Source: Desulfomonilia bacterium
GTDB lineage: Bacteria; Desulfobacterota; Desulfomonilia; UBA1062
Direction: 5' to 3'
DNA: 64,000 nt
Assembly (NCBI GenBank): GCA_050014195.1
Contig: JBEKDT010000020.1
Location: 24,006 to 88,005, forward strand
Part shown: positions 1-64,000 of the stretch, one piece after another
Layout: every line of letters starts with the position of its first letter
Position numbering within the stretch: the first letter of the stretch is position 1
Translations under genes and position numbers: made by a program
The notes under the pieces: model-generated
Told to the model about the DNA's origin: nothing
What the model saw: only the letters and a program-made list of their open reading frames with translations
Databases searched by the model: none

Positions 1-1
1 C

Positions 2-226
2 GATCTGATCCCTTCGTTCATCAGGTCTGCAAACACATTCTTCGAAACCGATGCAGAGCGCTTCAAGACAAAGCCCATCACGGGAAAGGAGGTGAAATCG
101 TACTACCTGGAAGATGCATTCATATTCGAGCTTTTTCTTGTTGTCAGGAAGCTGGACCGCTTTATCAGCACGCGCATCCTCCACAAACCATACCCATACA
201 TACTCCCGGGGAAGATTAAACGTTAG
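2..226 (+). CDS. 3' end of a partial CDS, DUF6206-like hypothetical protein
   Basis: Open frame from the window edge to TAG at 224-226; C-terminus ...YYLEDAFIFELFLVVRKLDRFISTRILHKPYPYILPGKIKR resembles DUF6206 C-termini as I recall them. Confidence 0.55.
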   Translation, partial: DLIPSFIRSANTFFETDAERFKTKPITGKEVKSYYLEDAFIFELFLVVRKLDRFISTRILHKPYPYILPGKIKR

Positions 227-308
227 TTTTTCATGAACCCCTGTTTTTGGGTTCTCTCTGTGAAGCATACTTTTATAGTTTGCATCCTTTTTACTGCCCA
301 TTGTTCTT

Positions 309-434
309 ACCACGAAGGACACGAAGAGCACGAAGATGATCATAGAAAATCAGAACGGACACTCGTGGATCTCTTGCCTCAGTCGGAGATTTCAAGAGGA
401 TTCTTTTCTTCGTGTCCTTCGTGCTCTTCGTGGT
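309..434. repeat. Inverted-repeat element built from 9-bp CACGAAG(AG/GA) units
   Basis: ACCACGAAGGACACGAAGAGCACGAAGA at 309-336; 407-434 reverse-complements to ACCACGAAGAGCACGAAGGACACGAAGA. Confidence 0.85.
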
Positions 435-563
435 GCAGTCTTCCTCTGCGTACTCCTTAATCATCCAAGTATGCATTACTGTGATGAACCTGTTTTACCT
501 TTGGTATAGATTCATTGAGGGATTGATGGAGCCGATGAGCACTTAAGAAACATGGAGCACGGG

Positions 564-1649
564 CTAGTTCAACCCGTATACACGCTTGGCCTTGAACCTG
601 AAATAGCCGGCCTTCTCCTCGCCGGCCACTGTGGCTGCATCATTGCCGAAATATTTCCGCCTCAGTTCGTCGAGCAAGCTATCACGGGCCACACCTTGAA
701 CCGAATCAACGATCTTCTGCCGCTCTTTCATATACATGAGGCCCTTTTCCCAACGTTCGTCACGGACCTTTTCAAGGGCATCCCCTTGTGCAATGGTACC
801 CTCATCCATCCCCAAGGACCGGCGGACGGTCTTCAGGCTCTGTCTCCGCTCCTGGGGCTGCATCTTCTTAAGATCGGCCTGGACGCTCTCCAGGTTTAAA
901 AAGCGATTCAAGAGCTCCTGCTGATGGTTTTGTATAAAGGGATCTGCATCTGAAGCATATTCCTGCCGGATGGTGTCCTCGAAAAAAGCCAGCTTATCTT
1001 TCAGTGAGGAATTCTTTACCTTGTTTAACCCTGAAAGGACCTGATTGATTATTTTTGTCTTCTGGTCGTCCGCCCAAATTTTCTCCGCATCAATACCGAA
1101 GATCTCGCGGCGCTTGCTCCAGACAATACTTTCTTTCTCCTTCTTGCTCTTAGAAAACAGCGGATCCCACACCCCCTGGAGCCATGTCTCATAACGCTCA
1201 AGGTTATCAGACATCTTTAAAAGCCGCTCGGTGTTATCAGGGAACACCAATCCGATGGCCTCTGCAGTCTTCTCATGAAAGTTCTCAGGGTATTGGGGTT
1301 CCAGGATTCGCTGGATCTCTTCAATGGCCCGAACCTGAACCTTGGGGCTGCTCAGGTCTTTGCCGTATCTGCTGCGCAGGTGTGAGATCAGTTCCCTGTC
1401 GAGCTCCAATTTGCCGTCATGTTCAGTAACCCGTGCCCTATAGCCTGCAACGCCCTTGGAACCGCCACCCGAGAAAATAGAAACGACAGCATTTTTTATA
1501 GCTGAACCCGGATGAAACAAGGCGGACTCGGAATTGAAAGACATGATGGCAGCAAGCTGCATGGCTATCCCGGCAAATACACTCACCACCAGGATCGCCG
1601 TAAGGACCCTCCAGAGTTGGAACTTGTCGCTCTCTTTCACCTTGTCCAT
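564..1649 (-). CDS. Membrane-anchored helical hypothetical protein (possibly lipase-chaperone-like)
   Basis: Long ORF; N-terminal TM segment VLTAILVVSVFAGIAMQLAAIM; charged helical remainder ending LDELRRKYFG...RVYGLN; ATG at 1649 preferred to TTG at 1682. Confidence 0.65.
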   Translation of the reverse strand: MDKVKESDKFQLWRVLTAILVVSVFAGIAMQLAAIMSFNSESALFHPGSAIKNAVVSIFSGGGSKGVAGYRARVTEHDGKLELDRELISHLRSRYGKDLSSPKVQVRAIEEIQRILEPQYPENFHEKTAEAIGLVFPDNTERLLKMSDNLERYETWLQGVWDPLFSKSKKEKESIVWSKRREIFGIDAEKIWADDQKTKIINQVLSGLNKVKNSSLKDKLAFFEDTIRQEYASDADPFIQNHQQELLNRFLNLESVQADLKKMQPQERRQSLKTVRRSLGMDEGTIAQGDALEKVRDERWEKGLMYMKERQKIVDSVQGVARDSLLDELRRKYFGNDAATVAGEEKAGYFRFKAKRVYGLN

Positions 1650-1757
1650 ATCTGATCCCTTGATCGGCAAAATGTCAAGCAAAGGACAGAGGAAAAGATG
1701 TAAAGGAGAGATATGGAGCTCATCAAAAAAACTGTCAGAAGCACGGACGGTCTTTTA

Positions 1758-2231
1758 TCATGCTAAAATGGAATCAACCTTTGCATTCCTTAATCTTGCA
1801 AGGAATTCACTCACATTTGGTGTGTCTTCTTCAGGCGACCACGCAGCAAACTCTGATGATCGAGCATCGTATGGGCCTTGCTTCGTCTCGAAAAATACCG
1901 ATCCATCAGCCATGGGGACCCAGGAATGCCATATATTGGGCTGTATTTCAAACCCTATTATATCCTCACCGGGACCGATAGAGGCACGTTCGATTACCCG
2001 ACCCGCATCATCAAACACTATGACATCAAAGAGACCTCGAATGACAAGGACAAACTCCCACTTCTCGGGATGCCGATGCGGACGGAAATATGATTCCAGA
2101 GCGGAGGCTATGAATAATCTCTGGACCGGATCAGACAGTGATTCATGTATATTGTAATTGATGCGCTGCCTGGCATTCGCGCCCGCCCGAACAATGAGCT
2201 CATCGATCAAATTGGATGTGATCTGTTTCAT
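1758..2231 (-). CDS. WbuC-family cupin-fold metalloprotein
   Basis: RQRINYNIH, PHRHPEKWE, WHSW and FETKQGPYD motifs. Confidence 0.85.
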   Translation of the reverse strand: MKQITSNLIDELIVRAGANARQRINYNIHESLSDPVQRLFIASALESYFRPHRHPEKWEFVLVIRGLFDVIVFDDAGRVIERASIGPGEDIIGFEIQPNIWHSWVPMADGSVFFETKQGPYDARSSEFAAWSPEEDTPNVSEFLARLRNAKVDSILA

Positions 2232-2347
2232 ACCGGTCACTGCGTCTTCAGCATCTCCCAATACTTCTCGTATGTCACGATGGCGTCGCCCACGTCAGTC
2301 TGGAACTCACCAGATAACGATGCCTAAAACTTAAAACCTCAAACCCA

Positions 2348-3262
2348 TTATTTCACGGTCTTCATCACCTCAAGAGCCTCCTTATAGTCCGGGATTCCCG
2401 CCCTGCCTCCATACTCCCTGCAGGAGAGGCTTGCCACGGTGACGGCAAAGCGCACTGCTTGGTGAAGGTCATACCCCCTGCTGACGGCCAGGGCAAATGC
2501 ACCATGGAAGTTGTCACCCGCACCGGTAGTGTCTCTGACCTGGACCTTGGGAGGATGCACTTGAACCAGGCTCTCTCCATTAAGGTAATATGAGCCGTAT
2601 TCGCCGTCCGTCACGATGAGGCGGCCTTTAAGCATGCCTGCCAGAGAAATTATCTTCTTATGTTTTGATGGCCTGTTTACGGAAGATCCTATTGAATCAA
2701 GAAAACCGTAATGCGGTACAAAATAATCAGCCAAGCCCATCATGTCCTCAAGACCCGGCCGGTTTCGCTCGCAGTCGTAGACCACGGGCGGCAGACCTTT
2801 CATCTTCATCAGGGGCCCAGCCAAGTTCGTGGCCTGGGGCCCAAACAGGATCACCCCTGCATGCGAAAGGAGATCGGACAGGACATGATTCAGCTCGATG
2901 ACCGGGAGCGTACCGGACTCATAGACTATGGTCCTTCTGCCGCTTGAGCCGGTGATGAGGACATATGCATAGGGTGTGCGTCCCCCTGCAATGACATTCA
3001 CGTGGGTGGTGTCCACACCGAAATCGTTGAGCCTCTTGAGGCAGAACAGGCCCTCCTCATCATCACCCAGACATCCCACATAGGCCGCCCTTCCCCCGAG
3101 CCGTGCCACGCAGCAGGCGGCAGTGGCGCCTTGGCCGCCGCCCTCCACGAGCCTCATGGACATGGGCACCTTGGCATCTTCATCCGGGTATTGATCAACT
3201 ATGCACAGGTGGTCCATGCATGCCCTGCCCACAATAACGACCTCAAATTCATTCTTTCCCAT
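2348..3262 (-). CDS. PfkB-family carbohydrate kinase
   Basis: GGGQGATAA N-terminal signature and DTTGAGDNFHGAF C-terminal signature. Confidence 0.9.
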   Translation of the reverse strand: MGKNEFEVVIVGRACMDHLCIVDQYPDEDAKVPMSMRLVEGGGQGATAACCVARLGGRAAYVGCLGDDEEGLFCLKRLNDFGVDTTHVNVIAGGRTPYAYVLITGSSGRRTIVYESGTLPVIELNHVLSDLLSHAGVILFGPQATNLAGPLMKMKGLPPVVYDCERNRPGLEDMMGLADYFVPHYGFLDSIGSSVNRPSKHKKIISLAGMLKGRLIVTDGEYGSYYLNGESLVQVHPPKVQVRDTTGAGDNFHGAFALAVSRGYDLHQAVRFAVTVASLSCREYGGRAGIPDYKEALEVMKTVK

Positions 3263-3404
3263 GGAGACTGCTCCTGTCCTTCCCGGTCATGGCATCATAC
3301 CACTATCTGCATCTCGTCACCAGTGGGGGGGAACATCCGGAACCCAATTTTATCAGCTATGAGATGCCCTCATCCTTGACTATTGGATGAAAAAAGACCG
3401 GCTC

Positions 3405-4886
3405 TCATAAAGACAATCGGTGCGAGGACACCCGGAGGGGTTGCTCCATCTCATCACTCCTGCCGGTATAAAACCACTTGGGGAAATTGAAAAATGATGT
3501 GATGGACTTGGGCAGCAAGAGCGCCGCCTGGAGGAAGGCCTCGAGGTCGGGTACGTTGTAGATATTAACATCATATCCCCAGTTCTGCAGCTGGATGATA
3601 ATCCTTCTGCTTGAAGGTGTGTTCCAGTTCACGGAAAAGCGGTCGATTCCCCAATGTGCAAGCATACCAAGATATTTTCTTGCCTCCGGAGGAGATTCTT
3701 TCATCATCTGGGAAAGGCTATCCACCGGGCATTGCTTGATGGCCTTAGGGAATGTATCCAGGATGAGCTGTAAGCCCCCTCTGCGCATTTCTTCCATGTT
3801 GATGGTAAACCAGATCTTTTCATCAGTGAACCCGGACGCTTTCAGTAACTCGAGAACCCTGCCGGTCATTCCCGGGTCCTTAAGATCGAGCTTCACTCCC
3901 CTGCCGGCATCACCAAGGATATAGAGAAAATCGTCCAGCCGCGCAGGATTCTCATCCGGAGCCGGCGGCATTTCCGCATAGGGTTTTCTCCGCAAGATAA
4001 GATCCTGGCTGTTTATATGCTGACGGACATGGAGCTCGGCCCACTGCACGGATGAGATAAGAAACTGCCGCAGAATAGACTCGTCATCCACCCCGTGCCA
4101 GACAAACTCGATGTGCTCGGGTAGTTGCTGGCGGCTGATAAGATCCGTAAGATCAAAAAAATTTCTTCTCATTACATTATTCCCTGCACGAGCAGGGGAG
4201 GATTTGATAATGATGTCGGCATGGAGCAGGAGCATCTCACTTGCAGGATCACTTGTGGCTATTGCCTCAAGATTTTCCGGCTCGTTATCGATCACGGCAA
4301 CAATGCGATAACCGAGATCCTTAAAGTGCCTGATACCGTCTAGTTTGCCTTGAGGTATGGGGAGTCCGTTGTTCATGGAGAGCAGCGCATCATCGAACTT
4401 TACATGATATTCCTCGCCCAGGGTGTTTAATATCCTCAACGTATCTGTACGGAGAGACTCTGAACGTGAAGAGTTCAATCCTACGAAGGTATTCGGCTGC
4501 AACTGGAACCACCTGATTACATCCAGCACCCCGTGAAAAGGTTTGTGTGAACTTAAGATTGCCGCACGGGACCAGTAATTTTCTTTGCACCATGCAGCGA
4601 TTCCCTCACGGGAGGCTGCCGGGATGGCAAATTCCCTCAGTATCGTGCCTATATCATGAGCAGGCATTGTGATGTCATCGTAACCCAGATTTGTGAAAAA
4701 CCGTGTTCCATGATCATGGTCATAGTCTTTCAGTACGGAAACGATTATATGGCGCACATCAAAGATCGTACCGTCAATATCGAAGACGATCATGAGCTTA
4801 TCATCGGGGTGTGACGCCCTCATGGCCTCATAGTGGAATGCAAGATCGCGCATCCAGCCTATATTCTTTCTCGTATTCATCTGCAT
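3405..4886 (-). CDS. HAD-like hydrolase fused to a FAM151/DUF2181 (GDPD-like TIM barrel) domain
   Basis: N-terminal FDIDGT, NSSR and IDNEPEN motifs; C-terminal WHGVDD...WAELHV...RLDDFL...GVKLDLK. Confidence 0.7.
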   Translation of the reverse strand: MQMNTRKNIGWMRDLAFHYEAMRASHPDDKLMIVFDIDGTIFDVRHIIVSVLKDYDHDHGTRFFTNLGYDDITMPAHDIGTILREFAIPAASREGIAAWCKENYWSRAAILSSHKPFHGVLDVIRWFQLQPNTFVGLNSSRSESLRTDTLRILNTLGEEYHVKFDDALLSMNNGLPIPQGKLDGIRHFKDLGYRIVAVIDNEPENLEAIATSDPASEMLLLHADIIIKSSPARAGNNVMRRNFFDLTDLISRQQLPEHIEFVWHGVDDESILRQFLISSVQWAELHVRQHINSQDLILRRKPYAEMPPAPDENPARLDDFLYILGDAGRGVKLDLKDPGMTGRVLELLKASGFTDEKIWFTINMEEMRRGGLQLILDTFPKAIKQCPVDSLSQMMKESPPEARKYLGMLAHWGIDRFSVNWNTPSSRRIIIQLQNWGYDVNIYNVPDLEAFLQAALLLPKSITSFFNFPKWFYTGRSDEMEQPLRVSSHRLSL

Positions 4887-4914
4887 GCCCCCTCCATACG
4901 GAATAGGTCCGATG

Positions 4915-5121
4915 CTATCCTCTCATGAATGTATCAGTATGCATTGCCTTGTTTCTTCGAACCGTTATGAGTCTTCTCTTCTTGGTGAAAAGGTATCTGA
5001 AGATCCTCTCGATGACCGAGTTGTATCCATAAATCTTTCTCGTCCGAAGGATGAAGAAAATCCTTGATGCCCCCCTGGTAAATCCGCCCAGCACATTGTA
5101 TGAGGATTTTACATTTTTCAT
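4915..5121 (-). CDS. Small basic hypothetical protein (68 aa)
   Basis: GGAGG RBS just upstream of ATG; co-oriented directly upstream of the HAD fusion. Confidence 0.35.
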   Translation of the reverse strand: MKNVKSSYNVLGGFTRGASRIFFILRTRKIYGYNSVIERIFRYLFTKKRRLITVRRNKAMHTDTFMRG

Positions 5122-5534
5122 ACTACCTCCGCTGTTCTTTTCGGAAGAATACGCTATGATTATTAATCAGAAAATAAATTTCATGACCTTATGTGAATCG
5201 AATATATTCCGGCACAGGATAATTTCTAAAAACCATGATGATGCCCAGAGCTGTTCCGCAAACAGTCAACACAGCTAATTATCCGATATCTCATGCAATT
5301 TCTAATAAAGTCATATTGACAAGTCTCGAGAGAGGAACTTTACAGCTCGACAGACAGGGCAAGGAGGGAATACATTAAAAAATCCCTGGACGATAACGAC
5401 GCCATCTACTGGCAGGCATGAGGCAGCGGTATAAAAGCCGCCTGCATTCCTTAAAAGATCTTCCTGTTTACCCCTTAAGAAGATTCCATACCTGTTACAA
5501 GTGCACTTTCAATGTTTTTTAGACCTCTCTTTAT

Positions 5535-6578
5535 TTATCTCCCCTGTACATCTTCAACAGGTACCACGCGGATCTCAATGCGTTCGACCCTGCGAATGAT
5601 GGTAAGAATAATCTCTTCACCAATGGGCCATTCCGAGAGGAACCGATGGAGGTCGTCCACGCTTGAGACCCCCGTGTCGTGCACCGCAACAATGAAATCG
5701 CCCATGTGGATGCCTGCCTTTGCCGCCGGGGAGTCCCTTTCTACCGAGAGAACCTCGATGGCAAAGTTGCTCTTAAGGTTATGATACCTCATGAGCCTGC
5801 GATTCAGGGGCCGCTGCCGTCCTGAGATACCCAGGAAGCCCCTTCGTACCCTGCCGTGGGTGAGCAGTTGTGAAACAACCCACCTGGCCATGTTTGCCGG
5901 CACGGCAAACCCGATTCCCTGGGCCATGAAGATGATAGCCGTATTAATGCCCATTACATTACCCGCCGAATCCACCAAAGGCCCGCCTGAATTTCCCGGG
6001 TTCAGGGGGGCTGTGTGCTGGATGATGTTCTCAATGAGCCTGCCGTCCCTGCTCCTGAGAGCCCTGCCAAGTGCGCTCACCACTCCGGTTGAGACCGTGG
6101 ACTGGAATCCGAAGGGATTGCCTATGGCAATCACCAGCTGCCCGGGTTTGAGCTGACCAGAATCACCAAGCTCAGAGTATTCAAGGGAGGATGCATTGGC
6201 CCCGATAACCGCCAGGTCGGTGGCAGGGTCTGTACCTATAGTGGAGGCCGCCATGGTGCTCCCATCGGTAAACGTTACACGGAGCTGTTTTGCGCCGTGT
6301 ACTACATGATCATTGGTGAGGATGTAGCCATCCGGGGTAAAGATTACACCGGAACCTGCAGCCGATTGCTCGGGGTCATCCTTATGCTGCTGATGATTTC
6401 CGCTATGGATGCTGACCACCGAAGGGCTCACCTTTTCAACAACCGAGATAACAGCCTTGGAATAAGCATCCAGGAGCTCCGCATCTCTAGTTTGTCCTGC
6501 AGCCGGGGTTATTGCCTGGGCATGTCCGGGGGCCTTATCGCTAATAAATTTCAACGCATTCTCAGATCTCGTTTTCAT
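5535..6578 (-). CDS. HtrA/DegP-family trypsin-like serine protease with one PDZ domain
   Basis: GSGVI, LTNDHVV, DLAV and NPGNSGGPL catalytic motifs; C-terminal PDZ (SPAAKAGI..GD). Confidence 0.92.
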   Translation of the reverse strand: MKTRSENALKFISDKAPGHAQAITPAAGQTRDAELLDAYSKAVISVVEKVSPSVVSIHSGNHQQHKDDPEQSAAGSGVIFTPDGYILTNDHVVHGAKQLRVTFTDGSTMAASTIGTDPATDLAVIGANASSLEYSELGDSGQLKPGQLVIAIGNPFGFQSTVSTGVVSALGRALRSRDGRLIENIIQHTAPLNPGNSGGPLVDSAGNVMGINTAIIFMAQGIGFAVPANMARWVVSQLLTHGRVRRGFLGISGRQRPLNRRLMRYHNLKSNFAIEVLSVERDSPAAKAGIHMGDFIVAVHDTGVSSVDDLHRFLSEWPIGEEIILTIIRRVERIEIRVVPVEDVQGR

Positions 6579-6724
6579 GGCCTTTACCCATCACTTGACA
6601 CACTATTAACTCCAGTATGACAAACATATTGGTACAAATGCTTAATAACTATTCTTCTATAGGGTCTTATGCTGCGGATTCAATGGCAGGACTTATCTTG
6701 AGTTCAGTTCGATTGGCTGAACGA

Positions 6725-6762
6725 GAAGAAGCTCCCCGTCCATGGATGCGGGGAGCTTCTTC
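6725..6762. terminator. Stem-loop downstream of the substrate-binding protein gene
   Basis: 14-bp perfect stem GAAGAAGCTCCCCG/CGGGGAGCTTCTTC. Confidence 0.6.
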
Positions 6763-6790
6763 CTTACCGCATATTCTCTTAATCGTTCAT

Positions 6791-7807
6791 TTACTTGGCA
6801 GGTTTTGCGATCTGGAGGATCTCCATGGGGAACTGGATATCTAAGGCTTTCATCCGTTCGGTATCCACCATGATCTTGAGGTCCTCCTGCTTGAGGATAG
6901 GCAGCATCTCAGGTTTCTTGCCTTCTTTAAGTATCTTCAGCGCGTTTTGCCCCCCAAGTTCACCCACCGTATCAAAGTCAGTGCCTACTGAGAGCACAGC
7001 TCCTTTTGTGTGCTGGAACACAAAACTGATGATCGGCATCTTGTTGGCCCTGCAGAATTCATCAAGGTCATTAACGTTCTGGTAATTCTTGATGCCATAG
7101 TAGGTATCGAGCGGGATTGCATAAGCCTCAGCACCCTGGTCTTTGAGTGCCTTTATGGCTGGTTTTATACTATCCTTTTTGCTCACTTGTTTTGATATGA
7201 CGGTCATACCAAAGCCAGGGGCATTTTTCTTGGCATCCTGCACATGGGCGATGCCGTTTTCATCCTCACTGCTCACCATGCCGATGGTCTTGAGGTTGGG
7301 GAATGCAGCCTTGACTATTTTCAGAGCGCTCTTCATATCAAAATAGAGCGTAGCGCCGGTAACACCAGGGCCTCCATTGGCAAGAGAAGGACACCCCGCA
7401 GCTTGGGGAATCGCCACGGCTATGAAAACAAGGGGGATGCCTGCAGAGGTGATCTTGTCCCGGGCATACTTGGTTGCAGGTGTACCGATGGTGACGGCAA
7501 GATCGGGCTTTGCAGAGGCAATACGGGATGCCTCGGATTTGATCTTAAAAAGAACACCCATCTTGTCCAGAAAACCGCCGCCCTCAACGTTGTAGTCAAT
7601 GATGACACGGTTGACCTTGAGGTTCTTTCCCTGGACAATACCGTCTTTTTTCAAGGTGTCGAGGAATCCATCATATGCTATCTGGAATGCTTCGATCTTG
7701 GCCACCTGGAGGACCTCAATCCTGTAAACCTTTTCTTCAGCGGAACAGGGAACAGAGAGTACAGCGAAGGTAAACAGCATGACGATAAAAGCACCGATCT
7801 TTTTCAT
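6791..7807 (-). CDS. ABC transporter substrate-binding protein (ABC_sub_bind type), orphan
   Basis: Signal peptide; PDLAVTIGTPA, IPLVF and KTIGMV motifs. Confidence 0.8.
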   Translation of the reverse strand: MKKIGAFIVMLFTFAVLSVPCSAEEKVYRIEVLQVAKIEAFQIAYDGFLDTLKKDGIVQGKNLKVNRVIIDYNVEGGGFLDKMGVLFKIKSEASRIASAKPDLAVTIGTPATKYARDKITSAGIPLVFIAVAIPQAAGCPSLANGGPGVTGATLYFDMKSALKIVKAAFPNLKTIGMVSSEDENGIAHVQDAKKNAPGFGMTVISKQVSKKDSIKPAIKALKDQGAEAYAIPLDTYYGIKNYQNVNDLDEFCRANKMPIISFVFQHTKGAVLSVGTDFDTVGELGGQNALKILKEGKKPEMLPILKQEDLKIMVDTERMKALDIQFPMEILQIAKPAK

Positions 7808-8066
7808 TAAACATACCTCCTTATCTTATCTTTTTCAGTACATGTATCAAGGATACTACAAACCTGCTTATAAATATAATGTTAATGTATATTGATTTTT
7901 AAAATCCAGTACCATGCTTAATGTTTTTTCGATGTAATCACCTATTTGCATTTATTTCATATTTAGTTATCAGTTGCGAGATAAAATGAGAAAAGCCAAT
8001 GGATCGTCCCTTGCGTCAAGTCCTGTTCTTGGTTATCCTCATGAGAAGAATGGGATGGAGGGGGTC

Positions 8067-8732
8067 ATGGATACACGTACCATAGGCGCTTTTTTCGACT
8101 TCGATAAAACCCTCATCGACGTGGACAGTCCAAGCCTCGGGATCCGCTACCTGTGGGAGCACCGGCTGATCTCTTTTGCCTACATCCTTAAGGTCATGTC
8201 GTTCAATTTCTTCTATCAACGGCATCTCATCTCGGATGATTTCATGGCAAGGGTTCTTATCAGCTTCTATCGCGACAAGCCGTTTGCACAGTTTGAGGCC
8301 GGTTCTCAAGAATATTATGAAGAGGTCATCAGGCCTCACCTTGCCCCGAAAATCGTGTCACGTGCCATGGAGCACAAAGACAAGGGGCACATCCTCGTTC
8401 TCATCTCCGCAGGGCTCAGGTACCTCCTCAAGCCCGTGGCTTCAGACCTGGGGTTCGACCATCTCGTGTGCACCGATCTGGAGGTGAGGCCCGACGGCGT
8501 TCTCACAGGCAGGACCGTGGGGCCGGTCTGCACGGACAACCGCAAGAGGGAACTCGCAAAGAAGCTGGCGGATGAAGTCGGTATGGACCTCGCAATATCC
8601 TATGCCTACGGTAACCACCAGGCAGACATCCCTTTACTGGAGCTCGTAGGCCATGCCTTTGCCGTAGAGCCTACGGAGCAGCTCAGGAAGACGGCAATAG
8701 AGCGGGGATGGCCGGTCCTGAGTTTTCGGTAG
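8067..8732 (+). CDS. HAD-IB family hydrolase (SerB-like)
   Basis: FFDFDKTL, LISAG and AYGNHQADIPLLELVG; start at ATG 8067 after GGAGGGG. Confidence 0.88.
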   Translation: MDTRTIGAFFDFDKTLIDVDSPSLGIRYLWEHRLISFAYILKVMSFNFFYQRHLISDDFMARVLISFYRDKPFAQFEAGSQEYYEEVIRPHLAPKIVSRAMEHKDKGHILVLISAGLRYLLKPVASDLGFDHLVCTDLEVRPDGVLTGRTVGPVCTDNRKRELAKKLADEVGMDLAISYAYGNHQADIPLLELVGHAFAVEPTEQLRKTAIERGWPVLSFR

Positions 8733-8753
8733 TCGGTAGCCGGTAGTCGATAG
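8726..8753. repeat. Heptamer tandem repeat (YCGRTAG)x4
   Basis: TCGGTAG TCGGTAG CCGGTAG TCGATAG. Confidence 0.6.
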
Positions 8754-8916
8754 CCCTTGATTTCATGGGGGACGGGGCTATTATTCATCAATACTGTTTT
8801 TCAATAGAGTGAACTATCCTGAACATCACGTTCATCAGCCGGTGAATCATTGATCCTGACTAGACAGTTGTCCTGTTACATTTTTTTTGAAAAGCCAGGA
8901 AGGGGGTTAAAAAATC

Positions 8917-9855
8917 ATGCTGGAATCAACAAAAAATAATAGCAAGCTGTTCGGCAAGGATAAGGATACCTTGGGAAAAGTACTTGAAGGGTACATCTAT
9001 GGGAGGTGGCCGACCCTTTGTATTTATCATACGCGTACCCTGGTGAACAAGTTCCTTCCGGATCCCGGAGTCATCCCCCGCTATCCCGAAGAGATGATCC
9101 CTCCTGAGATAGATGAGCTGGCCCAGCTGGTGGTTGAAAGGATGCTGCCCACCCTTCTGAGCACGGAAACGAGCGGTTACCACGGCAAGGCCATGAAACT
9201 GGATGAAGCAAAGGCCCTCTTGAGCATTGAGACGGACATATCCCTGACCAACCTGGAAAGGGTGATCCCCTACAAGCATGCCCGGGATATCATTTTGAAG
9301 AACCCGGACCGGATCGCGGTAATCGACTGTCCCTGCAGGTCATCCAAGGAAAACCCTTGTGAGCCCCTGGATGTCTGCCTGGCCGTTGGTGATCCTGGCG
9401 CAAGTTTCATGCTCGAGCACAAGACCAATAATGCCCGCAAGATCAGCCAGGATGAGGCGGTCGCCATTGTAAAGGCAGAGGACGATCGGGGTCATATCCA
9501 CAGCGCATGGTTCAAAGACTCCTTCGGAGATAGATTATTTGCCGTCTGTAATTGCTGCAAGTGCTGCTGCAATGGCATGAAAGCACATTTCAACCACGTA
9601 CCGTCAATCGCCCCTTCCGGGTATGTCTCTGAAATCAACGAGGAGTGCAACGGCTGCGGCGCCTGTGTCGGGTATTGTCAGTTCGGAGCCATCAGCATGA
9701 CGGATGATCGGGCTCGGGTAAGCCTTGAAACATGCATGGGCTGCGGGGTATGTGAATCAAAGTGTCCCGCCCAGGCCATAAGCCTGAAGAGAGATCCTGC
9801 CAGGTGCGAGCCATTGGATATGAGGATGCTCATTGCACAGAATCACGCGGTCTGA
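8917..9855 (+). CDS. 4Fe-4S dicluster-binding protein
   Basis: CPCR and CNCCKCCC, plus CNGCGACVGYC and CMGCGVCESKCP ferredoxin motifs. Confidence 0.88.
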   Translation: MLESTKNNSKLFGKDKDTLGKVLEGYIYGRWPTLCIYHTRTLVNKFLPDPGVIPRYPEEMIPPEIDELAQLVVERMLPTLLSTETSGYHGKAMKLDEAKALLSIETDISLTNLERVIPYKHARDIILKNPDRIAVIDCPCRSSKENPCEPLDVCLAVGDPGASFMLEHKTNNARKISQDEAVAIVKAEDDRGHIHSAWFKDSFGDRLFAVCNCCKCCCNGMKAHFNHVPSIAPSGYVSEINEECNGCGACVGYCQFGAISMTDDRARVSLETCMGCGVCESKCPAQAISLKRDPARCEPLDMRMLIAQNHAV

Positions 9856-9876
9856 AGGGCAATGTTCCGTGGGTTA

Positions 9877-9934
9877 TCGCAACGACAGGCATCACCTATG
9901 GATGTAAGCCGTCCGCTGGAGCCGTTGGTTATAC
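9877..9934 (-). other. attC site of the cupin cassette
   Basis: Minus strand GTATAAC-CAAC-GGCTCCAGC...GGTGATGCC-TGTC-GTTGCGA; GTATAAC complements the cassette start GT(A)ATAC. Confidence 0.72.
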
Positions 9935-9940
9935 ACTATA

Positions 9941-10258
9941 CTATAGATAATCCTTTCTTGGCGGACTAAAGAAGTCTAATACTTCACCAGGTTCAATGAT
10001 TTCCATGCGATGTTCTACATCACGAGGGATAGAATATGAATCACCCGGAACTATCATGTAGTCAATGTTACCAATTAATAGTCTATATTTTTCAGAGATC
10101 ACATACCCACTCTGCTCATTTGGATGCTTATGAAATGGAACATTGTCCTCTATCTTGTAAAGCATTTTAGTTACCATTGATTCTGGTCCATGCGAGAGCA
10201 GAATAAAATCAACTCCTAGAAAGCTTCTTCTCTGACCCTCGTTCGATTTAACGATCAT
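9941..10258 (-). CDS. Cupin-2 domain protein (gene cassette)
   Basis: HKHPNEQSGYV, GDSYSIP...H and LDFFSPPRKDY; AAGGAG RBS. Confidence 0.88.
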   Translation of the reverse strand: MIVKSNEGQRRSFLGVDFILLSHGPESMVTKMLYKIEDNVPFHKHPNEQSGYVISEKYRLLIGNIDYMIVPGDSYSIPRDVEHRMEIIEPGEVLDFFSPPRKDYL

Positions 10259-10276
10259 ACTGTCTCCTTGTATGGT

Positions 10277-10297
10277 GTATTACGTGCGGATCACCGT
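10277..10297 (-). other. Remnant right half of an attC site
   Basis: Minus strand GGTGATCC-GCAC-GTAATAC, same spacing as GCTGAGCC-GTGT-GTTATGC in the next attC; GTT changed to GTA. Confidence 0.6.
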
Positions 10298-10300
10298 CAG

Positions 10301-10453
10301 CTATAAGTCCCGGCCTATACAGATAAGAACAATTACAACTGGTACTAAGATTCCAGTTGTTTCAAATATTTTGGCAATGCCTGAAACAATAAGACCGATC
10401 AAAACAAGAAAGATAATAGCAGTGCTCTCAGCCTTTGTAATTCTACGTGGCAT
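10301..10453 (-). pseudogene. 50-aa hydrophobic ORF, probably a truncated cassette gene
   Basis: GGGAGG RBS then MPRRITKAESTAIIFLVLIGLIVSGIAKIFETTGILVPVVIVLICIGRDL*; runs into the half attC; below the ORF-track size cut-off. Confidence 0.55.
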
Positions 10454-10469
10454 TAGCACCTCCCTTTAA

Positions 10470-10535
10470 GCATAACACACGGCTCAGCGGGAGTGGCCGC
10501 CTTTTGCCACGATCCGCTGCAGCCTATGGTTAAAT
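10470..10535 (-). other. attC site (66 bp)
   Basis: Minus strand ATTTAAC-CATA-GGCTGCAGCGGATCGTGGC...GCCACTCCCGCTGAGCC-GTGT-GTTATGC; the upstream gene's stop codon lies inside the AAC core. Confidence 0.88.
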
Positions 10536-11162
10536 GCTCCCTTTATCAGTCATTTTGGCGTGCTCCCAGATTTGCTCTAATGGCGATATGTCGTTCGGCA
10601 GATCATTTAGTGCTGCGGCTGTGAGGGATATCAAAAGGTCAAACACTCCCCGCCGACCTATCAGGTTGACGAGCCTCTCCGCAGCTTCTTTACGTTCAGC
10701 ACTATCAAACACCATAGAGAGTTCCGGTACTTCGGATACTATATCCTCATGAATCGCCTCGAAAACCGTCTTGTTCAGTTTGAATAGCTCACGCAGTCGA
10801 GAACTTACCGATTGGCTCTCGAAGCTGCCTTCCATCGCCGAGTGCGCAAACTCGTTTCTGATTTTTCTGAGTAGATGGAGGCTCGACCGAACTGACAGTC
10901 GAATGAGACCGATGCGGTACGCAAAATCTATTTTTGCAGAAAAGGTGGATAGAGGCGCGTAGGGGCCTGAGAACAATTCATCATCTCGTTCAGGAGATGG
11001 AACAAGTCGTGCTGAGAGCATATGCTCAAGGGTGTCCTCCAGCAACGCGGCGGCCACGATGACAGCACCGCGGTCCGTCTCACTCCTGAGCTGTTTTTTG
11101 AGGGCGAGAAAACGGTCTGCCATAGCGTGGCTTCTTGCGGTTTCGTCCGAATCGGTTGCCAT
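10530..11162 (-). CDS. MtlR-like/HEPN-superfamily protein (gene cassette)
   Basis: ETDRGAVIVAAALLE, PLSTFSAKI and LRKIRNEFAH (RxxxxH); the ORF-track start at 11219 lies in the attC, so ATG 11162 is preferred. Confidence 0.8.
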   Translation of the reverse strand: MATDSDETARSHAMADRFLALKKQLRSETDRGAVIVAAALLEDTLEHMLSARLVPSPERDDELFSGPYAPLSTFSAKIDFAYRIGLIRLSVRSSLHLLRKIRNEFAHSAMEGSFESQSVSSRLRELFKLNKTVFEAIHEDIVSEVPELSMVFDSAERKEAAERLVNLIGRRGVFDLLISLTAAALNDLPNDISPLEQIWEHAKMTDKGSI

Positions 11163-11191
11163 AATGTTTCCTAAGTGTTTAGGTTCTACGC

Positions 11192-11246
11192 GCTTAATGC
11201 TCGGCGTCAGGCGCTGCAAAGTGTCGCCTGCACGCCGTTGTTGGCC
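11192..11246 (-). other. attC site (55 bp) with mutated crossover triplet
   Basis: Minus strand GGCCAAC-AAC-GGCGTGCAGGCG...CGCCTGACGCC-GAGC-ATTAAGC (GTT changed to ATT). Confidence 0.8.
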
Positions 11247-11253
11247 GCTTCAT

Positions 11254-11937
11254 TTAGCGCTTTAGATTCACCTTCAAGAACCAGTAACCCTCATGGTGTT
11301 GCTCACCCGCTGGCTCGATCTCCACTATTGAGGAGAAAATCGGACCATCCGTCACAACAGTGTGATACTCACCCAATTCGCCCGACGGATCAATTCCATT
11401 TTCTTCCATATCCACAATTGTCTGAGCCTGTATGGTCTTTCCCAAGAAACTCTTGTCCATCTTCTGTTCATTGATGACGACAATCTTGGCTATAAACCCC
11501 AGACCAATCAATTCTTCCAGTAGTTCGCGCCGATCTCGTTTCCAGAGGGGATGAATCGGTACGATCCCCGCATCATCACACACACGTCTAACCCATTCAC
11601 GATGGGAGTCCACGTCAATATCCCCGAATACACCAACTTCGATTCCGGATTTCTTGAACTCGTGAAGGGCAGAAACAAATTCCACTTCGTATTGCTGCCA
11701 TGTGGCTGAACGGAAAGCGGACAGCAAACCTAAGCTTCTGGCCTGTTCCTCAATCAACGGTTTGGGCAGTGCATGGGAACGCGAAGTTACACCGTCTTCT
11801 GATAGGATAGTGAGAAGGGATTGGGGCTTACCGCCGTTCTGAATGGCGTGATACAGAGCGAGACATGAGTCTTTACCCCCACTCCATGAACAGAAGAACG
11901 GACGCCCAGCAATTGATTCCTCGGTGTTATCTGTCAT
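11254..11937 (-). CDS. Diphthine-ammonia ligase (Dph6/MJ0570)-like PP-loop ATPase (gene cassette)
   Basis: SWSGGKDS, VFGDI, PLW and DPSGELGEYHTVV; preceded by core site GTTGGCC at 11950-11956. Confidence 0.88.
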   Translation of the reverse strand: MTDNTEESIAGRPFFCSWSGGKDSCLALYHAIQNGGKPQSLLTILSEDGVTSRSHALPKPLIEEQARSLGLLSAFRSATWQQYEVEFVSALHEFKKSGIEVGVFGDIDVDSHREWVRRVCDDAGIVPIHPLWKRDRRELLEELIGLGFIAKIVVINEQKMDKSFLGKTIQAQTIVDMEENGIDPSGELGEYHTVVTDGPIFSSIVEIEPAGEQHHEGYWFLKVNLKR

Positions 11938-12127
11938 TTTGTCTTCTCCGGCCAACAATTACTCTACTGCACCTTTGCTTCACCTATCTCGTTATCCGAA
12001 GCACAATTGCAGTATATCCGTATATTGAGTGCGCGGCAATATGCTGTTAAATTACTTAAACGCCATAATCCTTAAGATAATCATGAGAATCAGAAAACCT
12101 ACAGCCCGGCGCCGGCTTCCATCCTCA

Positions 12128-13018
12128 TCATTTTCTCTGCATGGCCGTCTCAAGCCTTCTGACTGCCAGGGAGCAGGTAAAAGTCAGGATGAAATACATG
12201 GCCGTAATGGTGATCCAGATCTCGAATGTGCGATAGGTGGACGACATGATCTCCATGCCCTGGAAGGTCAGATCCTGAATGGATATTACAGAGACGATGG
12301 CAGAGTCCTTAATGGTAGAGATCAGCTGGCCGGCCAGCGGCGGCAGGATTCTTATCGTTGCCTGCGGGAAGATGATATGCCGCATCTGCTGCCACTTGGT
12401 AAACCCCAGTGCGCTTGATGCCTCCCACTGCCCCCGCTCGATTGATGTTATGCCCGCACGTACGATCTCGGTGATGTATGCGCCTTCGTAAAGCGCCAGC
12501 ATGGCAACTGCAGAGACAAACACGGGCAGTTGCGAAATCGGGGCACAGCAGCCTGCCAGGAATTCCTGCGCCCCCGGCCTGAGGGATTGGAGCAGTGTGT
12601 TGACCCCGAATGCGTTCAAGATCTGGTCGCTGACAAAATAATACACGATGAACACAAGGACCAGAGGCGGCATGTTCCGGATGAGCTCTACATATGTCCT
12701 GCCGACCATACGGCGGAAGAGCCTCTTACTGACCCTGAACAGGGCCATGATAACCCCGATGATCGTAGCAAGCAGGGTGGACCATATGCTGAGCTTGATG
12801 GTCGTCAGGAAACCCTGCATCAGGAGATTGGGAACCCATCTGCCCTTTCCCATATCAAAGCGGAAGAGATACTGGGGTATGACTTCCCAGTGCCAGTTAT
12901 ATCGCAGGTCCACCCTGATCTTGTGGACGACCCAGAAGGAGACGGCCGCAAGCACACTGAGAACTATTGCATCCACAATAGTGAGCCTGAGCCTCTTCTC
13001 CACGATCGCCTCATCCAC
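12128..13018 (-). CDS. Polar amino acid ABC transporter permease
   Basis: YVELIRNMPPLV, EIVRAGI..GQWEA and IKDSAI. Confidence 0.92.
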   Translation of the reverse strand: MDEAIVEKRLRLTIVDAIVLSVLAAVSFWVVHKIRVDLRYNWHWEVIPQYLFRFDMGKGRWVPNLLMQGFLTTIKLSIWSTLLATIIGVIMALFRVSKRLFRRMVGRTYVELIRNMPPLVLVFIVYYFVSDQILNAFGVNTLLQSLRPGAQEFLAGCCAPISQLPVFVSAVAMLALYEGAYITEIVRAGITSIERGQWEASSALGFTKWQQMRHIIFPQATIRILPPLAGQLISTIKDSAIVSVISIQDLTFQGMEIMSSTYRTFEIWITITAMYFILTFTCSLAVRRLETAMQRK

Positions 13019-13025
13019 GGTAATG

Positions 13026-13073
13026 CCGGTGCCGACATTTTTTCAAGCAGGACACATATTGTGCCGGCACCGG
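13026..13073. other. Intergenic stem-loop after the binding-protein gene
   Basis: CCGGTGCCGACA...TGTGCCGGCACCGG imperfect inverted repeat. Confidence 0.45.
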
Positions 13074-13091
13074 AAAAGGGTTTAACTTCTT

Positions 13092-13925
13092 CTATTCAAT
13101 GGAATTCTTCCATTCCTTGGTCTCAAACCAGTAATGCTTGCGCTCCTTGAGCCATCCTTCGGCCTCCACCACAATGATCCAGTTATTCAGGAAGTTCAGG
13201 GTATCCACATCACCCTTGACGATGGCAAACCCGATGGGCTCACGCGTGAAATTTTCCTTCAGCGGCAGGAAGAGCTTGTCCGGGTATTCAAGGGCTTGGA
13301 AGGCAGGCAGAGGTGCCGATGCAATCAGGGCATGGACGCGTCCGTTCAGCAGCTCCTGTACGGCCTGGGATTCGTCATCGAAGAGCCTGAGATTGGCATT
13401 CGGTGTAAATCTCTTGGCCGCTGCTGCCGCTGTAGTCCCGATCCTGGCAGCAATCGTCACGGAGGGTTTGTTGAAGTCCGATAACGTCTTAAACCCCTTG
13501 GCGAGTTTCTTGCTGGCTACAATGGACATCCCTGTATAATCATACGGCTGGGAGAAATTCACCTTGAGGTTCCGTTCGGGTGTTATACCCATGCCGCCGA
13601 TAATCATGTCGAATTTGCCTGTGAGCAGCGCCGGAAGGATTCCCGACCATTTGGTAGGCACAAACTCCACCTTGACGCCCATATCCTGTGCCAGCCTTTT
13701 GGCCACATCGATTTCGAAGCCCACTAGGTTGCCCTGTTTATCCTTCATGGCCCAAGGCACAAAGGTAGACATCCCTACCCTGAGCACACCCTTTTGGAGC
13801 ACCTGCTCGATGGTGCTCTGGCTCAAAAGTTCATCCCTGACGCTCTTGGCTGCAATCAACAGCCCTGCACACAAAATGATGACAAGCACGAGAGCCGCCG
13901 TGATTGAAACTCTCTTCTTTTTCAT
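13092..13925 (-). CDS. Polar amino acid ABC transporter substrate-binding protein (SBP_bac_3)
   Basis: GVLRVG, GFEIDVA, GKFDMII and VNFSQPY; AGGAGGG RBS before ATG 13925. Confidence 0.92.
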   Translation of the reverse strand: MKKKRVSITAALVLVIILCAGLLIAAKSVRDELLSQSTIEQVLQKGVLRVGMSTFVPWAMKDKQGNLVGFEIDVAKRLAQDMGVKVEFVPTKWSGILPALLTGKFDMIIGGMGITPERNLKVNFSQPYDYTGMSIVASKKLAKGFKTLSDFNKPSVTIAARIGTTAAAAAKRFTPNANLRLFDDESQAVQELLNGRVHALIASAPLPAFQALEYPDKLFLPLKENFTREPIGFAIVKGDVDTLNFLNNWIIVVEAEGWLKERKHYWFETKEWKNSIE

Positions 13926-13963
13926 ACGAATAATCCCTCCTTTTTTAATTACCTGCCGCTTCA

Positions 13964-14788
13964 TTATGATCGCACCGCTGTCATTCTCTTTTCCATCTCA
14001 TGTGCAATTGTCGAGAGGCTCATGGTGATGACCAGATAAATTGCCGCCACGGTGAACCAGATTTCAAAGACCAGAAATGTCTCCGCCACGATGGCCTGAC
14101 CCTGCATGGTCAAGTCATAGATGGCGATTGTGCTTACAAGGGCCGAGTCCTTGATAAGCGACACGGCCTGGCTTGTCAGGGGTGGTAGGATCCGGCGGAC
14201 CGCCTGCGGGAGGATAACGAAGCGGTATGCCTCAAAAGTGGACAGCCCCGAGCTTAAGCCGGCTTCCCACTGTCCCCTGGGTATGGACTCGATCCCTGAC
14301 CGAAAGATCTCGGAGATGTAGGCCCCCTCAAAAAGACTCAAGGCGAGTACCGCAGATGTGAAGGCCCCGATACCCACAATGGGTGAGATGACAAAGTAGA
14401 GCAAGAAGAGCTGGATGAGCAGCGGGGTATTTCTGATCAGCTCCAGATATGCCCTTGCAAGCGCCCTGGCGGAGAAAGAGCTGGAAAGCCTCATCAAAAC
14501 CGTTACAAGCCCGATGGCAAATGCCATCACCAGGCTCACTCCTGTTATGCGAAACGTCACCATGAGCCCCTTCAGAAGAGGCCCAGCAATGAGACCGGCA
14601 TCGGTTCTTGTGAAGAGATACCTGGGGACCCGGTACCATTGCCAGTTATATCCGAGTGTGGTGGTCCCCTTGATCATGAGGAGAACGACCAGGGTGACCA
14701 GGATGAGGTATTTCCCAAGGTCCATGAACATTCTGCTCGGGGCGATATGTCCAGGCAAAATCTGATTGCGAATAAGTTGTCTCGCCAT
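13964..14788 (-). CDS. Polar amino acid ABC transporter permease
   Basis: YLELIRNTPLLIQ, EIFRSGIESIPRGQWEA and IKDSAL. Confidence 0.92.
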   Translation of the reverse strand: MARQLIRNQILPGHIAPSRMFMDLGKYLILVTLVVLLMIKGTTTLGYNWQWYRVPRYLFTRTDAGLIAGPLLKGLMVTFRITGVSLVMAFAIGLVTVLMRLSSSFSARALARAYLELIRNTPLLIQLFLLYFVISPIVGIGAFTSAVLALSLFEGAYISEIFRSGIESIPRGQWEAGLSSGLSTFEAYRFVILPQAVRRILPPLTSQAVSLIKDSALVSTIAIYDLTMQGQAIVAETFLVFEIWFTVAAIYLVITMSLSTIAHEMEKRMTAVRS

Positions 14789-14863
14789 CCGTTATTTATC
14801 CTTCATACCTTACGGATTAGGTCGACGAAGTTCCATGTCCCGGTGAATGAGCATACGGAAACC

Positions 14864-16516
14864 TCAGATCCCTGCATGGGTAAAAACCTGGGAGATGAGG
14901 CTACGTGCGCCTTCCTGAAGCTGCTTTAGATGCCCCTGCCCCTTGAAGCTTTCCGCATAGATCTTATACACATCCTCGGTACCCGAGGGCCGTGCTGCAA
15001 ACCACCCAGCCTCTGTGGCCACCTTGATCCCGCCGATGGGAGAACGGTTGGCAGGGGCTTCGTTCAGGATCTCGACAATCGGGTCGCCGGCAAGATCCTT
15101 CTGGGTGATGATACCGGGAGAAAGCTTTCCCAGTACACTCTTCTGAGCCTGGGTCGCCTGGACATCGATACGCTCATAGACAAAAGCGCCGAACCTGGTC
15201 TCAAGATCCTTATAGAGCTCGTGGGGGTCCTTCCCCCGTATTGCCATCATCTCGGCAGCAAGAAGGTCCATGATGAAACCGTCCTTGTCCGTTGTCCATA
15301 CCGTGCCGTCCATGCGCAGAAACGATGCACCGGCGCTCTCCTCCCCGCCAAAGCCTAAAGATCCGTCTATAAGACCCTTGACGAACCATTTGAACCCCAC
15401 AGGCACCTCAACGAGCGATCTGCCCAATTGATGAGTGACGCGGTCGATCATAGAGCTGCTTACCAGGGTCTTGCCGACAGAGGCATCCTTCCTCCATTTT
15501 TCCCTGGTTGTAAAAAGGTATTCAATGGCAACCGAGAGGTAGTGGTTCGGATTCATGAGCCCGCCTGTCTTTGTAACAATGCCGTGCCGGTCAAAGTCGG
15601 GGTCGTTCCCGAAGGCGAGGTCGAAATTTTCTCTCAGACCGATGAGGCCTGCCATGGCATAGGGCGAAGAGCAGTCCATCCTGATCTTGCCGTCGTGGTC
15701 CACGGTCATGAAGCTGAAGGTCGGGTCGGCCTTGCCATGCATAAGCTCGATATCAAGCCCGTAACGCCCCGCTATGTGAGGCCAGAAGGCGAAACCCGAG
15801 CCGCCAAGTGCGTCTGCGCCAAGCCTAAGTCCGGCCGAAGATACGGCATCCATGTTGATGATACTGGAGAGCCCTTCCACATACGGGCCGATATAATCAT
15901 ACACAGTCGTGGTGGGCGCCTTGATGGCCCGCTCAAAGGGTATGCGCCTCACTTGGGCATTATGGCCTTCGAGAAGCTCATTGGCCCTTCGGGCAATCCA
16001 TGCGGTGATATTCGTGTCCGCAGGTCCTCCCTCGGGCGGGTTGTACTTAAAACCCCCGTCTTCGGGCGGGTTGTGGGACGGAGTGACCACGATGCCGTCT
16101 GCAAAAGAACTTTTCCTGCCTCTATTATAATCAAGGATGGCATGTGATATCACAGGCGTAGGGGTGAACCCCCCGCCCTCGGCGATCATGACTGTTACGG
16201 CATTTGCTGCAAGGACCTCCAGTGCCGTCCGGAAGGCCGGCTCGGAGAGTGCATGGGTATCCTTGCCCAGGAAAAGCGGGCCGTCGATGGACAGCTCTTT
16301 CTTATAGTCGCAGAGGGCCTGGGTAATGGCGAGGATATGGTCCTCATTAAAACTGTACTGGAGGGAAGAGCCCCGGTGGCCGGAAGTGCCGAATGACACC
16401 CGGTGGCTGGAAACAGTCGGGTCAGGATGAAATGAATAGTAGGCATCATTGAGTGCCTCTACATTCACAAGCATCTCAGATGGTGCCGGCTTGCCCGCAA
16501 GATGATGCACTCCCAT
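14864..16516 (-). CDS. pgm: Phosphoglucomutase, alpha-D-glucose-phosphate specific
   Basis: FGTSGHRG, TPSHNPP, DPDFDR, GGEESAG and RPSGTE. Confidence 0.96.
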   Translation of the reverse strand: MGVHHLAGKPAPSEMLVNVEALNDAYYSFHPDPTVSSHRVSFGTSGHRGSSLQYSFNEDHILAITQALCDYKKELSIDGPLFLGKDTHALSEPAFRTALEVLAANAVTVMIAEGGGFTPTPVISHAILDYNRGRKSSFADGIVVTPSHNPPEDGGFKYNPPEGGPADTNITAWIARRANELLEGHNAQVRRIPFERAIKAPTTTVYDYIGPYVEGLSSIINMDAVSSAGLRLGADALGGSGFAFWPHIAGRYGLDIELMHGKADPTFSFMTVDHDGKIRMDCSSPYAMAGLIGLRENFDLAFGNDPDFDRHGIVTKTGGLMNPNHYLSVAIEYLFTTREKWRKDASVGKTLVSSSMIDRVTHQLGRSLVEVPVGFKWFVKGLIDGSLGFGGEESAGASFLRMDGTVWTTDKDGFIMDLLAAEMMAIRGKDPHELYKDLETRFGAFVYERIDVQATQAQKSVLGKLSPGIITQKDLAGDPIVEILNEAPANRSPIGGIKVATEAGWFAARPSGTEDVYKIYAESFKGQGHLKQLQEGARSLISQVFTHAGI

Positions 16517-16578
16517 ATGAGGATTTACCCCCTCGGTGATTTTTTCATGGCATGCATGGGCCGTTCTACCAACAATAA

Positions 16579-16694
16579 GTAGGGAACGGTCGCGACCGTT
16601 TCTTTTTATATTAACTCTCTTATATTAACTGATAATAGAGGCCGGGGGAAGTCTTAGATTGCACAAAAAGGGAACGATCGCGATTGTTCCCTAC
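16579..16694. repeat. Pair of GTAG-type REP-like palindromes
   Basis: GTAGGGAACGGTCGCGACCGTT at 16579 and AGGGAACGATCGCGATTGTTCCCTAC at 16669. Confidence 0.65.
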
Positions 16695-16709
16695 ACATCG
16701 CATTCATAC

Positions 16710-16739
16710 TTGACAACTACTAGACGACCGGTCTATTAA
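16710..16739 (+). promoter_or_regulatory. sigma70 promoter with NemR-type operator
   Basis: TTGACA at 16710-16715; palindrome TAGAC-GACCG-GTCTA at 16721-16735 lies between -35 and -10. Confidence 0.7.
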
Positions 16740-16762
16740 GTGAATTCTCAGAGGTTCCATCC

Positions 16763-17353
16763 ATGGCAAAGGATACCACCAAGCTTTCCATTATCAAACA
16801 TGGCGCTCGCCTGGTGCATGCTAAGGGATACAACAATACCGGCCTGTCCGACATCCTTCGCTCAGCAGGGGTCCCCAAGGGATCGTTCTACTTCTACTTC
16901 AAGAACAAGGATGACTTTGGTCTCGCCATCATTGACCACTACTGGGAATTTATTGCCGGCATGGGTGAAACATATCTTGGCGACACAAGCAAACCTCCCT
17001 TAGAAAGGCTTTCCAACTTTATAGATGCCTACCAGGATCTCTTCGAGAAGATGAGGCTGCGCTGCGGATGCCCCATCGGAAACCTTATGCAGGAGATGAG
17101 CGACTTGAGCGATGCCTTCAGGGAGAAGATCGATGCTATCTACTCAAACATGAAAGCCCTTTTGCAGCAATGTCTTGCTGAGGCGCAAGAGAGAGGGGAT
17201 ATCTCCGTGGACATCGATCCGGCACGGACCGCCCAGTTCATCCTCAACAGCTGGGAAGGTGCCATCATGCATATGAAGCTTGTGAAAGACAACGAGCCTT
17301 TGAAGGTTTTTAAGCAAATGATCTTTGAGCGCATCTTGAAAAAGGGAATTTAG
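16763..17353 (+). CDS. TetR-family regulator, NemR-like
   Basis: GYNNTGLSDILRSAGVPKGSFYFYF, GCPIGNL and WEGA. Confidence 0.88.
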   Translation: MAKDTTKLSIIKHGARLVHAKGYNNTGLSDILRSAGVPKGSFYFYFKNKDDFGLAIIDHYWEFIAGMGETYLGDTSKPPLERLSNFIDAYQDLFEKMRLRCGCPIGNLMQEMSDLSDAFREKIDAIYSNMKALLQQCLAEAQERGDISVDIDPARTAQFILNSWEGAIMHMKLVKDNEPLKVFKQMIFERILKKGI

Positions 17354-17365
17354 GGAGGGAATAAA

Positions 17366-19603
17366 ATGGGCGAATGGAAAAAGACGGGCTGTGTGCTCTG
17401 TGCACAGAACTGTGGGCTTGAAGTGCTGGTAGAGGACAACCGGATCACCAAGGTAAAGGGCGACAAGGACAACCCCCGCTCCAAAGGCTATGTCTGCCGC
17501 AAGGGCGCCAACATCGCCTTTCATCAGCATCACAAGGACAGGCTGACCCATCCCCTTAAGCGTGTGGGAGACAAATTCGAACGTATCACATGGGATACGG
17601 CAATCAGCGAGATCGCCGGCAGACTTAAGGAAATCGTCGGGACATACGGACCGAAAGCATATGCCTATATGGGCGGAGGCGGCCAGGGCTGCCATTTCGA
17701 TGCAGCCTTCGGGGTAAGGCTCATGCGGGCGCTGGGTTCACGCTATCACTACAGCCCGCTTGCCCAGGAACTCACCGGCATATTCTGGGCCAGCGGCAGA
17801 TTAACAGGCAGGCAGTACCTGTTCGGTATACCCGACGAGCACAGATCCGACATGCTGCTCGCCATCGGGTGGAACGGCATGCAGAGCCACCAGATGCCCA
17901 GGGCTCCCCTTGTACTCAAGGAGTTTTCCAAAGACCCGGACAAGCTGCTCGTTGTCATTGACCCGAGGCGCTCCGAGACGGCGGAGATCGCCGACATCCA
18001 CCTGGCTATCCGGCCCGGTACGGACGCCCTGCTCGCCCGTGCCATGATAGCTATTATCATCCAGGAAGGCTGGTACAATAAAGAATACATTGATCAGCAT
18101 GTGAGCGGTTTTGCAGAGATCGAGCCGTGGTTTAAGGGGTTCGATGCAAGGAAGGCCATTGAGATCTGCGAACTCGACTACGACCGGATTCGCGAGGTGT
18201 GCAGGCTGCTGGCCACCAGGAAATGGTGCATGCATCCCGACCTCGGGGTTTACATGAACCGCCACAGCACTGCCGCCACATATCTCTACCTCATCTTGAG
18301 CACCATCTGCGGCAGGTTCTGTGTGCCCGGCGGCAACGTAATCCCGGGCCACCTCATGCCTTTGGGGGCGCATACGGACGAGCGCAACCCAAAGACCTGG
18401 CGTACCGTAACGACCGGCTTCCCGGCACTCATGGGGGTATTCCCGCCGAATGTGCTTCCCGAAGAGATCATGGGCGACCATCCGGACAGGACCAGGGCCG
18501 TGCTCTGCTGCCAGTCGAATCCGCTGCGCTCCTATGCGGACACCACAGCCTACGAAGAGGCCTTCAGGAAGCTCGATCTGCTGGTCACCTGCGAGCTGGC
18601 CATGACCGAAACAGCGGCACTCTCACACTATGTCCTGCCCGCGATGTCGGGCTATGAATCCTGGGACGGCACCTTCTTCACCTGGACCTTCCCCGAAATC
18701 TACTTTCAGATGAGACGGCCTGTTGTGGAGCCTGTAGGAGAACCACTCCACCTGAGCGAGATCCTGGTACGGCTCGCAGATGCACTCGGCATTATCCCTG
18801 CTATCCCGCAGTCCCTGTCCGATGCAGCTTCGAAGGACCGCATGACCTATGGCATGGAGCTCATGAAGTTTGTCCAGGAAAACCCGGCCGCCCTCGGGGA
18901 TATGCCCTACATCCTTGCCAAGACCCTGGGCAGGACCCTTGGATCGCCGAATCTTGCAGCGCTCTGGGGCCTGCTCCAGGCCGCCCCGAAGAGCTTCCGC
19001 AAGGCGGCGGCCCGCGCAGGGTTCACCCCCGGCATCACCCTGGGAGAGGAGGTCTTCCAGTCCATACTCGACCACCCGGAAGGGGTCATCATCGGGAAGG
19101 CCGATACGGATGATAATTTCGCCATGCTGGCCACCGATGACGGCCGCATCCACATCCACATCCCCGAAATGGAGGAATGGGTCAAAGGCATCGAACCTGC
19201 ATCCGAAGAGGCATCGCTCCGGCCCGACCCGGCCTACCCGCTCATCCTCCAGGCAGGCCGCCACATGAGCATGAACGCCAACACCATCATGCGCGATCCT
19301 GCATGGAACCAGGGCAAACGGGCATGCACCCTGGCCATGCACCCTGAAGATGCAGCAATCTTGAGCCTGACAGACGGTCAGAGGGTACGCATCGTGACCG
19401 AGGCCAGCCGGGCCGAGATCGAACTGGAGCTGACACCTGCCACCCGCAAGGGCCAGGTGATCATCCCCCACGGGTTCGGACTGGTACACGACGGCAAGAC
19501 CTACGGTGCGAATGTGAACCGCCTCACCAAGAACACCTACCGGGACAAGTTTGCAGGCACACCGCTGCACCGGTACGTGAGATGCCGGGTCGAGGCGGTA
19601 TGA
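17366..19603 (+). CDS. Molybdopterin-dependent oxidoreductase (DMSO reductase family) catalytic subunit
   Basis: CVLCAQNC...C 4Fe-4S motif, RLTHPLKR, IRPGTD, TETAALSHYVLP and a C-terminal MGD-binding domain. Confidence 0.9.
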   Translation: MGEWKKTGCVLCAQNCGLEVLVEDNRITKVKGDKDNPRSKGYVCRKGANIAFHQHHKDRLTHPLKRVGDKFERITWDTAISEIAGRLKEIVGTYGPKAYAYMGGGGQGCHFDAAFGVRLMRALGSRYHYSPLAQELTGIFWASGRLTGRQYLFGIPDEHRSDMLLAIGWNGMQSHQMPRAPLVLKEFSKDPDKLLVVIDPRRSETAEIADIHLAIRPGTDALLARAMIAIIIQEGWYNKEYIDQHVSGFAEIEPWFKGFDARKAIEICELDYDRIREVCRLLATRKWCMHPDLGVYMNRHSTAATYLYLILSTICGRFCVPGGNVIPGHLMPLGAHTDERNPKTWRTVTTGFPALMGVFPPNVLPEEIMGDHPDRTRAVLCCQSNPLRSYADTTAYEEAFRKLDLLVTCELAMTETAALSHYVLPAMSGYESWDGTFFTWTFPEIYFQMRRPVVEPVGEPLHLSEILVRLADALGIIPAIPQSLSDAASKDRMTYGMELMKFVQENPAALGDMPYILAKTLGRTLGSPNLAALWGLLQAAPKSFRKAAARAGFTPGITLGEEVFQSILDHPEGVIIGKADTDDNFAMLATDDGRIHIHIPEMEEWVKGIEPASEEASLRPDPAYPLILQAGRHMSMNANTIMRDPAWNQGKRACTLAMHPEDAAILSLTDGQRVRIVTEASRAEIELELTPATRKGQVIIPHGFGLVHDGKTYGANVNRLTKNTYRDKFAGTPLHRYVRCRVEAV

Positions 19604-19611
19604 ATTTTTAT

Positions 19612-19706
19612 CCCCCCTCACCCCACTCTCTATGGGGGCGAGGAAAATCAATTGAGACACATTCCCCTCTCCCCATCCCATGGGGAGAGGGCCTTCGGTG
19701 AGGGGT
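19612..19706. repeat. CCCCTCACCC...GGGGAGAGGG palindromic intergenic repeat (REP/BIME-like)
   Basis: CCCCTCACC at 19614 pairs with GGTGAGGGG at about 19697; internal CCCTCTCCCCAT/ATGGGGAGAGGG stem. Confidence 0.6.
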
Positions 19707-19727
19707 CCATTATTAAGGAGAAGACAT

Positions 19728-20297
19728 ATGAACATAGGACCATACGGTTTTGATGAATTCATGGAAAAGGTGAAGGCGTTCCACGGCAGCATAGCACCGG
19801 GGATCGTGGCAGGAGGAATCATGGTGGATATTGCTAAGGCCAACCTACCCGATGGCGAGTTCTTCGACGTTATCTGTGAGAGCCAGCATTGTCTGCCCGA
19901 TGCCGTGCAGCTCCTTACCCAGTGCACCATCGGCAACCGCTGGCTCAAGATTGTCGACACAAGCCGCTATGCGCTTACCTTCTACAACAAGTATACAGGC
20001 GAAGGCATCCGGGTATACCTCGATGCAAAAAAACTAAAGGACTGGCCTGCCATTAAAGCATGGTTCCTGAAGGAGAAACCGAAGAAAGACCAGGACCAGC
20101 AGCAGGTCCTCGATGAGTTCCACAGGGCGGGTACGGGCATCTACAGTACATTGAAAGTCATTGTGAAGCCCTCATACATAACCTCTCCAGGTAAAAAACG
20201 TTCCGGGATCGCATTGTGCACTTCCTGCGGCGAGGCCTATCGGACGAATCTTGGAGAGACTTGCCCGGCATGCCAGGGGAAAGGGCCCTTTGTGTAA
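19728..20297 (+). CDS. FmdE-family protein with C-terminal zinc ribbon
   Basis: FHGSIAPG, CLPDAVQLLTQCTIGN and CTSCGE...CPAC; AAGGAG RBS before ATG 19728. Confidence 0.88.
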   Translation: MNIGPYGFDEFMEKVKAFHGSIAPGIVAGGIMVDIAKANLPDGEFFDVICESQHCLPDAVQLLTQCTIGNRWLKIVDTSRYALTFYNKYTGEGIRVYLDAKKLKDWPAIKAWFLKEKPKKDQDQQQVLDEFHRAGTGIYSTLKVIVKPSYITSPGKKRSGIALCTSCGEAYRTNLGETCPACQGKGPFV

Positions 20298-20338
20298 AAG
20301 TATTATTGACAGAGAGCACCCACGGCGGTGCTACGTGT

Positions 20339-20371
20339 ATAGGGCGACCCTCCGGGTCGCCCTATGTTTTC
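20339..20371. terminator. REP-like hairpin/terminator between convergent genes
   Basis: ATAGGGCGACCC-TCC-GGGTCGCCCTAT followed by GTTTTC. Confidence 0.6.
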
Positions 20372-20451
20372 AATACATGATTAATCTTCTCCGGCGCAGT
20401 AATACTTTTGCGTGATTGGCTTCGTAGTGCATTACCAATCCTTCAGAAGAG

Positions 20452-20781
20452 TTAGAAGCGACGTCTGCCGCCGCCGCCTCCACCACCGCCACCGCCAGGC
20501 CTTCTGCCTCTGTCACCACCGCCTCCGCCGCGATTGTCGGCACGCGGACGGGCTTCATTGACATTGATTGCCCGTCCTTTCAATTCTTTGCCGTTCAATC
20601 CGGCGATGGCAGCCTGGGCAGCGGCCTTGGCTGGCATTTCCACAAAACCGAAGCCTCGTGAATCACCGCTGAATTTATCGCGAATCACATTGGCGGATGT
20701 TACCTCACCGAACGCCTGAAACGCCTGTTGCAGATCCTCATTGGTAACATCGCGTGACAGATTTCCTACAAAGATATTCAT
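20452..20781 (-). CDS. RRM RNA-binding protein with Gly-rich tail
   Basis: RNP2 IFVGNL, RNP1 RGFGFVEM and VNEARPR. Confidence 0.95.
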   Translation of the reverse strand: MNIFVGNLSRDVTNEDLQQAFQAFGEVTSANVIRDKFSGDSRGFGFVEMPAKAAAQAAIAGLNGKELKGRAINVNEARPRADNRGGGGGDRGRRPGGGGGGGGGGRRRF

Positions 20782-20883
20782 GTGACCTCCAATTTTTTTG
20801 TGTTGACCTCTTGATCTTCACCGGGAGTCTACTGAGGGTTCCTAAGATGTGCCGCCTTTAGGCCTCCGAAGAAGTCACCTATT

Positions 20884-20912
20884 ATTATACTCTCAGCTTT
20901 CTGGTGATTCAA
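20884..20912 (-). promoter_or_regulatory. sigma70 promoter of the RRM gene
   Basis: Minus strand TTGAAT-17bp-TATAAT. Confidence 0.7.
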
Positions 20913-21026
20913 TATAAACTCATCATCTTTTTTTAAATCTTTAATTTTATGGCATCACCTCCAGTTTTTGTTACTATATATACATAGATTTGTGACCCCT
21001 TATTACAATAACGCGAAGGCATTAAG

Positions 21027-21662
21027 ATGGGCTATTACAAGCAACCGATTGTGAACGGTCATAAAGAGGCGGACTTGAACCTCATCATGGATGAAAATCA
21101 TTTAAACACTCTATCCATCATCTTACAGCAGGGTTTTCTCCTGAAGGCTCAGGTAGGATGCTCCATGAAAAGGTTTCTCATCGAGGGTATCGGATTAAGT
21201 CCTGAATATATCGCTGAAAGGATACAGACGATCTTTCTTGATGGAAGTCCTGTTGATGATCTCGATTCGGCAATCATCAAGGATGGATCTCATCTGGCCC
21301 TTTCAGCGGCCATGCCGGGGCTGGTAGGGGCCGCCATGAGGCGTGGCGGGGTCTACTCTTCTCTGAGGAATTCCATTACCTATCAGGAAACAGGAGAGCA
21401 GGGTATTCTTAAGGAAGGATCTGTTACTATAAAACTCTTCAATCTCCTCATGAAAGACCTGGGGCCGTACTTTCTTAAAAAAGGAATCTTTATACCATCT
21501 CCGGATCTTGCAGCATACTTCTCCAAACAGACGGAAAGTTTCTGGAAAGGATGCAAGGGGATTTTTTTCAATGGGAAGCCGCTTGTCAAAGACGTGTTGC
21601 TCAAAGGAAAGATCTTATTACCATATGCACTGATACATATATCCGTCAGGACTGAGTCCTAA
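21027..21662 (+). CDS. Hypothetical protein with a MoaD/ThiS-like beta-grasp segment
   Basis: TIFLDGSPVDDLDSAIIKDGSHLALSAAMPG; true start may be 21075 or 21087. Confidence 0.65.
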   Translation: MGYYKQPIVNGHKEADLNLIMDENHLNTLSIILQQGFLLKAQVGCSMKRFLIEGIGLSPEYIAERIQTIFLDGSPVDDLDSAIIKDGSHLALSAAMPGLVGAAMRRGGVYSSLRNSITYQETGEQGILKEGSVTIKLFNLLMKDLGPYFLKKGIFIPSPDLAAYFSKQTESFWKGCKGIFFNGKPLVKDVLLKGKILLPYALIHISVRTES

Positions 21663-21725
21663 GAAACAGCAATATCCTGTAACCTTAACCCGTGAATAGA
21701 TTTTTTACTTGATATGTCGGACTCC

Positions 21726-22544
21726 CTATAATTTAAGCGTTTCCATATCCATATCCAGTATATTGAAAAAGAGCATCCGCCGGGTAAGACATTTCCCCAT
21801 GCCGAGCAGGACCTTGCAGACTTCAGCTGCCTGAAGGCTCGCTATGAGTGCAGGTGAAAAAGCAGGATTTCCCAGGTCCTTCTCTATGCCTTCCTCGCCT
21901 GAATAATCCTGATATATCTCCCGGATAGTATGCTCACCAGGCATCTGGGTTGTTACCTGCCCATACCAGCCGCCTATGGAACCATGGATAATCGGGATGC
22001 CCGTATTACTGCAGACCTCCCCTAACTGGATTCTCACGGGTATGCTGTCCAGACCATCCACCACGACCTGTACACCCTTGAGCATCTCCGGCCCCTTTTC
22101 CTTCGAGAATGCATCTCTCACTGGAACGACCTCAACCGCAGGATTTATCTCCCGGATTCTGGTCAGGGCGACATCGACCTTTGCCATGCCAAAGACATTG
22201 ATCGTGCATAATATCTGACGGTTAAGATTATGTTCTTCAAAGCTGTCAGGGTCGATGACAGTCATCTTCCCGATACCAATCCTGGCCAACCCCTCAATGG
22301 CGCATCCCCCCAATCCCCCACATCCGATGACAGCCACATGACTCTTCAGTAATGTCGCCTGATCGGCAAGGGAGAGGGTGTTTCGATTTTTCTGGTAACG
22401 CCCCGGCATTATTCCTGCCGCCAGCGCTGTAAGCTCAACTTCCTGATAGGTAAGGGAGAACTCCTGTGCGGCCTGCTCTTCCACAACCCAGGTGAGTATA
22501 CCGTCCTGGGTATGGGTTATGAGAAAATCATGGATCTTGTCCAC
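21726..22544 (-). CDS. moeB: ThiF/MoeB/HesA-family adenylyltransferase
   Basis: VIGCGGLG, DPDSFEEHNLNRQ and DGLDS; GTG start at 22544 just after the MoaD stop. Confidence 0.85.
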   Translation of the reverse strand: MDKIHDFLITHTQDGILTWVVEEQAAQEFSLTYQEVELTALAAGIMPGRYQKNRNTLSLADQATLLKSHVAVIGCGGLGGCAIEGLARIGIGKMTVIDPDSFEEHNLNRQILCTINVFGMAKVDVALTRIREINPAVEVVPVRDAFSKEKGPEMLKGVQVVVDGLDSIPVRIQLGEVCSNTGIPIIHGSIGGWYGQVTTQMPGEHTIREIYQDYSGEEGIEKDLGNPAFSPALIASLQAAEVCKVLLGMGKCLTRRMLFFNILDMDMETLKL

Positions 22545-22545
22545 A

Positions 22546-22770
22546 TCACCCTCCCCCGATGGGTGGGAATAGGGCCAGGGTGTCGCCATCTGCAAGCAGA
22601 TCTTCCAAGGAGGCATGCCGGCCGTTCACAAAGACAAGCCTTATCTCCTTTTCCGGTATGCCGATGTCCCGTACGATACTCCTGCCGGTTATTCCCGAGG
22701 CATATACCCGGGTATCTTCGTCAAACCGGCCTTTACGCAGACTGGCAAAGAGTTTTACCGTGATGGGCAT
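22546..22770 (-). CDS. moaD: MoaD/ThiS sulfur carrier
   Basis: ITVKLFASLR...VNG...DGDTLALFPPIGGG. Confidence 0.9.
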   Translation of the reverse strand: MPITVKLFASLRKGRFDEDTRVYASGITGRSIVRDIGIPEKEIRLVFVNGRHASLEDLLADGDTLALFPPIGGG

Positions 22771-22836
22771 TGCATATTTATATACACCTGCACGGAAGAG
22801 TCTTCAATGGCTCTTCCGTGCAGTTTATCAAGGCTT

Positions 22837-24573
22837 CTACCAGTTATAGACCTTGTCGAGATCTTCGTCCTTTACCTTGAAGGTCACGTTGTGGGGCGCG
22901 ATGGGCTGGGTTTTGAAATAACCGGGCAGGCGGTCCTGCTGGCTGGTAAAACCGGCCCTCTTGTTGAAATCCCTTTCCATGCTCAGGACCTTCTTCCCAT
23001 ACTCCGCCACGTTATCAGCGGTAAAGCTAAGCCCTAAGCAGGAATTCAGGAGATCGAGGTAGGCCTGGAAGGTTTCGGGCTGGTCCAGGATCGCAAAGGC
23101 GATGAACAGGCACATGCCTGTCGAGTCGATAAATGCAGTTGCGATCTGGAGGTTACGGGAAAGCTCGACCTGGCCCTCGGGTTTCAAAGGATCGACAAAC
23201 CCGCCCACCTTGAGGATGTTGGTGGCCACTGCATACCCTGCCGTGTGATCAGCCCCCATGGTGGTTGTGGCATAGGTAACCCCCATTCCTTCGACCGCTC
23301 GCGGGTCATATGCAGGCATGGCCTGGCCCTTTACGACCGGGACCCGCTCAACACCGAAGATCTTGCCTGTCACCGCCGCACCGCTCCCGATGATCCTTCC
23401 CAACGGCGTCCCTTGACCGATTTCCTTAACCAGTTTGACGGCTGCGTCTGCATCACCGAATTTCAACAGGCCGGCCTCCATTGCAACACCGATGGTGACA
23501 CCGGTCTCAATGGTATCCAGGCCGATGTTGTCTTCGAGGAAATCCATCATGGCGATCTTGTCCATATCATCGATGCCGCAATGACCGCCGTGCGCCCATA
23601 CCGTTTCATACTCGGGCTGCTTGGTAAGATAATGGCCGTCTTTATCGTGATAGGTACCGGAGCAGCGGATAACGCACCCCCGATGGCAGCCGTGGGTCGC
23701 AAGACCTCCCCGTTCGGTTTCCAAGGCTGCTTCCGTTTCACCGCTTATCTTTGAAGCACCCGCAAACCTGCCTTCCTTGAAATTATACGTGGGGTAACCG
23801 CCTGCCTCGTTCAGGATGTTGGTGAGGACATTGGTCCCATAGGCAGGAAGACCCTGGCCGGTAACGCTATGTTTCTTGAGACCATCCGTGAATTCCTTGT
23901 TGGCCTTTTTGAATTTGTCAGGGTCCTTGGGCTGGCGCATTGGCATTCCCGTATCATCGAGCACGATCACCTTGACGCCTTTGGAGCCCATGACCGCACC
24001 TACCCCGCCTCGTCCTGCATGGCGGGTCGGCCGCAGTTCCATGTCCGTACAGGCGACAGAGGATGCAGCAAGTTTCATCTCACCTGCAGGGCCGATGGAT
24101 ATACAGGCGATCTTGTCGCCGTATTCGGCCTTCATCTTTTCCACCAGGTCATAATTGAGCATCATCTTCAGGCTGTTGTCCGGGGTTATCGTGACCCCAT
24201 CCTTATTGATAAATATCCTGTACAAGTCATTGGCTTTGGATGCGCCTTCCAGGATGATTGCTGCAAAACCGAGGCGAGCGAGAACCTGGGCAGGTTGACC
24301 TCCGGAATTCGCCTCCTTGATCCCGCCCGTAAGAGGGCTCTTGCAGCCAACCGATAACCTGCCGGACATGGCTGCCGCCGTCCCGCTCAGGAGGCCCGGC
24401 GCTATGACGAGCTTGTTGTCTGCGCTCAAGGGGTGGCATTCCGGCGGCACTTCTTTCGATATGACCGCTGATGTCAGAGCCCTTCCCCCTAATCCGGCAT
24501 ATTCCCCGATGGGTACCGCCTTCGCCTTTGGACCGCCTGCTGCACCCATATCTATCCTTAAGATCTTGTCCAT
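22837..24573 (-). CDS. aor: Tungsten aldehyde:ferredoxin oxidoreductase
   Basis: KSPLTGGIKEANSGG, GRGGVGAVMGSKG, CHRGCVIRC, EYET and PAYDPR. Confidence 0.93.
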   Translation of the reverse strand: MDKILRIDMGAAGGPKAKAVPIGEYAGLGGRALTSAVISKEVPPECHPLSADNKLVIAPGLLSGTAAAMSGRLSVGCKSPLTGGIKEANSGGQPAQVLARLGFAAIILEGASKANDLYRIFINKDGVTITPDNSLKMMLNYDLVEKMKAEYGDKIACISIGPAGEMKLAASSVACTDMELRPTRHAGRGGVGAVMGSKGVKVIVLDDTGMPMRQPKDPDKFKKANKEFTDGLKKHSVTGQGLPAYGTNVLTNILNEAGGYPTYNFKEGRFAGASKISGETEAALETERGGLATHGCHRGCVIRCSGTYHDKDGHYLTKQPEYETVWAHGGHCGIDDMDKIAMMDFLEDNIGLDTIETGVTIGVAMEAGLLKFGDADAAVKLVKEIGQGTPLGRIIGSGAAVTGKIFGVERVPVVKGQAMPAYDPRAVEGMGVTYATTTMGADHTAGYAVATNILKVGGFVDPLKPEGQVELSRNLQIATAFIDSTGMCLFIAFAILDQPETFQAYLDLLNSCLGLSFTADNVAEYGKKVLSMERDFNKRAGFTSQQDRLPGYFKTQPIAPHNVTFKVKDEDLDKVYNW

Positions 24574-24828
24574 ACCTGAACCTCGCCTTTAGGAATTTGA
24601 TAAGTTCTATATTAATTGCATAATATCCAAATGCAACGGTGAAATCGGGAATAATTATGATTTTTGATTATATTATGCTTGATAGAGCAGATTATAATCC
24701 GATTTTGTTATTTTTTGTTATTTTTTTCTTGCTTCTGAATCCTTAATCGATATTTTCTGGCTGGTATCAATTCATTAATCATCTTAAGATCGTGTATCCG
24801 AACGACAAAGGATTTTTCATGCAGGATC

Positions 24829-24987
24829 TCAGTACGTGGCCCCGCCCTCGTCGTAGATCCTTCTCAGGAGCTCCCGGTCTACCGTTGAACCGTCAACAAA
24901 ATGGTTGGGCTCAGCACCGCAATAGGGACAGTTGGAATCAGGATCTGTAATTATCTCCCCGCAAATACCGCACACGATTTCTTTCAT
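24829..24987 (-). CDS. 52-aa rubredoxin-like zinc-ribbon protein
   Basis: MKEIVCGICGEIITDPDSNCPYCGAEPNHF...; AGGAGAGG RBS; below the ORF-track cut-off. Confidence 0.75.
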   Translation of the reverse strand: MKEIVCGICGEIITDPDSNCPYCGAEPNHFVDGSTVDRELLRRIYDEGGATY

Positions 24988-25299
24988 GACAGCATCCTCT
25001 CCTTTCATGACCTGTTTCCTTCCCTAAGAAAGCGGTCCCAGCCTCGATGTCAATGCTCATAAAAACCCATCCTTCCGCAGAGCTGGGTTTAAGTTGACAT
25101 TATATTGGCTTGATATCATATTCAACGGGTGATACAAAAGCAACAAGGATGCAATGATCACCTTTAAGATCCATAACTCGTGAGAGAAGGAGTCCGACAG
25201 CCCTCATGATGCACCCCGGTGGATTATAAGAACGCAGGTGGAAAACCCACGGGCAGTAAACAGCCGAGTGGAAGAAGTAGCTTAAGAAGGAGGTTTCAA

Positions 25300-25527
25300 A
25301 TGAACATAAATCAAGAGATTGAAAAAGTCGCTTATGAACTTTATGAGAAGGATGGCTGCATACCAGGCCGGGATCGGGAACACTGGCTTGAGGCCGAAAA
25401 GATAGTGCATGCCAGATATTCAGTATCCTTTGACGAGAAACAGGCTAAGACCAAAAAGTCTTCCACCTCTAAGCCATCAACAAAAAAAGTCACAGCAAAA
25501 GAAAGTAAGACGACCACCCGAAGCTAG
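25300..25527 (+). CDS. DUF2934-domain small protein
   Basis: IEKVAYELYEKDG...GRDREHWLEAE; AGGAGG RBS before ATG 25300. Confidence 0.85.
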   Translation: MNINQEIEKVAYELYEKDGCIPGRDREHWLEAEKIVHARYSVSFDEKQAKTKKSSTSKPSTKKVTAKESKTTTRS

Positions 25528-25566
25528 ACTGCAAAAAATGATGTATTAAGCATTCCACCATTTGCC

Positions 25567-25608
25567 CCTCTGGAGAAGCGCTCAGGCCTTCGATTCTCCA
25601 GAGGCTTT
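25567..25608 (+). terminator. Stem-loop/terminator
   Basis: CCTCTGGAGAA/TTCTCCAGAGG followed by CTTT. Confidence 0.5.
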
Positions 25609-25745
25609 CGGCTGTTCTTGCCTTTTTAAGAGCTGCGCAATGTGTTAACGAATCGTAAATACCGATGAAAAGTCGTCCGTTGCTTGTTGCACCCCCATTG
25701 CATCAGAAGCGCGTTTGCGCATATATACTGGCAGGAGGGTAAGCC

Positions 25746-26522
25746 ATGCCTGCCGAGATCGAGACAAAGCTTGTTGTCCTGGGGGATGAATCAGAGGCCA
25801 TCTTGAAAGAGATTGCATCCTATGACGTTATCGGCATGTATAAACTCCTGCGTGGGAAAACGAAAATGCTTCAGGATACTTATTTTGATACACCCGCCAA
25901 GGCCCTCTTCGGAGAGGGTATCGCCCTGAGAACTCGAGAGCAGGAAGGCTCTGTCGTTATCTGCATCAAAAAGGATGAACATACTGATGAGCATGGGACA
26001 ACACATAGAGATGAGACAGAACTTTCCTGGTCATCGGAGTCCTTGGCTTATATCTTGAAAACCCTGCCGGATATCCCCGTACCGGCCGGAGCAAGCGATA
26101 TTAAAGCGAGTACACCCAGGAAGTACCTGGAAGGGCTTGGGCTTATATCAATCCATGAGCGGCAGACACGAAGACTTACAATGGATGTGGTGGCCCTTAT
26201 TGAGCCTGAAAAAGGCATCATTGCGGAGATAGCCCTCGATAAGGTCAACTACCTCATCGGTGGCTCACGAATACTTCATTACGAGATCGAGGTTGAGGCA
26301 AAGGCACCCAGTGCTGTGGAACACATCATTCACCTGACCAATTTTTTTAGAAAGACCTATGGGAATAAAATCATTCCTTGGGATCACAACAAGCTGCTCA
26401 CCGGATTCGCCATGGAGCAACTCTATTTCCAAGGGAAGCTCTCCATCCCTCCCGGAGAAACCTTATCCATGAGCCGAGATTCATACGATGCCGTCAATGT
26501 GTTTTTAAAACATGCTTCTTAA
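25746..26522 (+). CDS. CYTH-domain protein
   Basis: EIETK (ExExK), DTYFDT, ALRTR and EIEVEAK. Confidence 0.88.
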   Translation: MPAEIETKLVVLGDESEAILKEIASYDVIGMYKLLRGKTKMLQDTYFDTPAKALFGEGIALRTREQEGSVVICIKKDEHTDEHGTTHRDETELSWSSESLAYILKTLPDIPVPAGASDIKASTPRKYLEGLGLISIHERQTRRLTMDVVALIEPEKGIIAEIALDKVNYLIGGSRILHYEIEVEAKAPSAVEHIIHLTNFFRKTYGNKIIPWDHNKLLTGFAMEQLYFQGKLSIPPGETLSMSRDSYDAVNVFLKHAS

Positions 26523-26565
26523 TGTCCGGCATGAACCGTTAAGGCAGATTTGAATCTCCAAATTT

Positions 26566-26603
26566 GTGAGGAAATGATGAAGATTGTATGAATAATGTGT
26601 GAA
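26566..26603 (-). promoter_or_regulatory. Reverse-oriented Pho-box-like array
   Basis: GTGAG/ATGAA/ATGAA/GTGAA at 26566, 26577, 26588 and 26599 (11-bp period; YTCAY on the minus strand). Confidence 0.55.
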
Positions 26604-26703
26604 TTCATACATGTTCTCTTGCAACTGATCTGCACACGGGATATATGACCCATAAAACTTTCCAAGATACATTCCATGCCGATGTTAGGGTATTGCTTAA
26701 AGG

Positions 26704-27390
26704 ATGGAATTGATGGGTAGCCGTATAGCTGTGGTAGATGATGAACCTGATATCATCCACCTGGTAAGTATACACCTCAAGAAGGCCGGGTTCTCTGTGG
26801 ACAGCTTTCTCAATGGAAGCTCCTTGTTTAATTTTCTCTCTGCAAACATCCCCGACCTCGTCATCCTTGACCTCATGCTGCCCGATCTTGATGGGCTCAC
26901 CGTGTGCAGGATGATGAAAAATGATTCAAGATACTCATCCATCCCCATCATCATGCTTACGGCAAAGGGACAAGAGATCGACAAGGTGTCCGGACTAGAG
27001 CTTGGGGCTGATGACTACGTGACCAAGCCTTTTTCACCCAAAGAGCTTATCGCACGCGTCAAGGCGATACTGAGGAGGACGGCGCACAAACTGGCAGAAC
27101 CCATCTCCGTCGGGGACAAACTCTTCATCGACCCGGAAAGATTTGAGGCCAAGGTTGACGATGAACCCGTGATGCTGACGGCTGTCGAATTCAAAATACT
27201 CCTTCTGCTTGCTACAAACCGTGGCAAGGTCTTCAGCAGAGAGCGCATCCTCGACCATCTCTGGGGAAATGAGAAGGCCGTTTTAGACCGGACTGTGGAC
27301 GTTCACATCAAGAACTTACGCGATAAACTCGGTCCTGCAGGTGACTTCATCAGAAACGTACGCGGCGTGGGCTATAAACTACAGGCATGA
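26704..27390 (+). CDS. phoB: PhoB/PhoP OmpR-family response regulator
   Basis: VVDDE, DLMLP, GADDYVTKPFS and RTVDVHI; pho locus context. Confidence 0.9.
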   Translation: MELMGSRIAVVDDEPDIIHLVSIHLKKAGFSVDSFLNGSSLFNFLSANIPDLVILDLMLPDLDGLTVCRMMKNDSRYSSIPIIMLTAKGQEIDKVSGLELGADDYVTKPFSPKELIARVKAILRRTAHKLAEPISVGDKLFIDPERFEAKVDDEPVMLTAVEFKILLLLATNRGKVFSRERILDHLWGNEKAVLDRTVDVHIKNLRDKLGPAGDFIRNVRGVGYKLQA

Positions 27391-29102
27391 GAAGACCCAT
27401 TTTTTTCAAGATCTTCGCAGGGTTTCTGGTAATGACGGTTACCCTTGCGATTCTCATCCTTATCCTATCGTATGAGATTATCCGGTCGCATTATATAAGG
27501 ACCACTGCACAAAATCTTCAAAATATCGGCCTGCCCCTGAGGCAGGATATTATCCCTCTCCTTGAAAAAGGCGATACTGAAGCCCTGAATGAAACAGCCA
27601 GGCTCTACGGGCATGAGCTTGAGATCAGGGTGACCATTATCGATGCCTCGGGCAAGGTGCTTGCAGACTCGGAAAGGGACCCGGCAACCATGGAGAACCA
27701 CCGGGACAGGCCCGAGGTAAAACAGGCCCTCGTTGGGGCTTTAGGCCAGAGCATAAGATACAGCACGACCCTCGAACAGGAGCTTCTCTACATTGCACTG
27801 CCGATAAAGGTGCATGACAAAATCGATGGCGTGCTCCGGCTGAGCATGACACTCAAGCACATAAGCGACCTCCTCGGTACCCTGCTAAACAGGCTTATAT
27901 GGCTCACAGCGATCATCATCGTACTGTCTCTTATGTTCTCAGCCATCTTCTCCCACCTGCTCTCGACACCCATCCGGGCCTTGAGCAAGGCTGCCGGCAA
28001 CGTCGCAAAAGGCGACTTCTCCGTGCGGGTAGCTCCGGGCGGCAATGATGAGATCAGGGACCTCAACGAGAGCTTCAACGAGATGGCGCAAAGGCTTGAA
28101 GCATTCTTTCATGAGTTAAATGCCCAAAAGGAAGAGCTCGAGAGTATAGTTGCATCCATCAGCGAGGTTCTGCTCGTGCTCGATGGTGAGGGTAAGGTAA
28201 CTCTATTCAATGTAGCAGCCAGCAAAATCATCGATGCCGAGGTCATCATCGACAGGTATTACTGGGAGATACTCAGGTCAGCCAAGCTCAATACCCTTGT
28301 GGAAGAGGCTGCACAAAATCCGTCGACCGGAGAGGTGGATCTTGCAGGGAAGACATATCTCTGCAGCATAACACCCCTTGCGACAAAACAGGCAAAAGTG
28401 ATGGTCCTCCACGATATCACTGAGATGAAGCAGATCGAACATATCAAAAAGGACCTGGCAGTAAACGTCTCACACGAGCTGAGGACACCACTTACTGCTA
28501 TCAAGGGCTTTACCGAGACCCTGATGGATGAGGCAGGCTCATCATCACAGGAATACCTCAGGATCATCCACAGGCATACGGAGCGGCTCATTGCCATGGT
28601 GAACGATCTGCTCATACTCTCGGAGATGGAAGAGAAACCAAGTCTTGCCCTTGAGGATGTGAATATATACGACCTTATGAAGGGGCTGATATCCATCTAT
28701 GAACCCAGGATAAAGGCAAAGGGTCTTGCATTAAACGTAAGGTGCCCTGCCATCATCATCAAGGCGGACCCCTTCAAGCTCGAACAGCTTCTCACAAACC
28801 TTATCGACAATGCCCTGAAGTACACGGAGAAAGGAGAGATCTCTGTTACCGTAGAGATCCAAGGTGATGCGGTCATTATCTCCGTGAAAGATACCGGGGT
28901 CGGGATACCCAGCGAGCACGTTTCACGAATATTCGAGCGATTTTACGTGGTAGACAAATCAAGGTCCAGGAGTATGGGCGGCACGGGGCTGGGCTTGGCA
29001 ATTGCAAAACATATCGCAACGCTCCATGGTGGAAAAATCGAGGTGGAAAGCACACCATACATGGGAAGCGCCTTCACCGTTTCCATACCAGTGAAGCATT
29101 AA
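27387..29102 (+). CDS. phoR: PhoR sensor histidine kinase (HAMP, PAS)
   Basis: ENHRDRPEV, SHELRTPLT, NLIDNALKY, IFERFY and GGTGLGL. Confidence 0.92.
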   Translation: MRRPIFFKIFAGFLVMTVTLAILILILSYEIIRSHYIRTTAQNLQNIGLPLRQDIIPLLEKGDTEALNETARLYGHELEIRVTIIDASGKVLADSERDPATMENHRDRPEVKQALVGALGQSIRYSTTLEQELLYIALPIKVHDKIDGVLRLSMTLKHISDLLGTLLNRLIWLTAIIIVLSLMFSAIFSHLLSTPIRALSKAAGNVAKGDFSVRVAPGGNDEIRDLNESFNEMAQRLEAFFHELNAQKEELESIVASISEVLLVLDGEGKVTLFNVAASKIIDAEVIIDRYYWEILRSAKLNTLVEEAAQNPSTGEVDLAGKTYLCSITPLATKQAKVMVLHDITEMKQIEHIKKDLAVNVSHELRTPLTAIKGFTETLMDEAGSSSQEYLRIIHRHTERLIAMVNDLLILSEMEEKPSLALEDVNIYDLMKGLISIYEPRIKAKGLALNVRCPAIIIKADPFKLEQLLTNLIDNALKYTEKGEISVTVEIQGDAVIISVKDTGVGIPSEHVSRIFERFYVVDKSRSRSMGGTGLGLAIAKHIATLHGGKIEVESTPYMGSAFTVSIPVKH

Positions 29103-29249
29103 AATTATCGCCCATAACTCTATCCTGCATCAAACAGAAAAAATCCCCTGGAAATTGGCTACATCGGTGCTTGACTGATCAGGGTAATCCTTATAAGAAA
29201 ATCCTGATACTATCGAAACAACATCTTGAGAGGGATTGAGGAGGAGGAT

Positions 29250-29876
29250 ATGGGGTTCAGCTTTCTCCCTAAGGATCAGAATTTCTTCGTCCTGTTCAAC
29301 AAGCAGGTTCAGTATGCGGTAAATGCAGCGGTCCTGTTCGCAGAGATGACCGCAAAGGGCACCTTCGACACCGATATGGTACAGAAGATGCGCGATATCG
29401 AGCACGATGCCGATGAGGTCGCCCACGAGATCATGAGCCGCCTCAACAAGACCTTCATCACCCCCTTTGACCGTGAGGACATACACGCACTGGCATGTGA
29501 GCTCGACGACGTAATCGATATGATCTACACCATCGCCAACCGCATGAAGGTCTATAAGATCGTAACAATAGATGCAGACCTCATCGAATTCTCCACTGTC
29601 ATGGAAAAATCGGTTCATGCCCTTGCCAAGGCCATCGAGGGATTAAGCAACCCCAAGCGGCCGCAGACAACGCTCGATGCCTGTATCGAGGTAAACCGGC
29701 TCGAGAATATCGGGGACACCATGAGGGATGCAATCCTGGCCAACCTATTCGAAACAGTGCAGGACCCAATCTTCCTGATCAAATGGAAGGAGATCTACCA
29801 GTTCGCCGAGACCGTGCTGGATATCTGTGAGGACGTTGCCCACATCGTGGAATCCATCATCGTTAAGCAAGCATAG
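29250..29876 (+). CDS. DUF47 PhoU-like Pit accessory protein
   Basis: EHDAD, FITPFDREDI, LENIGD and KWKEIY. Confidence 0.92.
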   Translation: MGFSFLPKDQNFFVLFNKQVQYAVNAAVLFAEMTAKGTFDTDMVQKMRDIEHDADEVAHEIMSRLNKTFITPFDREDIHALACELDDVIDMIYTIANRMKVYKIVTIDADLIEFSTVMEKSVHALAKAIEGLSNPKRPQTTLDACIEVNRLENIGDTMRDAILANLFETVQDPIFLIKWKEIYQFAETVLDICEDVAHIVESIIVKQA

Positions 29877-29879
29877 GCA

Positions 29880-30860
29880 ATGACCCTTTACATCATCTTC
29901 CTGATCCTCCTTGCGCTCACGTTCGACTTTTTAAATGGGTTTAACGACTCTGCAAACTCTATTGCAACCGTTGTGTCCACTCGTGTTCTCACGCCGCGGC
30001 GGGCAGTCATCTGGGCCGCCTTCTTCAACTTCATCGCCTTCCTTTTTCTGGGGCTGCACGTGGCCAATACTATCGGCAAGGGGATCGTTGATGTCGGTGT
30101 TATTGACCCGCACATTATCTTTGCGACATTAATCGGTGCATGCCTCTGGGATATCATCGCCTGGTACTTCGGCCTCCCGACGAGCTCATCGCACGCACTC
30201 ATAGGCGGACTGGTGGGTTCGGCCCTTGTCAAGGCAGGGCCACATGCCCTTGTTTACAAGGGTATTTTTAAGACAATTTCATTCATCTTTATCTCACCCA
30301 TGGTCGGACTTATGCTCGGCTTGGCCATCGGAATGGCTGTATACCGTTTCTTCAAGAAGTCCACCCCGCTGCATGTGGACCATGTCTTCAGGAAGGGCCA
30401 GCTCGTCTCTGCCGCCCTGTTCAGCCTGGGCCACGGCGGAAACGATGCCCAGAAGACCATGGGCATCATCGCAGGCCTCCTGTTCAGCGCAGGGCTCTTG
30501 GGTGACAAATTCTACATCCCGTTCTGGGTGGTCATCTCATGCCAGGCGGCCATTGCCTTGGGGACCATGTTCGGTGGCTGGCGCATCGTGAAGACCATGG
30601 GCCAGAAGATCGCCAAGCTCAAGCCGGTGGACGGCTTCTGTGCCGAATCCGGTGCAGCCATCTCCCTGTTCATTACTACGGCTATGGGTATCCCGGTGAG
30701 CACCACGCATACCATCACCGGCGCCATCATGGGCGTGGGGTCATTGCGCCGCATGAGTGCGGTGCGCTGGGGGGTGGCGGGTCGTATCATCTGGGCCTGG
30801 ATCTTCACCATCCCCTGCTCCGCCACTGTCTCCGCTATTACCTACCTTATTGTCGGGTAG
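29880..30860 (+). CDS. pit: Inorganic phosphate transporter (PiT/PHO4), copy 1
   Basis: NGFNDSAN, GLPTSSSH, GGNDAQK and PVSTTH. Confidence 0.93.
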   Translation: MTLYIIFLILLALTFDFLNGFNDSANSIATVVSTRVLTPRRAVIWAAFFNFIAFLFLGLHVANTIGKGIVDVGVIDPHIIFATLIGACLWDIIAWYFGLPTSSSHALIGGLVGSALVKAGPHALVYKGIFKTISFIFISPMVGLMLGLAIGMAVYRFFKKSTPLHVDHVFRKGQLVSAALFSLGHGGNDAQKTMGIIAGLLFSAGLLGDKFYIPFWVVISCQAAIALGTMFGGWRIVKTMGQKIAKLKPVDGFCAESGAAISLFITTAMGIPVSTTHTITGAIMGVGSLRRMSAVRWGVAGRIIWAWIFTIPCSATVSAITYLIVG

Positions 30861-30948
30861 ACCTCCACATCAGACAAACGATACATATGTGAGTTGCATT
30901 ACTTCTGAGATTTTTCTCCAAAGCAATATCAGGATCAATATTCATTTC

Positions 30949-30987
30949 TTCATGAAAAATTAACCAAATATTCATTATTCATTAACA
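30949..30987 (+). promoter_or_regulatory. Pho-box-like array upstream of pit copy 2
   Basis: TTCAT/TTAAC/TTCAT/TTAAC at 30949, 30960, 30971 and 30982. Confidence 0.72.
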
Positions 30988-31103
30988 ATGACTATTCTAT
31001 ACATACATAAAACCACCGGTATGATACAAAAACGACAGGGTACATTTTACACCACAGCCAAGACTCCGGTAGCTCGGTATTCATCCCGGGGGATGAACCG
31101 GAT

Positions 31104-32099
31104 ATGACCGCTTACATCTTTTTTCTGATCATGCTTGCACTTACGTTTGATTTTCTGAACGGGTTCCACGACTCTGCAAATTCAATAGCCACCATCGTCT
31201 CCACGCGAGTTCTTTCGCCGAGGTATGCCGTGATCTGGGCCGCCTTTTTCAACTTTGTCGCCTTTCTGTTCCTCGGGCTGCACGTGGCCAACACTATAGG
31301 GAAGGGGATCGTGGATGTGGGTATCATAGATCCCACTATCATCTTCGCTACACTGGTAAGTGCATGCCTCTGGGATATCACAACATGGTATTTCGGTCTG
31401 CCCACAAGTTCCTCCCATGCCCTTATCGGGGGGCTGGTGGGTGCAGCTCTCGTGAAGGCAGGCTCGGGGTCGCTTGTGATGAAAGGTATCGTGAAGACAA
31501 TCCTTTTTATCTTTGTCTCCCCTACCGTCGGGCTTATCCTTGGGCTTCTCATCGGCATAGTCGTCTACCGGACCTTCAGAAAATCGACTCCACGCAATGT
31601 AGACCACATCTTCCGGAAAGGTCAGCTGGTATCGGCTGCACTCTACAGTCTCGGTCACGGCGGCAATGACGCCCAGAAGACCATGGGCATCATTGCCGGG
31701 CTCCTTTTCAGTGCAGGCCTCCTGGGTGACAAATTCTATATCCCGTTCTGGGTGGTCATTGCCTGTCAAACCGCCATTGCACTTGGAACCATGTTCGGAG
31801 GCTGGCGCATCGTGAAGACCATGGGCCAGAAGATCGCCAAGCTCAAGCCGGTAGACGGATTCTGTGCGGAGACGGGCGCGGCCTTAACCCTGTTCCTCTC
31901 AACGGCTATGGGGATCCCGGTAAGCACGACCCATACCATCACCGGCGCCATCATGGGGGTCGGGTCGCTGCGTCGCCTGAGCGCTGTGAAGTGGGGCGTT
32001 GCAGGCCGCATCGTTTGGGCGTGGATACTCACCATCCCTGCTGCTGCAATCATATCCGCCATCACTTACCTGCTTGCCAGGCAGGGTTTTTTAAAATAG
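31104..32099 (+). CDS. pit: Inorganic phosphate transporter (PiT/PHO4), copy 2
   Basis: NGFHDSAN and GGNDAQK; colinear paralog of copy 1. Confidence 0.93.
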   Translation: MTAYIFFLIMLALTFDFLNGFHDSANSIATIVSTRVLSPRYAVIWAAFFNFVAFLFLGLHVANTIGKGIVDVGIIDPTIIFATLVSACLWDITTWYFGLPTSSSHALIGGLVGAALVKAGSGSLVMKGIVKTILFIFVSPTVGLILGLLIGIVVYRTFRKSTPRNVDHIFRKGQLVSAALYSLGHGGNDAQKTMGIIAGLLFSAGLLGDKFYIPFWVVIACQTAIALGTMFGGWRIVKTMGQKIAKLKPVDGFCAETGAALTLFLSTAMGIPVSTTHTITGAIMGVGSLRRLSAVKWGVAGRIVWAWILTIPAAAIISAITYLLARQGFLK

Positions 32100-32146
32100 A
32101 AAGCCTTTATAGCATTCTTAAACATCATTCCAATAAAGTACGAGGC

Positions 32147-32185
32147 TTAACGAAGAATTAACACACTCTTTATTCAACATTAACA
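32147..32185 (+). promoter_or_regulatory. Pho-box-like array upstream of pstS
   Basis: TTAAC/TTAAC/TTTAT/TTAAC at 32147, 32158, 32169 and 32180. Confidence 0.78.
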
Positions 32186-32224
32186 TTTAAGCTCTATCTG
32201 AAATAAAAACAGTGGAGGAATTTC

Positions 32225-33058
32225 ATGAAAACGAGATTGTTCTCAAAGATAACATGGTACGTTATGGCGGCCCTGATCATTGCCATGCCAGCCGCAATAG
32301 TCCATGCTACCGGGAATACCATTACCATCAAGGGCTCTACAACCGTACTGCCCGTAGCACAAGCGGCATCCGAGGTCTTTATGGAAAAGAACCCCGAGGT
32401 GAAGATATCGGTGCAGGGCGGCGGCTCCGGTGTGGGCATAGCCTCGCTCCTGGACAAGACCACTGATATTGCCGACTCATCGCGCAAGATCAGTCCCGAG
32501 GAGATCGAGAAGGCAAAGGCTGCAGGGGTCAACCCCAATGAGATCCCCATTGCCCTTGACGGCATCGCTGTCATCGTGCACCCGACCAATGCCGTCAAGG
32601 CACTGACCAAGGCCCAGATCAAAGATATCTTCACAGGCAAGATAACAAACTGGTCCGAGGTCGGCGGCAAGAATGCAAAGATCGTGGCCGTGAACCGCGA
32701 TACTTCAAGCGGCACCTTCGAGGCATTCGAGACACTTGCCCTGAACAAGGAGAAGGTCCGCCCCGATGCCCTGACCACGGCCTCCAATCAGGCTGTTGCC
32801 CAGACCGTTGCACAGACCCCGAACGCCATCGGCTATGTGGGGCATGGATTTTTAAGCCCGAAGGTAAAGGCGGTGACCGTTGACAAGATAGCATGCACCA
32901 AGCAGACCATCCAGTCTGAGAAATACCCCCTCTCCCGGTACTTGTACGTGTATACGAATGGCAAGCCGGCGGGGAACGTTCAGAAGTTCATCAACTTCCT
33001 CCTGAGTGCCGAAGGCCAGAAGCTCGTGGTGCAAGAGGGTTTCGTCGAGGTAAGGTAG
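32225..33058 (+). CDS. pstS: Phosphate ABC substrate-binding protein
   Basis: GSTTVLP, GGGSGVG, SSR, SGT and YPLSRYLY. Confidence 0.93.
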   Translation: MKTRLFSKITWYVMAALIIAMPAAIVHATGNTITIKGSTTVLPVAQAASEVFMEKNPEVKISVQGGGSGVGIASLLDKTTDIADSSRKISPEEIEKAKAAGVNPNEIPIALDGIAVIVHPTNAVKALTKAQIKDIFTGKITNWSEVGGKNAKIVAVNRDTSSGTFEAFETLALNKEKVRPDALTTASNQAVAQTVAQTPNAIGYVGHGFLSPKVKAVTVDKIACTKQTIQSEKYPLSRYLYVYTNGKPAGNVQKFINFLLSAEGQKLVVQEGFVEVR

Positions 33059-33121
33059 TAATCCGATGCCTCCATACAGGAGGAAGGACTTCGTGCCCTT
33101 TCTCCCGTATGAAAGACTTCC

Positions 33122-33160
33122 TTAACCGATAATTCATCCAATCTTCATTTTGCCTTAACA
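33122..33160 (+). promoter_or_regulatory. Pho-box-like array upstream of pstC
   Basis: TTAAC/TTCAT/TTCAT/TTAAC at 33122, 33133, 33144 and 33155. Confidence 0.72.
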
Positions 33161-33193
33161 ATTCTTCCCTACGTATTAATATGAGACGAGGGA

Positions 33194-34099
33194 GTGAAAG
33201 TGGACAGGAAAACCTTGCGAATACTCAAAGAGGCTTTTTATAAGTGGCTCTTCGCCATCCTGGCCTTTGCCTCACTCGTATTTCTGATAGGCATCATCAT
33301 TACGCTCCTCAAAGAGTCTTTGCCTGTATTTGCCAAGGTCAGGCTTACATCGTTCCTCTTCGGACAGAGCTGGTACCCGACAGCAACACCTCCTGAATTC
33401 GGCATATGGCCCCTCATCATAGCATCATTCACCGTCACCGCAGGTGCCATGATTGTCTGCGTCCCTATCGGGATCGGGACCGCGCTGTTCATCCATGAGC
33501 TAGCAAGCCGGTCTCAGCGGGCATTCCTCAAGCCTGTCATCGAGATCCTGGCAGGCATCCCTTCCATTGTGTACGGCTTCTTCGGCATGGTCATTGTGGC
33601 CCCGTTCCTGCAGAACCTTCTCGGAATACCCACTGGTTTATGTGCATTCACAGCCAGTCTTGTGCTCGGCATCATGGCAACGCCGACCGTAGCAAGCCTT
33701 GCGGAAGACGCCTTGAGCTTCGTGCCCAGGAGTTTCAGAGAGGCGTCTTTGGCCCTGGGTGCAAACCGGTGGCAGACACTCACAAAGGTTGTCATGCCCG
33801 CAGCGGGTTCCGGCATCTCCACGGCCATCATCCTAGGCATGGGCAGGGCCGTGGGCGAGACCATGACGGTGCTCATGGTGGCGGGCGGTGCGGCCATGGT
33901 GCCTAAGAGCATCTTTGATCCTGTCCGGCCCATGACCTCCACTATCGCCGCCGAAATGGGCGAGGCAGTGCTGGGAAGCCTCCATTATCATGTGCTCTTT
34001 GCCATCGGGCTGATCCTCTTTCTGATCACGCTCGGGGTAAATATCATCGCTGAGATCTTGAGCAGGAGATACAGACTCAAGCTGGGGCTCGGGAGATGA
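33194..34099 (+). CDS. pstC: Phosphate ABC permease
   Basis: LAGIPSIVYG and GRAVGETMTV. Confidence 0.93.
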   Translation: MKVDRKTLRILKEAFYKWLFAILAFASLVFLIGIIITLLKESLPVFAKVRLTSFLFGQSWYPTATPPEFGIWPLIIASFTVTAGAMIVCVPIGIGTALFIHELASRSQRAFLKPVIEILAGIPSIVYGFFGMVIVAPFLQNLLGIPTGLCAFTASLVLGIMATPTVASLAEDALSFVPRSFREASLALGANRWQTLTKVVMPAAGSGISTAIILGMGRAVGETMTVLMVAGGAAMVPKSIFDPVRPMTSTIAAEMGEAVLGSLHYHVLFAIGLILFLITLGVNIIAEILSRRYRLKLGLGR

Positions 34100-35025
34100 C
34101 ATCTCAAAACGGCATCACGGAAAATATCACCGGCACCTTGCCGGATAAGACCTTCGGACAGAAGAAGCTCATCAGGTTGAGTGATGTCACACAGGCCCTT
34201 GGGTTTCTCTTCCTGATTCTTTGCATCCTTTTCGCTCTCTTCTTTCTCGGATCCATCATCTACTTCATCACCTCTCGGGGGATAGCGGTCATATCCTGGG
34301 AGTTCCTCACCGATGTGCCCAGGAAGGCCATGACCAAAGGCGGCGTGGCCCCGGCCATCGTAGGTACATTTTATCTTACTATGGGCGCCATTGCATTCTC
34401 CCTGCCGCTCGGGCTTGCCAGTGCCATCTATCTGTGCGAGTACAGCCCAAGCAACGTTGCGGTGAACATAATCCGCCTCTCCATCAACAACCTGGCTGGC
34501 ATCCCATCCGTGGTGTTCGGCCTTTTCGGGTTCGCGGTCTTTGTCAAGATATTCGGCTTCGGAGTCTGTATCCTCTCCGGCAGCCTTACACTTGGGATAA
34601 TGGCCTTGCCGGGTATCATCTCCGCCTCACAGGAGGCGATCCTGGCGGTACCCCAGTCTTACAAAGAGGCCTCCCTTGCCCTGGGCGCCACACACTGGCA
34701 GACCATCAAGAAGGTGGTGCTGCCCACAGCCCTGCCGGGCATACTCACCGGCGTGATCCTGAATGTAGGCAGGGTGGCGGGTGAAACAGCTCCGATCCTG
34801 TTTACCGCAGCCACCTTTTATACCCGGGACTATCCGAAGTCGGTTTTCTCCGAGGTCATGGCCCTGCCCTATCACATCTACGCGCTCATGACCGAGGGCA
34901 CGCACCCGGAGGTGCAGACAGCAATCGCATACGGCTGTTCGCTCATCCTCCTGGCCCTTGTGCTTGCCATATCGGCCTGCGCCATTATCCTGAGGCAGAG
35001 ACAGAGGATAACCTATGGATCCTAA
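34096..35025 (+). CDS. pstA: Phosphate ABC permease
   Basis: [10 protein letters not shown] and GRVAGETAP. Confidence 0.93.
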
Positions 35026-35776
35026 GGTGAAAATCAGCGCACAGAATATCAACTTCTTCTACGGCAAGACCAAGGCCCTGAAGAACATATCTCTCGATAT
35101 CTACGAGAAACAGGTCACGGCCTTCATCGGTCCTTCTGGCTGCGGCAAGTCCACCTTCATCAGGCTTTTGAACCGCATGAATGACCTCATACCAGGCTCA
35201 AGGGTGGATGGCCGGATCATGATGGACGGTTTCGACATCAACAACCCGAAGACCGATGTAGTGGATTTAAGGCGCCGCGTGGGCATGGTCTTTCAGAAGC
35301 CGAACCCCTTCCCCAAGACCATCTTTGAAAACATGGCCTATGGGCTCAGCATAGGCGGCATCAGGGACAAGAACTTCATAGAACAAAGGGTGGTCACATC
35401 GCTCAAAAGGGCGGCGCTCTTTGAGGATGTAAAAGATCGTCTGAACGACAGTGCCCTGATGCTCTCGGGCGGACAGCAGCAGAGGCTCTGCATCGCCCGG
35501 TGCCTCGTGGTGGAGCCCGAGGTGATCTTGTTCGACGAACCCTGTGCCAGCCTTGACCCCATCTCCACACGCAAGATCGAGGAGCTTCTCCTGGAGCTCA
35601 AGAAAGACTACACCATCGTGATCGTAACCCATAACATGCAACAGGCCGCCCGCGTCTCGGACTACACCGCTTTTATGTACTTAGGCGAGCTCATCGAGTA
35701 TGATCTCACAGAGAAGATCTTCACCGTGCCCAAGGAGCGTATGACCGAGGAATACCTAAGCGGCAAATTCGGATGA
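35015..35776 (+). CDS. pstB: Phosphate ABC ATPase
   Basis: [30 protein letters not shown] and THNMQQA. Confidence 0.96.
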
Positions 35777-35785
35777 GGAGCATTC

Positions 35786-36445
35786 ATGTTAGAAGAGACC
35801 AAACTGACAAACCTTAAGAAGACTCTCATGGAATTCGCTACCTTGGTGGAGTCCATGGTGGACCAGAGCATCACCGGCCTTAAAGTGAAGAAAGAGGATC
35901 AGCTCGCAGATGTCATACACCTTGACGAGCCGAGGGCGAACACCTATGAGATCGAACTCGATGAGAGGTGTGTGTCCATCATTGCCCAGCACCAGCCTAC
36001 TGGCAAGGCCTTGCGCACCATCATCATGATCCTGCACATCAACAGCACCCTGGAGCGGATCGGAGACCATGCGGTCACCATAGCGGAGAGCGGCCTATTT
36101 CTCATCGAACGGCCCCCGGTCAAGTCTCTCATCGACATCCCGAGGATGGCCGATGTGGTGAAGTCCATGATATCGGACAGCATCACATCTTTTATCAATG
36201 AGGATGCCGAGCTCGCCCGCAGCGTGTGCGAGCGCGACAGCATCGTGGACGGCCTGCGGACCCAGATCATCAGAGAGCTCATCACCTTCATGACTTCCGA
36301 CCCCACCACCATAGAGCGGGCACTGCAGATCATGAAGATCGCGAGCAACCTCGAGCGCATCGCAGACCTCACCACCAATATATGCGAGGATGTGATCTAC
36401 ATGGTCAAGGGTCAGGTGATAAAGCATCACAAAGATAGCTTATAA
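35786..36445 (+). CDS. phoU: Phosphate signalling protein
   Basis: Two LERIGD/LERIAD repeats; last gene of the pst operon. Confidence 0.94.
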   Translation: MLEETKLTNLKKTLMEFATLVESMVDQSITGLKVKKEDQLADVIHLDEPRANTYEIELDERCVSIIAQHQPTGKALRTIIMILHINSTLERIGDHAVTIAESGLFLIERPPVKSLIDIPRMADVVKSMISDSITSFINEDAELARSVCERDSIVDGLRTQIIRELITFMTSDPTTIERALQIMKIASNLERIADLTTNICEDVIYMVKGQVIKHHKDSL

Positions 36446-36634
36446 AATTAGTACTATATTATCAATATTAACATGGCATTATAAATACTAACCCACATTC
36501 TTGATCGTGCGATAATTAGGCTATAATTACATAACAGATTATCTTATTTATTTTTCCCGCTTCCGTATTTCTTTAATTGGGCTACTTCTTATTCACCTTT
36601 TGGCCCAACCGGGCACGGGTTTCAGAAACGGATC

Positions 36635-37606
36635 TTACAAAAGCGCTGCCACATAAAAGTCCAGCTCGGGCGCGGCCTTTCGAACAACAGAGAATTTTCT
36701 GCCGTACATTGTGTGTTCAAAGCATTCGCAGGCACGTATTTTTCGGGAAAGTTCCGCAAGGTCTTCCGGTTTGCCTTGCTCAAGATTTCGCTCTACATCA
36801 ATATAGTGTTTGACCGCCTGGGATGCCTGCCACGACGGTTTCTGCTCAACAAACGGGTCCATTTGCATGGCCTGAAGGGCGTCCGCGCTGGCACCGACCA
36901 GTGTTGCGCCGCCGGAGATAATGATGATACGGTTTTTGCTCTTATCTACCGTGGAGGCGTTTACCCACCCCAGATTATAGTGCACTCCGCTAAACCCACA
37001 CATTTCGGGATCATCTTCCCGCTTATAGACCGGGGCATGGATAGCCTGAATAAAACAGCCAAGCAGCTCGATAAACGGACTGGGCGCCCACCTCGGGATA
37101 CGTTGTGGATTCTGCCCGGCATCCACCCAGCCATAATAGTCATAATAAGTAATCCCGCTTGCGCAAACCTTCACCGCATCGAAACCGGGTGGAAACGCAT
37201 TGCCGAAATTCGTATTTGTCTGTCCCACAACCATGGATTTTTTATCGATATACAACACTTCGTCACAGTATCGATTTCTTGCATATGCATCACGGAGAAA
37301 TGGGCGCATATACTCGTATAACCGCAATTCCTTCTTAATAGCGTTATCTACGGGCACCGCGCCGGTTGCGCCGACAACACCGTTTCCTGCCTTTCCTTCG
37401 TCCGGCGCCCAGATGCAGGATATATTTTCCTTCCATTGATATTGCGGGGCCATGCTGTCGATGTCCGTATCATAGGAAGACACATTGCGAAACAGCGCTT
37501 CCATCCGGGTCGCGATCTCCTGCGAAGTTTTTCTGGCCTCCACCGCCGAGGACTGGATCTCTTCAGCAACCCATTCAATTTCCTCGATGATATTTTTCAT
37601 ACTCAT
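36635..37606 (-). CDS. Soluble Cache-like domain protein (hypothetical)
   Basis: WAPSPFIELLG...IHAPVY...GFSGVHY resembles the dCache pocket motif; no TM segments or output domain. Confidence 0.55.
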   Translation of the reverse strand: MSMKNIIEEIEWVAEEIQSSAVEARKTSQEIATRMEALFRNVSSYDTDIDSMAPQYQWKENISCIWAPDEGKAGNGVVGATGAVPVDNAIKKELRLYEYMRPFLRDAYARNRYCDEVLYIDKKSMVVGQTNTNFGNAFPPGFDAVKVCASGITYYDYYGWVDAGQNPQRIPRWAPSPFIELLGCFIQAIHAPVYKREDDPEMCGFSGVHYNLGWVNASTVDKSKNRIIIISGGATLVGASADALQAMQMDPFVEQKPSWQASQAVKHYIDVERNLEQGKPEDLAELSRKIRACECFEHTMYGRKFSVVRKAAPELDFYVAALL

Positions 37607-37650
37607 ATCACCTTAACATGATCAGACCATGTTCATTGTAATCTCATACC

Positions 37651-38820
37651 TTAGTGTTGTTTCTTGTAATCCGGATTCACAGAACAGTGCATTTTACTCT
37701 CACCATGTAACCAGAAACAACACTTGTTGCATCGGATACATTTTCTTATCTCTCCTTCTTTGCCTTGTGCTGACTTCCTTACAAAATCCTGGTCTGCAAC
37801 CTGACTTCTTCCGATTGCAATGAGATCCGCTTTCTTTTCGGTAAGTATGGATTCTGCTGTCTTAAGACTGGTAATCGAACCAACTGCTATGACAGGTAAA
37901 TTCGTATATCCTTTTATTTGGGATATTATCTCGACATGGGGGGCTTCGCCGAGATCTTTGCCCGGCATGCATCTCTTAAATGATTCCGTCTGAGTCCCTA
38001 CAGATACATGGAAGATATCAACTCCGGCTTTTTCAAGAATAGGGATAATCGTTTTATAGTCTTCCGGCTCAAGCCCGTCTTCCAAAAAATCTTTAGCACT
38101 TATTCTGACAGAAATAATGACATCATCACCTATTTTCTTTCTGCTCTGTTTAATGATCTCTTTTAAAAAGCGAGTCCTATTTTCAAGGCAGCCACCATAC
38201 TTATCTTTCCGTTTGTTTGTGCGGGAAGATAAGAAGCCATGTAATAAATAGCCATGTGCTGCATGAAACTCGATCACCTGAGCTCCAGCCAGCGCACCTC
38301 GGTAAGATGCCTCCACAAATTGATTGCGTACCCGCTCAATGTCTTCTTTCGTCATTTCTCTTAATTTGTACCCTGAACTTAATTTTGAAAGAACAGGATC
38401 AGGTACATTACTCGCGGCAATAAGCGCGTCTACCCCGGGAGGCGGAGCTAATGCCTGCCTCCCATTGTGCGCAAGCTGGAGTGAAACACCGCATCCATAC
38501 CCTTTCAGCATAGTAAAAAGTTTCTTCAAGCCGGGTATGAACTCATCTTTGTCGATCCTTATTGATCCTTCATAGCCGGGAGGTACTTCGCCCACGATTC
38601 CTGCTGCGCCAACGGTGATAAGGCCTGCTCCACCTTCAGCCATTTTCAGGTAAAAGCTCGTAAGTTCATCAGACACCTTGCCTTGATTTGCAAAGTTTAC
38701 CACCCATGGAGGGACAACAATTCTATTTGGCAATGTAAGTTTTTTTATTGCCAGAGGTGAAAAAGTCTTCGGAAAATTTGATTGTGCATATTGCATGTTG
38801 TTGAGATCTACTGTCATCAT
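37651..38820 (-). CDS. NADH:flavin oxidoreductase (Old Yellow Enzyme family)
   Basis: LPNRIV, QLAHNGR, HAAHGYLLHGFLS, NKRKDKYGG and CIRCNKC. Confidence 0.92.
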   Translation of the reverse strand: MMTVDLNNMQYAQSNFPKTFSPLAIKKLTLPNRIVVPPWVVNFANQGKVSDELTSFYLKMAEGGAGLITVGAAGIVGEVPPGYEGSIRIDKDEFIPGLKKLFTMLKGYGCGVSLQLAHNGRQALAPPPGVDALIAASNVPDPVLSKLSSGYKLREMTKEDIERVRNQFVEASYRGALAGAQVIEFHAAHGYLLHGFLSSRTNKRKDKYGGCLENRTRFLKEIIKQSRKKIGDDVIISVRISAKDFLEDGLEPEDYKTIIPILEKAGVDIFHVSVGTQTESFKRCMPGKDLGEAPHVEIISQIKGYTNLPVIAVGSITSLKTAESILTEKKADLIAIGRSQVADQDFVRKSAQGKEGEIRKCIRCNKCCFWLHGESKMHCSVNPDYKKQH

Positions 38821-40509
38821 TCATTTCCCTCGTTTTGCCATTTCCTCAGCACGCAGATCCTTCCTTAATATCTTGCCAACCGTGCTCTTCGGGAGAGACT
38901 TCCTGAACTCGACTTCATCAGGCCATTTGTATTTTGCCAGTTTATCCTTGCAGAAGGTTATGATTTCATCAGGAGTGGCAGTATCTCCATCCTTCAGAAC
39001 AACAAAGACTTTTACTGACTCACCGCGACTTGGATGCGGCACACCAATGGAACAAGCTTCTGCCACTTTCGGGTGCTGGTAGAGCACCTCATCAATATCC
39101 CGCGGATACACATTTAATCCTCCGGATATGATCATATCTTTAAGTCTGTCCACGATATAGAAATATCCGTCATTATCCATCCTGGCGATGTCTCCGGTAT
39201 GGAGCCAGCCGTCCCGGAGGGTCTCGTCGGTTTCTTCAGGCTTTCCCTTATAACCGCGCATAACCTGCGGACCTTGTATGATAAGCTCTCCTGATTCACC
39301 GACAGAAACATCAGTCTTCCGGTCATTGATATCCACCAGGCGGCACTGCGTATCCGGCATTGGGATGCCGATGCTGCCAAGCTTCGTCTTACCTTTCGCA
39401 AATGGGTTGCAATGGGTCGCTGGAGAGGATTCGGTCATACCGAACCCTTCGCAGATAACAACCCCGGACTTTTCCTCGAATTGCCTTATTACATCTACTG
39501 GGAGCGGAGCGCTGCCCGAGAAGCAGCCCGTAACATAAGAAAGATCGAGGTCATTTATTTTCGGATGATTGAGTATCCCGATATACATAGTAGGAACCAG
39601 GGGCAGGAATGTGGGTTTGAATTTTACAAGAGCCTCAAAGAGCTGTTCAGACTGAGGCCTTGGTACAAGGATATCACTCCAGGCCATGTAAACCGCGTAA
39701 TTCATGGCGACCGTCAGCCCGAACACATGGAAAAATGGTAAAGCACCAAGCATGACCTCTTTCCCTTGTTTGAGTTTGGGAAACCACGCTGCAATCTGCT
39801 GGACGTTCTTGCTCAGATTTCCGTGCGTAAGCTCTACACCTTTAGAAACACCTGTTGTTCCTCCGGTATATTGGTATTGCGCAATGTCATCCAGCGCAAG
39901 CTTAACCTCAATATTTTCCGGTTTATATTGCGCGATCATATCCTTCCACCGATATACATTTTCTGCTGGTTTCACATCTGCGGTTAGCTTCTTCTTCTTT
40001 GCCACCAGGGGGAAGAGCAGGTTCTTAGGAAAGGGGAGGTAATCGCCGATAGATACAACCACTATCTGCTTGATAGAGGTCTTCGGCCTGAGATCGATCA
40101 TCCTGTTGGTCACCAAATCGATGGTTATGAGGACCTTTGCGCCGGAATCATTGAATTGATGGAGAAGTTCTTTATCCGAATAAAGCGGATTGTTCATGAC
40201 AACAATCCCACCCAACTTCAGGATGGCATAATACGCTATGACGCATTGGATGGTGTTAGGCAAAAGGATCGCGATGCTATCGCCCTTCTTAATGCCAAAG
40301 TCAGCAAGGCATGTTGAAAAGCTGTTCACCATGTCTTTCATCTTTTGATACGTTATTTTGTAACCCATGAAAGACAGCGCTACGTTCGTTGGATAATTTC
40401 TGGCAGCTCTTTCAAGAAATTCGGGGATACATAAATTTTCATATTGAATTTTTTCAGGAACACCTATCGGGTAAGATAACAGCCATGGCTTTTTTTCACT
40501 GTATCTCAT
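38821..40509 (-). CDS. fadD: Long-chain fatty acid-CoA ligase
   Basis: QYTGGTTGVSKG, GFGMTE, LHTGD, DRLKDMI and LPKSTVGKI. Confidence 0.9.
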   Translation of the reverse strand: MRYSEKKPWLLSYPIGVPEKIQYENLCIPEFLERAARNYPTNVALSFMGYKITYQKMKDMVNSFSTCLADFGIKKGDSIAILLPNTIQCVIAYYAILKLGGIVVMNNPLYSDKELLHQFNDSGAKVLITIDLVTNRMIDLRPKTSIKQIVVVSIGDYLPFPKNLLFPLVAKKKKLTADVKPAENVYRWKDMIAQYKPENIEVKLALDDIAQYQYTGGTTGVSKGVELTHGNLSKNVQQIAAWFPKLKQGKEVMLGALPFFHVFGLTVAMNYAVYMAWSDILVPRPQSEQLFEALVKFKPTFLPLVPTMYIGILNHPKINDLDLSYVTGCFSGSAPLPVDVIRQFEEKSGVVICEGFGMTESSPATHCNPFAKGKTKLGSIGIPMPDTQCRLVDINDRKTDVSVGESGELIIQGPQVMRGYKGKPEETDETLRDGWLHTGDIARMDNDGYFYIVDRLKDMIISGGLNVYPRDIDEVLYQHPKVAEACSIGVPHPSRGESVKVFVVLKDGDTATPDEIITFCKDKLAKYKWPDEVEFRKSLPKSTVGKILRKDLRAEEMAKRGK

Positions 40510-40531
40510 TACAAGCTCCTTTCAACTGGAA

Positions 40532-41374
40532 TCATTCATTAAAAAAATTCAAGACAATTTGATTAAACTCCTCCGGCTTCTCGAAGTTGGGCAAATGACC
40601 AGACTGATCAATGATGTGAAGTGCGGAGTTTGGTATATTCTCTTTGGCATAATAAGCATGACTTAGGGGAAAGCTTGCATCATACTTTCCCCATATGATT
40701 AAAGTCGGCGCTGATATCTGATATAAGCTGGACTTAATCTGATGAATCATGTCTTTATACGGTCCGAATATATTGCAGAAAGAACGTAATATACAAAGGA
40801 GTGATTTCTGTGCACCCGGGAGTGCAGATAATTCATAATAAAAGTCGATGATCTCCTCATCCAATATCTTTGGGTCAAAGACGAGGGGCTTTAAAAACTG
40901 ATATGTCATCTTTCTGCTCGACCGGGTCAACAATTCGCCTATGATTGGCAAAGATACAACACACATTGAAAAAGGCAGATCTGTCCCCAGCCCGCCACTG
41001 TCGACCAAAATGAGCTTATCGATTTTATTGGGGTATTGAACCGCAAACTTAAGAGATATGGCACCACCGAGAGATATCCCCATGAGGCTTGCTTTTTCGA
41101 TGTTCAGTGCATCCATGAAATCAGAGACAAATCGTGGTATAAATGTGAAGAAATCAGGATGTTGAATCTTATCTGAACGGCCGAATCCGGGTATATCAAA
41201 TGCAACCACCTTATAATCTTTTGAAAGAACGCCGATATTGCGCTGCCAGATCTCTACGGATGTTCCGAACCCGTGTATAAGGACGATGGTCTTTCCTTTT
41301 TCACCCGCCGACCAATAGCGAGTATTAATATCTCCAACCTTGATATATTGATCCTTATAGAGCATCATGGTCAT
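40532..41374 (-). CDS. Alpha/beta-fold hydrolase
   Basis: LIHGFG, GFGRS, GISLGG nucleophile elbow, WGKYD and GHLP. Confidence 0.9.
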   Translation of the reverse strand: MTMMLYKDQYIKVGDINTRYWSAGEKGKTIVLIHGFGTSVEIWQRNIGVLSKDYKVVAFDIPGFGRSDKIQHPDFFTFIPRFVSDFMDALNIEKASLMGISLGGAISLKFAVQYPNKIDKLILVDSGGLGTDLPFSMCVVSLPIIGELLTRSSRKMTYQFLKPLVFDPKILDEEIIDFYYELSALPGAQKSLLCILRSFCNIFGPYKDMIHQIKSSLYQISAPTLIIWGKYDASFPLSHAYYAKENIPNSALHIIDQSGHLPNFEKPEEFNQIVLNFFNE

Positions 41375-41547
41375 ATTCCTCTCGCAATAGCAATTTGTTG
41401 TACTCTTTAAAAAACCTTTCCTATTGATTCATGGTAGAACCATGATCGGCTAACGGATTCCGCAAACAGAAAACACAAAATCATAAACCTCCAAGTCGCC
41501 TGTTATAGCAATACTTCGGAACAAGGCCAACAATTATAAGATCATTA

Positions 41548-41587
41548 AGTATACTGTTAGTATACTATTAATATATTTGCCTGTCAA
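41548..41587 (-). promoter_or_regulatory. sigma70 promoter with overlapping GTATAC-N5-GTATAC operator
   Basis: TTGACA (41587-41582)-17bp-TATACT (41564-41559); AGTATACT-GTT-AGTATACT at 41548-41566. Confidence 0.8.
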
Positions 41588-41726
41588 GGCTTGTATTGCT
41601 CATTACATTTACTGTCAACCCTTGCTAAACATGACATATTTTTAATTAAGTATACTATTAGTTTTTTTATTACAAAGAGCAGCTATTGGATTGACATGGT
41701 TATTATTTCTGCGTTAGCAAAATAAC

Positions 41727-42383
41727 ATGACTACGAAATATAAGGTAGTTCTGGCGGAAGATCATGTAGTTCTCAGACAGGGGCTTCGCTCCCTCCTTGA
41801 AAAAAGCGATGAATTCGGTGTGGTGGCCGAGGCTTCCGACGGTCTCGAGGCTATCCGCTGTGTGCAACAGACTATGCCCGACATCCTTATCATAGACCTC
41901 ACCATGCCTCGTCTCACGGGAATGGATGCCATCAGGGACATTAAAAAGATACATCCCGGCATCAAAATTATTGTACTTACCGTTCATACCGCAGAGGAGT
42001 ATGTCTTCGAGAGTCTCAAGTCCGGAGCTGACGGATATGTGCTGAAAGCGGCCGACTTCAGTGAGTTGGTCATGGCAATCCATTGTGTACTCCAGGGAAA
42101 GACCTACATAAGCCCTGATATCTCTGATACGGTGGTCATGGGGTATCTCAAAGGCGGTACGGAAAAAATCCCCACAACAGGCAAAGAAGGCCTCACTCCG
42201 CGTGAACGTGAGGTCCTTAAACTGGTTGCCGAAGGATATAAAAACCGAGAAATAGGGGAAATGCTGTGTGTAAGCATCAAGACAGTGGAGAAACACCGTG
42301 AGAACATAAAACGCAAGCTCGATCTATCCAGTACTTCGGCAATGATTGCTTATGCTATAGAGCACGGCCTAGTCAGCCATTGA
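41727..42383 (+). CDS. NarL/LuxR-family response regulator
   Basis: AEDH, DLTMP, GADGYVLK, LTPREREVL and KTVEKHR. Confidence 0.93.
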   Translation: MTTKYKVVLAEDHVVLRQGLRSLLEKSDEFGVVAEASDGLEAIRCVQQTMPDILIIDLTMPRLTGMDAIRDIKKIHPGIKIIVLTVHTAEEYVFESLKSGADGYVLKAADFSELVMAIHCVLQGKTYISPDISDTVVMGYLKGGTEKIPTTGKEGLTPREREVLKLVAEGYKNREIGEMLCVSIKTVEKHRENIKRKLDLSSTSAMIAYAIEHGLVSH

Positions 42384-44259
42384 GAGGCCATACAAACTTT
42401 ACAATAGTGCCCCTTCCTTCATCTGATTCTATTGAAAACCTGCCCTGAGAAAATGCAACCCTTTCGCGCATGCTGGCTATTCCAAGGCCACATCTGTTTT
42501 TCTGCATCTTGGGAACATCGAAACCCATCCCGTTATCTTTGATGATGAATTCCAAGGCATCCACAGTTTTGTGCATAAAGATTTGAACATGATCGGCATT
42601 GCTGTGCTTGACGATGTTATTCATTGCCTCTTGGAGAACCCGGAAAATCACGATCTTAATATTTTGAGGTATTTCGGAATCTTCAAGGGATACATTCTTT
42701 TCTATCATGATATTTTTGTACACCTTGCCGAACTCACGCAGAAACCAGTTGATGGTTGCAATGAGCCCCAAATCATCCAGAATGGAAGGCCTGAGGTCCA
42801 TCGACACCTTGGAAACATCCATGATCGCTTCCTTGAGCAGGGCGATATTTGCACGCAGCTGCTCTTCCATGCTTTGCCGGTCCATTTTTTCAACATTACT
42901 CAAGAGAAGATTTTCCGTACTCACTTTAATGGTGGACAGATATTGGCCGATGCCGTCATGCAGTTCCTGCGAAATTCTCTGGCGTTCATGCTCCAGAACA
43001 TTCAGATGTTTCTCATAGAGATTACTCAGCTCCTGCTGGTAACGGAGAAGCTCATCTTCCGCCCTCTTCTGATCCGTAATGTCATGGATGTGCGTAAGAA
43101 CAAGGTTGTTCGGAACATAGGCATGGGTAATGGACAAGTGCCTTTCATCTCCGGAAAACACCACCATTGTCTGCCGTTGAACGATCTTATGTTCATTGAA
43201 ACAAATTTGAATATCTTCGCAGATCTCGGGATTAGCACTGAATAGCTGCTTGGCGCCGGCGCCTAAAAGATCGGAGATCTTTCCGCTCGTGAATTTATTC
43301 ATGGCAAGGTTATATTCATCAAGAATAAATTCACCGTTGGTGTATCTCCATGTCATAACAGGGACCGGGCTGCCGAGGAACAACGCCCTGAAACGTTCTT
43401 CGCTCTCCTTCAGCGCAGCAAGGGCTTTCCGTTGCTCAGTGACGTCTTCGATATACTGCACGAGAATATTGGGAGTGACAAAGAATGAGACCGTGTCGAC
43501 AAATCGTTCGTTGCCGGGAATGAGAAAATCACAGAACGTCTCAATCCTGAGCATGCCCTTCTTCCGGTATGTTTCATAGATCAGGTCTACGACATCATTC
43601 CTGCCTCTTGTTGCATAGAGATCATGTACCGTACATCCGGTATAATCTTTTATCTTGCCTTCCGTATACCCTTCCAAAGTCGGGTTGAAGCCTATCAGGC
43701 GTAACTCGCCGTTGATCTCCTGCCATGTCTGTACGCAAAATGGCGTATTAACCGTGAGGGCTTTGGAAAGCTCCTTGGACATGAATGATTTTTGCTCAGA
43801 CACTCCAAGGGTTTCGAACTGCCGATAGCATGTCAGGCAGAATTCCTTTCCGCCTGATACTATTAACTTACTGCTCTGCTCGCATTGGAATATGGTCCCA
43901 TCTTTCCGACGTCTGCTGACCCAGATGAATTCACCATTCGTAATGTTTTCTTGGATAAAGGGATCAGGCACGATCCTGAGGAATATTTTTGGGAGCAACT
44001 CGGTTTGCCGTAACTTCTGCATCTCTTCCCGGCTATAACCGAACATACGGCAAGCCAGATTATTACAATCGTAAATCATGCCATCATCTTGGTAAAGCAC
44101 GACAGCTACCGGTAATTCACGCAGCAGATCGGACAGCATCCTTGAGGTGAATTTTTCTAATCTTGATTCTTTCGCAAGGGTAGACTTAACATCGCCCTTA
44201 GGCGGGTTCTCTTTGTTTTTATGCAGCTTGGATTTTGAAGCCTGTTTATGTGAAATCAT
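42373..44259 (-). CDS. Cytoplasmic multi-PAS histidine kinase (HisKA_3)
   Basis: ERQRISQELHDGIGQ, QEAMNNIVKHS, DNGMGF and GLGIASMRER; no TM segments. Confidence 0.92.
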   Translation of the reverse strand: MISHKQASKSKLHKNKENPPKGDVKSTLAKESRLEKFTSRMLSDLLRELPVAVVLYQDDGMIYDCNNLACRMFGYSREEMQKLRQTELLPKIFLRIVPDPFIQENITNGEFIWVSRRRKDGTIFQCEQSSKLIVSGGKEFCLTCYRQFETLGVSEQKSFMSKELSKALTVNTPFCVQTWQEINGELRLIGFNPTLEGYTEGKIKDYTGCTVHDLYATRGRNDVVDLIYETYRKKGMLRIETFCDFLIPGNERFVDTVSFFVTPNILVQYIEDVTEQRKALAALKESEERFRALFLGSPVPVMTWRYTNGEFILDEYNLAMNKFTSGKISDLLGAGAKQLFSANPEICEDIQICFNEHKIVQRQTMVVFSGDERHLSITHAYVPNNLVLTHIHDITDQKRAEDELLRYQQELSNLYEKHLNVLEHERQRISQELHDGIGQYLSTIKVSTENLLLSNVEKMDRQSMEEQLRANIALLKEAIMDVSKVSMDLRPSILDDLGLIATINWFLREFGKVYKNIMIEKNVSLEDSEIPQNIKIVIFRVLQEAMNNIVKHSNADHVQIFMHKTVDALEFIIKDNGMGFDVPKMQKNRCGLGIASMRERVAFSQGRFSIESDEGRGTIVKFVWPLNG

Positions 44260-44340
44260 GCACCACCCGCTTTTTTATGTTAATCCAAGGGAGAACATCT
44301 CTCAAGGTAATTTACAATTCTTACCGCAGACACATAAAGC

Positions 44341-44586
44341 CTACCCCTTGGCCTTTTCGTTCCTTTTTAACTTAGTTTTAATAAAGAGCACCGGCAGTGA
44401 TAAAATAAAGCGAATGACCTTCCAATTAAGCATGAGCTCGACCATCTCGAATATGTCTTCTACCGTGAAATAAATCGTGGAATCCCAGGCTCCGAGTTTT
44501 CCCACGGTGATAAGCCTTCCCTTTTCAGCGGTAACTTTGCTGATGGTAATTTCCATGTCTCCGGCCGGTGATTTCATCAATGGCAT
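44341..44586 (-). CDS. Small hypothetical protein (81 aa)
   Basis: MPLMKSPAGDMEITI...GKLGAWDSTIYF; GGAG RBS before ATG 44586. Confidence 0.65.
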   Translation of the reverse strand: MPLMKSPAGDMEITISKVTAEKGRLITVGKLGAWDSTIYFTVEDIFEMVELMLNWKVIRFILSLPVLFIKTKLKRNEKAKG

Positions 44587-44608
44587 AATGTTTTCTCCGT
44601 TTTTTAGG

Positions 44609-44645
44609 GGAGGCAGAGACGCGGAGGCAAAGCGTCTCCGCCTCC
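44609..44645. other. Intergenic stem-loop
   Basis: GGAGGCAGAGACGC/GCGTCTCCGCCTCC. Confidence 0.5.
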
Positions 44646-44657
44646 TCGTGCAAGGTA

Positions 44658-45908
44658 TTATTCCTTTCCGTGCCAAACCTTCATATGGTCCTTGATCGTG
44701 TCGGTCACCATCTCTTCAGGATAGTACTTCTCATAGAAATCCAGATCGGGATGATGAGCGGCATAGGCGACCGGCAGGAATATCGGATCGACAAAAGCCG
44801 GGCACCTGCCATAGGTATCATACACGTAACTCATGAACACCTTGGCCATTTCCTTGCTCTGTGCGTCCGGAATTTCGATTTTTTTGGGCATCTCCTTGTC
44901 CTTCCATGGAGACATGCCTACATAGTCCTTGCCAAAATGGCCTTTGGAGCCGAATTTCATGTCGTAAAACTTGTCCACGGCCTCACTCATATCCTTCACA
45001 TACGGCGGGCAAAGCGATTCGATGAACCCATCCTTACCGACCGGAGTGGGCATCTTGTCCTTGCCGGTTATGAACCTGAATCCCAGACCGTTGGTGAGTG
45101 GTGTGCCCCCAAGGAGAATCAGGGTCACATAACCGCCGTAATGCCATCCACCAAGCCCCATGGCTGTGGCGGCCAGGGATATGTTCATCACCATGTAGTG
45201 TGCGGTGGACATGCATGCATTGAACGCTGCCATCTCTAGCCAGCTCAAGGGGACCGTAGGACCGTTCAGATACCCGTTGTCGACCCACTTCTTCAGACCA
45301 CACATCTCACCATTCCGGTCATCGACGATCTGCCATCGCTCAAATGCACATGATCCCAAAACAACGTTCATATACTCATAGGAGACATCTACTATGGGCA
45401 TGAAAGCGGTAGTCCCGGGCTTGTTCGTGTTGAAGTAATTGCTTTTCATGAGTGCAATCTCGGGTATCTGAGGTCTGCCGTCTATCATCTTGACCTTGGC
45501 ATCCTTGAATGAGGTTATGATTTTTTCCCGGTCTTCAGGGGTCTGGAACTCAACATTCCGGGTCGGTTCCTTTGGCCTGTACAGGTATGCGCCCGTATCA
45601 TCGATATACATCAGTTCCTGATGCTGATCGTTACAGGGGTTCGGGTGCGTCCTTCCAATGAAGGAATTCATGAAGTGTGTGGTGTGATCGAGATCGGCCG
45701 TGATGGTTCCGGTTACACCATGGCCGGTCCAGCAGAGGATGGCGGTTTCAAGTTCACTTAATGGTATCGGTTCCTTGTCGGATATATAACCGAAAGGAGC
45801 CTTTGTGATCTTGCACCCTCGTGGAAGTCGGAATCCTCTCCTTCGTGCAAGAGCTTCAAACAGGGAGTAGTTCCATAAGCTATCAAGCTTTTGTTTTTCG
45901 CTGCTCAT
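44658..45908 (-). CDS. Divergent nitroreductase-like (FMN-binding) protein of unknown function
   Basis: LFEALARRRGFR, PLSELETAIL, GRTHPNP and NISLAATAMGLGGW match the nitroreductase/SagB pattern; GGAGG RBS before ATG 45908. Confidence 0.6.
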   Translation of the reverse strand: MSSEKQKLDSLWNYSLFEALARRRGFRLPRGCKITKAPFGYISDKEPIPLSELETAILCWTGHGVTGTITADLDHTTHFMNSFIGRTHPNPCNDQHQELMYIDDTGAYLYRPKEPTRNVEFQTPEDREKIITSFKDAKVKMIDGRPQIPEIALMKSNYFNTNKPGTTAFMPIVDVSYEYMNVVLGSCAFERWQIVDDRNGEMCGLKKWVDNGYLNGPTVPLSWLEMAAFNACMSTAHYMVMNISLAATAMGLGGWHYGGYVTLILLGGTPLTNGLGFRFITGKDKMPTPVGKDGFIESLCPPYVKDMSEAVDKFYDMKFGSKGHFGKDYVGMSPWKDKEMPKKIEIPDAQSKEMAKVFMSYVYDTYGRCPAFVDPIFLPVAYAAHHPDLDFYEKYYPEEMVTDTIKDHMKVWHGKE

Positions 45909-46091
45909 ATTGAAATCCTCCATCCGATATATTTTGGTCTATGATATGAAAAAAAGATCTCATTGTATATTCGTGGAACTACGGATTTTTTCAATGGGAC
46001 TGTCAGTAGAAACCCTACCCCGGCAAGGGTTGCCTGTCAGTAGCCATTCCGGAGCATTCTGCCGGGAGGGTTTTTTGATATTTTCTGTAAG

Positions 46092-46751
46092 CTATCTCTT
46101 TTCCTTCTCCGCTTTTTTGAACAGACCGCAGTTCAGCAGGTAGACAAAAACCTCATAGAGCTCATCCGGGTCGATGTTGGCAATGCTGAACTTGTTTTCC
46201 TTATTGGTATGGATAAAGATACCCTTGTTCATGGCTGACAACAGATGGATAATCACGCCAGGATCGTACTCCGATATCAGGTAACCGTTTTCCTTTGCCT
46301 TGTTAAGTACATTGAGACTCTCATCGATTATGGCCTTGGTCCAGACTTTGACCCGTTCCATCAATTCTTCCGGAATCAGTCCGTCAAACTCTTCGGAATC
46401 CAGGGTCCAGTAAAGGCGCATGAACTTCTCGTTCTTCTTGGTGAACTCGTAGAGGATGTTGAACAGGGACACGATCAATTCGTTTCTGGGAAGGTCCTGC
46501 TTCCCCCCTTTGACCAACTGCTGATAAAGGGACTGGAGGTACTCGTCAAACACATGTATGTACAAGGCCAGCTTCGAGGGAAAATAAACATAGAGGGTTC
46601 TCTTTGTTATTTTCGCACGTGCAGCAATCGCATCCATTGTAATGGTACTATATCTTTTTTCTATGAATAATTCTTTTGCCGCTTGCAGTATGGTGAGGCG
46701 TTTAACTTCCTGGTTGAACTTTTTCTTGCTTATCATAACCATAGTTTTCAC
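46092..46751 (-). CDS. TetR-family regulator
   Basis: ILQAAKELF...TMDAIAARAKITKRTLYVYFPSK. Confidence 0.92.
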   Translation of the reverse strand: MKTMVMISKKKFNQEVKRLTILQAAKELFIEKRYSTITMDAIAARAKITKRTLYVYFPSKLALYIHVFDEYLQSLYQQLVKGGKQDLPRNELIVSLFNILYEFTKKNEKFMRLYWTLDSEEFDGLIPEELMERVKVWTKAIIDESLNVLNKAKENGYLISEYDPGVIIHLLSAMNKGIFIHTNKENKFSIANIDPDELYEVFVYLLNCGLFKKAEKEKR

Positions 46752-46866
46752 CTGGGTTCGTATTTTTAAGATCCTCTGAATCGGTAATTATAGAGAGATA
46801 TCGATGACTGTACGTGATCTCTCATTCATTCCGATTCCTTTTGTATTTATATAAACTTATTAAATC

Positions 46867-46883
46867 GTATACTGAGAGTATAT
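46867..46883. promoter_or_regulatory. Operator-like palindrome upstream of tetR
   Basis: GTATAC-TGAGA-GTATAT. Confidence 0.65.
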
Positions 46884-46973
46884 ACTATTTTTATTTCTAT
46901 AAGGCGATCGTTTTTTTCATAACTCAAGCATCAAGTTACATCGGGGTATGATATCAAAACTGTTCATTTGAGG

Positions 46974-47014
46974 CGCAAGGCAGCAGTGGGATATCTTCCT
47001 TCTGCTGCCTTGCG
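46974..47014. terminator. Stem-loop downstream of the ALDH-ADH gene
   Basis: 13-bp perfect stem CGCAAGGCAGCAG/CTGCTGCCTTGCG. Confidence 0.55.
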
Positions 47015-47031
47015 TGAGGGTATTGCTGGTC

Positions 47032-49689
47032 TTACATGCAGCCCTTAAAGAGATCGATGCACTGATCCAGGCTCGGCAAGATCGGGTTGAACATGGTTGG
47101 GAACTCGGAGAGGGTAACGACCGATAACTCTGGTATTGCATCCTCGGGAACTCCCAGCTCGCTTATCGTCAGGGGGTGATTGATATCCTTCATCAGGTTG
47201 ACCACACACTCCACGGAGGCCGCAGCAGCCTTCTTCCTGGACATCTTCGCGGTATTCACCCCGAAGGCCTCCGCAATATCTATGAACAGGTCTTCACAGG
47301 CCCCCAGGCTGAAATTCATGATGTGCGGAAGGAATATCCCGCACAGGGCGCCATGATGCGCATGGAACTTGGCGCCCACTGCATGTGCCATGCCATGCCC
47401 CAGGCACGTCATGCTCATATTGATGGCGATGCCGGCATTGGCCGAGGCCATGAGCATGTTGAACCGTGCATCTACATCATCACCCTTCTCCACGGCTGTC
47501 CGGAGGTTCTTGGAGATGAGCCGGATGGCCTCGAGAGCGAATTGCTTGCTCATCATATTGCGCCTCGTGCAGACTATGGTTTCAATGGCATGGCTTAAAG
47601 CATCCATACCGGTGGCCGCGGTGATCTTCGGCGGCAGCCCCAGGGTAAGCAACGGGTCCAGGATCGCCACATTGGGCGTTGCAGGGTATTCTGCGAGGTT
47701 TATCTTGCGGTTGATGGTGCGGTTCATGACCACCGCGATATTTGTCATCTCACTGCCGGTCCCTGCTGTGGTGGGGATCGCAATGTGCGGGATCACGGGG
47801 TTGTTGAGCGCGAACATCGTGATATTGTCGATGGCCTTGCCCCCCTGGGTAAGGGTGACGGCAGTAACCTTGGCGGTATCGATGGAACTCCCGCCCCCCA
47901 GGCTCACGATACACTCCGCACGGGCTTGCTTACAGAATTCCACTGCCTCGTCGATCGTTTCATAGCCGGAGTTCTCCACCACGTCATCGAACACGCCCAC
48001 GCAGTAGCTCCCCATGGCCTTAACCACGCGATCCACCAGTCCGGCCGCCCTGAGCCCCTTGTCGGTAATGATGACCGCCCTCTTAGTGTTCATCAGATTC
48101 AACTCATGCGGAAGGCTCGATATGTAGCCCGGACCTGCATTGACCTTGACCGGGTTATTGTAATGGAAGGACTTGGCCGGTGGATACTGGTGTATGATGC
48201 TGAACAGCAAGCAGCGTTCCTTCTCAGCCTCCGGGTTCATCTCGATCCGTTTGATCTGGGTATACTCCTCCAGGCCCGCGGCGCCCCATTCGCGGCCAAA
48301 ACCGCTCTGCTTGTAGCCGCCGAAGGGGTTCATGTCGCCATAGTTGTGCCAGTCATTGATCCAGATGGTTCCTGCCTTGATCTTGGATGCGAGGTCTTCG
48401 GCCAGATTCATATCCTTTGAGAATACGCCGCCACCAAGCCCGAACGGAGTATCATTGGCGATCTCGATGGCCTCGTCGTAGTCTTTGAACGGTATAACGC
48501 AGGCCACCGGCCCGAATATTTCCTCCTGGGCGATCCTCATGGAGTTCTTCACATCGGCGAATATGGTGGGCTCACAGTAGAAGCCTCCCTTGAGCTTGGG
48601 ATCATCCGGTTTCTTGCCGCCGCAGACCAGATTGGCACCTTCCTTTTTGCCGATCTCTATATAGCTCAGGATCGTATCGAGCTGCTTCTTGCTCACAATG
48701 GGGCCAAACTGTGTGGCATTATCCATCTGGTACCCGATCCTTAAAGCCTTGGTGCGGGCAACCAGCTTTTCGACGAACTGATCGTAGATCTTTTCATGGA
48801 CGATGATCCGCGTACCCGATTCGCATACCTGACCGGAATGGAGGAACGTGCCGCACATCGCGCCGTCCACCGCAAAATCCAGGTCCGCATCCTCACAGAT
48901 GATGTTTGGCGATTTGCCGCCGAGCTCGAGGGTGACCTTCTTGATGTTCTTGGCTGCCATGCTCATGATGTCCACTCCCACCTCGGTGGAGCCGGTGAAG
49001 GCGATCTTGTCGATCTTCGGATTGGTGCACAAGGCCTTTCCCAGAGTCGAGCCGGGACCGGTGACGATGTTCATAACGCCCTTGGGGATACGGGTCTTCA
49101 TGAGTGCCTCTGTGAAGACCAGCATGGACAGGCTCGTGTCGGATGCCGGCTTGACCACCACGGTATTTCCCATGGCAAGTGCGTGGATGCACTTGTACAT
49201 GGCCGACAGGAAGGGGAAGTTCCATGGCACGATACCCACGCAGACACCCAACGGCTCCCTCCTGATGTAGTTCAACCCTGCGACAAACCCGTTGCGGGAC
49301 TTGGGCAGGTCTTCCTTCCACTTGAAATCATAGGCCGCATACCTTGCAAGGTTTCTCAACCCACCGATGACCGTGATCACGTCGAATGAGGTCCTCGTGA
49401 TGAGGCCCCCTGAATCCAGCGCCTCCCACCTGGCTAAGAGCGGTATATACTCATACAGGAGGTCGGAAAGCTCAATGAGTATCCGTGAACGTTCTGCCGG
49501 CTGCATATTGCTCCAGACACCTGAATCAAAGGCCTTCCGGGCCGCATCCACTGCCGCGTTCGCATCCTCGGGTCCGCCATAAGCGAAGGTGGCAATCACC
49601 TTTCCGGTACCCGGATCAATGGCCTCGGCCTTGGTGCCGCCTATGGCATCGACCGTTTCACCATTTATGAACATCTTGAAATAATCCAT
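47032..49689 (-). CDS. Fusion of NAD-dependent (non-acylating type) aldehyde dehydrogenase and iron-containing alcohol dehydrogenase
   Basis: PWNFP, FTGSTEVG, LELGGKSP, GQVCESG, EEIFGPV and FGGYKQSG, then GGGSSID, PTTAGTGSE, DALSHAIE and HGMAH...HHG. Confidence 0.9.
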   Translation of the reverse strand: MDYFKMFINGETVDAIGGTKAEAIDPGTGKVIATFAYGGPEDANAAVDAARKAFDSGVWSNMQPAERSRILIELSDLLYEYIPLLARWEALDSGGLITRTSFDVITVIGGLRNLARYAAYDFKWKEDLPKSRNGFVAGLNYIRREPLGVCVGIVPWNFPFLSAMYKCIHALAMGNTVVVKPASDTSLSMLVFTEALMKTRIPKGVMNIVTGPGSTLGKALCTNPKIDKIAFTGSTEVGVDIMSMAAKNIKKVTLELGGKSPNIICEDADLDFAVDGAMCGTFLHSGQVCESGTRIIVHEKIYDQFVEKLVARTKALRIGYQMDNATQFGPIVSKKQLDTILSYIEIGKKEGANLVCGGKKPDDPKLKGGFYCEPTIFADVKNSMRIAQEEIFGPVACVIPFKDYDEAIEIANDTPFGLGGGVFSKDMNLAEDLASKIKAGTIWINDWHNYGDMNPFGGYKQSGFGREWGAAGLEEYTQIKRIEMNPEAEKERCLLFSIIHQYPPAKSFHYNNPVKVNAGPGYISSLPHELNLMNTKRAVIITDKGLRAAGLVDRVVKAMGSYCVGVFDDVVENSGYETIDEAVEFCKQARAECIVSLGGGSSIDTAKVTAVTLTQGGKAIDNITMFALNNPVIPHIAIPTTAGTGSEMTNIAVVMNRTINRKINLAEYPATPNVAILDPLLTLGLPPKITAATGMDALSHAIETIVCTRRNMMSKQFALEAIRLISKNLRTAVEKGDDVDARFNMLMASANAGIAINMSMTCLGHGMAHAVGAKFHAHHGALCGIFLPHIMNFSLGACEDLFIDIAEAFGVNTAKMSRKKAAAASVECVVNLMKDINHPLTISELGVPEDAIPELSVVTLSEFPTMFNPILPSLDQCIDLFKGCM

Positions 49690-49819
49690 CTGGTCCTCCT
49701 TATCTCACTTACCTGGGTTGTTTTTTATTTTAATGTCCTGATTCTTTTGCCTTCACGGGTTTGTCTCATGATACGTTTTTATAGCGATGACGTCATAGGC
49801 CCTCCCTGCCTGATTATGA

Positions 49820-50593
49820 CTATTTGAACTGGGAGAAGTACTTGTCCGCAACGTCTTTGGGAGGCGTCTTGTACATGCTCTTGCGGCTGATCCAAGGGAT
49901 ACCCGCTTTCTTGAGGCCACCGAAGAGTTCCGCATACTTTACGCTTGCAATGCAGGGATCTACGAGAGGTATTCCATCGACGTCGTGAATACCATTGGCA
50001 GTAAGCACGGGGATCCATGCCCAGCACCCGAGGACGATGACTTCAGCCCCGTCATCGGCGCAGCTTCTTACGGTGTCCTTGAAGCTGTCTATTATCTTGC
50101 TCGGATCTACGGCGCTCCAATCCATCCTGGTGATTGCACGGATGGGGCGGTTATCGATCATTCTGTCCCTAAGGCCATAGGTGAGGGCATTTCTCAGCTG
50201 AATGTGCTGACATTCATAGTTCGGAACCACTATTGCAAATTTTTCGCCCATGGAACAGGCCAGATGCATGGATGCCTCGCCGCCCCCGATGACCGGAATC
50301 TTTACGATACCGCGTGAAGCCAGTAACGATGGGTCATAGAAACATCCCATTATCAATGCATCAGCGCCCTTTTCCTGCTCCTCGTACATCCCCATCAGCA
50401 TGGTTGTTTCGCAGAAAAGGTGAAAACTGTAATAGTCTCCATCGTCCACATGGGTCAGTCCTTTTCCCAAGTTCTTGTAGTCGATCTCCGTATCCGGATT
50501 CTGTACTTTCTTCGCGACGTTGAGAATCACTTTCTCCGCTCCAAAACTTTCAATAAGACCGTCTGTAAATGCTCCTAAAATGGTTATTTTCAT
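49820..50593 (-). CDS. Asp/Glu/hydantoin racemase family protein
   Basis: Two-cysteine motifs GCFYDP and VIVLGC; GIPLVDP. Confidence 0.85.
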   Translation of the reverse strand: MKITILGAFTDGLIESFGAEKVILNVAKKVQNPDTEIDYKNLGKGLTHVDDGDYYSFHLFCETTMLMGMYEEQEKGADALIMGCFYDPSLLASRGIVKIPVIGGGEASMHLACSMGEKFAIVVPNYECQHIQLRNALTYGLRDRMIDNRPIRAITRMDWSAVDPSKIIDSFKDTVRSCADDGAEVIVLGCWAWIPVLTANGIHDVDGIPLVDPCIASVKYAELFGGLKKAGIPWISRKSMYKTPPKDVADKYFSQFK

Positions 50594-50628
50594 TAATGTA
50601 TCCCCCCTGCATTTTTTATAGTAATATT

Positions 50629-51357
50629 CTACTCGTATACCTCTGTCTCCAGCACCTTCATATCGTGTCCCGGTATGATTGATGCGCCGAGCTTCGAGAC
50701 TTTAACCTGTGTTTCATAATACTCTCTCAGGTTTACGAAGAGCCCGTTTGGCCAGGGAGGGTTGTGATTGATCGATTCATAGAGGGGAACACAGTCACCT
50801 GCCAGGAAATACCGTTTTCCCTGAGCTTCGACCAGTACACCCTGAAGTCCTTCGGTGTGACCGGGGGCAAAAATGACTGATACACCCTTTACGATCTCCT
50901 GATCCCCGTCCACCAAGGTGTAATGGATCTCTTCCACGTATTTCCGGATATACGCCACCGCAAGGAGCGGCACAGGATTCAGGGCCGATTCAAGTTCTTT
51001 TTTCTGTACGATGATCTCGGCATTGGGAAACAGGTCATTCCCTGCACAATGGTCCCAATGGAGGTGGTTGTTGATCACGATGTCTATCTCTTCAGGGCTC
51101 ACTCCCACCTTGTTCTTGAGGGCAATTACGATCTCCTGGTCCTTTTCCCTCACATAGGGGGCTCGTAACTTTGACTCCACCGGATCATTCGGATCAGACC
51201 CTCCGGTATCAACGAGGATCTTTTTTCCAGCCCCTTCAATGTAGAACGCCAGGAGAGGGAACTCCATCTTGACGCCATAGCCGATCTTGAACATGAGACT
51301 ATCCTTGTGCCTGGTAATGGTACCCAGATGTAATGGATGAATCCTGATCAAAGACAT
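50629..51357 (-). CDS. Metallo-beta-lactamase-fold lactonase (AHL-lactonase/AttM-like)
   Basis: LVDTG, HLHWDHC, PGHT, AGD..PLY and PGHD. Confidence 0.85.
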   Translation of the reverse strand: MSLIRIHPLHLGTITRHKDSLMFKIGYGVKMEFPLLAFYIEGAGKKILVDTGGSDPNDPVESKLRAPYVREKDQEIVIALKNKVGVSPEEIDIVINNHLHWDHCAGNDLFPNAEIIVQKKELESALNPVPLLAVAYIRKYVEEIHYTLVDGDQEIVKGVSVIFAPGHTEGLQGVLVEAQGKRYFLAGDCVPLYESINHNPPWPNGLFVNLREYYETQVKVSKLGASIIPGHDMKVLETEVYE

Positions 51358-51454
51358 CTTTTATCCCCCCTTAGAACTCTTTGGGCTCACTCCTCATCGT
51401 TATGAAAACCCCATCCGAAATCTGAGTCGACACCTGCCGGACAGTAGCTCTCTC

Positions 51455-51976
51455 TTACAGATTAAGCTTCTTGGTTTCTTCCATCGCCATTTTCCCGATT
51501 TTCTTCAGGATCCCGTCAATACCTCCGGCATCGATGATCTCACGCATCTTCTCCGGGAGCGGAGTCGCCTGAAACTGCAATCCCGATTTCTTGACATGTA
51601 TGTGGCCACTGTCCAGCGATATGCTCAGTTCTTCGAATCTCTCTATCTTACCGGCGATACCTTTCACCGCCATGGTCGGCAGACCGATGGCTATGGCGTT
51701 TCGAAAAAAGATCCTCGCAAAATCCTCTGCCAGGATGCATCCGACTCCCAGGTGCTTAAGTACCTGAGGTGCCATCTCACGGCTTGATCCGCATCCGAAA
51801 TTCTTGCCCCCTACAATAATGTCTCCCGGCTTCACATCATTTATGAAGGAGGGTTCTATTGCTTCAAAGACATGCTTGGCCTGCTCCTCAATGGATGCCA
51901 TCAGATACTGCCCAGGTACGATCAGATCAGTATCTATGTTGTCTCCAAAAACCCATGCCCTACCCTGAATAAGCAT
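51455..51976 (-). CDS. LeuD/DmdB/HacB-type hydratase small subunit
   Basis: GDNIDTD, NFGCGSSRE and FARIFFRN. Confidence 0.92.
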   Translation of the reverse strand: MLIQGRAWVFGDNIDTDLIVPGQYLMASIEEQAKHVFEAIEPSFINDVKPGDIIVGGKNFGCGSSREMAPQVLKHLGVGCILAEDFARIFFRNAIAIGLPTMAVKGIAGKIERFEELSISLDSGHIHVKKSGLQFQATPLPEKMREIIDAGGIDGILKKIGKMAMEETKKLNL

Positions 51977-53230
51977 TTATAACCCCTCCCTCGGATCGGT
52001 GATTCGTCCGTTTAAGGCTGACATCGCTACTGTTGCTGGTGAAGCTAGATATACTTTCGCATCTGAGCTGCCCATTCTTCCCTTGAAATTCCTATTGGTG
52101 GATGAGATGCACGTCTCCCCTGAGGCAAGCAGTCCGCCCTGGCTCCCGAAACATGGTCCGCACGAAGGGGCACATATGATGGCTCCTGCTGCAGAAAGAG
52201 TCTGAATAATACCTTCATCCATGGCGCGCCTGAATGTTTGTCTGGATGCAGGGTATACATACATCCGTACCGAAGGACTTACCTGTTTTTCTTTCAATAT
52301 CTCCGCCGCTGTCCTGAGGTCTTCCAGCCTGCCGTTGGTGCATGACCCCAGCAGGGCCTGGTCGATAGGCTCTCCTGCTATTTCCCGGACCGGCTTTACG
52401 TTTTCCACCGAGTGCGGGAGAGCCACCATCGGCTCAAGATCGGTCGCGTCGAGCTCATATTCATGAGTGAAACTGGCATCCGCATCCGATTCGAATGCCT
52501 CCGGGCATTCGGTCCCGATGGACTGCAGATAGCTCCGCGTTACATTATCCACGGGGAATAATCCGAATTTCGCGCCAAACTCGACAGACATGTTGCTCAA
52601 CACGAGACGGGAATCAATGGAAAGGTCTTTGAGCAGGTCGCCTACGAATTCTATCGCCAGGTACTGGCCGAACTCCGCTCCGAACCTCCCTGCAAGGGCG
52701 AGGCTCACATCCTTGGAACCGACCCTTTCCTGCAACGTGCCGTTCAGGTTGACCCGGATCGAATGGGGCACCTGAAACCACAGATCACCGGTAGCGAGCA
52801 CATATGCCATCTCGGATGTGCCTATACCCGCCGCTGCAGCTGCCAGGCCACCGTATGTGCAGGTGTGGGAATCTGTTCCCACAATCAGATCCCCTGGCTT
52901 TACAAGCCCCATTTCCACCATCACCTGGTGGCAGATCCCTTCCCGCTCACCATAGTAATGCTTAATCCCGTATTGCTTCACCATCTTACGGATCTTGGCA
53001 TGACCCTCCGCCATACCTACATTCGGAGATGGGACGTAATGATCCATGATGACCACTACCTTCTCGGGGTCCCATACTTTGGTGATCCCTGAAGCAATCA
53101 GCTTGCCGCATGAAAGGAGGAACCCCTCGTGACACATTGCCATGTCAACGGGCAGTACGACATATTCGCCAGCTTGTACTGGCTTTCCTGCCTTTGAGGA
53201 AAACAACTTCTCTGTCATTGTCTGTCCCAT
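51977..53230 (-). CDS. LeuC/DmdA/HacA-type [4Fe-4S] hydratase large subunit
   Basis: DH, GICH, DSHT, GSCTN, CGPC and STNRNF. Confidence 0.92.
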   Translation of the reverse strand: MGQTMTEKLFSSKAGKPVQAGEYVVLPVDMAMCHEGFLLSCGKLIASGITKVWDPEKVVVIMDHYVPSPNVGMAEGHAKIRKMVKQYGIKHYYGEREGICHQVMVEMGLVKPGDLIVGTDSHTCTYGGLAAAAAGIGTSEMAYVLATGDLWFQVPHSIRVNLNGTLQERVGSKDVSLALAGRFGAEFGQYLAIEFVGDLLKDLSIDSRLVLSNMSVEFGAKFGLFPVDNVTRSYLQSIGTECPEAFESDADASFTHEYELDATDLEPMVALPHSVENVKPVREIAGEPIDQALLGSCTNGRLEDLRTAAEILKEKQVSPSVRMYVYPASRQTFRRAMDEGIIQTLSAAGAIICAPSCGPCFGSQGGLLASGETCISSTNRNFKGRMGSSDAKVYLASPATVAMSALNGRITDPREGL

Positions 53231-53369
53231 GAAAACCCCTCTTTCCCTATCTTGGCGTCAGGTTCTTCGAAAAAACATTGTATCGAGGAACTTGTTCATG
53301 ATGTCTGTCCCAATGAGCCTCATTCGTATTCGTGTGCAGGGGCATAATGCTAAAATTTGATTAATGCAT

Positions 53370-54491
53370 TCAGACAGTCTCTTTCTTTACCAGGGCGTAT
53401 CCTTCCATCAGCCGTCTTGCCGTACGGTAGACAATGATCTTTTTGACCTCGATGCCAACAGGCGTCTCGCTTATCTCAATACCTTCGAGCTCTGCGCTTC
53501 CTGACGGGTGGCCCATTCTCACCATCCCTCTACCCGCAAGACCAGGTGAAGCCACCTCGTTCACCACGGTCCCCGGGACCATGGCTGCAGTACCGCAACA
53601 GTTGATCATGGAGGCGGCGAACGTCTTGTGCAGCTTACCCATAAAGATCATCCTCACGAGGAAATCCACCTGATCCGCCGTTACGGTCTGGCCGGTTACA
53701 TAGCTTGTATAATTCAACGAAGGTGCCACATAAGTAAGCAGGGCAATGTTATTTATCTTGGCCATGGCCGCCTTGGTAATGGCATCGCTCTTCTTGAGAA
53801 GCTCGGCATTGGAGTCAATTTCATCCGGCGATTCAGTACCTTTCAAGCCTAGATCCGCTGCTTTTACAAAAACACCGGGATTGGCCACATCCACAATGGA
53901 TACCGTTATCTTTCCCACTCCCTCGACTTCGAGGATGTCTTTCACATTACCCGTAGGAAGAAGACGCCCGGTATTCGCCCCCACCATGTCCGACCAGTTG
54001 AGCTCGATCTTTGCAGCCGTACCGGGAACGCCGTCTATGGCAAAATCACCGCCGATTTTCACCCGGTTGCCGATAACCGGAACTTTGGCCTCGATGATGC
54101 GGCCGTTATTCGTACAATGAATACGGACTGTTGTTTCAGGTTCCTTTGGCCTCACAAATCCTTCATCTATGGCATAGGGACCGACTGCGGCCGAGACATT
54201 CCCGCATACTCCACCATAAAAGATCGCAGGAGAATCAATGGAGACCTGGCCGAATGTATAATCAATGTCCGCATCCGGCCTGGAAGACGGTCCGACTATC
54301 GCTAGCTTGGAGGTCAGGGGATCAGCTCCGCCAAGTCCGTCAATCTGGCGTTTATCAGGGCTACCGAAAATGGCACATATGATCTTATCGCGCTGCGCAG
54401 CGTCTCGCGGAAGATCATTCTCTTTGAGGAAAACAGCCTTGCTTGTCCCTCCCCGATAGATGACTGTCGGTATACGTATCATTTCATCCAT
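53370..54491 (-). CDS. PrpF/Mii-family isomerase (3-methylitaconate isomerase-like)
   Basis: RGGTSK, QIDGLGG, TSK, CGN, HPSG and RTARRLMEG. Confidence 0.92.
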   Translation of the reverse strand: MDEMIRIPTVIYRGGTSKAVFLKENDLPRDAAQRDKIICAIFGSPDKRQIDGLGGADPLTSKLAIVGPSSRPDADIDYTFGQVSIDSPAIFYGGVCGNVSAAVGPYAIDEGFVRPKEPETTVRIHCTNNGRIIEAKVPVIGNRVKIGGDFAIDGVPGTAAKIELNWSDMVGANTGRLLPTGNVKDILEVEGVGKITVSIVDVANPGVFVKAADLGLKGTESPDEIDSNAELLKKSDAITKAAMAKINNIALLTYVAPSLNYTSYVTGQTVTADQVDFLVRMIFMGKLHKTFAASMINCCGTAAMVPGTVVNEVASPGLAGRGMVRMGHPSGSAELEGIEISETPVGIEVKKIIVYRTARRLMEGYALVKKETV

Positions 54492-54520
54492 TGCGCTTCC
54501 TCCCAATTGAACTATGATGC

Positions 54521-55930
54521 CTACCTTATGAGATCAGCGATAACCGAGATGTCACCAACCTGCTCAAGATTCTTGACCGTCTCAATGAACTTTTTTCTCT
54601 TGTCTGAATCGATGTATCTTTCTGTCAGCTGATTGAATTTCACCTCTATCTCATCGAATGAGACCGGGTTCTCCGGGTCACCCTTGGGATAGTCGACATG
54701 CGAGGTAAGCACCCGTCCATCCTTCAAGGTGGCGACCATAGTGGCAGGATAGTATTTGGGATAGACCTTCTCGGCCTCGGGATCCACCTCTGCGGAGACC
54801 AGACTAGCCACCCTCAGGATCTCCGGGTTGGTGAAGGTCTCCTTCTTGAATTCATCAATGCCGGTCCGGTTGCGGCAGATGGCAACCGCAGTAGTATAGG
54901 GGAGACTGAACTGCGCATCGACATGTGTCTCTGGCTGATATTTCTTGTCATGCGGTTGAGTCAAAGCCTGCACGGTAAAATTACATGTCTTGACCACGAT
55001 CTTTTCGACATTGTCGGCCCTGACACCCTGCTTGTACAAGTCGATGGCACAATCTGCTATCGGTCCATTGAACCTGCAGCAAGCATGCACCTTTATGCTG
55101 GTGTCCTTCATCTCCCATTTCTTGCCCAGATTGTCTGTCATACGGGCATAATCGTACGTATCTTTATAGGAATGCGCTCTGATAAATCCCATGGTGCCCT
55201 CGAAGATTGTTCTGGCACCGGTAAAGTTCTGTTGTGCCAGCTCGGCGCATATTATACCCGACATGGCCGGCTGACCCGCCTGAAGGGGCTTCTGCATGGA
55301 GCCCTCTGTCCCCCATTCCAATGTACCTGACGCAAAGCTCCCCCCAAGACCGAGCGCCCAAGAGATCTGCTGCGGGGTCAGGTTCAGGATCAGAGAAGAG
55401 CCCATGGCCGCTCCGAACACTCCGCAGGTTCCGGTGGGATGGAACCCCTGGTAGTAGCTCTTTCCTAAAAAGGCTTCACCTGCCCTGATCATCACTTCCA
55501 GACCGCTTACCAATGCGCGGATATAACGTTTCCCATCGATCTTGTATTTTTCTCCCAGAGCAAAGACCGCAGGCATGACCGCCACTGAAGGATGCATGGT
55601 TCCCTCGCGATGATCATCGTCATAATCATAGATGTGGCCCTTGGTACCATTGATGAAGGCCGCATGCATGGCCGATGTCTTGAAACCGCCGGCAATGACC
55701 GAACAATCGGGATTGCCTCCCTGTGCCTTCATGACCTCGATAACAGCCTTTACCTGATGCTCTTCCTTGGAACGAACGGCACAGCCGAACATGTCGATCA
55801 TATAGATCTTGGTCATTCTGATGACTTCATCCGGAAGATCCTCAAATTTCAAACCTGTAAAGAACTCTGCATAAGTCTCTGCAATCGGCTTGCTGAGCTT
55901 TTTCTCGAAATCAATCTTCTCTGTTCCCAT
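54521..55930 (-). CDS. MmgE/PrpD-family protein
   Basis: DYDDDH, HPS, GFHPTG, KVHACCR, AQFSLPY and KGDPENP. Confidence 0.9.
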   Translation of the reverse strand: MGTEKIDFEKKLSKPIAETYAEFFTGLKFEDLPDEVIRMTKIYMIDMFGCAVRSKEEHQVKAVIEVMKAQGGNPDCSVIAGGFKTSAMHAAFINGTKGHIYDYDDDHREGTMHPSVAVMPAVFALGEKYKIDGKRYIRALVSGLEVMIRAGEAFLGKSYYQGFHPTGTCGVFGAAMGSSLILNLTPQQISWALGLGGSFASGTLEWGTEGSMQKPLQAGQPAMSGIICAELAQQNFTGARTIFEGTMGFIRAHSYKDTYDYARMTDNLGKKWEMKDTSIKVHACCRFNGPIADCAIDLYKQGVRADNVEKIVVKTCNFTVQALTQPHDKKYQPETHVDAQFSLPYTTAVAICRNRTGIDEFKKETFTNPEILRVASLVSAEVDPEAEKVYPKYYPATMVATLKDGRVLTSHVDYPKGDPENPVSFDEIEVKFNQLTERYIDSDKRKKFIETVKNLEQVGDISVIADLIR

Positions 55931-56019
55931 ATCACTTCCCTCCCATAGTGAGTTGTCCATGGATTTTTTTTATTCAATTTCTCGGCCTCGCAATTCACGT
56001 TCCTGGAAACACCCATTAA

Positions 56020-56058
56020 GTATACTAAGAGTATACACATTGAATCATATGCTGTCAA
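56020..56058 (-). promoter_or_regulatory. sigma70 promoter with overlapping operator
   Basis: TTGACA (56058-56053)-17bp-TATACT (56035-56030); GTATAC-TAAGA-GTATAC at 56020-56036. Confidence 0.8.
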
Positions 56059-56165
56059 CCTTATTTTAATTAGCATCCGTTGTATTCTTCAACCATTTGT
56101 CAATCATGATCCTTTCCTGTTCCATTGCTTCATATATTCTACATAAGTATACTAATGGTATTGTT

Positions 56166-56318
56166 TCATCGTGCCTGTTGATACTCTTCAAATAAACGGC
56201 ATTCGCTCTTGAGCTTCGATAATATACGCACCCCTTGCCTTACAAGTGCCTCAAGTATTTCTCTCCGCTCCAAATTCAGCTTAATAATGCGAGCTTGTTC
56301 TCTTAAAGCATTATCCAT
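56166..56318 (-). CDS. Small hypothetical protein (50 aa)
   Basis: MDNALREQARIIKLNLERRE...; amphipathic; weak RBS. Confidence 0.3.
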   Translation of the reverse strand: MDNALREQARIIKLNLERREILEALVRQGVRILSKLKSECRLFEEYQQAR

Positions 56319-56344
56319 GGGATCTCTCTCTTTACTTTCATTTA

Positions 56345-56379
56345 CAAAAACCCCGGTGACTCGAGGGCAAGTCACCGGG
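56345..56379 (-). terminator. Rho-independent terminator of the lyase-transport operon
   Basis: CCCGGTGACT/AGTCACCGGG stem followed by GTTTTT on the minus strand. Confidence 0.7.
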
Positions 56380-56410
56380 CGGAGGAGGGTATTGTTGCTG
56401 GCCTATTCCC

Positions 56411-57715
56411 CTACTTGCACAACGCGGTAAAACCACCTAAAGAAAATTGATTGCTGTCGATGTTGGTGCCACACTTATAATCCATATGGCTTAATTGCAC
56501 AGTTGCGTGTTTGGAACGCTCATCAACAATTATCTGTAACGGCATAGAAATCCAGTTGACAGTTTTTGTCTCGTCTTGACCCATTCCCCATCCAAACCAG
56601 AGTGTTTTCCAGTATTTCCCAGTTCTGTCATAAATGATCTTCCAATATGCGACATTGGTCTCCTTATCAACATATATAATCTGCCTGCCATAATTATAGT
56701 ACGTATCTTTTGGGATGCCTTCGATTATCCACACAGGCCGCTTTGTCCAAATCAGGCTGTCAACATGCCATGGCGCAGCCGAATATCCCGGTTGCCCTTT
56801 CTTCTCATAGCTCCATACCAGGAGGTCTTTATTCTTATAATCAAATACCCATTCGCCGTTTTTATTCTGATTTACCCGAACGGGTTGTGACCCTATAAAC
56901 CCCCCGATGACCTCTCCTTCACCGATGAACTTCCATTTGAAATTATCTATAGCGCCGTCATATCCGCCATAGGCTCCATCATCCCTCGCAAAGTCCGACC
57001 CGAACAATGCATCAGAACGGCCTGCCGGGGTCATTTGTCTTACTCTTCGGATTGCTGGAACATATCCGAAAAGCATATCATTCTTTTCCGTTCGATAACG
57101 CCAGGTCATCATTGCTGTGCCGGCCATGTCATAAGGACTCGTAACGACTATCTGATTTTCTGCTTCCAGATTGTCAGGATTGGACCATGCCTTTGCCGGC
57201 TCATACCCATCAAAAGGTTTGCTGTACCAGTCAGCATAAATTGACCTTTCATAACCGGTTTTCCGTCCTATAAACTTAACATCCATTTTGGTCTTCAGCG
57301 GTCCATTTACATCTCTTATATAGAGGGTATTCCACATAATTTTATCAGGACCATCCGGATCAGTAATTTTTACCCCAGGGAAAGGTATTCCTTTAATGAA
57401 CTTGGGGGATTTTCCCGTTGATGCTTCAACAATGGCTTTCTTTGAAGTCAATTTATATTTCCCGATATTCTCCTTCATAGATTCCAGGACCCATGAAGGC
57501 TGCACTTTCCCGGGATCATAATCGAGTTTGCCGTATTTGACGACCATCTCACCCGTCTCTACCCATTTCAGGGCACTATCAGGCATAATACCTTTCAGTA
57601 CTTGCCAATTATCTTTATTGACGCTCTGGGTTTCGGCAGCCGGAGCACTCGATGCATAGATGATCAACATCAATATTATCATGAAAATTGTTTTAAAATG
57701 TCTGTAATTTTTCAT
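56411..57715 (-). CDS. DUF1329-domain periplasmic protein (LolA-like C-terminus)
   Basis: Signal peptide; GIPFP, YVPAIRRVR, FGSDF, YVDKET and YDRTGKYWK. Confidence 0.88.
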   Translation of the reverse strand: MKNYRHFKTIFMIILMLIIYASSAPAAETQSVNKDNWQVLKGIMPDSALKWVETGEMVVKYGKLDYDPGKVQPSWVLESMKENIGKYKLTSKKAIVEASTGKSPKFIKGIPFPGVKITDPDGPDKIMWNTLYIRDVNGPLKTKMDVKFIGRKTGYERSIYADWYSKPFDGYEPAKAWSNPDNLEAENQIVVTSPYDMAGTAMMTWRYRTEKNDMLFGYVPAIRRVRQMTPAGRSDALFGSDFARDDGAYGGYDGAIDNFKWKFIGEGEVIGGFIGSQPVRVNQNKNGEWVFDYKNKDLLVWSYEKKGQPGYSAAPWHVDSLIWTKRPVWIIEGIPKDTYYNYGRQIIYVDKETNVAYWKIIYDRTGKYWKTLWFGWGMGQDETKTVNWISMPLQIIVDERSKHATVQLSHMDYKCGTNIDSNQFSLGGFTALCK

Positions 57716-57749
57716 AATGCGTTCTCCCGTATGAATTTTCTATCTAGTC

Positions 57750-59225
57750 TTAAAAAACAAGACTGGCCTGTAAAGTAACCTGTTGCCGATCCTTCAAAAT
57801 ACCCACACTGACATCTCTATCCCCGGTCATTAAATAATATGACAGCTTGAAAATCCATGGCTGGAATGTCTTCTCAATTGAAGGGATGTACAAAAAGGCA
57901 CCCCGCGGATCCCATATTATTGCCAGTTGTGGTGTAAGGGTACCTGACATATATGTTGTCGATGTGACCAAAGTAAACTTCTGATCATACCGGGGCTGTT
58001 CGATGAATGCTCCTGATGGGTAGCTATTCACCGGAATCTTCATCCTACTGTCATAGTCTTGGTATGATTCTGCAAAATACTGTAAATATAAATTAATCAT
58101 AGAGGTATCATTGATAAGTCTGAACCAGAAATTCTTATCCAGGCCGACCATGTAGCGGAATACATCCTTTTCCGGGACAGACCCTGTTACAAATTTGCCG
58201 TACAATGCAGGTGCATTTATTTGGGGAATGAAGACTGGCTCATCCCAGAAATAGGCAGCCTCTGTCCGGATAATGGCCTCTATATGCGGTTCAAAGAAGC
58301 TCATGCTGGCACCGGATACCTGTTCGGTCTTATAAGTGAGATCCTCAGCCACATTACCCGTGACCGTAGGATCGATCGTCACGACTGGAGCAGGAGTGTC
58401 CACGATAGTCTGAAAATGTGCAAGTGATATATTAAATGTATCATTGACTACGCCTGTTACCCGGGCACCCATACGGCTGTTCTGGAATGTTGCATCGGGA
58501 TCATGCAGCCTCAACGGGACGCTTGAAGGCGGTGATGGATAGGCATAAGGTGTCCCGAGGGGCGCAAAGGGTGCTACTTCTTGACCGTTCCAACCGGGAT
58601 TTAAGAAACCCTCCATGGTAAGCGAAGAAACAGGACCTACTTTGCCGAAATTATAATTCCCCCGGATCATCCAGATAGGTATCCGGCGGTCATCCAGATC
58701 TTCAAAAGTCCCGCCGAAAGTGTTATCAAGAGGGTTGATCCTGTCCAATACCTGAAAAATGTCTGTCTCACCAAATGAAAGGTTCTGTTTTCCGATGCGG
58801 AAAAACCAAGGTCCTTGGCCATAATCAAGATAGCACTCCCAGAGTTTATCTGACTTCGACATATCGTCAATCGCCACTTTATTCGTTTCCCTTAACTGCT
58901 GTAATGCCTCCGGACCATAATCATAAACGCCATCATATAAGAAACGACCTACAATATGAAACTTCAGATCTGGAGTGGTTTCAGATGGTCTTGAAAGCAC
59001 ATCATTCAATTCAATCAGGGCAAGGTTCCGCTGTTGAACAAGATTGCCCTTGGCAATTTCAGGAGAAGTATATCCCTCGGAATCGGATGTACGGACAGAT
59101 ACCCTTGCTTGGATTTCTCCTTTCAGCTCAAGATCATCATTAATGGAATAAGCGTAAACTCTTGCATAGATTATTACAGATGCAATCGAAAAAATTACCA
59201 ACAGACAATATCTTAATACCTTCAT
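57750..59225 (-). CDS. DUF1302-like outer-membrane beta-barrel protein
   Basis: Signal peptide; RIGKQ..FGE.D, DRINPLD, RIPIWM, KDRQQV and C-terminal Phe. Confidence 0.8.
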   Translation of the reverse strand: MKVLRYCLLVIFSIASVIIYARVYAYSINDDLELKGEIQARVSVRTSDSEGYTSPEIAKGNLVQQRNLALIELNDVLSRPSETTPDLKFHIVGRFLYDGVYDYGPEALQQLRETNKVAIDDMSKSDKLWECYLDYGQGPWFFRIGKQNLSFGETDIFQVLDRINPLDNTFGGTFEDLDDRRIPIWMIRGNYNFGKVGPVSSLTMEGFLNPGWNGQEVAPFAPLGTPYAYPSPPSSVPLRLHDPDATFQNSRMGARVTGVVNDTFNISLAHFQTIVDTPAPVVTIDPTVTGNVAEDLTYKTEQVSGASMSFFEPHIEAIIRTEAAYFWDEPVFIPQINAPALYGKFVTGSVPEKDVFRYMVGLDKNFWFRLINDTSMINLYLQYFAESYQDYDSRMKIPVNSYPSGAFIEQPRYDQKFTLVTSTTYMSGTLTPQLAIIWDPRGAFLYIPSIEKTFQPWIFKLSYYLMTGDRDVSVGILKDRQQVTLQASLVF

Positions 59226-59294
59226 ATAGCCCCCCTTTTCCTCTTGTAAGTTCCTCTGTATTTTTAATCCTGCAACTTTTGAATCCCTGATGAA

Positions 59295-61658
59295 TCATTC
59301 AAGGGGTATCATTCCCCTATTAGCTTTCGGTTTGAAGATTGTTACCAAGACTGGTATCAATATGAGGGCATTGATCATGTTGAGGAGCATTAAAATCGTG
59401 AGGAGTAGCCCCATCTCTGATTGGAATTTCATATTTACGAATATCATGAAGAAAACTCCTGCCAGCATGGTAGATTCCGTGAAAACAATGGTTTTTCCTG
59501 TCGTATCCATAGCTCTCCTGTTCGCAACTGTATAATCTCCCGTGCCGGCGTACTCTTTATTAATTCTGGCAAGCAGGTAGATACCGTAATTGATGCCGAT
59601 GCCCACAGCAATCGCAGCCACAGGAAGTGAATTAATATTCACATCAATGCCGTAAATAAGCATGAACACCTCTGTGATGATCTGGGACACGGCAAGGGGA
59701 ATAATAAGAATAAGCCCGCTTTTAAAGGACTTGAATGTTATGGTGCAAAGCAGAAAACATGCGAGGAAAACAACGATGAGAGATACCCAGTACGAATATT
59801 CCACTTCTGCATTCACAGCATAGAGGATGCCCAGAAGACCGCCAGCAAGCCGGTATCTCACCTTATCAGATTTGTGGTTTCTAATGTATTCGCTGGCCTT
59901 TGCAATGCATTTCTTGATAAGATCGCTGTTATAGGACTTATAAAAGCAGGTGATGGTCGCATTCGTCCAACTGTAATCCACATAGGCATCCATCTCACCG
60001 GGAGATGCATTGTTCCTGATTATGTAGCCTATCTGGGCGAGGTCTCTATCTTTTTTAGGGATCATCTCCCACTTGGGATTTCCTTCATGAAATGTTCGGT
60101 AGACCCGTTTTATCATGTTATTGAAGGTTAACGTTCCTCCTGCCCCACCCTCAGTCTCCATGTAATTTTGAAAGTCTTCCATTGACTTCAATGTGTTGTA
60201 ATTCTTGATCGCACCAGGCTCTTTCCCTTCGGCGATAATAATGAGCTGGGTGGCACCCACGAAGTTCTTGTTAAAGAAACGGAAAGACTCATTATACGTA
60301 TGCTGAGGAAACAGGATCGCAGAGCCGGCTTCGGTATCGCCGATCTTAAGACTTCGCGTATAAATACCGCCAGCAACCAAGATAATTGCCACGATGCCTA
60401 CTATGACCCAACGGCTCTTGCCTTCAGATGGCTTCACCAGAATCTGGGAAACCTTGCTGTAAATCTGGCCGCGCGTTTGTCGCTCTATTTTCGCTGCCGC
60501 CGGGGGTTTTAAGAAAGAAAGGAGGATCGGATTCAATGTCGGTACGGTGATCAAGATGGTCATTACCCAAAAGGAGGAGAAGAACCCCAAATGACGCATG
60601 ATCGGTATCGTCGCAACGGATATCAGCAGAAGACCTATCGCATCGGTTAAGGTGGACAAAGCAGCCGGAGGAATCATTTCTCCGTATCCACGGATAAGAG
60701 CTTCCTTTCTGTCTCCAATTCTTAAGTACTCTTCGTAGTATCTGGACATGCACTGAACCGAGTGGCTCATGAGACGTGCAGATATGATGAGAGGAACCAC
60801 CAGGATGAGCGGATCCAGCGAATAGCCCAACATCTTTGCAAAACCCAGTCCCCATATCGCACTTATAAATGCAGAAAAGAAGGGAATGAATATCCCCTGA
60901 AGGGTGCGGAAATAATAGAAGAGGAGAATAAGGAGAACACACAATGTCACAACCAGCATTTTCTCAATTTGAGGAGCCAGGCTGTAGATGTACGCGTAAA
61001 GGGCGGGATACCCAGTTATATATATGTTGTGATCTTTATCAGTCTCTTCCTTTTTTATCTTCTCAATCTGTTTGTACACCTTAGCCGGATCCCAGCCTTC
61101 TTCCCAGAATCCTGCATAGATCGCTGCGGACTTGTCATCGGGAGAGACATAAAAACCCCTTATTCCTTCATTGCTGTAAATTGAGCGTTTGAATTCTTGT
61201 AGACCGGATTCGCTTCTTTCGATTCCAGGATGCAGTAGTGGTTTTAAAATTATTCCCATCCCGGTCACTTCAACATTTTTAATCTTAGGATGGGTGATGG
61301 AGGCCAGCTGTGCCGGATTACACCCCTCTACCTCCAGCATGCCCTGCGTAATCCGGTTAATCTTATCGATTGTCTTCCAGTTATAAATATCCCCCTTCTT
61401 GACCTCCACAGCAAGAACCATGACATTGGCGCTGCCGAACATGCTCCGGTATTGGTTATAGAGTTTTATATAGGGGTGGCGGGGAGGGTAAAATGATATG
61501 AAATCAGTAGCAACTTTCAAGTGCCAGGCGTAATAACCGAACACCGCAGTACAAGCAAAGATCAAGATGAGCGCCGGGCCTCTGAATCTTAGAATGAATG
61601 CCACATAGCGTTCTTGCAATGTCATTTTCTTATCATTGTTGAGAAAATCATTGTTCAT
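59295..61658 (-). CDS. RND/MMPL-family transporter
   Basis: Two repeats of TM plus periplasmic domain plus TM cluster; AVGIGINYGIY and TTGKTI. Confidence 0.9.
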   Translation of the reverse strand: MNNDFLNNDKKMTLQERYVAFILRFRGPALILIFACTAVFGYYAWHLKVATDFISFYPPRHPYIKLYNQYRSMFGSANVMVLAVEVKKGDIYNWKTIDKINRITQGMLEVEGCNPAQLASITHPKIKNVEVTGMGIILKPLLHPGIERSESGLQEFKRSIYSNEGIRGFYVSPDDKSAAIYAGFWEEGWDPAKVYKQIEKIKKEETDKDHNIYITGYPALYAYIYSLAPQIEKMLVVTLCVLLILLFYYFRTLQGIFIPFFSAFISAIWGLGFAKMLGYSLDPLILVVPLIISARLMSHSVQCMSRYYEEYLRIGDRKEALIRGYGEMIPPAALSTLTDAIGLLLISVATIPIMRHLGFFSSFWVMTILITVPTLNPILLSFLKPPAAAKIERQTRGQIYSKVSQILVKPSEGKSRWVIVGIVAIILVAGGIYTRSLKIGDTEAGSAILFPQHTYNESFRFFNKNFVGATQLIIIAEGKEPGAIKNYNTLKSMEDFQNYMETEGGAGGTLTFNNMIKRVYRTFHEGNPKWEMIPKKDRDLAQIGYIIRNNASPGEMDAYVDYSWTNATITCFYKSYNSDLIKKCIAKASEYIRNHKSDKVRYRLAGGLLGILYAVNAEVEYSYWVSLIVVFLACFLLCTITFKSFKSGLILIIPLAVSQIITEVFMLIYGIDVNINSLPVAAIAVGIGINYGIYLLARINKEYAGTGDYTVANRRAMDTTGKTIVFTESTMLAGVFFMIFVNMKFQSEMGLLLTILMLLNMINALILIPVLVTIFKPKANRGMIPLE

Positions 61659-61670
61659 CTGAATACTCCA

Positions 61671-62636
61671 TCACCAAGATATTTCTTGACCTTTCAGCTT
61701 GAATGTGAGTCCGTGTGCCCCTGAAACAAAGCCGCTTGTCGAGCCGGTTGTGGGAGATATTTTAACGTTGCATAACCAGAACAGCTGGATCTGCAGAGGG
61801 ACGTTCAATACTTTCCAGGTTTTCCCGGCATCACTAGTCATCAGAACAGTACCGCGGTCTCCTACGGCATATCCCCTATCACCTTGCAGGTCGATCCCAT
61901 ATATGGATTGCTTTGAAGGACTATCCGAACGGGTCCAGGTTTTGCCGTCATCACGTGAATAGACGATACCCCCCTCCAGACCCCCTGCGATGAATTTTCC
62001 ATCATGCTCGCTCAGACAGAACAGACTTTGCTCAGCTATTGAAGGAACCTTTATCCAGGTTTGGCCCTGGTCGGTTGATCTGAATATGCGACCATATTCC
62101 CCAACTATGACTCCACATGTTTTCGTCATCCTGACCGAATAAAGCACCACATCTTCTGAAAGGTGCACATCTTTCCAATTCTGCCCGCCATCATCGGTGA
62201 CAACGATTGCTCCCCAATCACCAACTGCACAGCCATGGATAGGATCAGAAAAATATATGCTGAAGAGATCTTTATCCGTACCGCTCTTTTGCTTTACCCA
62301 AGTATTTCCGCCATCTTTTGTGTGGAGGATGATTCCTGACCTGCTGGAAATCCATCCATTTTTACTGTCAGGGAAGCTTACAGAAAACAACCGCTCTGAT
62401 GTTCCACTCGGGATCTTCATCCAAGTTTGGCTATCATCCTTGGATAAGAATATTTGTCCTCTGTCGCCAACAAGAATGTTTTGTTTTTCAGCTATAAAAG
62501 CAGAATCAAATATGTTGTCTCGGATTTCTTTCGATTCCAGATATTTCTGCTTTTCTCCTGCATGAATCTGTCCGCATATGAGTATCATAAAAATTGATAT
62601 CAGAGATAACTTCTCAATAAATCTGATCTTTCTCAT
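61671..62636 (-). CDS. YCF48-like BNR-repeat beta-propeller protein
   Basis: Repeated VG..G.I..T.DGG.TW units; signal peptide. Confidence 0.9.
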   Translation of the reverse strand: MRKIRFIEKLSLISIFMILICGQIHAGEKQKYLESKEIRDNIFDSAFIAEKQNILVGDRGQIFLSKDDSQTWMKIPSGTSERLFSVSFPDSKNGWISSRSGIILHTKDGGNTWVKQKSGTDKDLFSIYFSDPIHGCAVGDWGAIVVTDDGGQNWKDVHLSEDVVLYSVRMTKTCGVIVGEYGRIFRSTDQGQTWIKVPSIAEQSLFCLSEHDGKFIAGGLEGGIVYSRDDGKTWTRSDSPSKQSIYGIDLQGDRGYAVGDRGTVLMTSDAGKTWKVLNVPLQIQLFWLCNVKISPTTGSTSGFVSGAHGLTFKLKGQEISW

Positions 62637-63499
62637 GGTACATCTACTCCATAGAGTTTTTCCAGATTCGAATAATATGAAACACCCAGGAAGTTATTGA
62701 GTTCAATGAAGGTTGTGATCATATCCTTGAAGTCTCTTTGTTTACCGGTCTCTTTGAGTCTCTTTAACTCCTCAATACATCCCGCGAGCGCCCCGACGAG
62801 ACATACGCCGGGGTAGAGCGCAACGGAATACCCCATCTCTTTCATTTCCTGCGCAGAAAAATTTGGTGTCTTCGGGGCTAGATTGAGAATGAGAGGTCTT
62901 GACTTAAGCATCCCCGGTATTCTTGCAACCTGTTCCCGGTCAACAGGTGCTTCAATGAAAAGGATATCAGCCCCTGCCTCTGCAAATCTGTGTCCCCGCT
63001 CGACAGCCTGATCAAACCCCTCGATCGCCAGTACATCCGTCCTTGCTATGATGAGAAATTTTTCATCCTGACGGGCATCAACCGCTGCCTTGATTTTTCC
63101 AACCATCTCGGCCGCATCGATTACTCTCTTCCCCTCCATGTGACCGCATTTCTTCGGCCACACCTGATCCTCAATGTGGATAGCAGCCACACCGGCCTTT
63201 TCATATTCCTTCACGGTCCTGACTACATTGATGGGGTTCCCATATCCGGTATCTGCATCGGCAATGAGAGGAATCTTAACCGCAGCAGCAATTCTTGTTG
63301 CATTCTCAACCATTTCAGTCATGGTCAGAAGGCCGACATCGGGATAAGCAAAGTGAGAAGCCGAAGTTCCGTATCCGGTCATGTAGACTGCATTGAACGT
63401 GTAACTTTCAACAATCCTTGCACCCAAGGCATCGTAAACACCCGGGGCCTGGACAAATTCACCCCGTTCTATCATTTCTTTCAACTTCCCTCTCACCAT
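62633..63499 (-). CDS. Isocitrate lyase/PEP mutase family C-C lyase (PrpB/Dml-like)
   Basis: PGVYD, YMTGYG, DADTGYG, IEDQ..PKKCGH, IARTD and FIEAP. Confidence 0.92.
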   Translation of the reverse strand: MVRGKLKEMIERGEFVQAPGVYDALGARIVESYTFNAVYMTGYGTSASHFAYPDVGLLTMTEMVENATRIAAAVKIPLIADADTGYGNPINVVRTVKEYEKAGVAAIHIEDQVWPKKCGHMEGKRVIDAAEMVGKIKAAVDARQDEKFLIIARTDVLAIEGFDQAVERGHRFAEAGADILFIEAPVDREQVARIPGMLKSRPLILNLAPKTPNFSAQEMKEMGYSVALYPGVCLVGALAGCIEELKRLKETGKQRDFKDMITTFIELNNFLGVSYYSNLEKLYGVDVP

Positions 63500-63537
63500 A
63501 TTTTATCCCTTTCCCAAAAAGTTTGACACCACCCTTC

Positions 63538-63578
63538 AAGTATACCGTTGGTATACTTTAAAGCCTTTTATCTGTCAA
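63538..63578 (-). promoter_or_regulatory. sigma70 promoter with overlapping operator
   Basis: TTGACA (63578-63573)-17bp-TATACC (63555-63550); AAGTATAC-CGTTG-GTATACTT at 63538-63558. Confidence 0.8.
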
Positions 63579-63860
63579 CAACAATTTATCAAGGTATCAT
63601 ATATTCTTTTATCATATTGTATTAACTATATTATTGTTGTTTATTACCGTCTTGAATATACTTTTCAAGTATACTTTGGGTGTTAATTAATTGCTGGGAA
63701 GGCCTCCCCCCATTGATAATCAGCTCGATTTGAAATAAGGATCAGTATGTTTTACCTTGCACTGAATAAAGGGAATATTGATCCAGCCTGCCATCAGGAA
63801 GAATCCGGAGAGAGATCTTTTTTCATAGTGGGTACTGAAACGGAAGTTGACCTGTTGTGA

Positions 63861-63998
63861 TTAACTCTCTTCGCTCAGCTTCAAGATCCTCTCATAATCG
63901 TGGCTGACCTTGGCCTGTATCTGCTCGATCTCCTTGTCGGTGAGGTGTCTGAACCTGCCCTGTCCGTTTAAGTATTCCGAGACCGGTATAAGCTTCTT
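63861..63998 (-). CDS. 3' end of a pyruvate/2-oxoacid:ferredoxin oxidoreductase beta subunit (partial)
   Basis: KKLIPVSEYLNGQGRFRHL...EQIQ..V matches the PorB C-terminal pattern. Confidence 0.75.
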   Translation of the reverse strand, partial: KKLIPVSEYLNGQGRFRHLTDKEIEQIQAKVSHDYERILKLSEES

Positions 63999-64000
63999 TT

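Follow-up and report, generated by a model that had tools for sequence, protein, structure and literature searches.

The question raised by this locus is which compound its enzymes break down and by which route. The window, i.e., the whole stretch of 64,000 nucleotides that was analysed, comes from an uncultured anaerobic peat bacterium of the Thermodesulfobacteriota. Between positions 36635 and 63578 it carries an island that the initial annotation had read as one linear pathway, in which an AttKLM-like lactone module feeds a Mii/DmdAB/Dml-like module (lactone to 4-hydroxy acid, semialdehyde, itaconate, maleate, malate, 2-oxoacid plus carboxylate and, finally, acyl-CoA). Direct observations are the genes present, the operator, the co-conservation and the placement of the proteins in families. 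By Pfam and NCBIfam annotation all of the genes that had been listed are present at their places, on the minus strand except for the response regulator:

36635-37606, minus strand: protein of 323 aa of no assigned family, Cache/PDC-like by Atlas features only
37651-38820, minus strand: OYE (Pfam, NCBIfam)
38821-40509, minus strand: FadD-like acyl-CoA ligase (Pfam, NCBIfam)
40532-41374, minus strand: alpha/beta hydrolase (abH) of the MCP-hydrolase type (Pfam, NCBIfam)
36635-41374, minus strand: operon 3, made up of abH, the FadD-like ligase, OYE and the 323-aa protein
41727-42383, plus strand: NarL/LuxR response regulator, RR (Pfam, NCBIfam)
42373-44259, minus strand: PAS histidine kinase (Pfam, NCBIfam)
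44341-44676, minus strand: small ORF
44658-45923, minus strand: 421-aa protein downstream of TetR, nitroreductase-like fold by look-alikes
46092-46751, minus strand: TetR-family regulator (Pfam TetR_N)
47032-49689, minus strand: ALDH-FeADH fusion, BdhE family (alignment to PDB 9LDL)
49820-50593, minus strand: Asp/Glu/hydantoin-racemase family (Pfam, 74.9 bits)
50629-51357, minus strand: MBL-fold hydrolase (Pfam Lactamase_B)
51455-51976, minus strand: LeuD (NCBIfam)
51977-53230, minus strand: LeuC (NCBIfam)
53370-54506, minus strand: PrpF family, Mii-type isomerase (match to PDB 3g7k)
54521-55960, minus strand: MmgE/PrpD family (Pfam)
56411-57715, minus strand: DUF1329 (Pfam, NCBIfam)
57750-59225, minus strand: DUF1302 (Pfam, NCBIfam)
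59295-61658, minus strand: MMPL/HAE3 RND (Pfam, NCBIfam)
61671-62636, minus strand: BNR (Pfam, NCBIfam)
56411-62636, minus strand: AmeABCD-type envelope cassette of BNR, HAE3/MMPL RND, DUF1302 and DUF1329
62633-63499, minus strand: C-C lyase of the ICL/PEP-mutase family at the head of operon 1 (Pfam PEP_mutase, 170.8 bits)
63874-64000, minus strand: edge of a two-copy repeat of about 3 kb with a 3' gene end, shared with contig C25

The island is bordered on the left by the pstSCAB-phoU operon, which ends at 36445, and on the right by the contig end at 64000, inside the two-copy repeat. The final 127 nt of the window are common to C25, and a unitig of 2976 nt with twice the depth begins at 63874. 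The gene that ends there may encode PorB (2-oxoacid:ferredoxin oxidoreductase, beta subunit); in the 45 aa of this gene end Pfam recognised no POR family.

For the PrpD-family protein 2565 relatives were found, and loci with a relative of at least 39% identity (n=22) were compared with 57 more distant ones. PrpF was present in 17 of the 22 related but only 1 of the 57 distant loci, followed by the lyase (15 vs 6), MBL (14 vs 1), LeuC (13 vs 9) and OYE (8 vs 0). At least three of the four core partners occur in 13 of the 19 related loci of at least 10 kb and in none of the 57 distant loci. Thus, the PrpD-family and PrpF-family proteins, the LeuCD-type hydratase, the ICL-family lyase and the MBL hydrolase form a co-conserved core. 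The related loci belong to Thermodesulfobacteriota/Syntrophales, Chloroflexota, Acidobacteriota and Bacillota, all of them anaerobes, and because the core is kept in these four phyla the objection that its genes might not be co-conserved falls away. In one locus (L010) AcnX takes the place of LeuCD, and in another (L004) an Ame-type cassette also lies beside the core. BdhE, the racemase and the operator are restricted to close relatives; the fusion and the racemase were found in 2 of the 22 related loci, and TetR is also missing from 20. Among 12 annotated related loci, in lineages without BdhE, AOR was found in 4, SDR in 5 and AKR in 3, which suggests that they are non-orthologous stand-ins and leaves room for a step of alcohol/aldehyde oxidation. 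As SDR and AKR genes are common, however, their presence near the core says little.

The PrpD-family gene is single copy in the genome, its true start likely gives a protein of 469 aa, and this protein stays far below both PrpD equivalog cut-offs (55.8 vs 950 and 21.6 vs 575). Its best PDB matches are B. subtilis 'IRG1' (158 bits), IDS epimerase (140 bits) and CAD (103 bits). It is the best-conserved anchor of the cluster, yet the earlier scheme had given it no role. The characterised MmgE/PrpD enzymes treated in the available excerpts of PMC12290011 and PMC9875883 all act on C2/C3-substituted 1,4-dicarboxylates with deprotonation at C2, and one of them is encoded next to a 2-hydroxyparaconate lactonase in the itaconate cluster of Pseudomonas.

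The PrpF-family protein matches E. barkeri Mii (PDB 3g7k, 362.8 bits) far better than PrpF (243.8 bits) or LigU (219.8 bits), which supports the earlier comparison with the 3-methylitaconate isomerase module; it fails both the prpF and the OMA-tautomerase cut-offs. The Lys and Cys aligned with K62 and C96 of Mii, which we take to be catalytic residues, are conserved. LeuD passes the NCBIfam LeuD/DmdB subfamily model (168.9), whereas the island LeuC fails the LEU2 equivalog (437.9 vs 610.65), which is passed by the housekeeping LeuC in the ilv/leu operon on contig C11 (665.7). Judged from the sequences, the LeuCD pair of the island represents a third paralogue, distinct from the housekeeping pair, and its LeuC clade is supported by 99/100 in the tree. 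The proposal of a non-housekeeping hydratase stands for the island pair but not for all clusters: the cluster-associated LeuC proteins are not one clade, those of L007, L008, L012 and L013 fall with housekeeping LeuC, and that of L007 passes the LEU2 cut-off. The LeuD loop is hydrophobic (YLMA) in the window and has an Arg in the Bacillota clusters. The lyase fails the prpB equivalog (269.3 vs 354.4) and keeps the motif EDQVWPKKCGH, identical to that of the petal death protein. The motif is that of a lyase; petal death protein (204 bits), the fungal 2,3-dimethylmalate lyase Dml (203 bits) and PrpB (193 bits) are about equally near.

For the proposed lactone half the picture is different. The MBL protein, with a HLHWDH motif at residue 98 and an N-terminus that is not signal-like, is probably a cytoplasmic hydrolase of the AHL-lactonase/pyridoxolactonase branch. 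It reaches about 80 bits with AiiA-type lactonases in the PDB and fails every curated lactonase cut-off (AiiA 106.4 vs 375, pyridoxolactonase 102 vs 325, AttM 75.7 vs 390), so the name lactonase is a guess at the level of the branch. The ALDH-FeADH fusion aligns with BdhE (PDB 9LDL) over residues 1-869 of both proteins (876.3 bits), misses the SSADH cut-off (366 vs 646) and has a second family copy on contig C14 (56% identity). By this alignment it is a BdhE-family enzyme, predicted to convert an alcohol via the aldehyde to the acid. The only PDB matches of the racemase-family protein are hydantoin racemases (at most 51.6 bits) and the epimerase OpaE, and no maleate isomerase is listed among them. 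An AttKLM-like module in the sense of family membership is therefore not present, with AttM and SSADH cut-offs both missed. The families of both modules do lie together here, but as BdhE and the racemase occur in so few loci, the joining of the two modules is lineage-specific.

The -10 boxes of three operon promoters are overlain by a palindrome of 19 bp, AGTATAC-N5-GTATACT, of which a weaker version also stands upstream of the TetR gene. Searching for AGTATAC-N5-GTATAC with at most 2 mismatches gave 13 matches on both strands, representing 7 distinct sites, compared to 0.42 +/- 0.78 expected by chance; none of 100 shuffles reached 13. Sites at 41548, 56019 and 63539 have 0-1 mismatch, those at 41559, 46866, 56146 and 50623 have 2, and the last one is probably a chance match. 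The operator and promoter-like sites are:

63539-63557: operator 1, a perfect palindrome covering the -10 region in the promoter of the lyase/envelope operon
56019-56037: operator 2, covering the -10 box in the promoter of the PrpD-to-BdhE operon
56146-56164: weaker second site at operator 2, 2 mismatches
41548-41577: operator 3, a pair of overlapping sites between abH and RR
46866-46884: operator with 2 mismatches upstream of the TetR gene
56058-56030, minus strand: promoter-like site, 11/12 positions
41587-41559, minus strand: promoter-like site, 11/12 positions

The two promoter-like sites (TTGACA-17-TATACT) are the best of the region and end within the operators at 56019 and 41559, and at operator 1 the minus strand reads TTGACA, 17 nt, TATACC. 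In the whole genome (4.2 Mb) the operator with 0-1 mismatch occurs in the island and at one other place only, at the end of C14, before the start of a POR-gamma-like gene and behind an AOR gene. Orthologous promoters of L002 and G001 carry it too, and the remainder of 1.31 Mb of retrieved loci has none; counterparts of operator 2 lie at position 9853 of L011 and 9966 of L002. The earlier observation of a shared operator ahead of the units is thus confirmed and extended to two related genomes. The TetR orthologue in G001 (67% identity) adjoins two operator sites, and the TetR-family protein is a candidate repressor of the regulon. The palindrome could instead be the target of the NarL/LuxR regulator. 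The response regulator and histidine kinase are conserved in L011 (84% and 68%) and in L002 (81%).

In the envelope cassette DUF1329, DUF1302 and BNR have hydrophobic N-termini, as judged by eye, and the best terminator-like hairpin (56379-56352) directly follows DUF1329. A cassette of the AmeABCD type points to a hydrophobic or amphiphilic substrate. In operon 3 the alpha/beta hydrolase scores about 131 bits with BphD/HsaD in the PDB, and OYE has the FMN/4Fe-4S module without FAD domain, with a GISLG motif and a C-terminal cysteine cluster. Both proteins are conserved in G001, and abH in L002 as well. The 421-aa protein, at 90.6% identity in G001 the best-conserved protein of the island, has no match in Pfam and NCBIfam. 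The ORF announced as nitroreductase-like does exist, but the name is backed by ESM Atlas look-alikes only (hypothetical proteins of about 440-460 aa at TM 0.91-0.93, a nitroreductase cluster at TM 0.42). The combination of operator, OYE, MBL, ALDH/ADH and RND pump also fits an electrophile-detoxification regulon.

The island consists of known enzyme families in a new arrangement. We give about an even chance to the reading that it is a repressor-controlled catabolic regulon with a free-acid core and lineage extras. The most likely function would be to catabolise substituted itaconate, maleate or compounds of the paraconate type independently of CoA; the core probably degrades branched acids resembling itaconate, or the lactones of such acids, along a route for which no description was found in the literature searched. 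We infer each catalytic step, as well as flux direction and substrate class, as follows. TetR would bind the palindrome, which covers the -10 of three sigma-70-type promoters and has a weaker copy upstream of the TetR gene, and the substrate or an intermediate would relieve this binding. The substrates of the core would be free acids built on a succinate backbone, with no CoA esters involved. A lactone or ester may be opened by the MBL hydrolase, then C2 of the substituted succinate would be deprotonated by the MmgE/PrpD-family enzyme, leading to elimination of a beta-hydroxyl to an alkylidene-succinate (itaconate type), to epimerisation or to decarboxylation. The Mii-type isomerase would move the double bond, yielding a 2,3-substituted maleate, the LeuCD-type hydratase would add water to form a substituted malate, and the ICL-family lyase would split this into a 2-oxoacid and a carboxylic acid. 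Lineage extras are the BdhE fusion, which would take a hydroxyl via the aldehyde to the carboxylate, a racemase-family enzyme, the envelope cassette, and the operon of OYE, alpha/beta hydrolase and FadD, of which FadD would activate the acid product.

The linear scheme of the initial annotation is possible but rather doubtful. A single operon with one operator encodes every family that it needs, the PrpF-like isomerase belongs to the Mii type, AOR, SDR and AKR occur at the clusters of other lineages, and BdhE couples alcohol and aldehyde oxidation according to the excerpt of PMC12454647. However, BdhE and the racemase are confined to 2 of the 22 loci, AttM and SSADH membership is lacking, and the most conserved gene, PrpD, as well as OYE are left without a role. 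What survives of that interpretation is the core module and the shared operator, not the AttKLM membership or the join beyond close relatives. An aconitate/itaconate route, with trans-aconitate or itaconate from plants and fungi as substrate, is unlikely. Here PrpD would be a cis-aconitate-type decarboxylase, PrpF would isomerise aconitate and/or itaconate, LeuCD would hydrate citraconate and the lyase would cleave methylmalate or citramalate. The TRAP carboxylate transporters that adjoin the core of the Bacillota loci L017, L019 and L029, the Arg in the LeuD loop of Bacillota clusters and the cis-aconitate decarboxylases among the PDB neighbours of PrpD agree with this, but CAD scores only about 100 bits, the window's own LeuD loop is hydrophobic, the MBL hydrolase, BdhE, FadD and the hydrophobe cassette get no role, and the best match, B. 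subtilis 'IRG1', has no shown CAD activity in the excerpt of PMC12290011.

It is quite improbable that the island is an electrophile/hydrophobe tolerance regulon, in which a TetR sensor de-represses the RND efflux cassette and detoxifying enzymes (OYE, a glyoxalase-II-like MBL, ALDH/ADH and the nitroreductase-like protein) and the PrpD-to-lyase genes are merely adjacent. These enzymes are all in the island, the operator covers all units, and AmeABCD serves monoterpene tolerance and efflux in the available part of PMC6394551, but the PrpD-to-BdhE operon carries the same operator, the lyase heads the efflux-cassette operon, and in Gram-positive bacteria without the cassette the core is conserved together with OYE and MBL. 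It is highly improbable that the island encodes a variant of the methylcitrate cycle for propionate or copies the nicotinate fermentation of E. barkeri: the family names (PrpD, PrpF, PrpB-like, aconitase-like) fit the former and the Mii, Dmd and Dml-like families the lower part of the latter, but the PrpD, PrpF and PrpB equivalog cut-offs are all missed, and citrate synthase, B12 mutase, enamidase and nicotinate dehydrogenase families are absent from the island by Pfam and not listed among the proteins of the 12 annotated related loci.

Among the closest known systems is the lower part of the nicotinate fermentation in Eubacterium barkeri, with Mii, DmdAB and Dml, reportedly described by Alhapel and co-workers in 2006. 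Both have a Mii-type isomerase of the PrpF family, a LeuCD-family hydratase (LeuD/DmdB) and an ICL-family lyase (KKCGH), with DmdAB and Dml comparable at the family level only, and probably share the chemistry from substituted itaconate through maleate and malate to cleavage. In difference to E. barkeri, the island has no nicotinate dehydrogenase, enamidase and B12 mutase and adds the PrpD-family enzyme and the MBL hydrolase as conserved partners. In the gamma-butyrolactone pathway of Agrobacterium (AttKLM/BlcABC) an MBL lactonase, Fe-ADH and ALDH are encoded together, as they are here, but in the island ADH and ALDH are fused as BdhE, and the AttM and SSADH cut-offs are missed.

The itaconate-methylsuccinate cluster of Pseudomonas/Cupriavidus, as far as described in the excerpts of PMC9875883 and PMC12290011, comprises Ict, Ich, Ccl, an MmgE/PrpD methylsuccinate isomerase, a 2-hydroxyparaconate lactonase and a dedicated transporter, and thus likewise combines branched-dicarboxylate catabolism with a free-acid MmgE/PrpD enzyme and a lactonase for a lactone derivative. 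It runs via CoA esters (CoA transferase, hydratase, citramalyl-CoA lyase), families absent here, whereas the island has free-acid Mii-type, LeuCD-type and ICL-type enzymes in their place and its hosts are anaerobes; their lactonase is annotated as a ring-cleaving dioxygenase (127 aa), the candidate of the island is an MBL protein. BdhE, which the fusion matches end to end in the same domain order, was tested with ethanol, acetyl-CoA and choline alone, and the excerpt of PMC12454647 leaves open what it does in the cell, while the island fusion closes a defined catabolic operon as its last gene. The envelope cassette has the same four components as AmeABCD of Castellaniella defragrans, with an RND protein of 787 aa like AmeD (PMC6394551, in part), and resembles the DUF1302/DUF1329 and BNR/RND genes of P. 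putida, also in having a LuxR-type regulator nearby (10.1101/2020.07.04.188060, in part). In the portions available, these cassettes also lie within catabolic islands for hydrophobic compounds, but that of the island is co-transcribed behind a C-C lyase gene under a TetR-type operator.

The window covers C20:24006-88005 of a 4.2-Mb genome in 29 contigs. Between 36635 and 63499 it carries a catabolic island of 21 genes, 20 ORFs on the minus strand and one, encoding a response regulator, on the plus strand, and every gene family that the initial annotation had named was confirmed there using Pfam and NCBIfam. Four units were delimited from the promoters, the spacing of the genes and a single strong terminator-like hairpin.

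Units of the island
Unit i, 63499-56411, minus strand: lyase, BNR, HAE3 RND, DUF1302 and DUF1329 genes
Unit ii, 55960-47032, minus strand: PrpD-like, PrpF-like, LeuC, LeuD, MBL, racemase-like and ALDH-FeADH fusion genes
Unit iii, 46751-42373, minus strand: TetR gene, 421-aa ORF, small ORF and PAS kinase gene
Unit iv, 41374-36635, minus strand: alpha/beta hydrolase, FadD and OYE genes and a 323-aa ORF

The hairpin (56379-56352, 12 pairs) is the best of its region and lies directly after the DUF1329 gene, and the response regulator gene is convergent with unit iii. The left border of the island is sound because the neighbouring pstSCAB-phoU operon stops at 36445; on the right side the contig terminates at 64000. 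Directly left of the island, 29880-36445 holds two tandem PHO4-family phosphate transporter genes followed by pstSCAB-phoU.

The units share a repressor-type operator, the palindrome AGTATAC-N5-GTATAC(T).

Sites of the palindrome
63539: 0 or 1 mismatch
56019: 0 or 1 mismatch
41548: 0 or 1 mismatch
41559: 2 mismatches
46866, upstream of the TetR gene: 2 mismatches
56146: 2 mismatches

In the scan, both strands together yielded 13 matches, corresponding to 7 distinct sites including a probably chance site at 50623, against 0.42 +/- 0.78 matches in shuffled sequence, and 13 was reached in 0 of 100 shuffles. At the main sites, on the minus strand, TTGACA and 17 nt precede the palindrome and its first half forms the -10 hexamer (TATACT or TATACC), the operator overlapping the promoters of the target operons. 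When 36-46 kb and 46-64 kb were scanned for promoter-like sites, the top scorer of each, at 11/12, was one of these operator-bearing promoters. Genome-wide, copies of the palindrome with at most one mismatch are restricted to the island and the end of contig C14. Among the fetched loci, 1.31 Mb in all, such copies were confined to the orthologous islands of two relatives (the related locus L002, and the close-relative genome G001 with L011, L081, L082 and L083), to L001, which is the window's own copy, and to the C14 site, L087. The G001 sites lie before the lyase gene, before the PrpD gene and between the hydrolase and TetR genes. Site statistics, promoter overlap, restriction to the island and C14 and conservation of the same promoters in L002 and G001 thus make the shared operator, already proposed in the initial annotation, well supported.

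The TetR protein is the candidate binder of the palindrome and would be released by a ligand; a NarL/LuxR regulator is a possible alternative binder. With the TetR protein as candidate repressor, the defined 19-bp operator could serve to fish for the inducer. The 421-aa ORF (44658-45923) shows the highest identity to G001 in the island, 90.6% compared with 57-88% for the enzymes. Atlas look-alikes place it in a family of hypothetical proteins, 440-460 aa long, whose fold distantly resembles that of nitroreductases, and no Pfam or NCBIfam family was found for it. Because it is placed among regulator genes, a role in sensing or making the inducer is suggested. The 323-aa ORF of unit iv is Cache/PDC-like by language-model features only. 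Elsewhere in the window, at 16763-20297 and 21726-24573, lie a second TetR gene adjoining molybdopterin oxidoreductase and FmdE-like genes, and an aldehyde:ferredoxin oxidoreductase (AOR) gene adjoining a ThiF-family gene; the motif scan gave no tie of these genes to the operator regulon.

Five proteins form the enzymatic core of the island: the PrpD-like and PrpF-like proteins, the LeuCD-type hydratase, the lyase and the MBL hydrolase. The PrpD-like protein carries both MmgE/PrpD superfamily domains (PF03972 and PF19305) and fails both PrpD equivalogs (55.8 vs 950 and 21.6 vs 575). Among solved structures it is closest to B. subtilis 'IRG1' (158 bits), followed by iminodisuccinate epimerase (140 bits) and cis-aconitate decarboxylases (about 100 bits). 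H99, D104, D105, H113 and K280 are invariant in an alignment of 14 diverse members, in which the published MmgE/PrpD catalytic residues are invariant only in part; from their spacing, we infer that these His, Asp and Lys residues probably correspond to published catalytic residues. According to PMC12290011, all characterised MmgE/PrpD members act on C2/C3-substituted 1,4-dicarboxylates via C2 deprotonation, a Pseudomonas/Cupriavidus member isomerises (S)/(R)-methylsuccinate as the free acid, and no decarboxylase activity is shown for the B. subtilis 'IRG1' protein. A 2-hydroxyparaconate lactonase is encoded in the same Pseudomonas itaconate cluster (PMC9875883). The MBL protein of the island has an HLHWDH motif and no signal-like N-terminus, and its nearest families are the AiiA-type and pyridoxolactonase-type lactonases, all below cut-off.

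The PrpF-like protein matched 3-methylitaconate isomerase (3g7k) with 362.8 bits, PrpF with 243.8 and oxalomesaconate isomerase with about 220. K62 and C96 of 3-methylitaconate isomerase, reportedly found to be catalytic by Velarde et al. in 2009, align with K and C in the island protein. For the ICL-family lyase no clear nearest neighbour emerged, petal death protein scoring 204, A. niger 2,3-dimethylmalate lyase 203 and PrpB 193 bits. Its stretch EDQVWPKKCGH, which includes the KKCGH motif, is identical to petal death protein, so that the enzyme is of lyase type and a PEP mutase is ruled out.

The island LeuD passes the 'LeuD/DmdB family' model of NCBIfam, and LeuC passes subfamily models only, failing the LeuC equivalog (437.9 vs a cut-off of 610.65). 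A housekeeping leuCD pair lies on contig C11 in an ilvBN-ilvC-leuA-leuCD-asd row, its LeuC passing the same cut-off with 665.7, and a fused aconitase is encoded on C14. A maximum-likelihood LeuC tree of 16 sequences gave three supported groups: the island clade (window, L011, L002 and L016; support 99/100), a clade of the Clostridia clusters (100/100), and one clade joining housekeeping LeuC with the cluster-borne LeuC of the related loci L007, L008, L012 and L013 (100/100). The L007 LeuC also passes the LeuC equivalog. Three separate LeuC clades thus serve the gene set, one version being barely diverged from true LeuC. The grouping with housekeeping leucine enzymes considered in the initial annotation is not seen for the window enzyme, which falls in a separate clade and fails the equivalog, but partly applies to L007, L008, L012 and L013. 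In these four loci the LeuC proteins are mutually close (end branches 0.10-0.25) and the genes follow the common order PrpD-(PrpF)-lyase-LeuC-LeuD, L007 being without a PrpF match and L012 without a LeuD match. Their hosts are labelled Dehalococcoidia, Thermodesulfobacteriota and 'Deltaproteobacteria'. Taken with the L007 score, these features suggest whole-cluster transfer between phyla and recent recruitment of true LeuCD. In the LeuD loop after DTDxIxP the window enzyme reads YLMA, the housekeeping copy YLST and the Clostridia clusters AFRA or AFRV. In work on methanogen homoaconitase, an Arg in this loop is reported to accompany a carboxylate side chain, and hydrophobic residues to accompany alkyl groups, which makes the loop a possible lead.

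Conservation of the gene set was followed from the alignment of 14 relatives of the PrpD-like protein, by which 79 loci were fetched, one genome per species. All island proteins were run against these by tblastn. The sampling was anchored on PrpD alone, and loci with at least 39% PrpD identity were classed as near (n=22), the others as distant (n=57).

Occurrence of island genes in near and distant loci
PrpF-like: 17/22 near, 1/57 distant
LeuC: 13/22 near, 9/57 distant
Lyase: 15/22 near, 6/57 distant
MBL: 14/22 near, 1/57 distant
OYE: 8/22 near, 0/57 distant

At least three of the four PrpD partners were present in 13 of the 19 near loci of at least 10 kb and in none of the 57 distant loci. 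All 22 near loci are MAGs, labelled Thermodesulfobacteriota/Syntrophales/'Deltaproteobacteria', Dehalococcoidia, Korobacteraceae and Clostridia (Pseudoflavonifractor, Oscillospiraceae, Acetatifactor, Peptococcaceae and others), the nearest being Thermodesulfobacteriota MAGs. Across four phyla, the five-gene core is found again and again in uncultured anaerobes from peat, sediments and animal guts. The co-conservation expected for the island holds for this core, but not for the fusion, racemase, envelope and TetR genes, which are rare or absent: the ALDH-FeADH fusion and the racemase each occur in 2/22 near loci, envelope genes in 1 or 2 of 22 (L011 and L004), the alpha/beta hydrolase in 1/22 (L002), and the FadD family gave one weak match (L014, 25% identity). 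No tblastn match to TetR or to either unknown ORF was seen in the 22 near loci as fetched; G001 does have the TetR, hydrolase and OYE genes and the 421-aa ORF, just beyond the stretch first fetched. The PrpD-to-BdhE operon, ending in the fusion gene, was present in 24 peat or wetland metagenome runs, all DNA, and the sequencing-run search found no RNA run carrying it.

In other lineages the core has different companions, as seen when 12 related loci were annotated with Pfam. It is accompanied by enoate reductases (about 650 aa, carrying OYE and FAD domains), by 1-3 extra PrpD paralogues, by TRAP, MFS or ABC transporters and by GntR or LacI regulators. AOR genes are found in four loci (L008, L013, L020 and L023), three of them adjoining a ferredoxin-type gene or domain, SDRs in 5/12 and aldo-keto reductases (AKR) in 3/12 loci. 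Ene reduction and alcohol/aldehyde oxidation thus recur via non-orthologous genes. Since SDR and AKR genes are common, AOR recurrence alone carries weight among the oxidation genes, and there is moderate support for an oxidation step belonging to the pathway. A PTE-family protein is found at the core locus L016, and in L010 AcnX replaces LeuCD; its large and swivel subunits are encoded at L010:8283-9930, beside genes for a FAD-binding flavoprotein and a cytochrome c3-like protein.

The ALDH-FeADH fusion is a single chain with an N-terminal ALDH and a C-terminal Fe-ADH part (Pfam Aldedh, Fe-ADH and ADH_Fe_C). It aligns with PDB 9LDL over residues 1-869 of both (876.3 bits) and belongs to BdhE, a family of fusions that a 2025 paper describes as independent of AdhE (PMC12454647). 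BdhE assembles into ring tetramers, for which a channel linking the domains is proposed; the family counts 43 species, which are enriched in sediments and sludge, and the enzyme was assayed on ethanol, acetyl-CoA and choline only (PMC12454647). The locus gives a catabolic context for this recently described enzyme. A second BdhE-type fusion with 56% identity is encoded at C14:44889-47498 (L086:6890-9550), where it adjoins genes for an SDR, a dienelactone-hydrolase-like alpha/beta hydrolase and two ALDHs; it may be part of a second alcohol or lactone oxidation cluster.

The contiguous envelope genes (56411-62636) make up an AmeABCD-type HAE3 cassette by Pfam and NCBIfam, and the gene arrangement presents a case of such a cassette transcribed together with a catabolic lyase. 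In unit iv the hydrolase is nearest to the meta-cleavage-product hydrolases BphD and HsaD (about 131 bits) and has a GxSxG motif, and the OYE protein is the FMN/4Fe-4S half of an enoate-reductase/dienoyl-CoA-reductase type without the FAD domain.

At the right-hand end of the island the assembly is broken by a repeat. The last 127 nt of the window contig equal the start of contig C25 in reverse, and contigs C14 and C8 have their last 127 nt in common. In metagenome contigs from 4 runs a 2976-nt unitig at twice the flank depth begins at window position 63874, so that a two-copy segment of about 3 kb abuts the island. Of its two copies, that on C8 comes after a LysR-type gene and that on C14 after an AOR gene and operator-like sites. 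The C14 copy starts with a POR-gamma-like gene, the first 38 residues matching Pfam POR 1-28 (E 3.8e-4, below the gathering score), with two operator-like sites before it and the AOR gene further upstream. Joining C14 to C20 via the repeat is one of two possible pairings. If they are joined, the AOR, 2-oxoacid:ferredoxin oxidoreductase and lyase operon would all be read in one direction, an arrangement that fits a pathway releasing a 2-oxoacid. In G001 no AOR or POR-type genes were found upstream of the lyase. The 45-aa gene end at the window edge, which may belong to PorB, matched no POR family in Pfam; by tblastn it had a weak match on C8.

All five core enzymes fit into one chemically coherent series of steps on a succinate backbone. 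The MBL hydrolase would open a lactone or ester, and the PrpD-family enzyme would deprotonate C2 and eliminate the beta-hydroxyl group to give an alkylidene-succinate; alternatively, it may epimerise or decarboxylate a related acid. Following elimination, the Mii-type enzyme would shift the double bond to yield a 2,3-substituted maleate, which the LeuCD-type enzyme would hydrate and the lyase would cleave to a 2-oxoacid and a carboxylate. Family placement and co-conservation make isomerisation, hydration and cleavage the probable functions of these last three enzymes. One of the carboxyl groups may arise by oxidation of an alcohol, through BdhE here and AOR with SDR/AKR elsewhere; OYE would reduce a surplus double bond, and conversion of the products to CoA esters would fall to FadD and a POR-type enzyme.

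For this organism an alkyl-substituted substrate is suggested by three features, its hydrophobe cassette, FadD-like ligase and hydrophobic LeuD loop. For the Clostridia, small polar analogues are suggested by their TRAP transporters and Arg loop. A fuller reading, which we regard as tentative and on balance unlikely, is that the core is an undescribed CoA-independent anaerobic paraconate/itaconate-type pathway running from lactone opening via an alkylidene-succinate (PrpD-type beta-elimination) and an alkylmaleate, which is hydrated and cleaved, to a 2-oxoacid and a fatty acid, with the cassette, BdhE and FadD serving the use of long-chain fungal or lichen metabolites in this peat bacterium. 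Candidate substrates would then be alkylitaconates, alkylmaleates and lichesterinic-type paraconic acids, and the reading, if true, would provide the first physiological role for BdhE. If the chemistry proposed for the five core enzymes holds, it would constitute a CoA- and oxygen-independent route for itaconate-family acids and lactones, which are metabolites of fungi, lichens, plants and immune cells. The full-text literature searched for the core gene combination, the Mii/Dmd/Dml enzymes and paraconate degradation (subscription papers being outside its scope) does not describe the core, and the searched papers gave no account of the fate of such acids and lactones in anoxic habitats. The locus is of interest for anaerobic metabolism and suited to direct biochemical testing.

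Compared with known systems, the methylcitrate cycle (PrpBCD/PrpF) was rejected on equivalog cut-offs, prpB (269.3 vs 354.4) and prpF (277.9 vs 440.55) both scoring below, and on the missing PrpC synthase, no citrate-synthase family being found by Pfam in the 21 genes. An AttKLM/BlcABC-like lactone module, which the initial annotation had proposed to be joined to a Mii/DmdAB/Dml-like one, did not stand against the curated cut-offs (AttM 75.7 vs 390; SSADH TIGR01780 366.2 vs 646.35). The E. barkeri nicotinate fermentation cluster was rejected as its upstream genes, for nicotinate dehydrogenase, 6-hydroxynicotinate reductase, enamidase and B12-dependent 2-methyleneglutarate mutase, are missing from the 21 island genes. 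With the Mii/DmdAB/Dml system of E. barkeri the island shares a Mii-type isomerase with active-site Lys and Cys. With AmeABCD of the anaerobic monoterpene degrader Castellaniella defragrans it shares the DUF1302 outer-membrane, DUF1329/LolA-like, COG4447/BNR and HAE3 RND components; there the cassette, with a 787-aa HAE3 pump, lies in the monoterpene island and its deletion lowers tolerance (PMC6394551). P. putida genes of importance on fatty esters include DUF1302/DUF1329 genes, which are linked to a LuxR-type regulator, and BNR/RND genes, which are linked to a putative lactonase gene (10.1101/2020.07.04.188060). The enzyme families, the cassette and the BdhE fusion are all known; the full-text literature searched has no description of their combination, its spread among anaerobes or the proposed free-acid itaconate/paraconate-type route.
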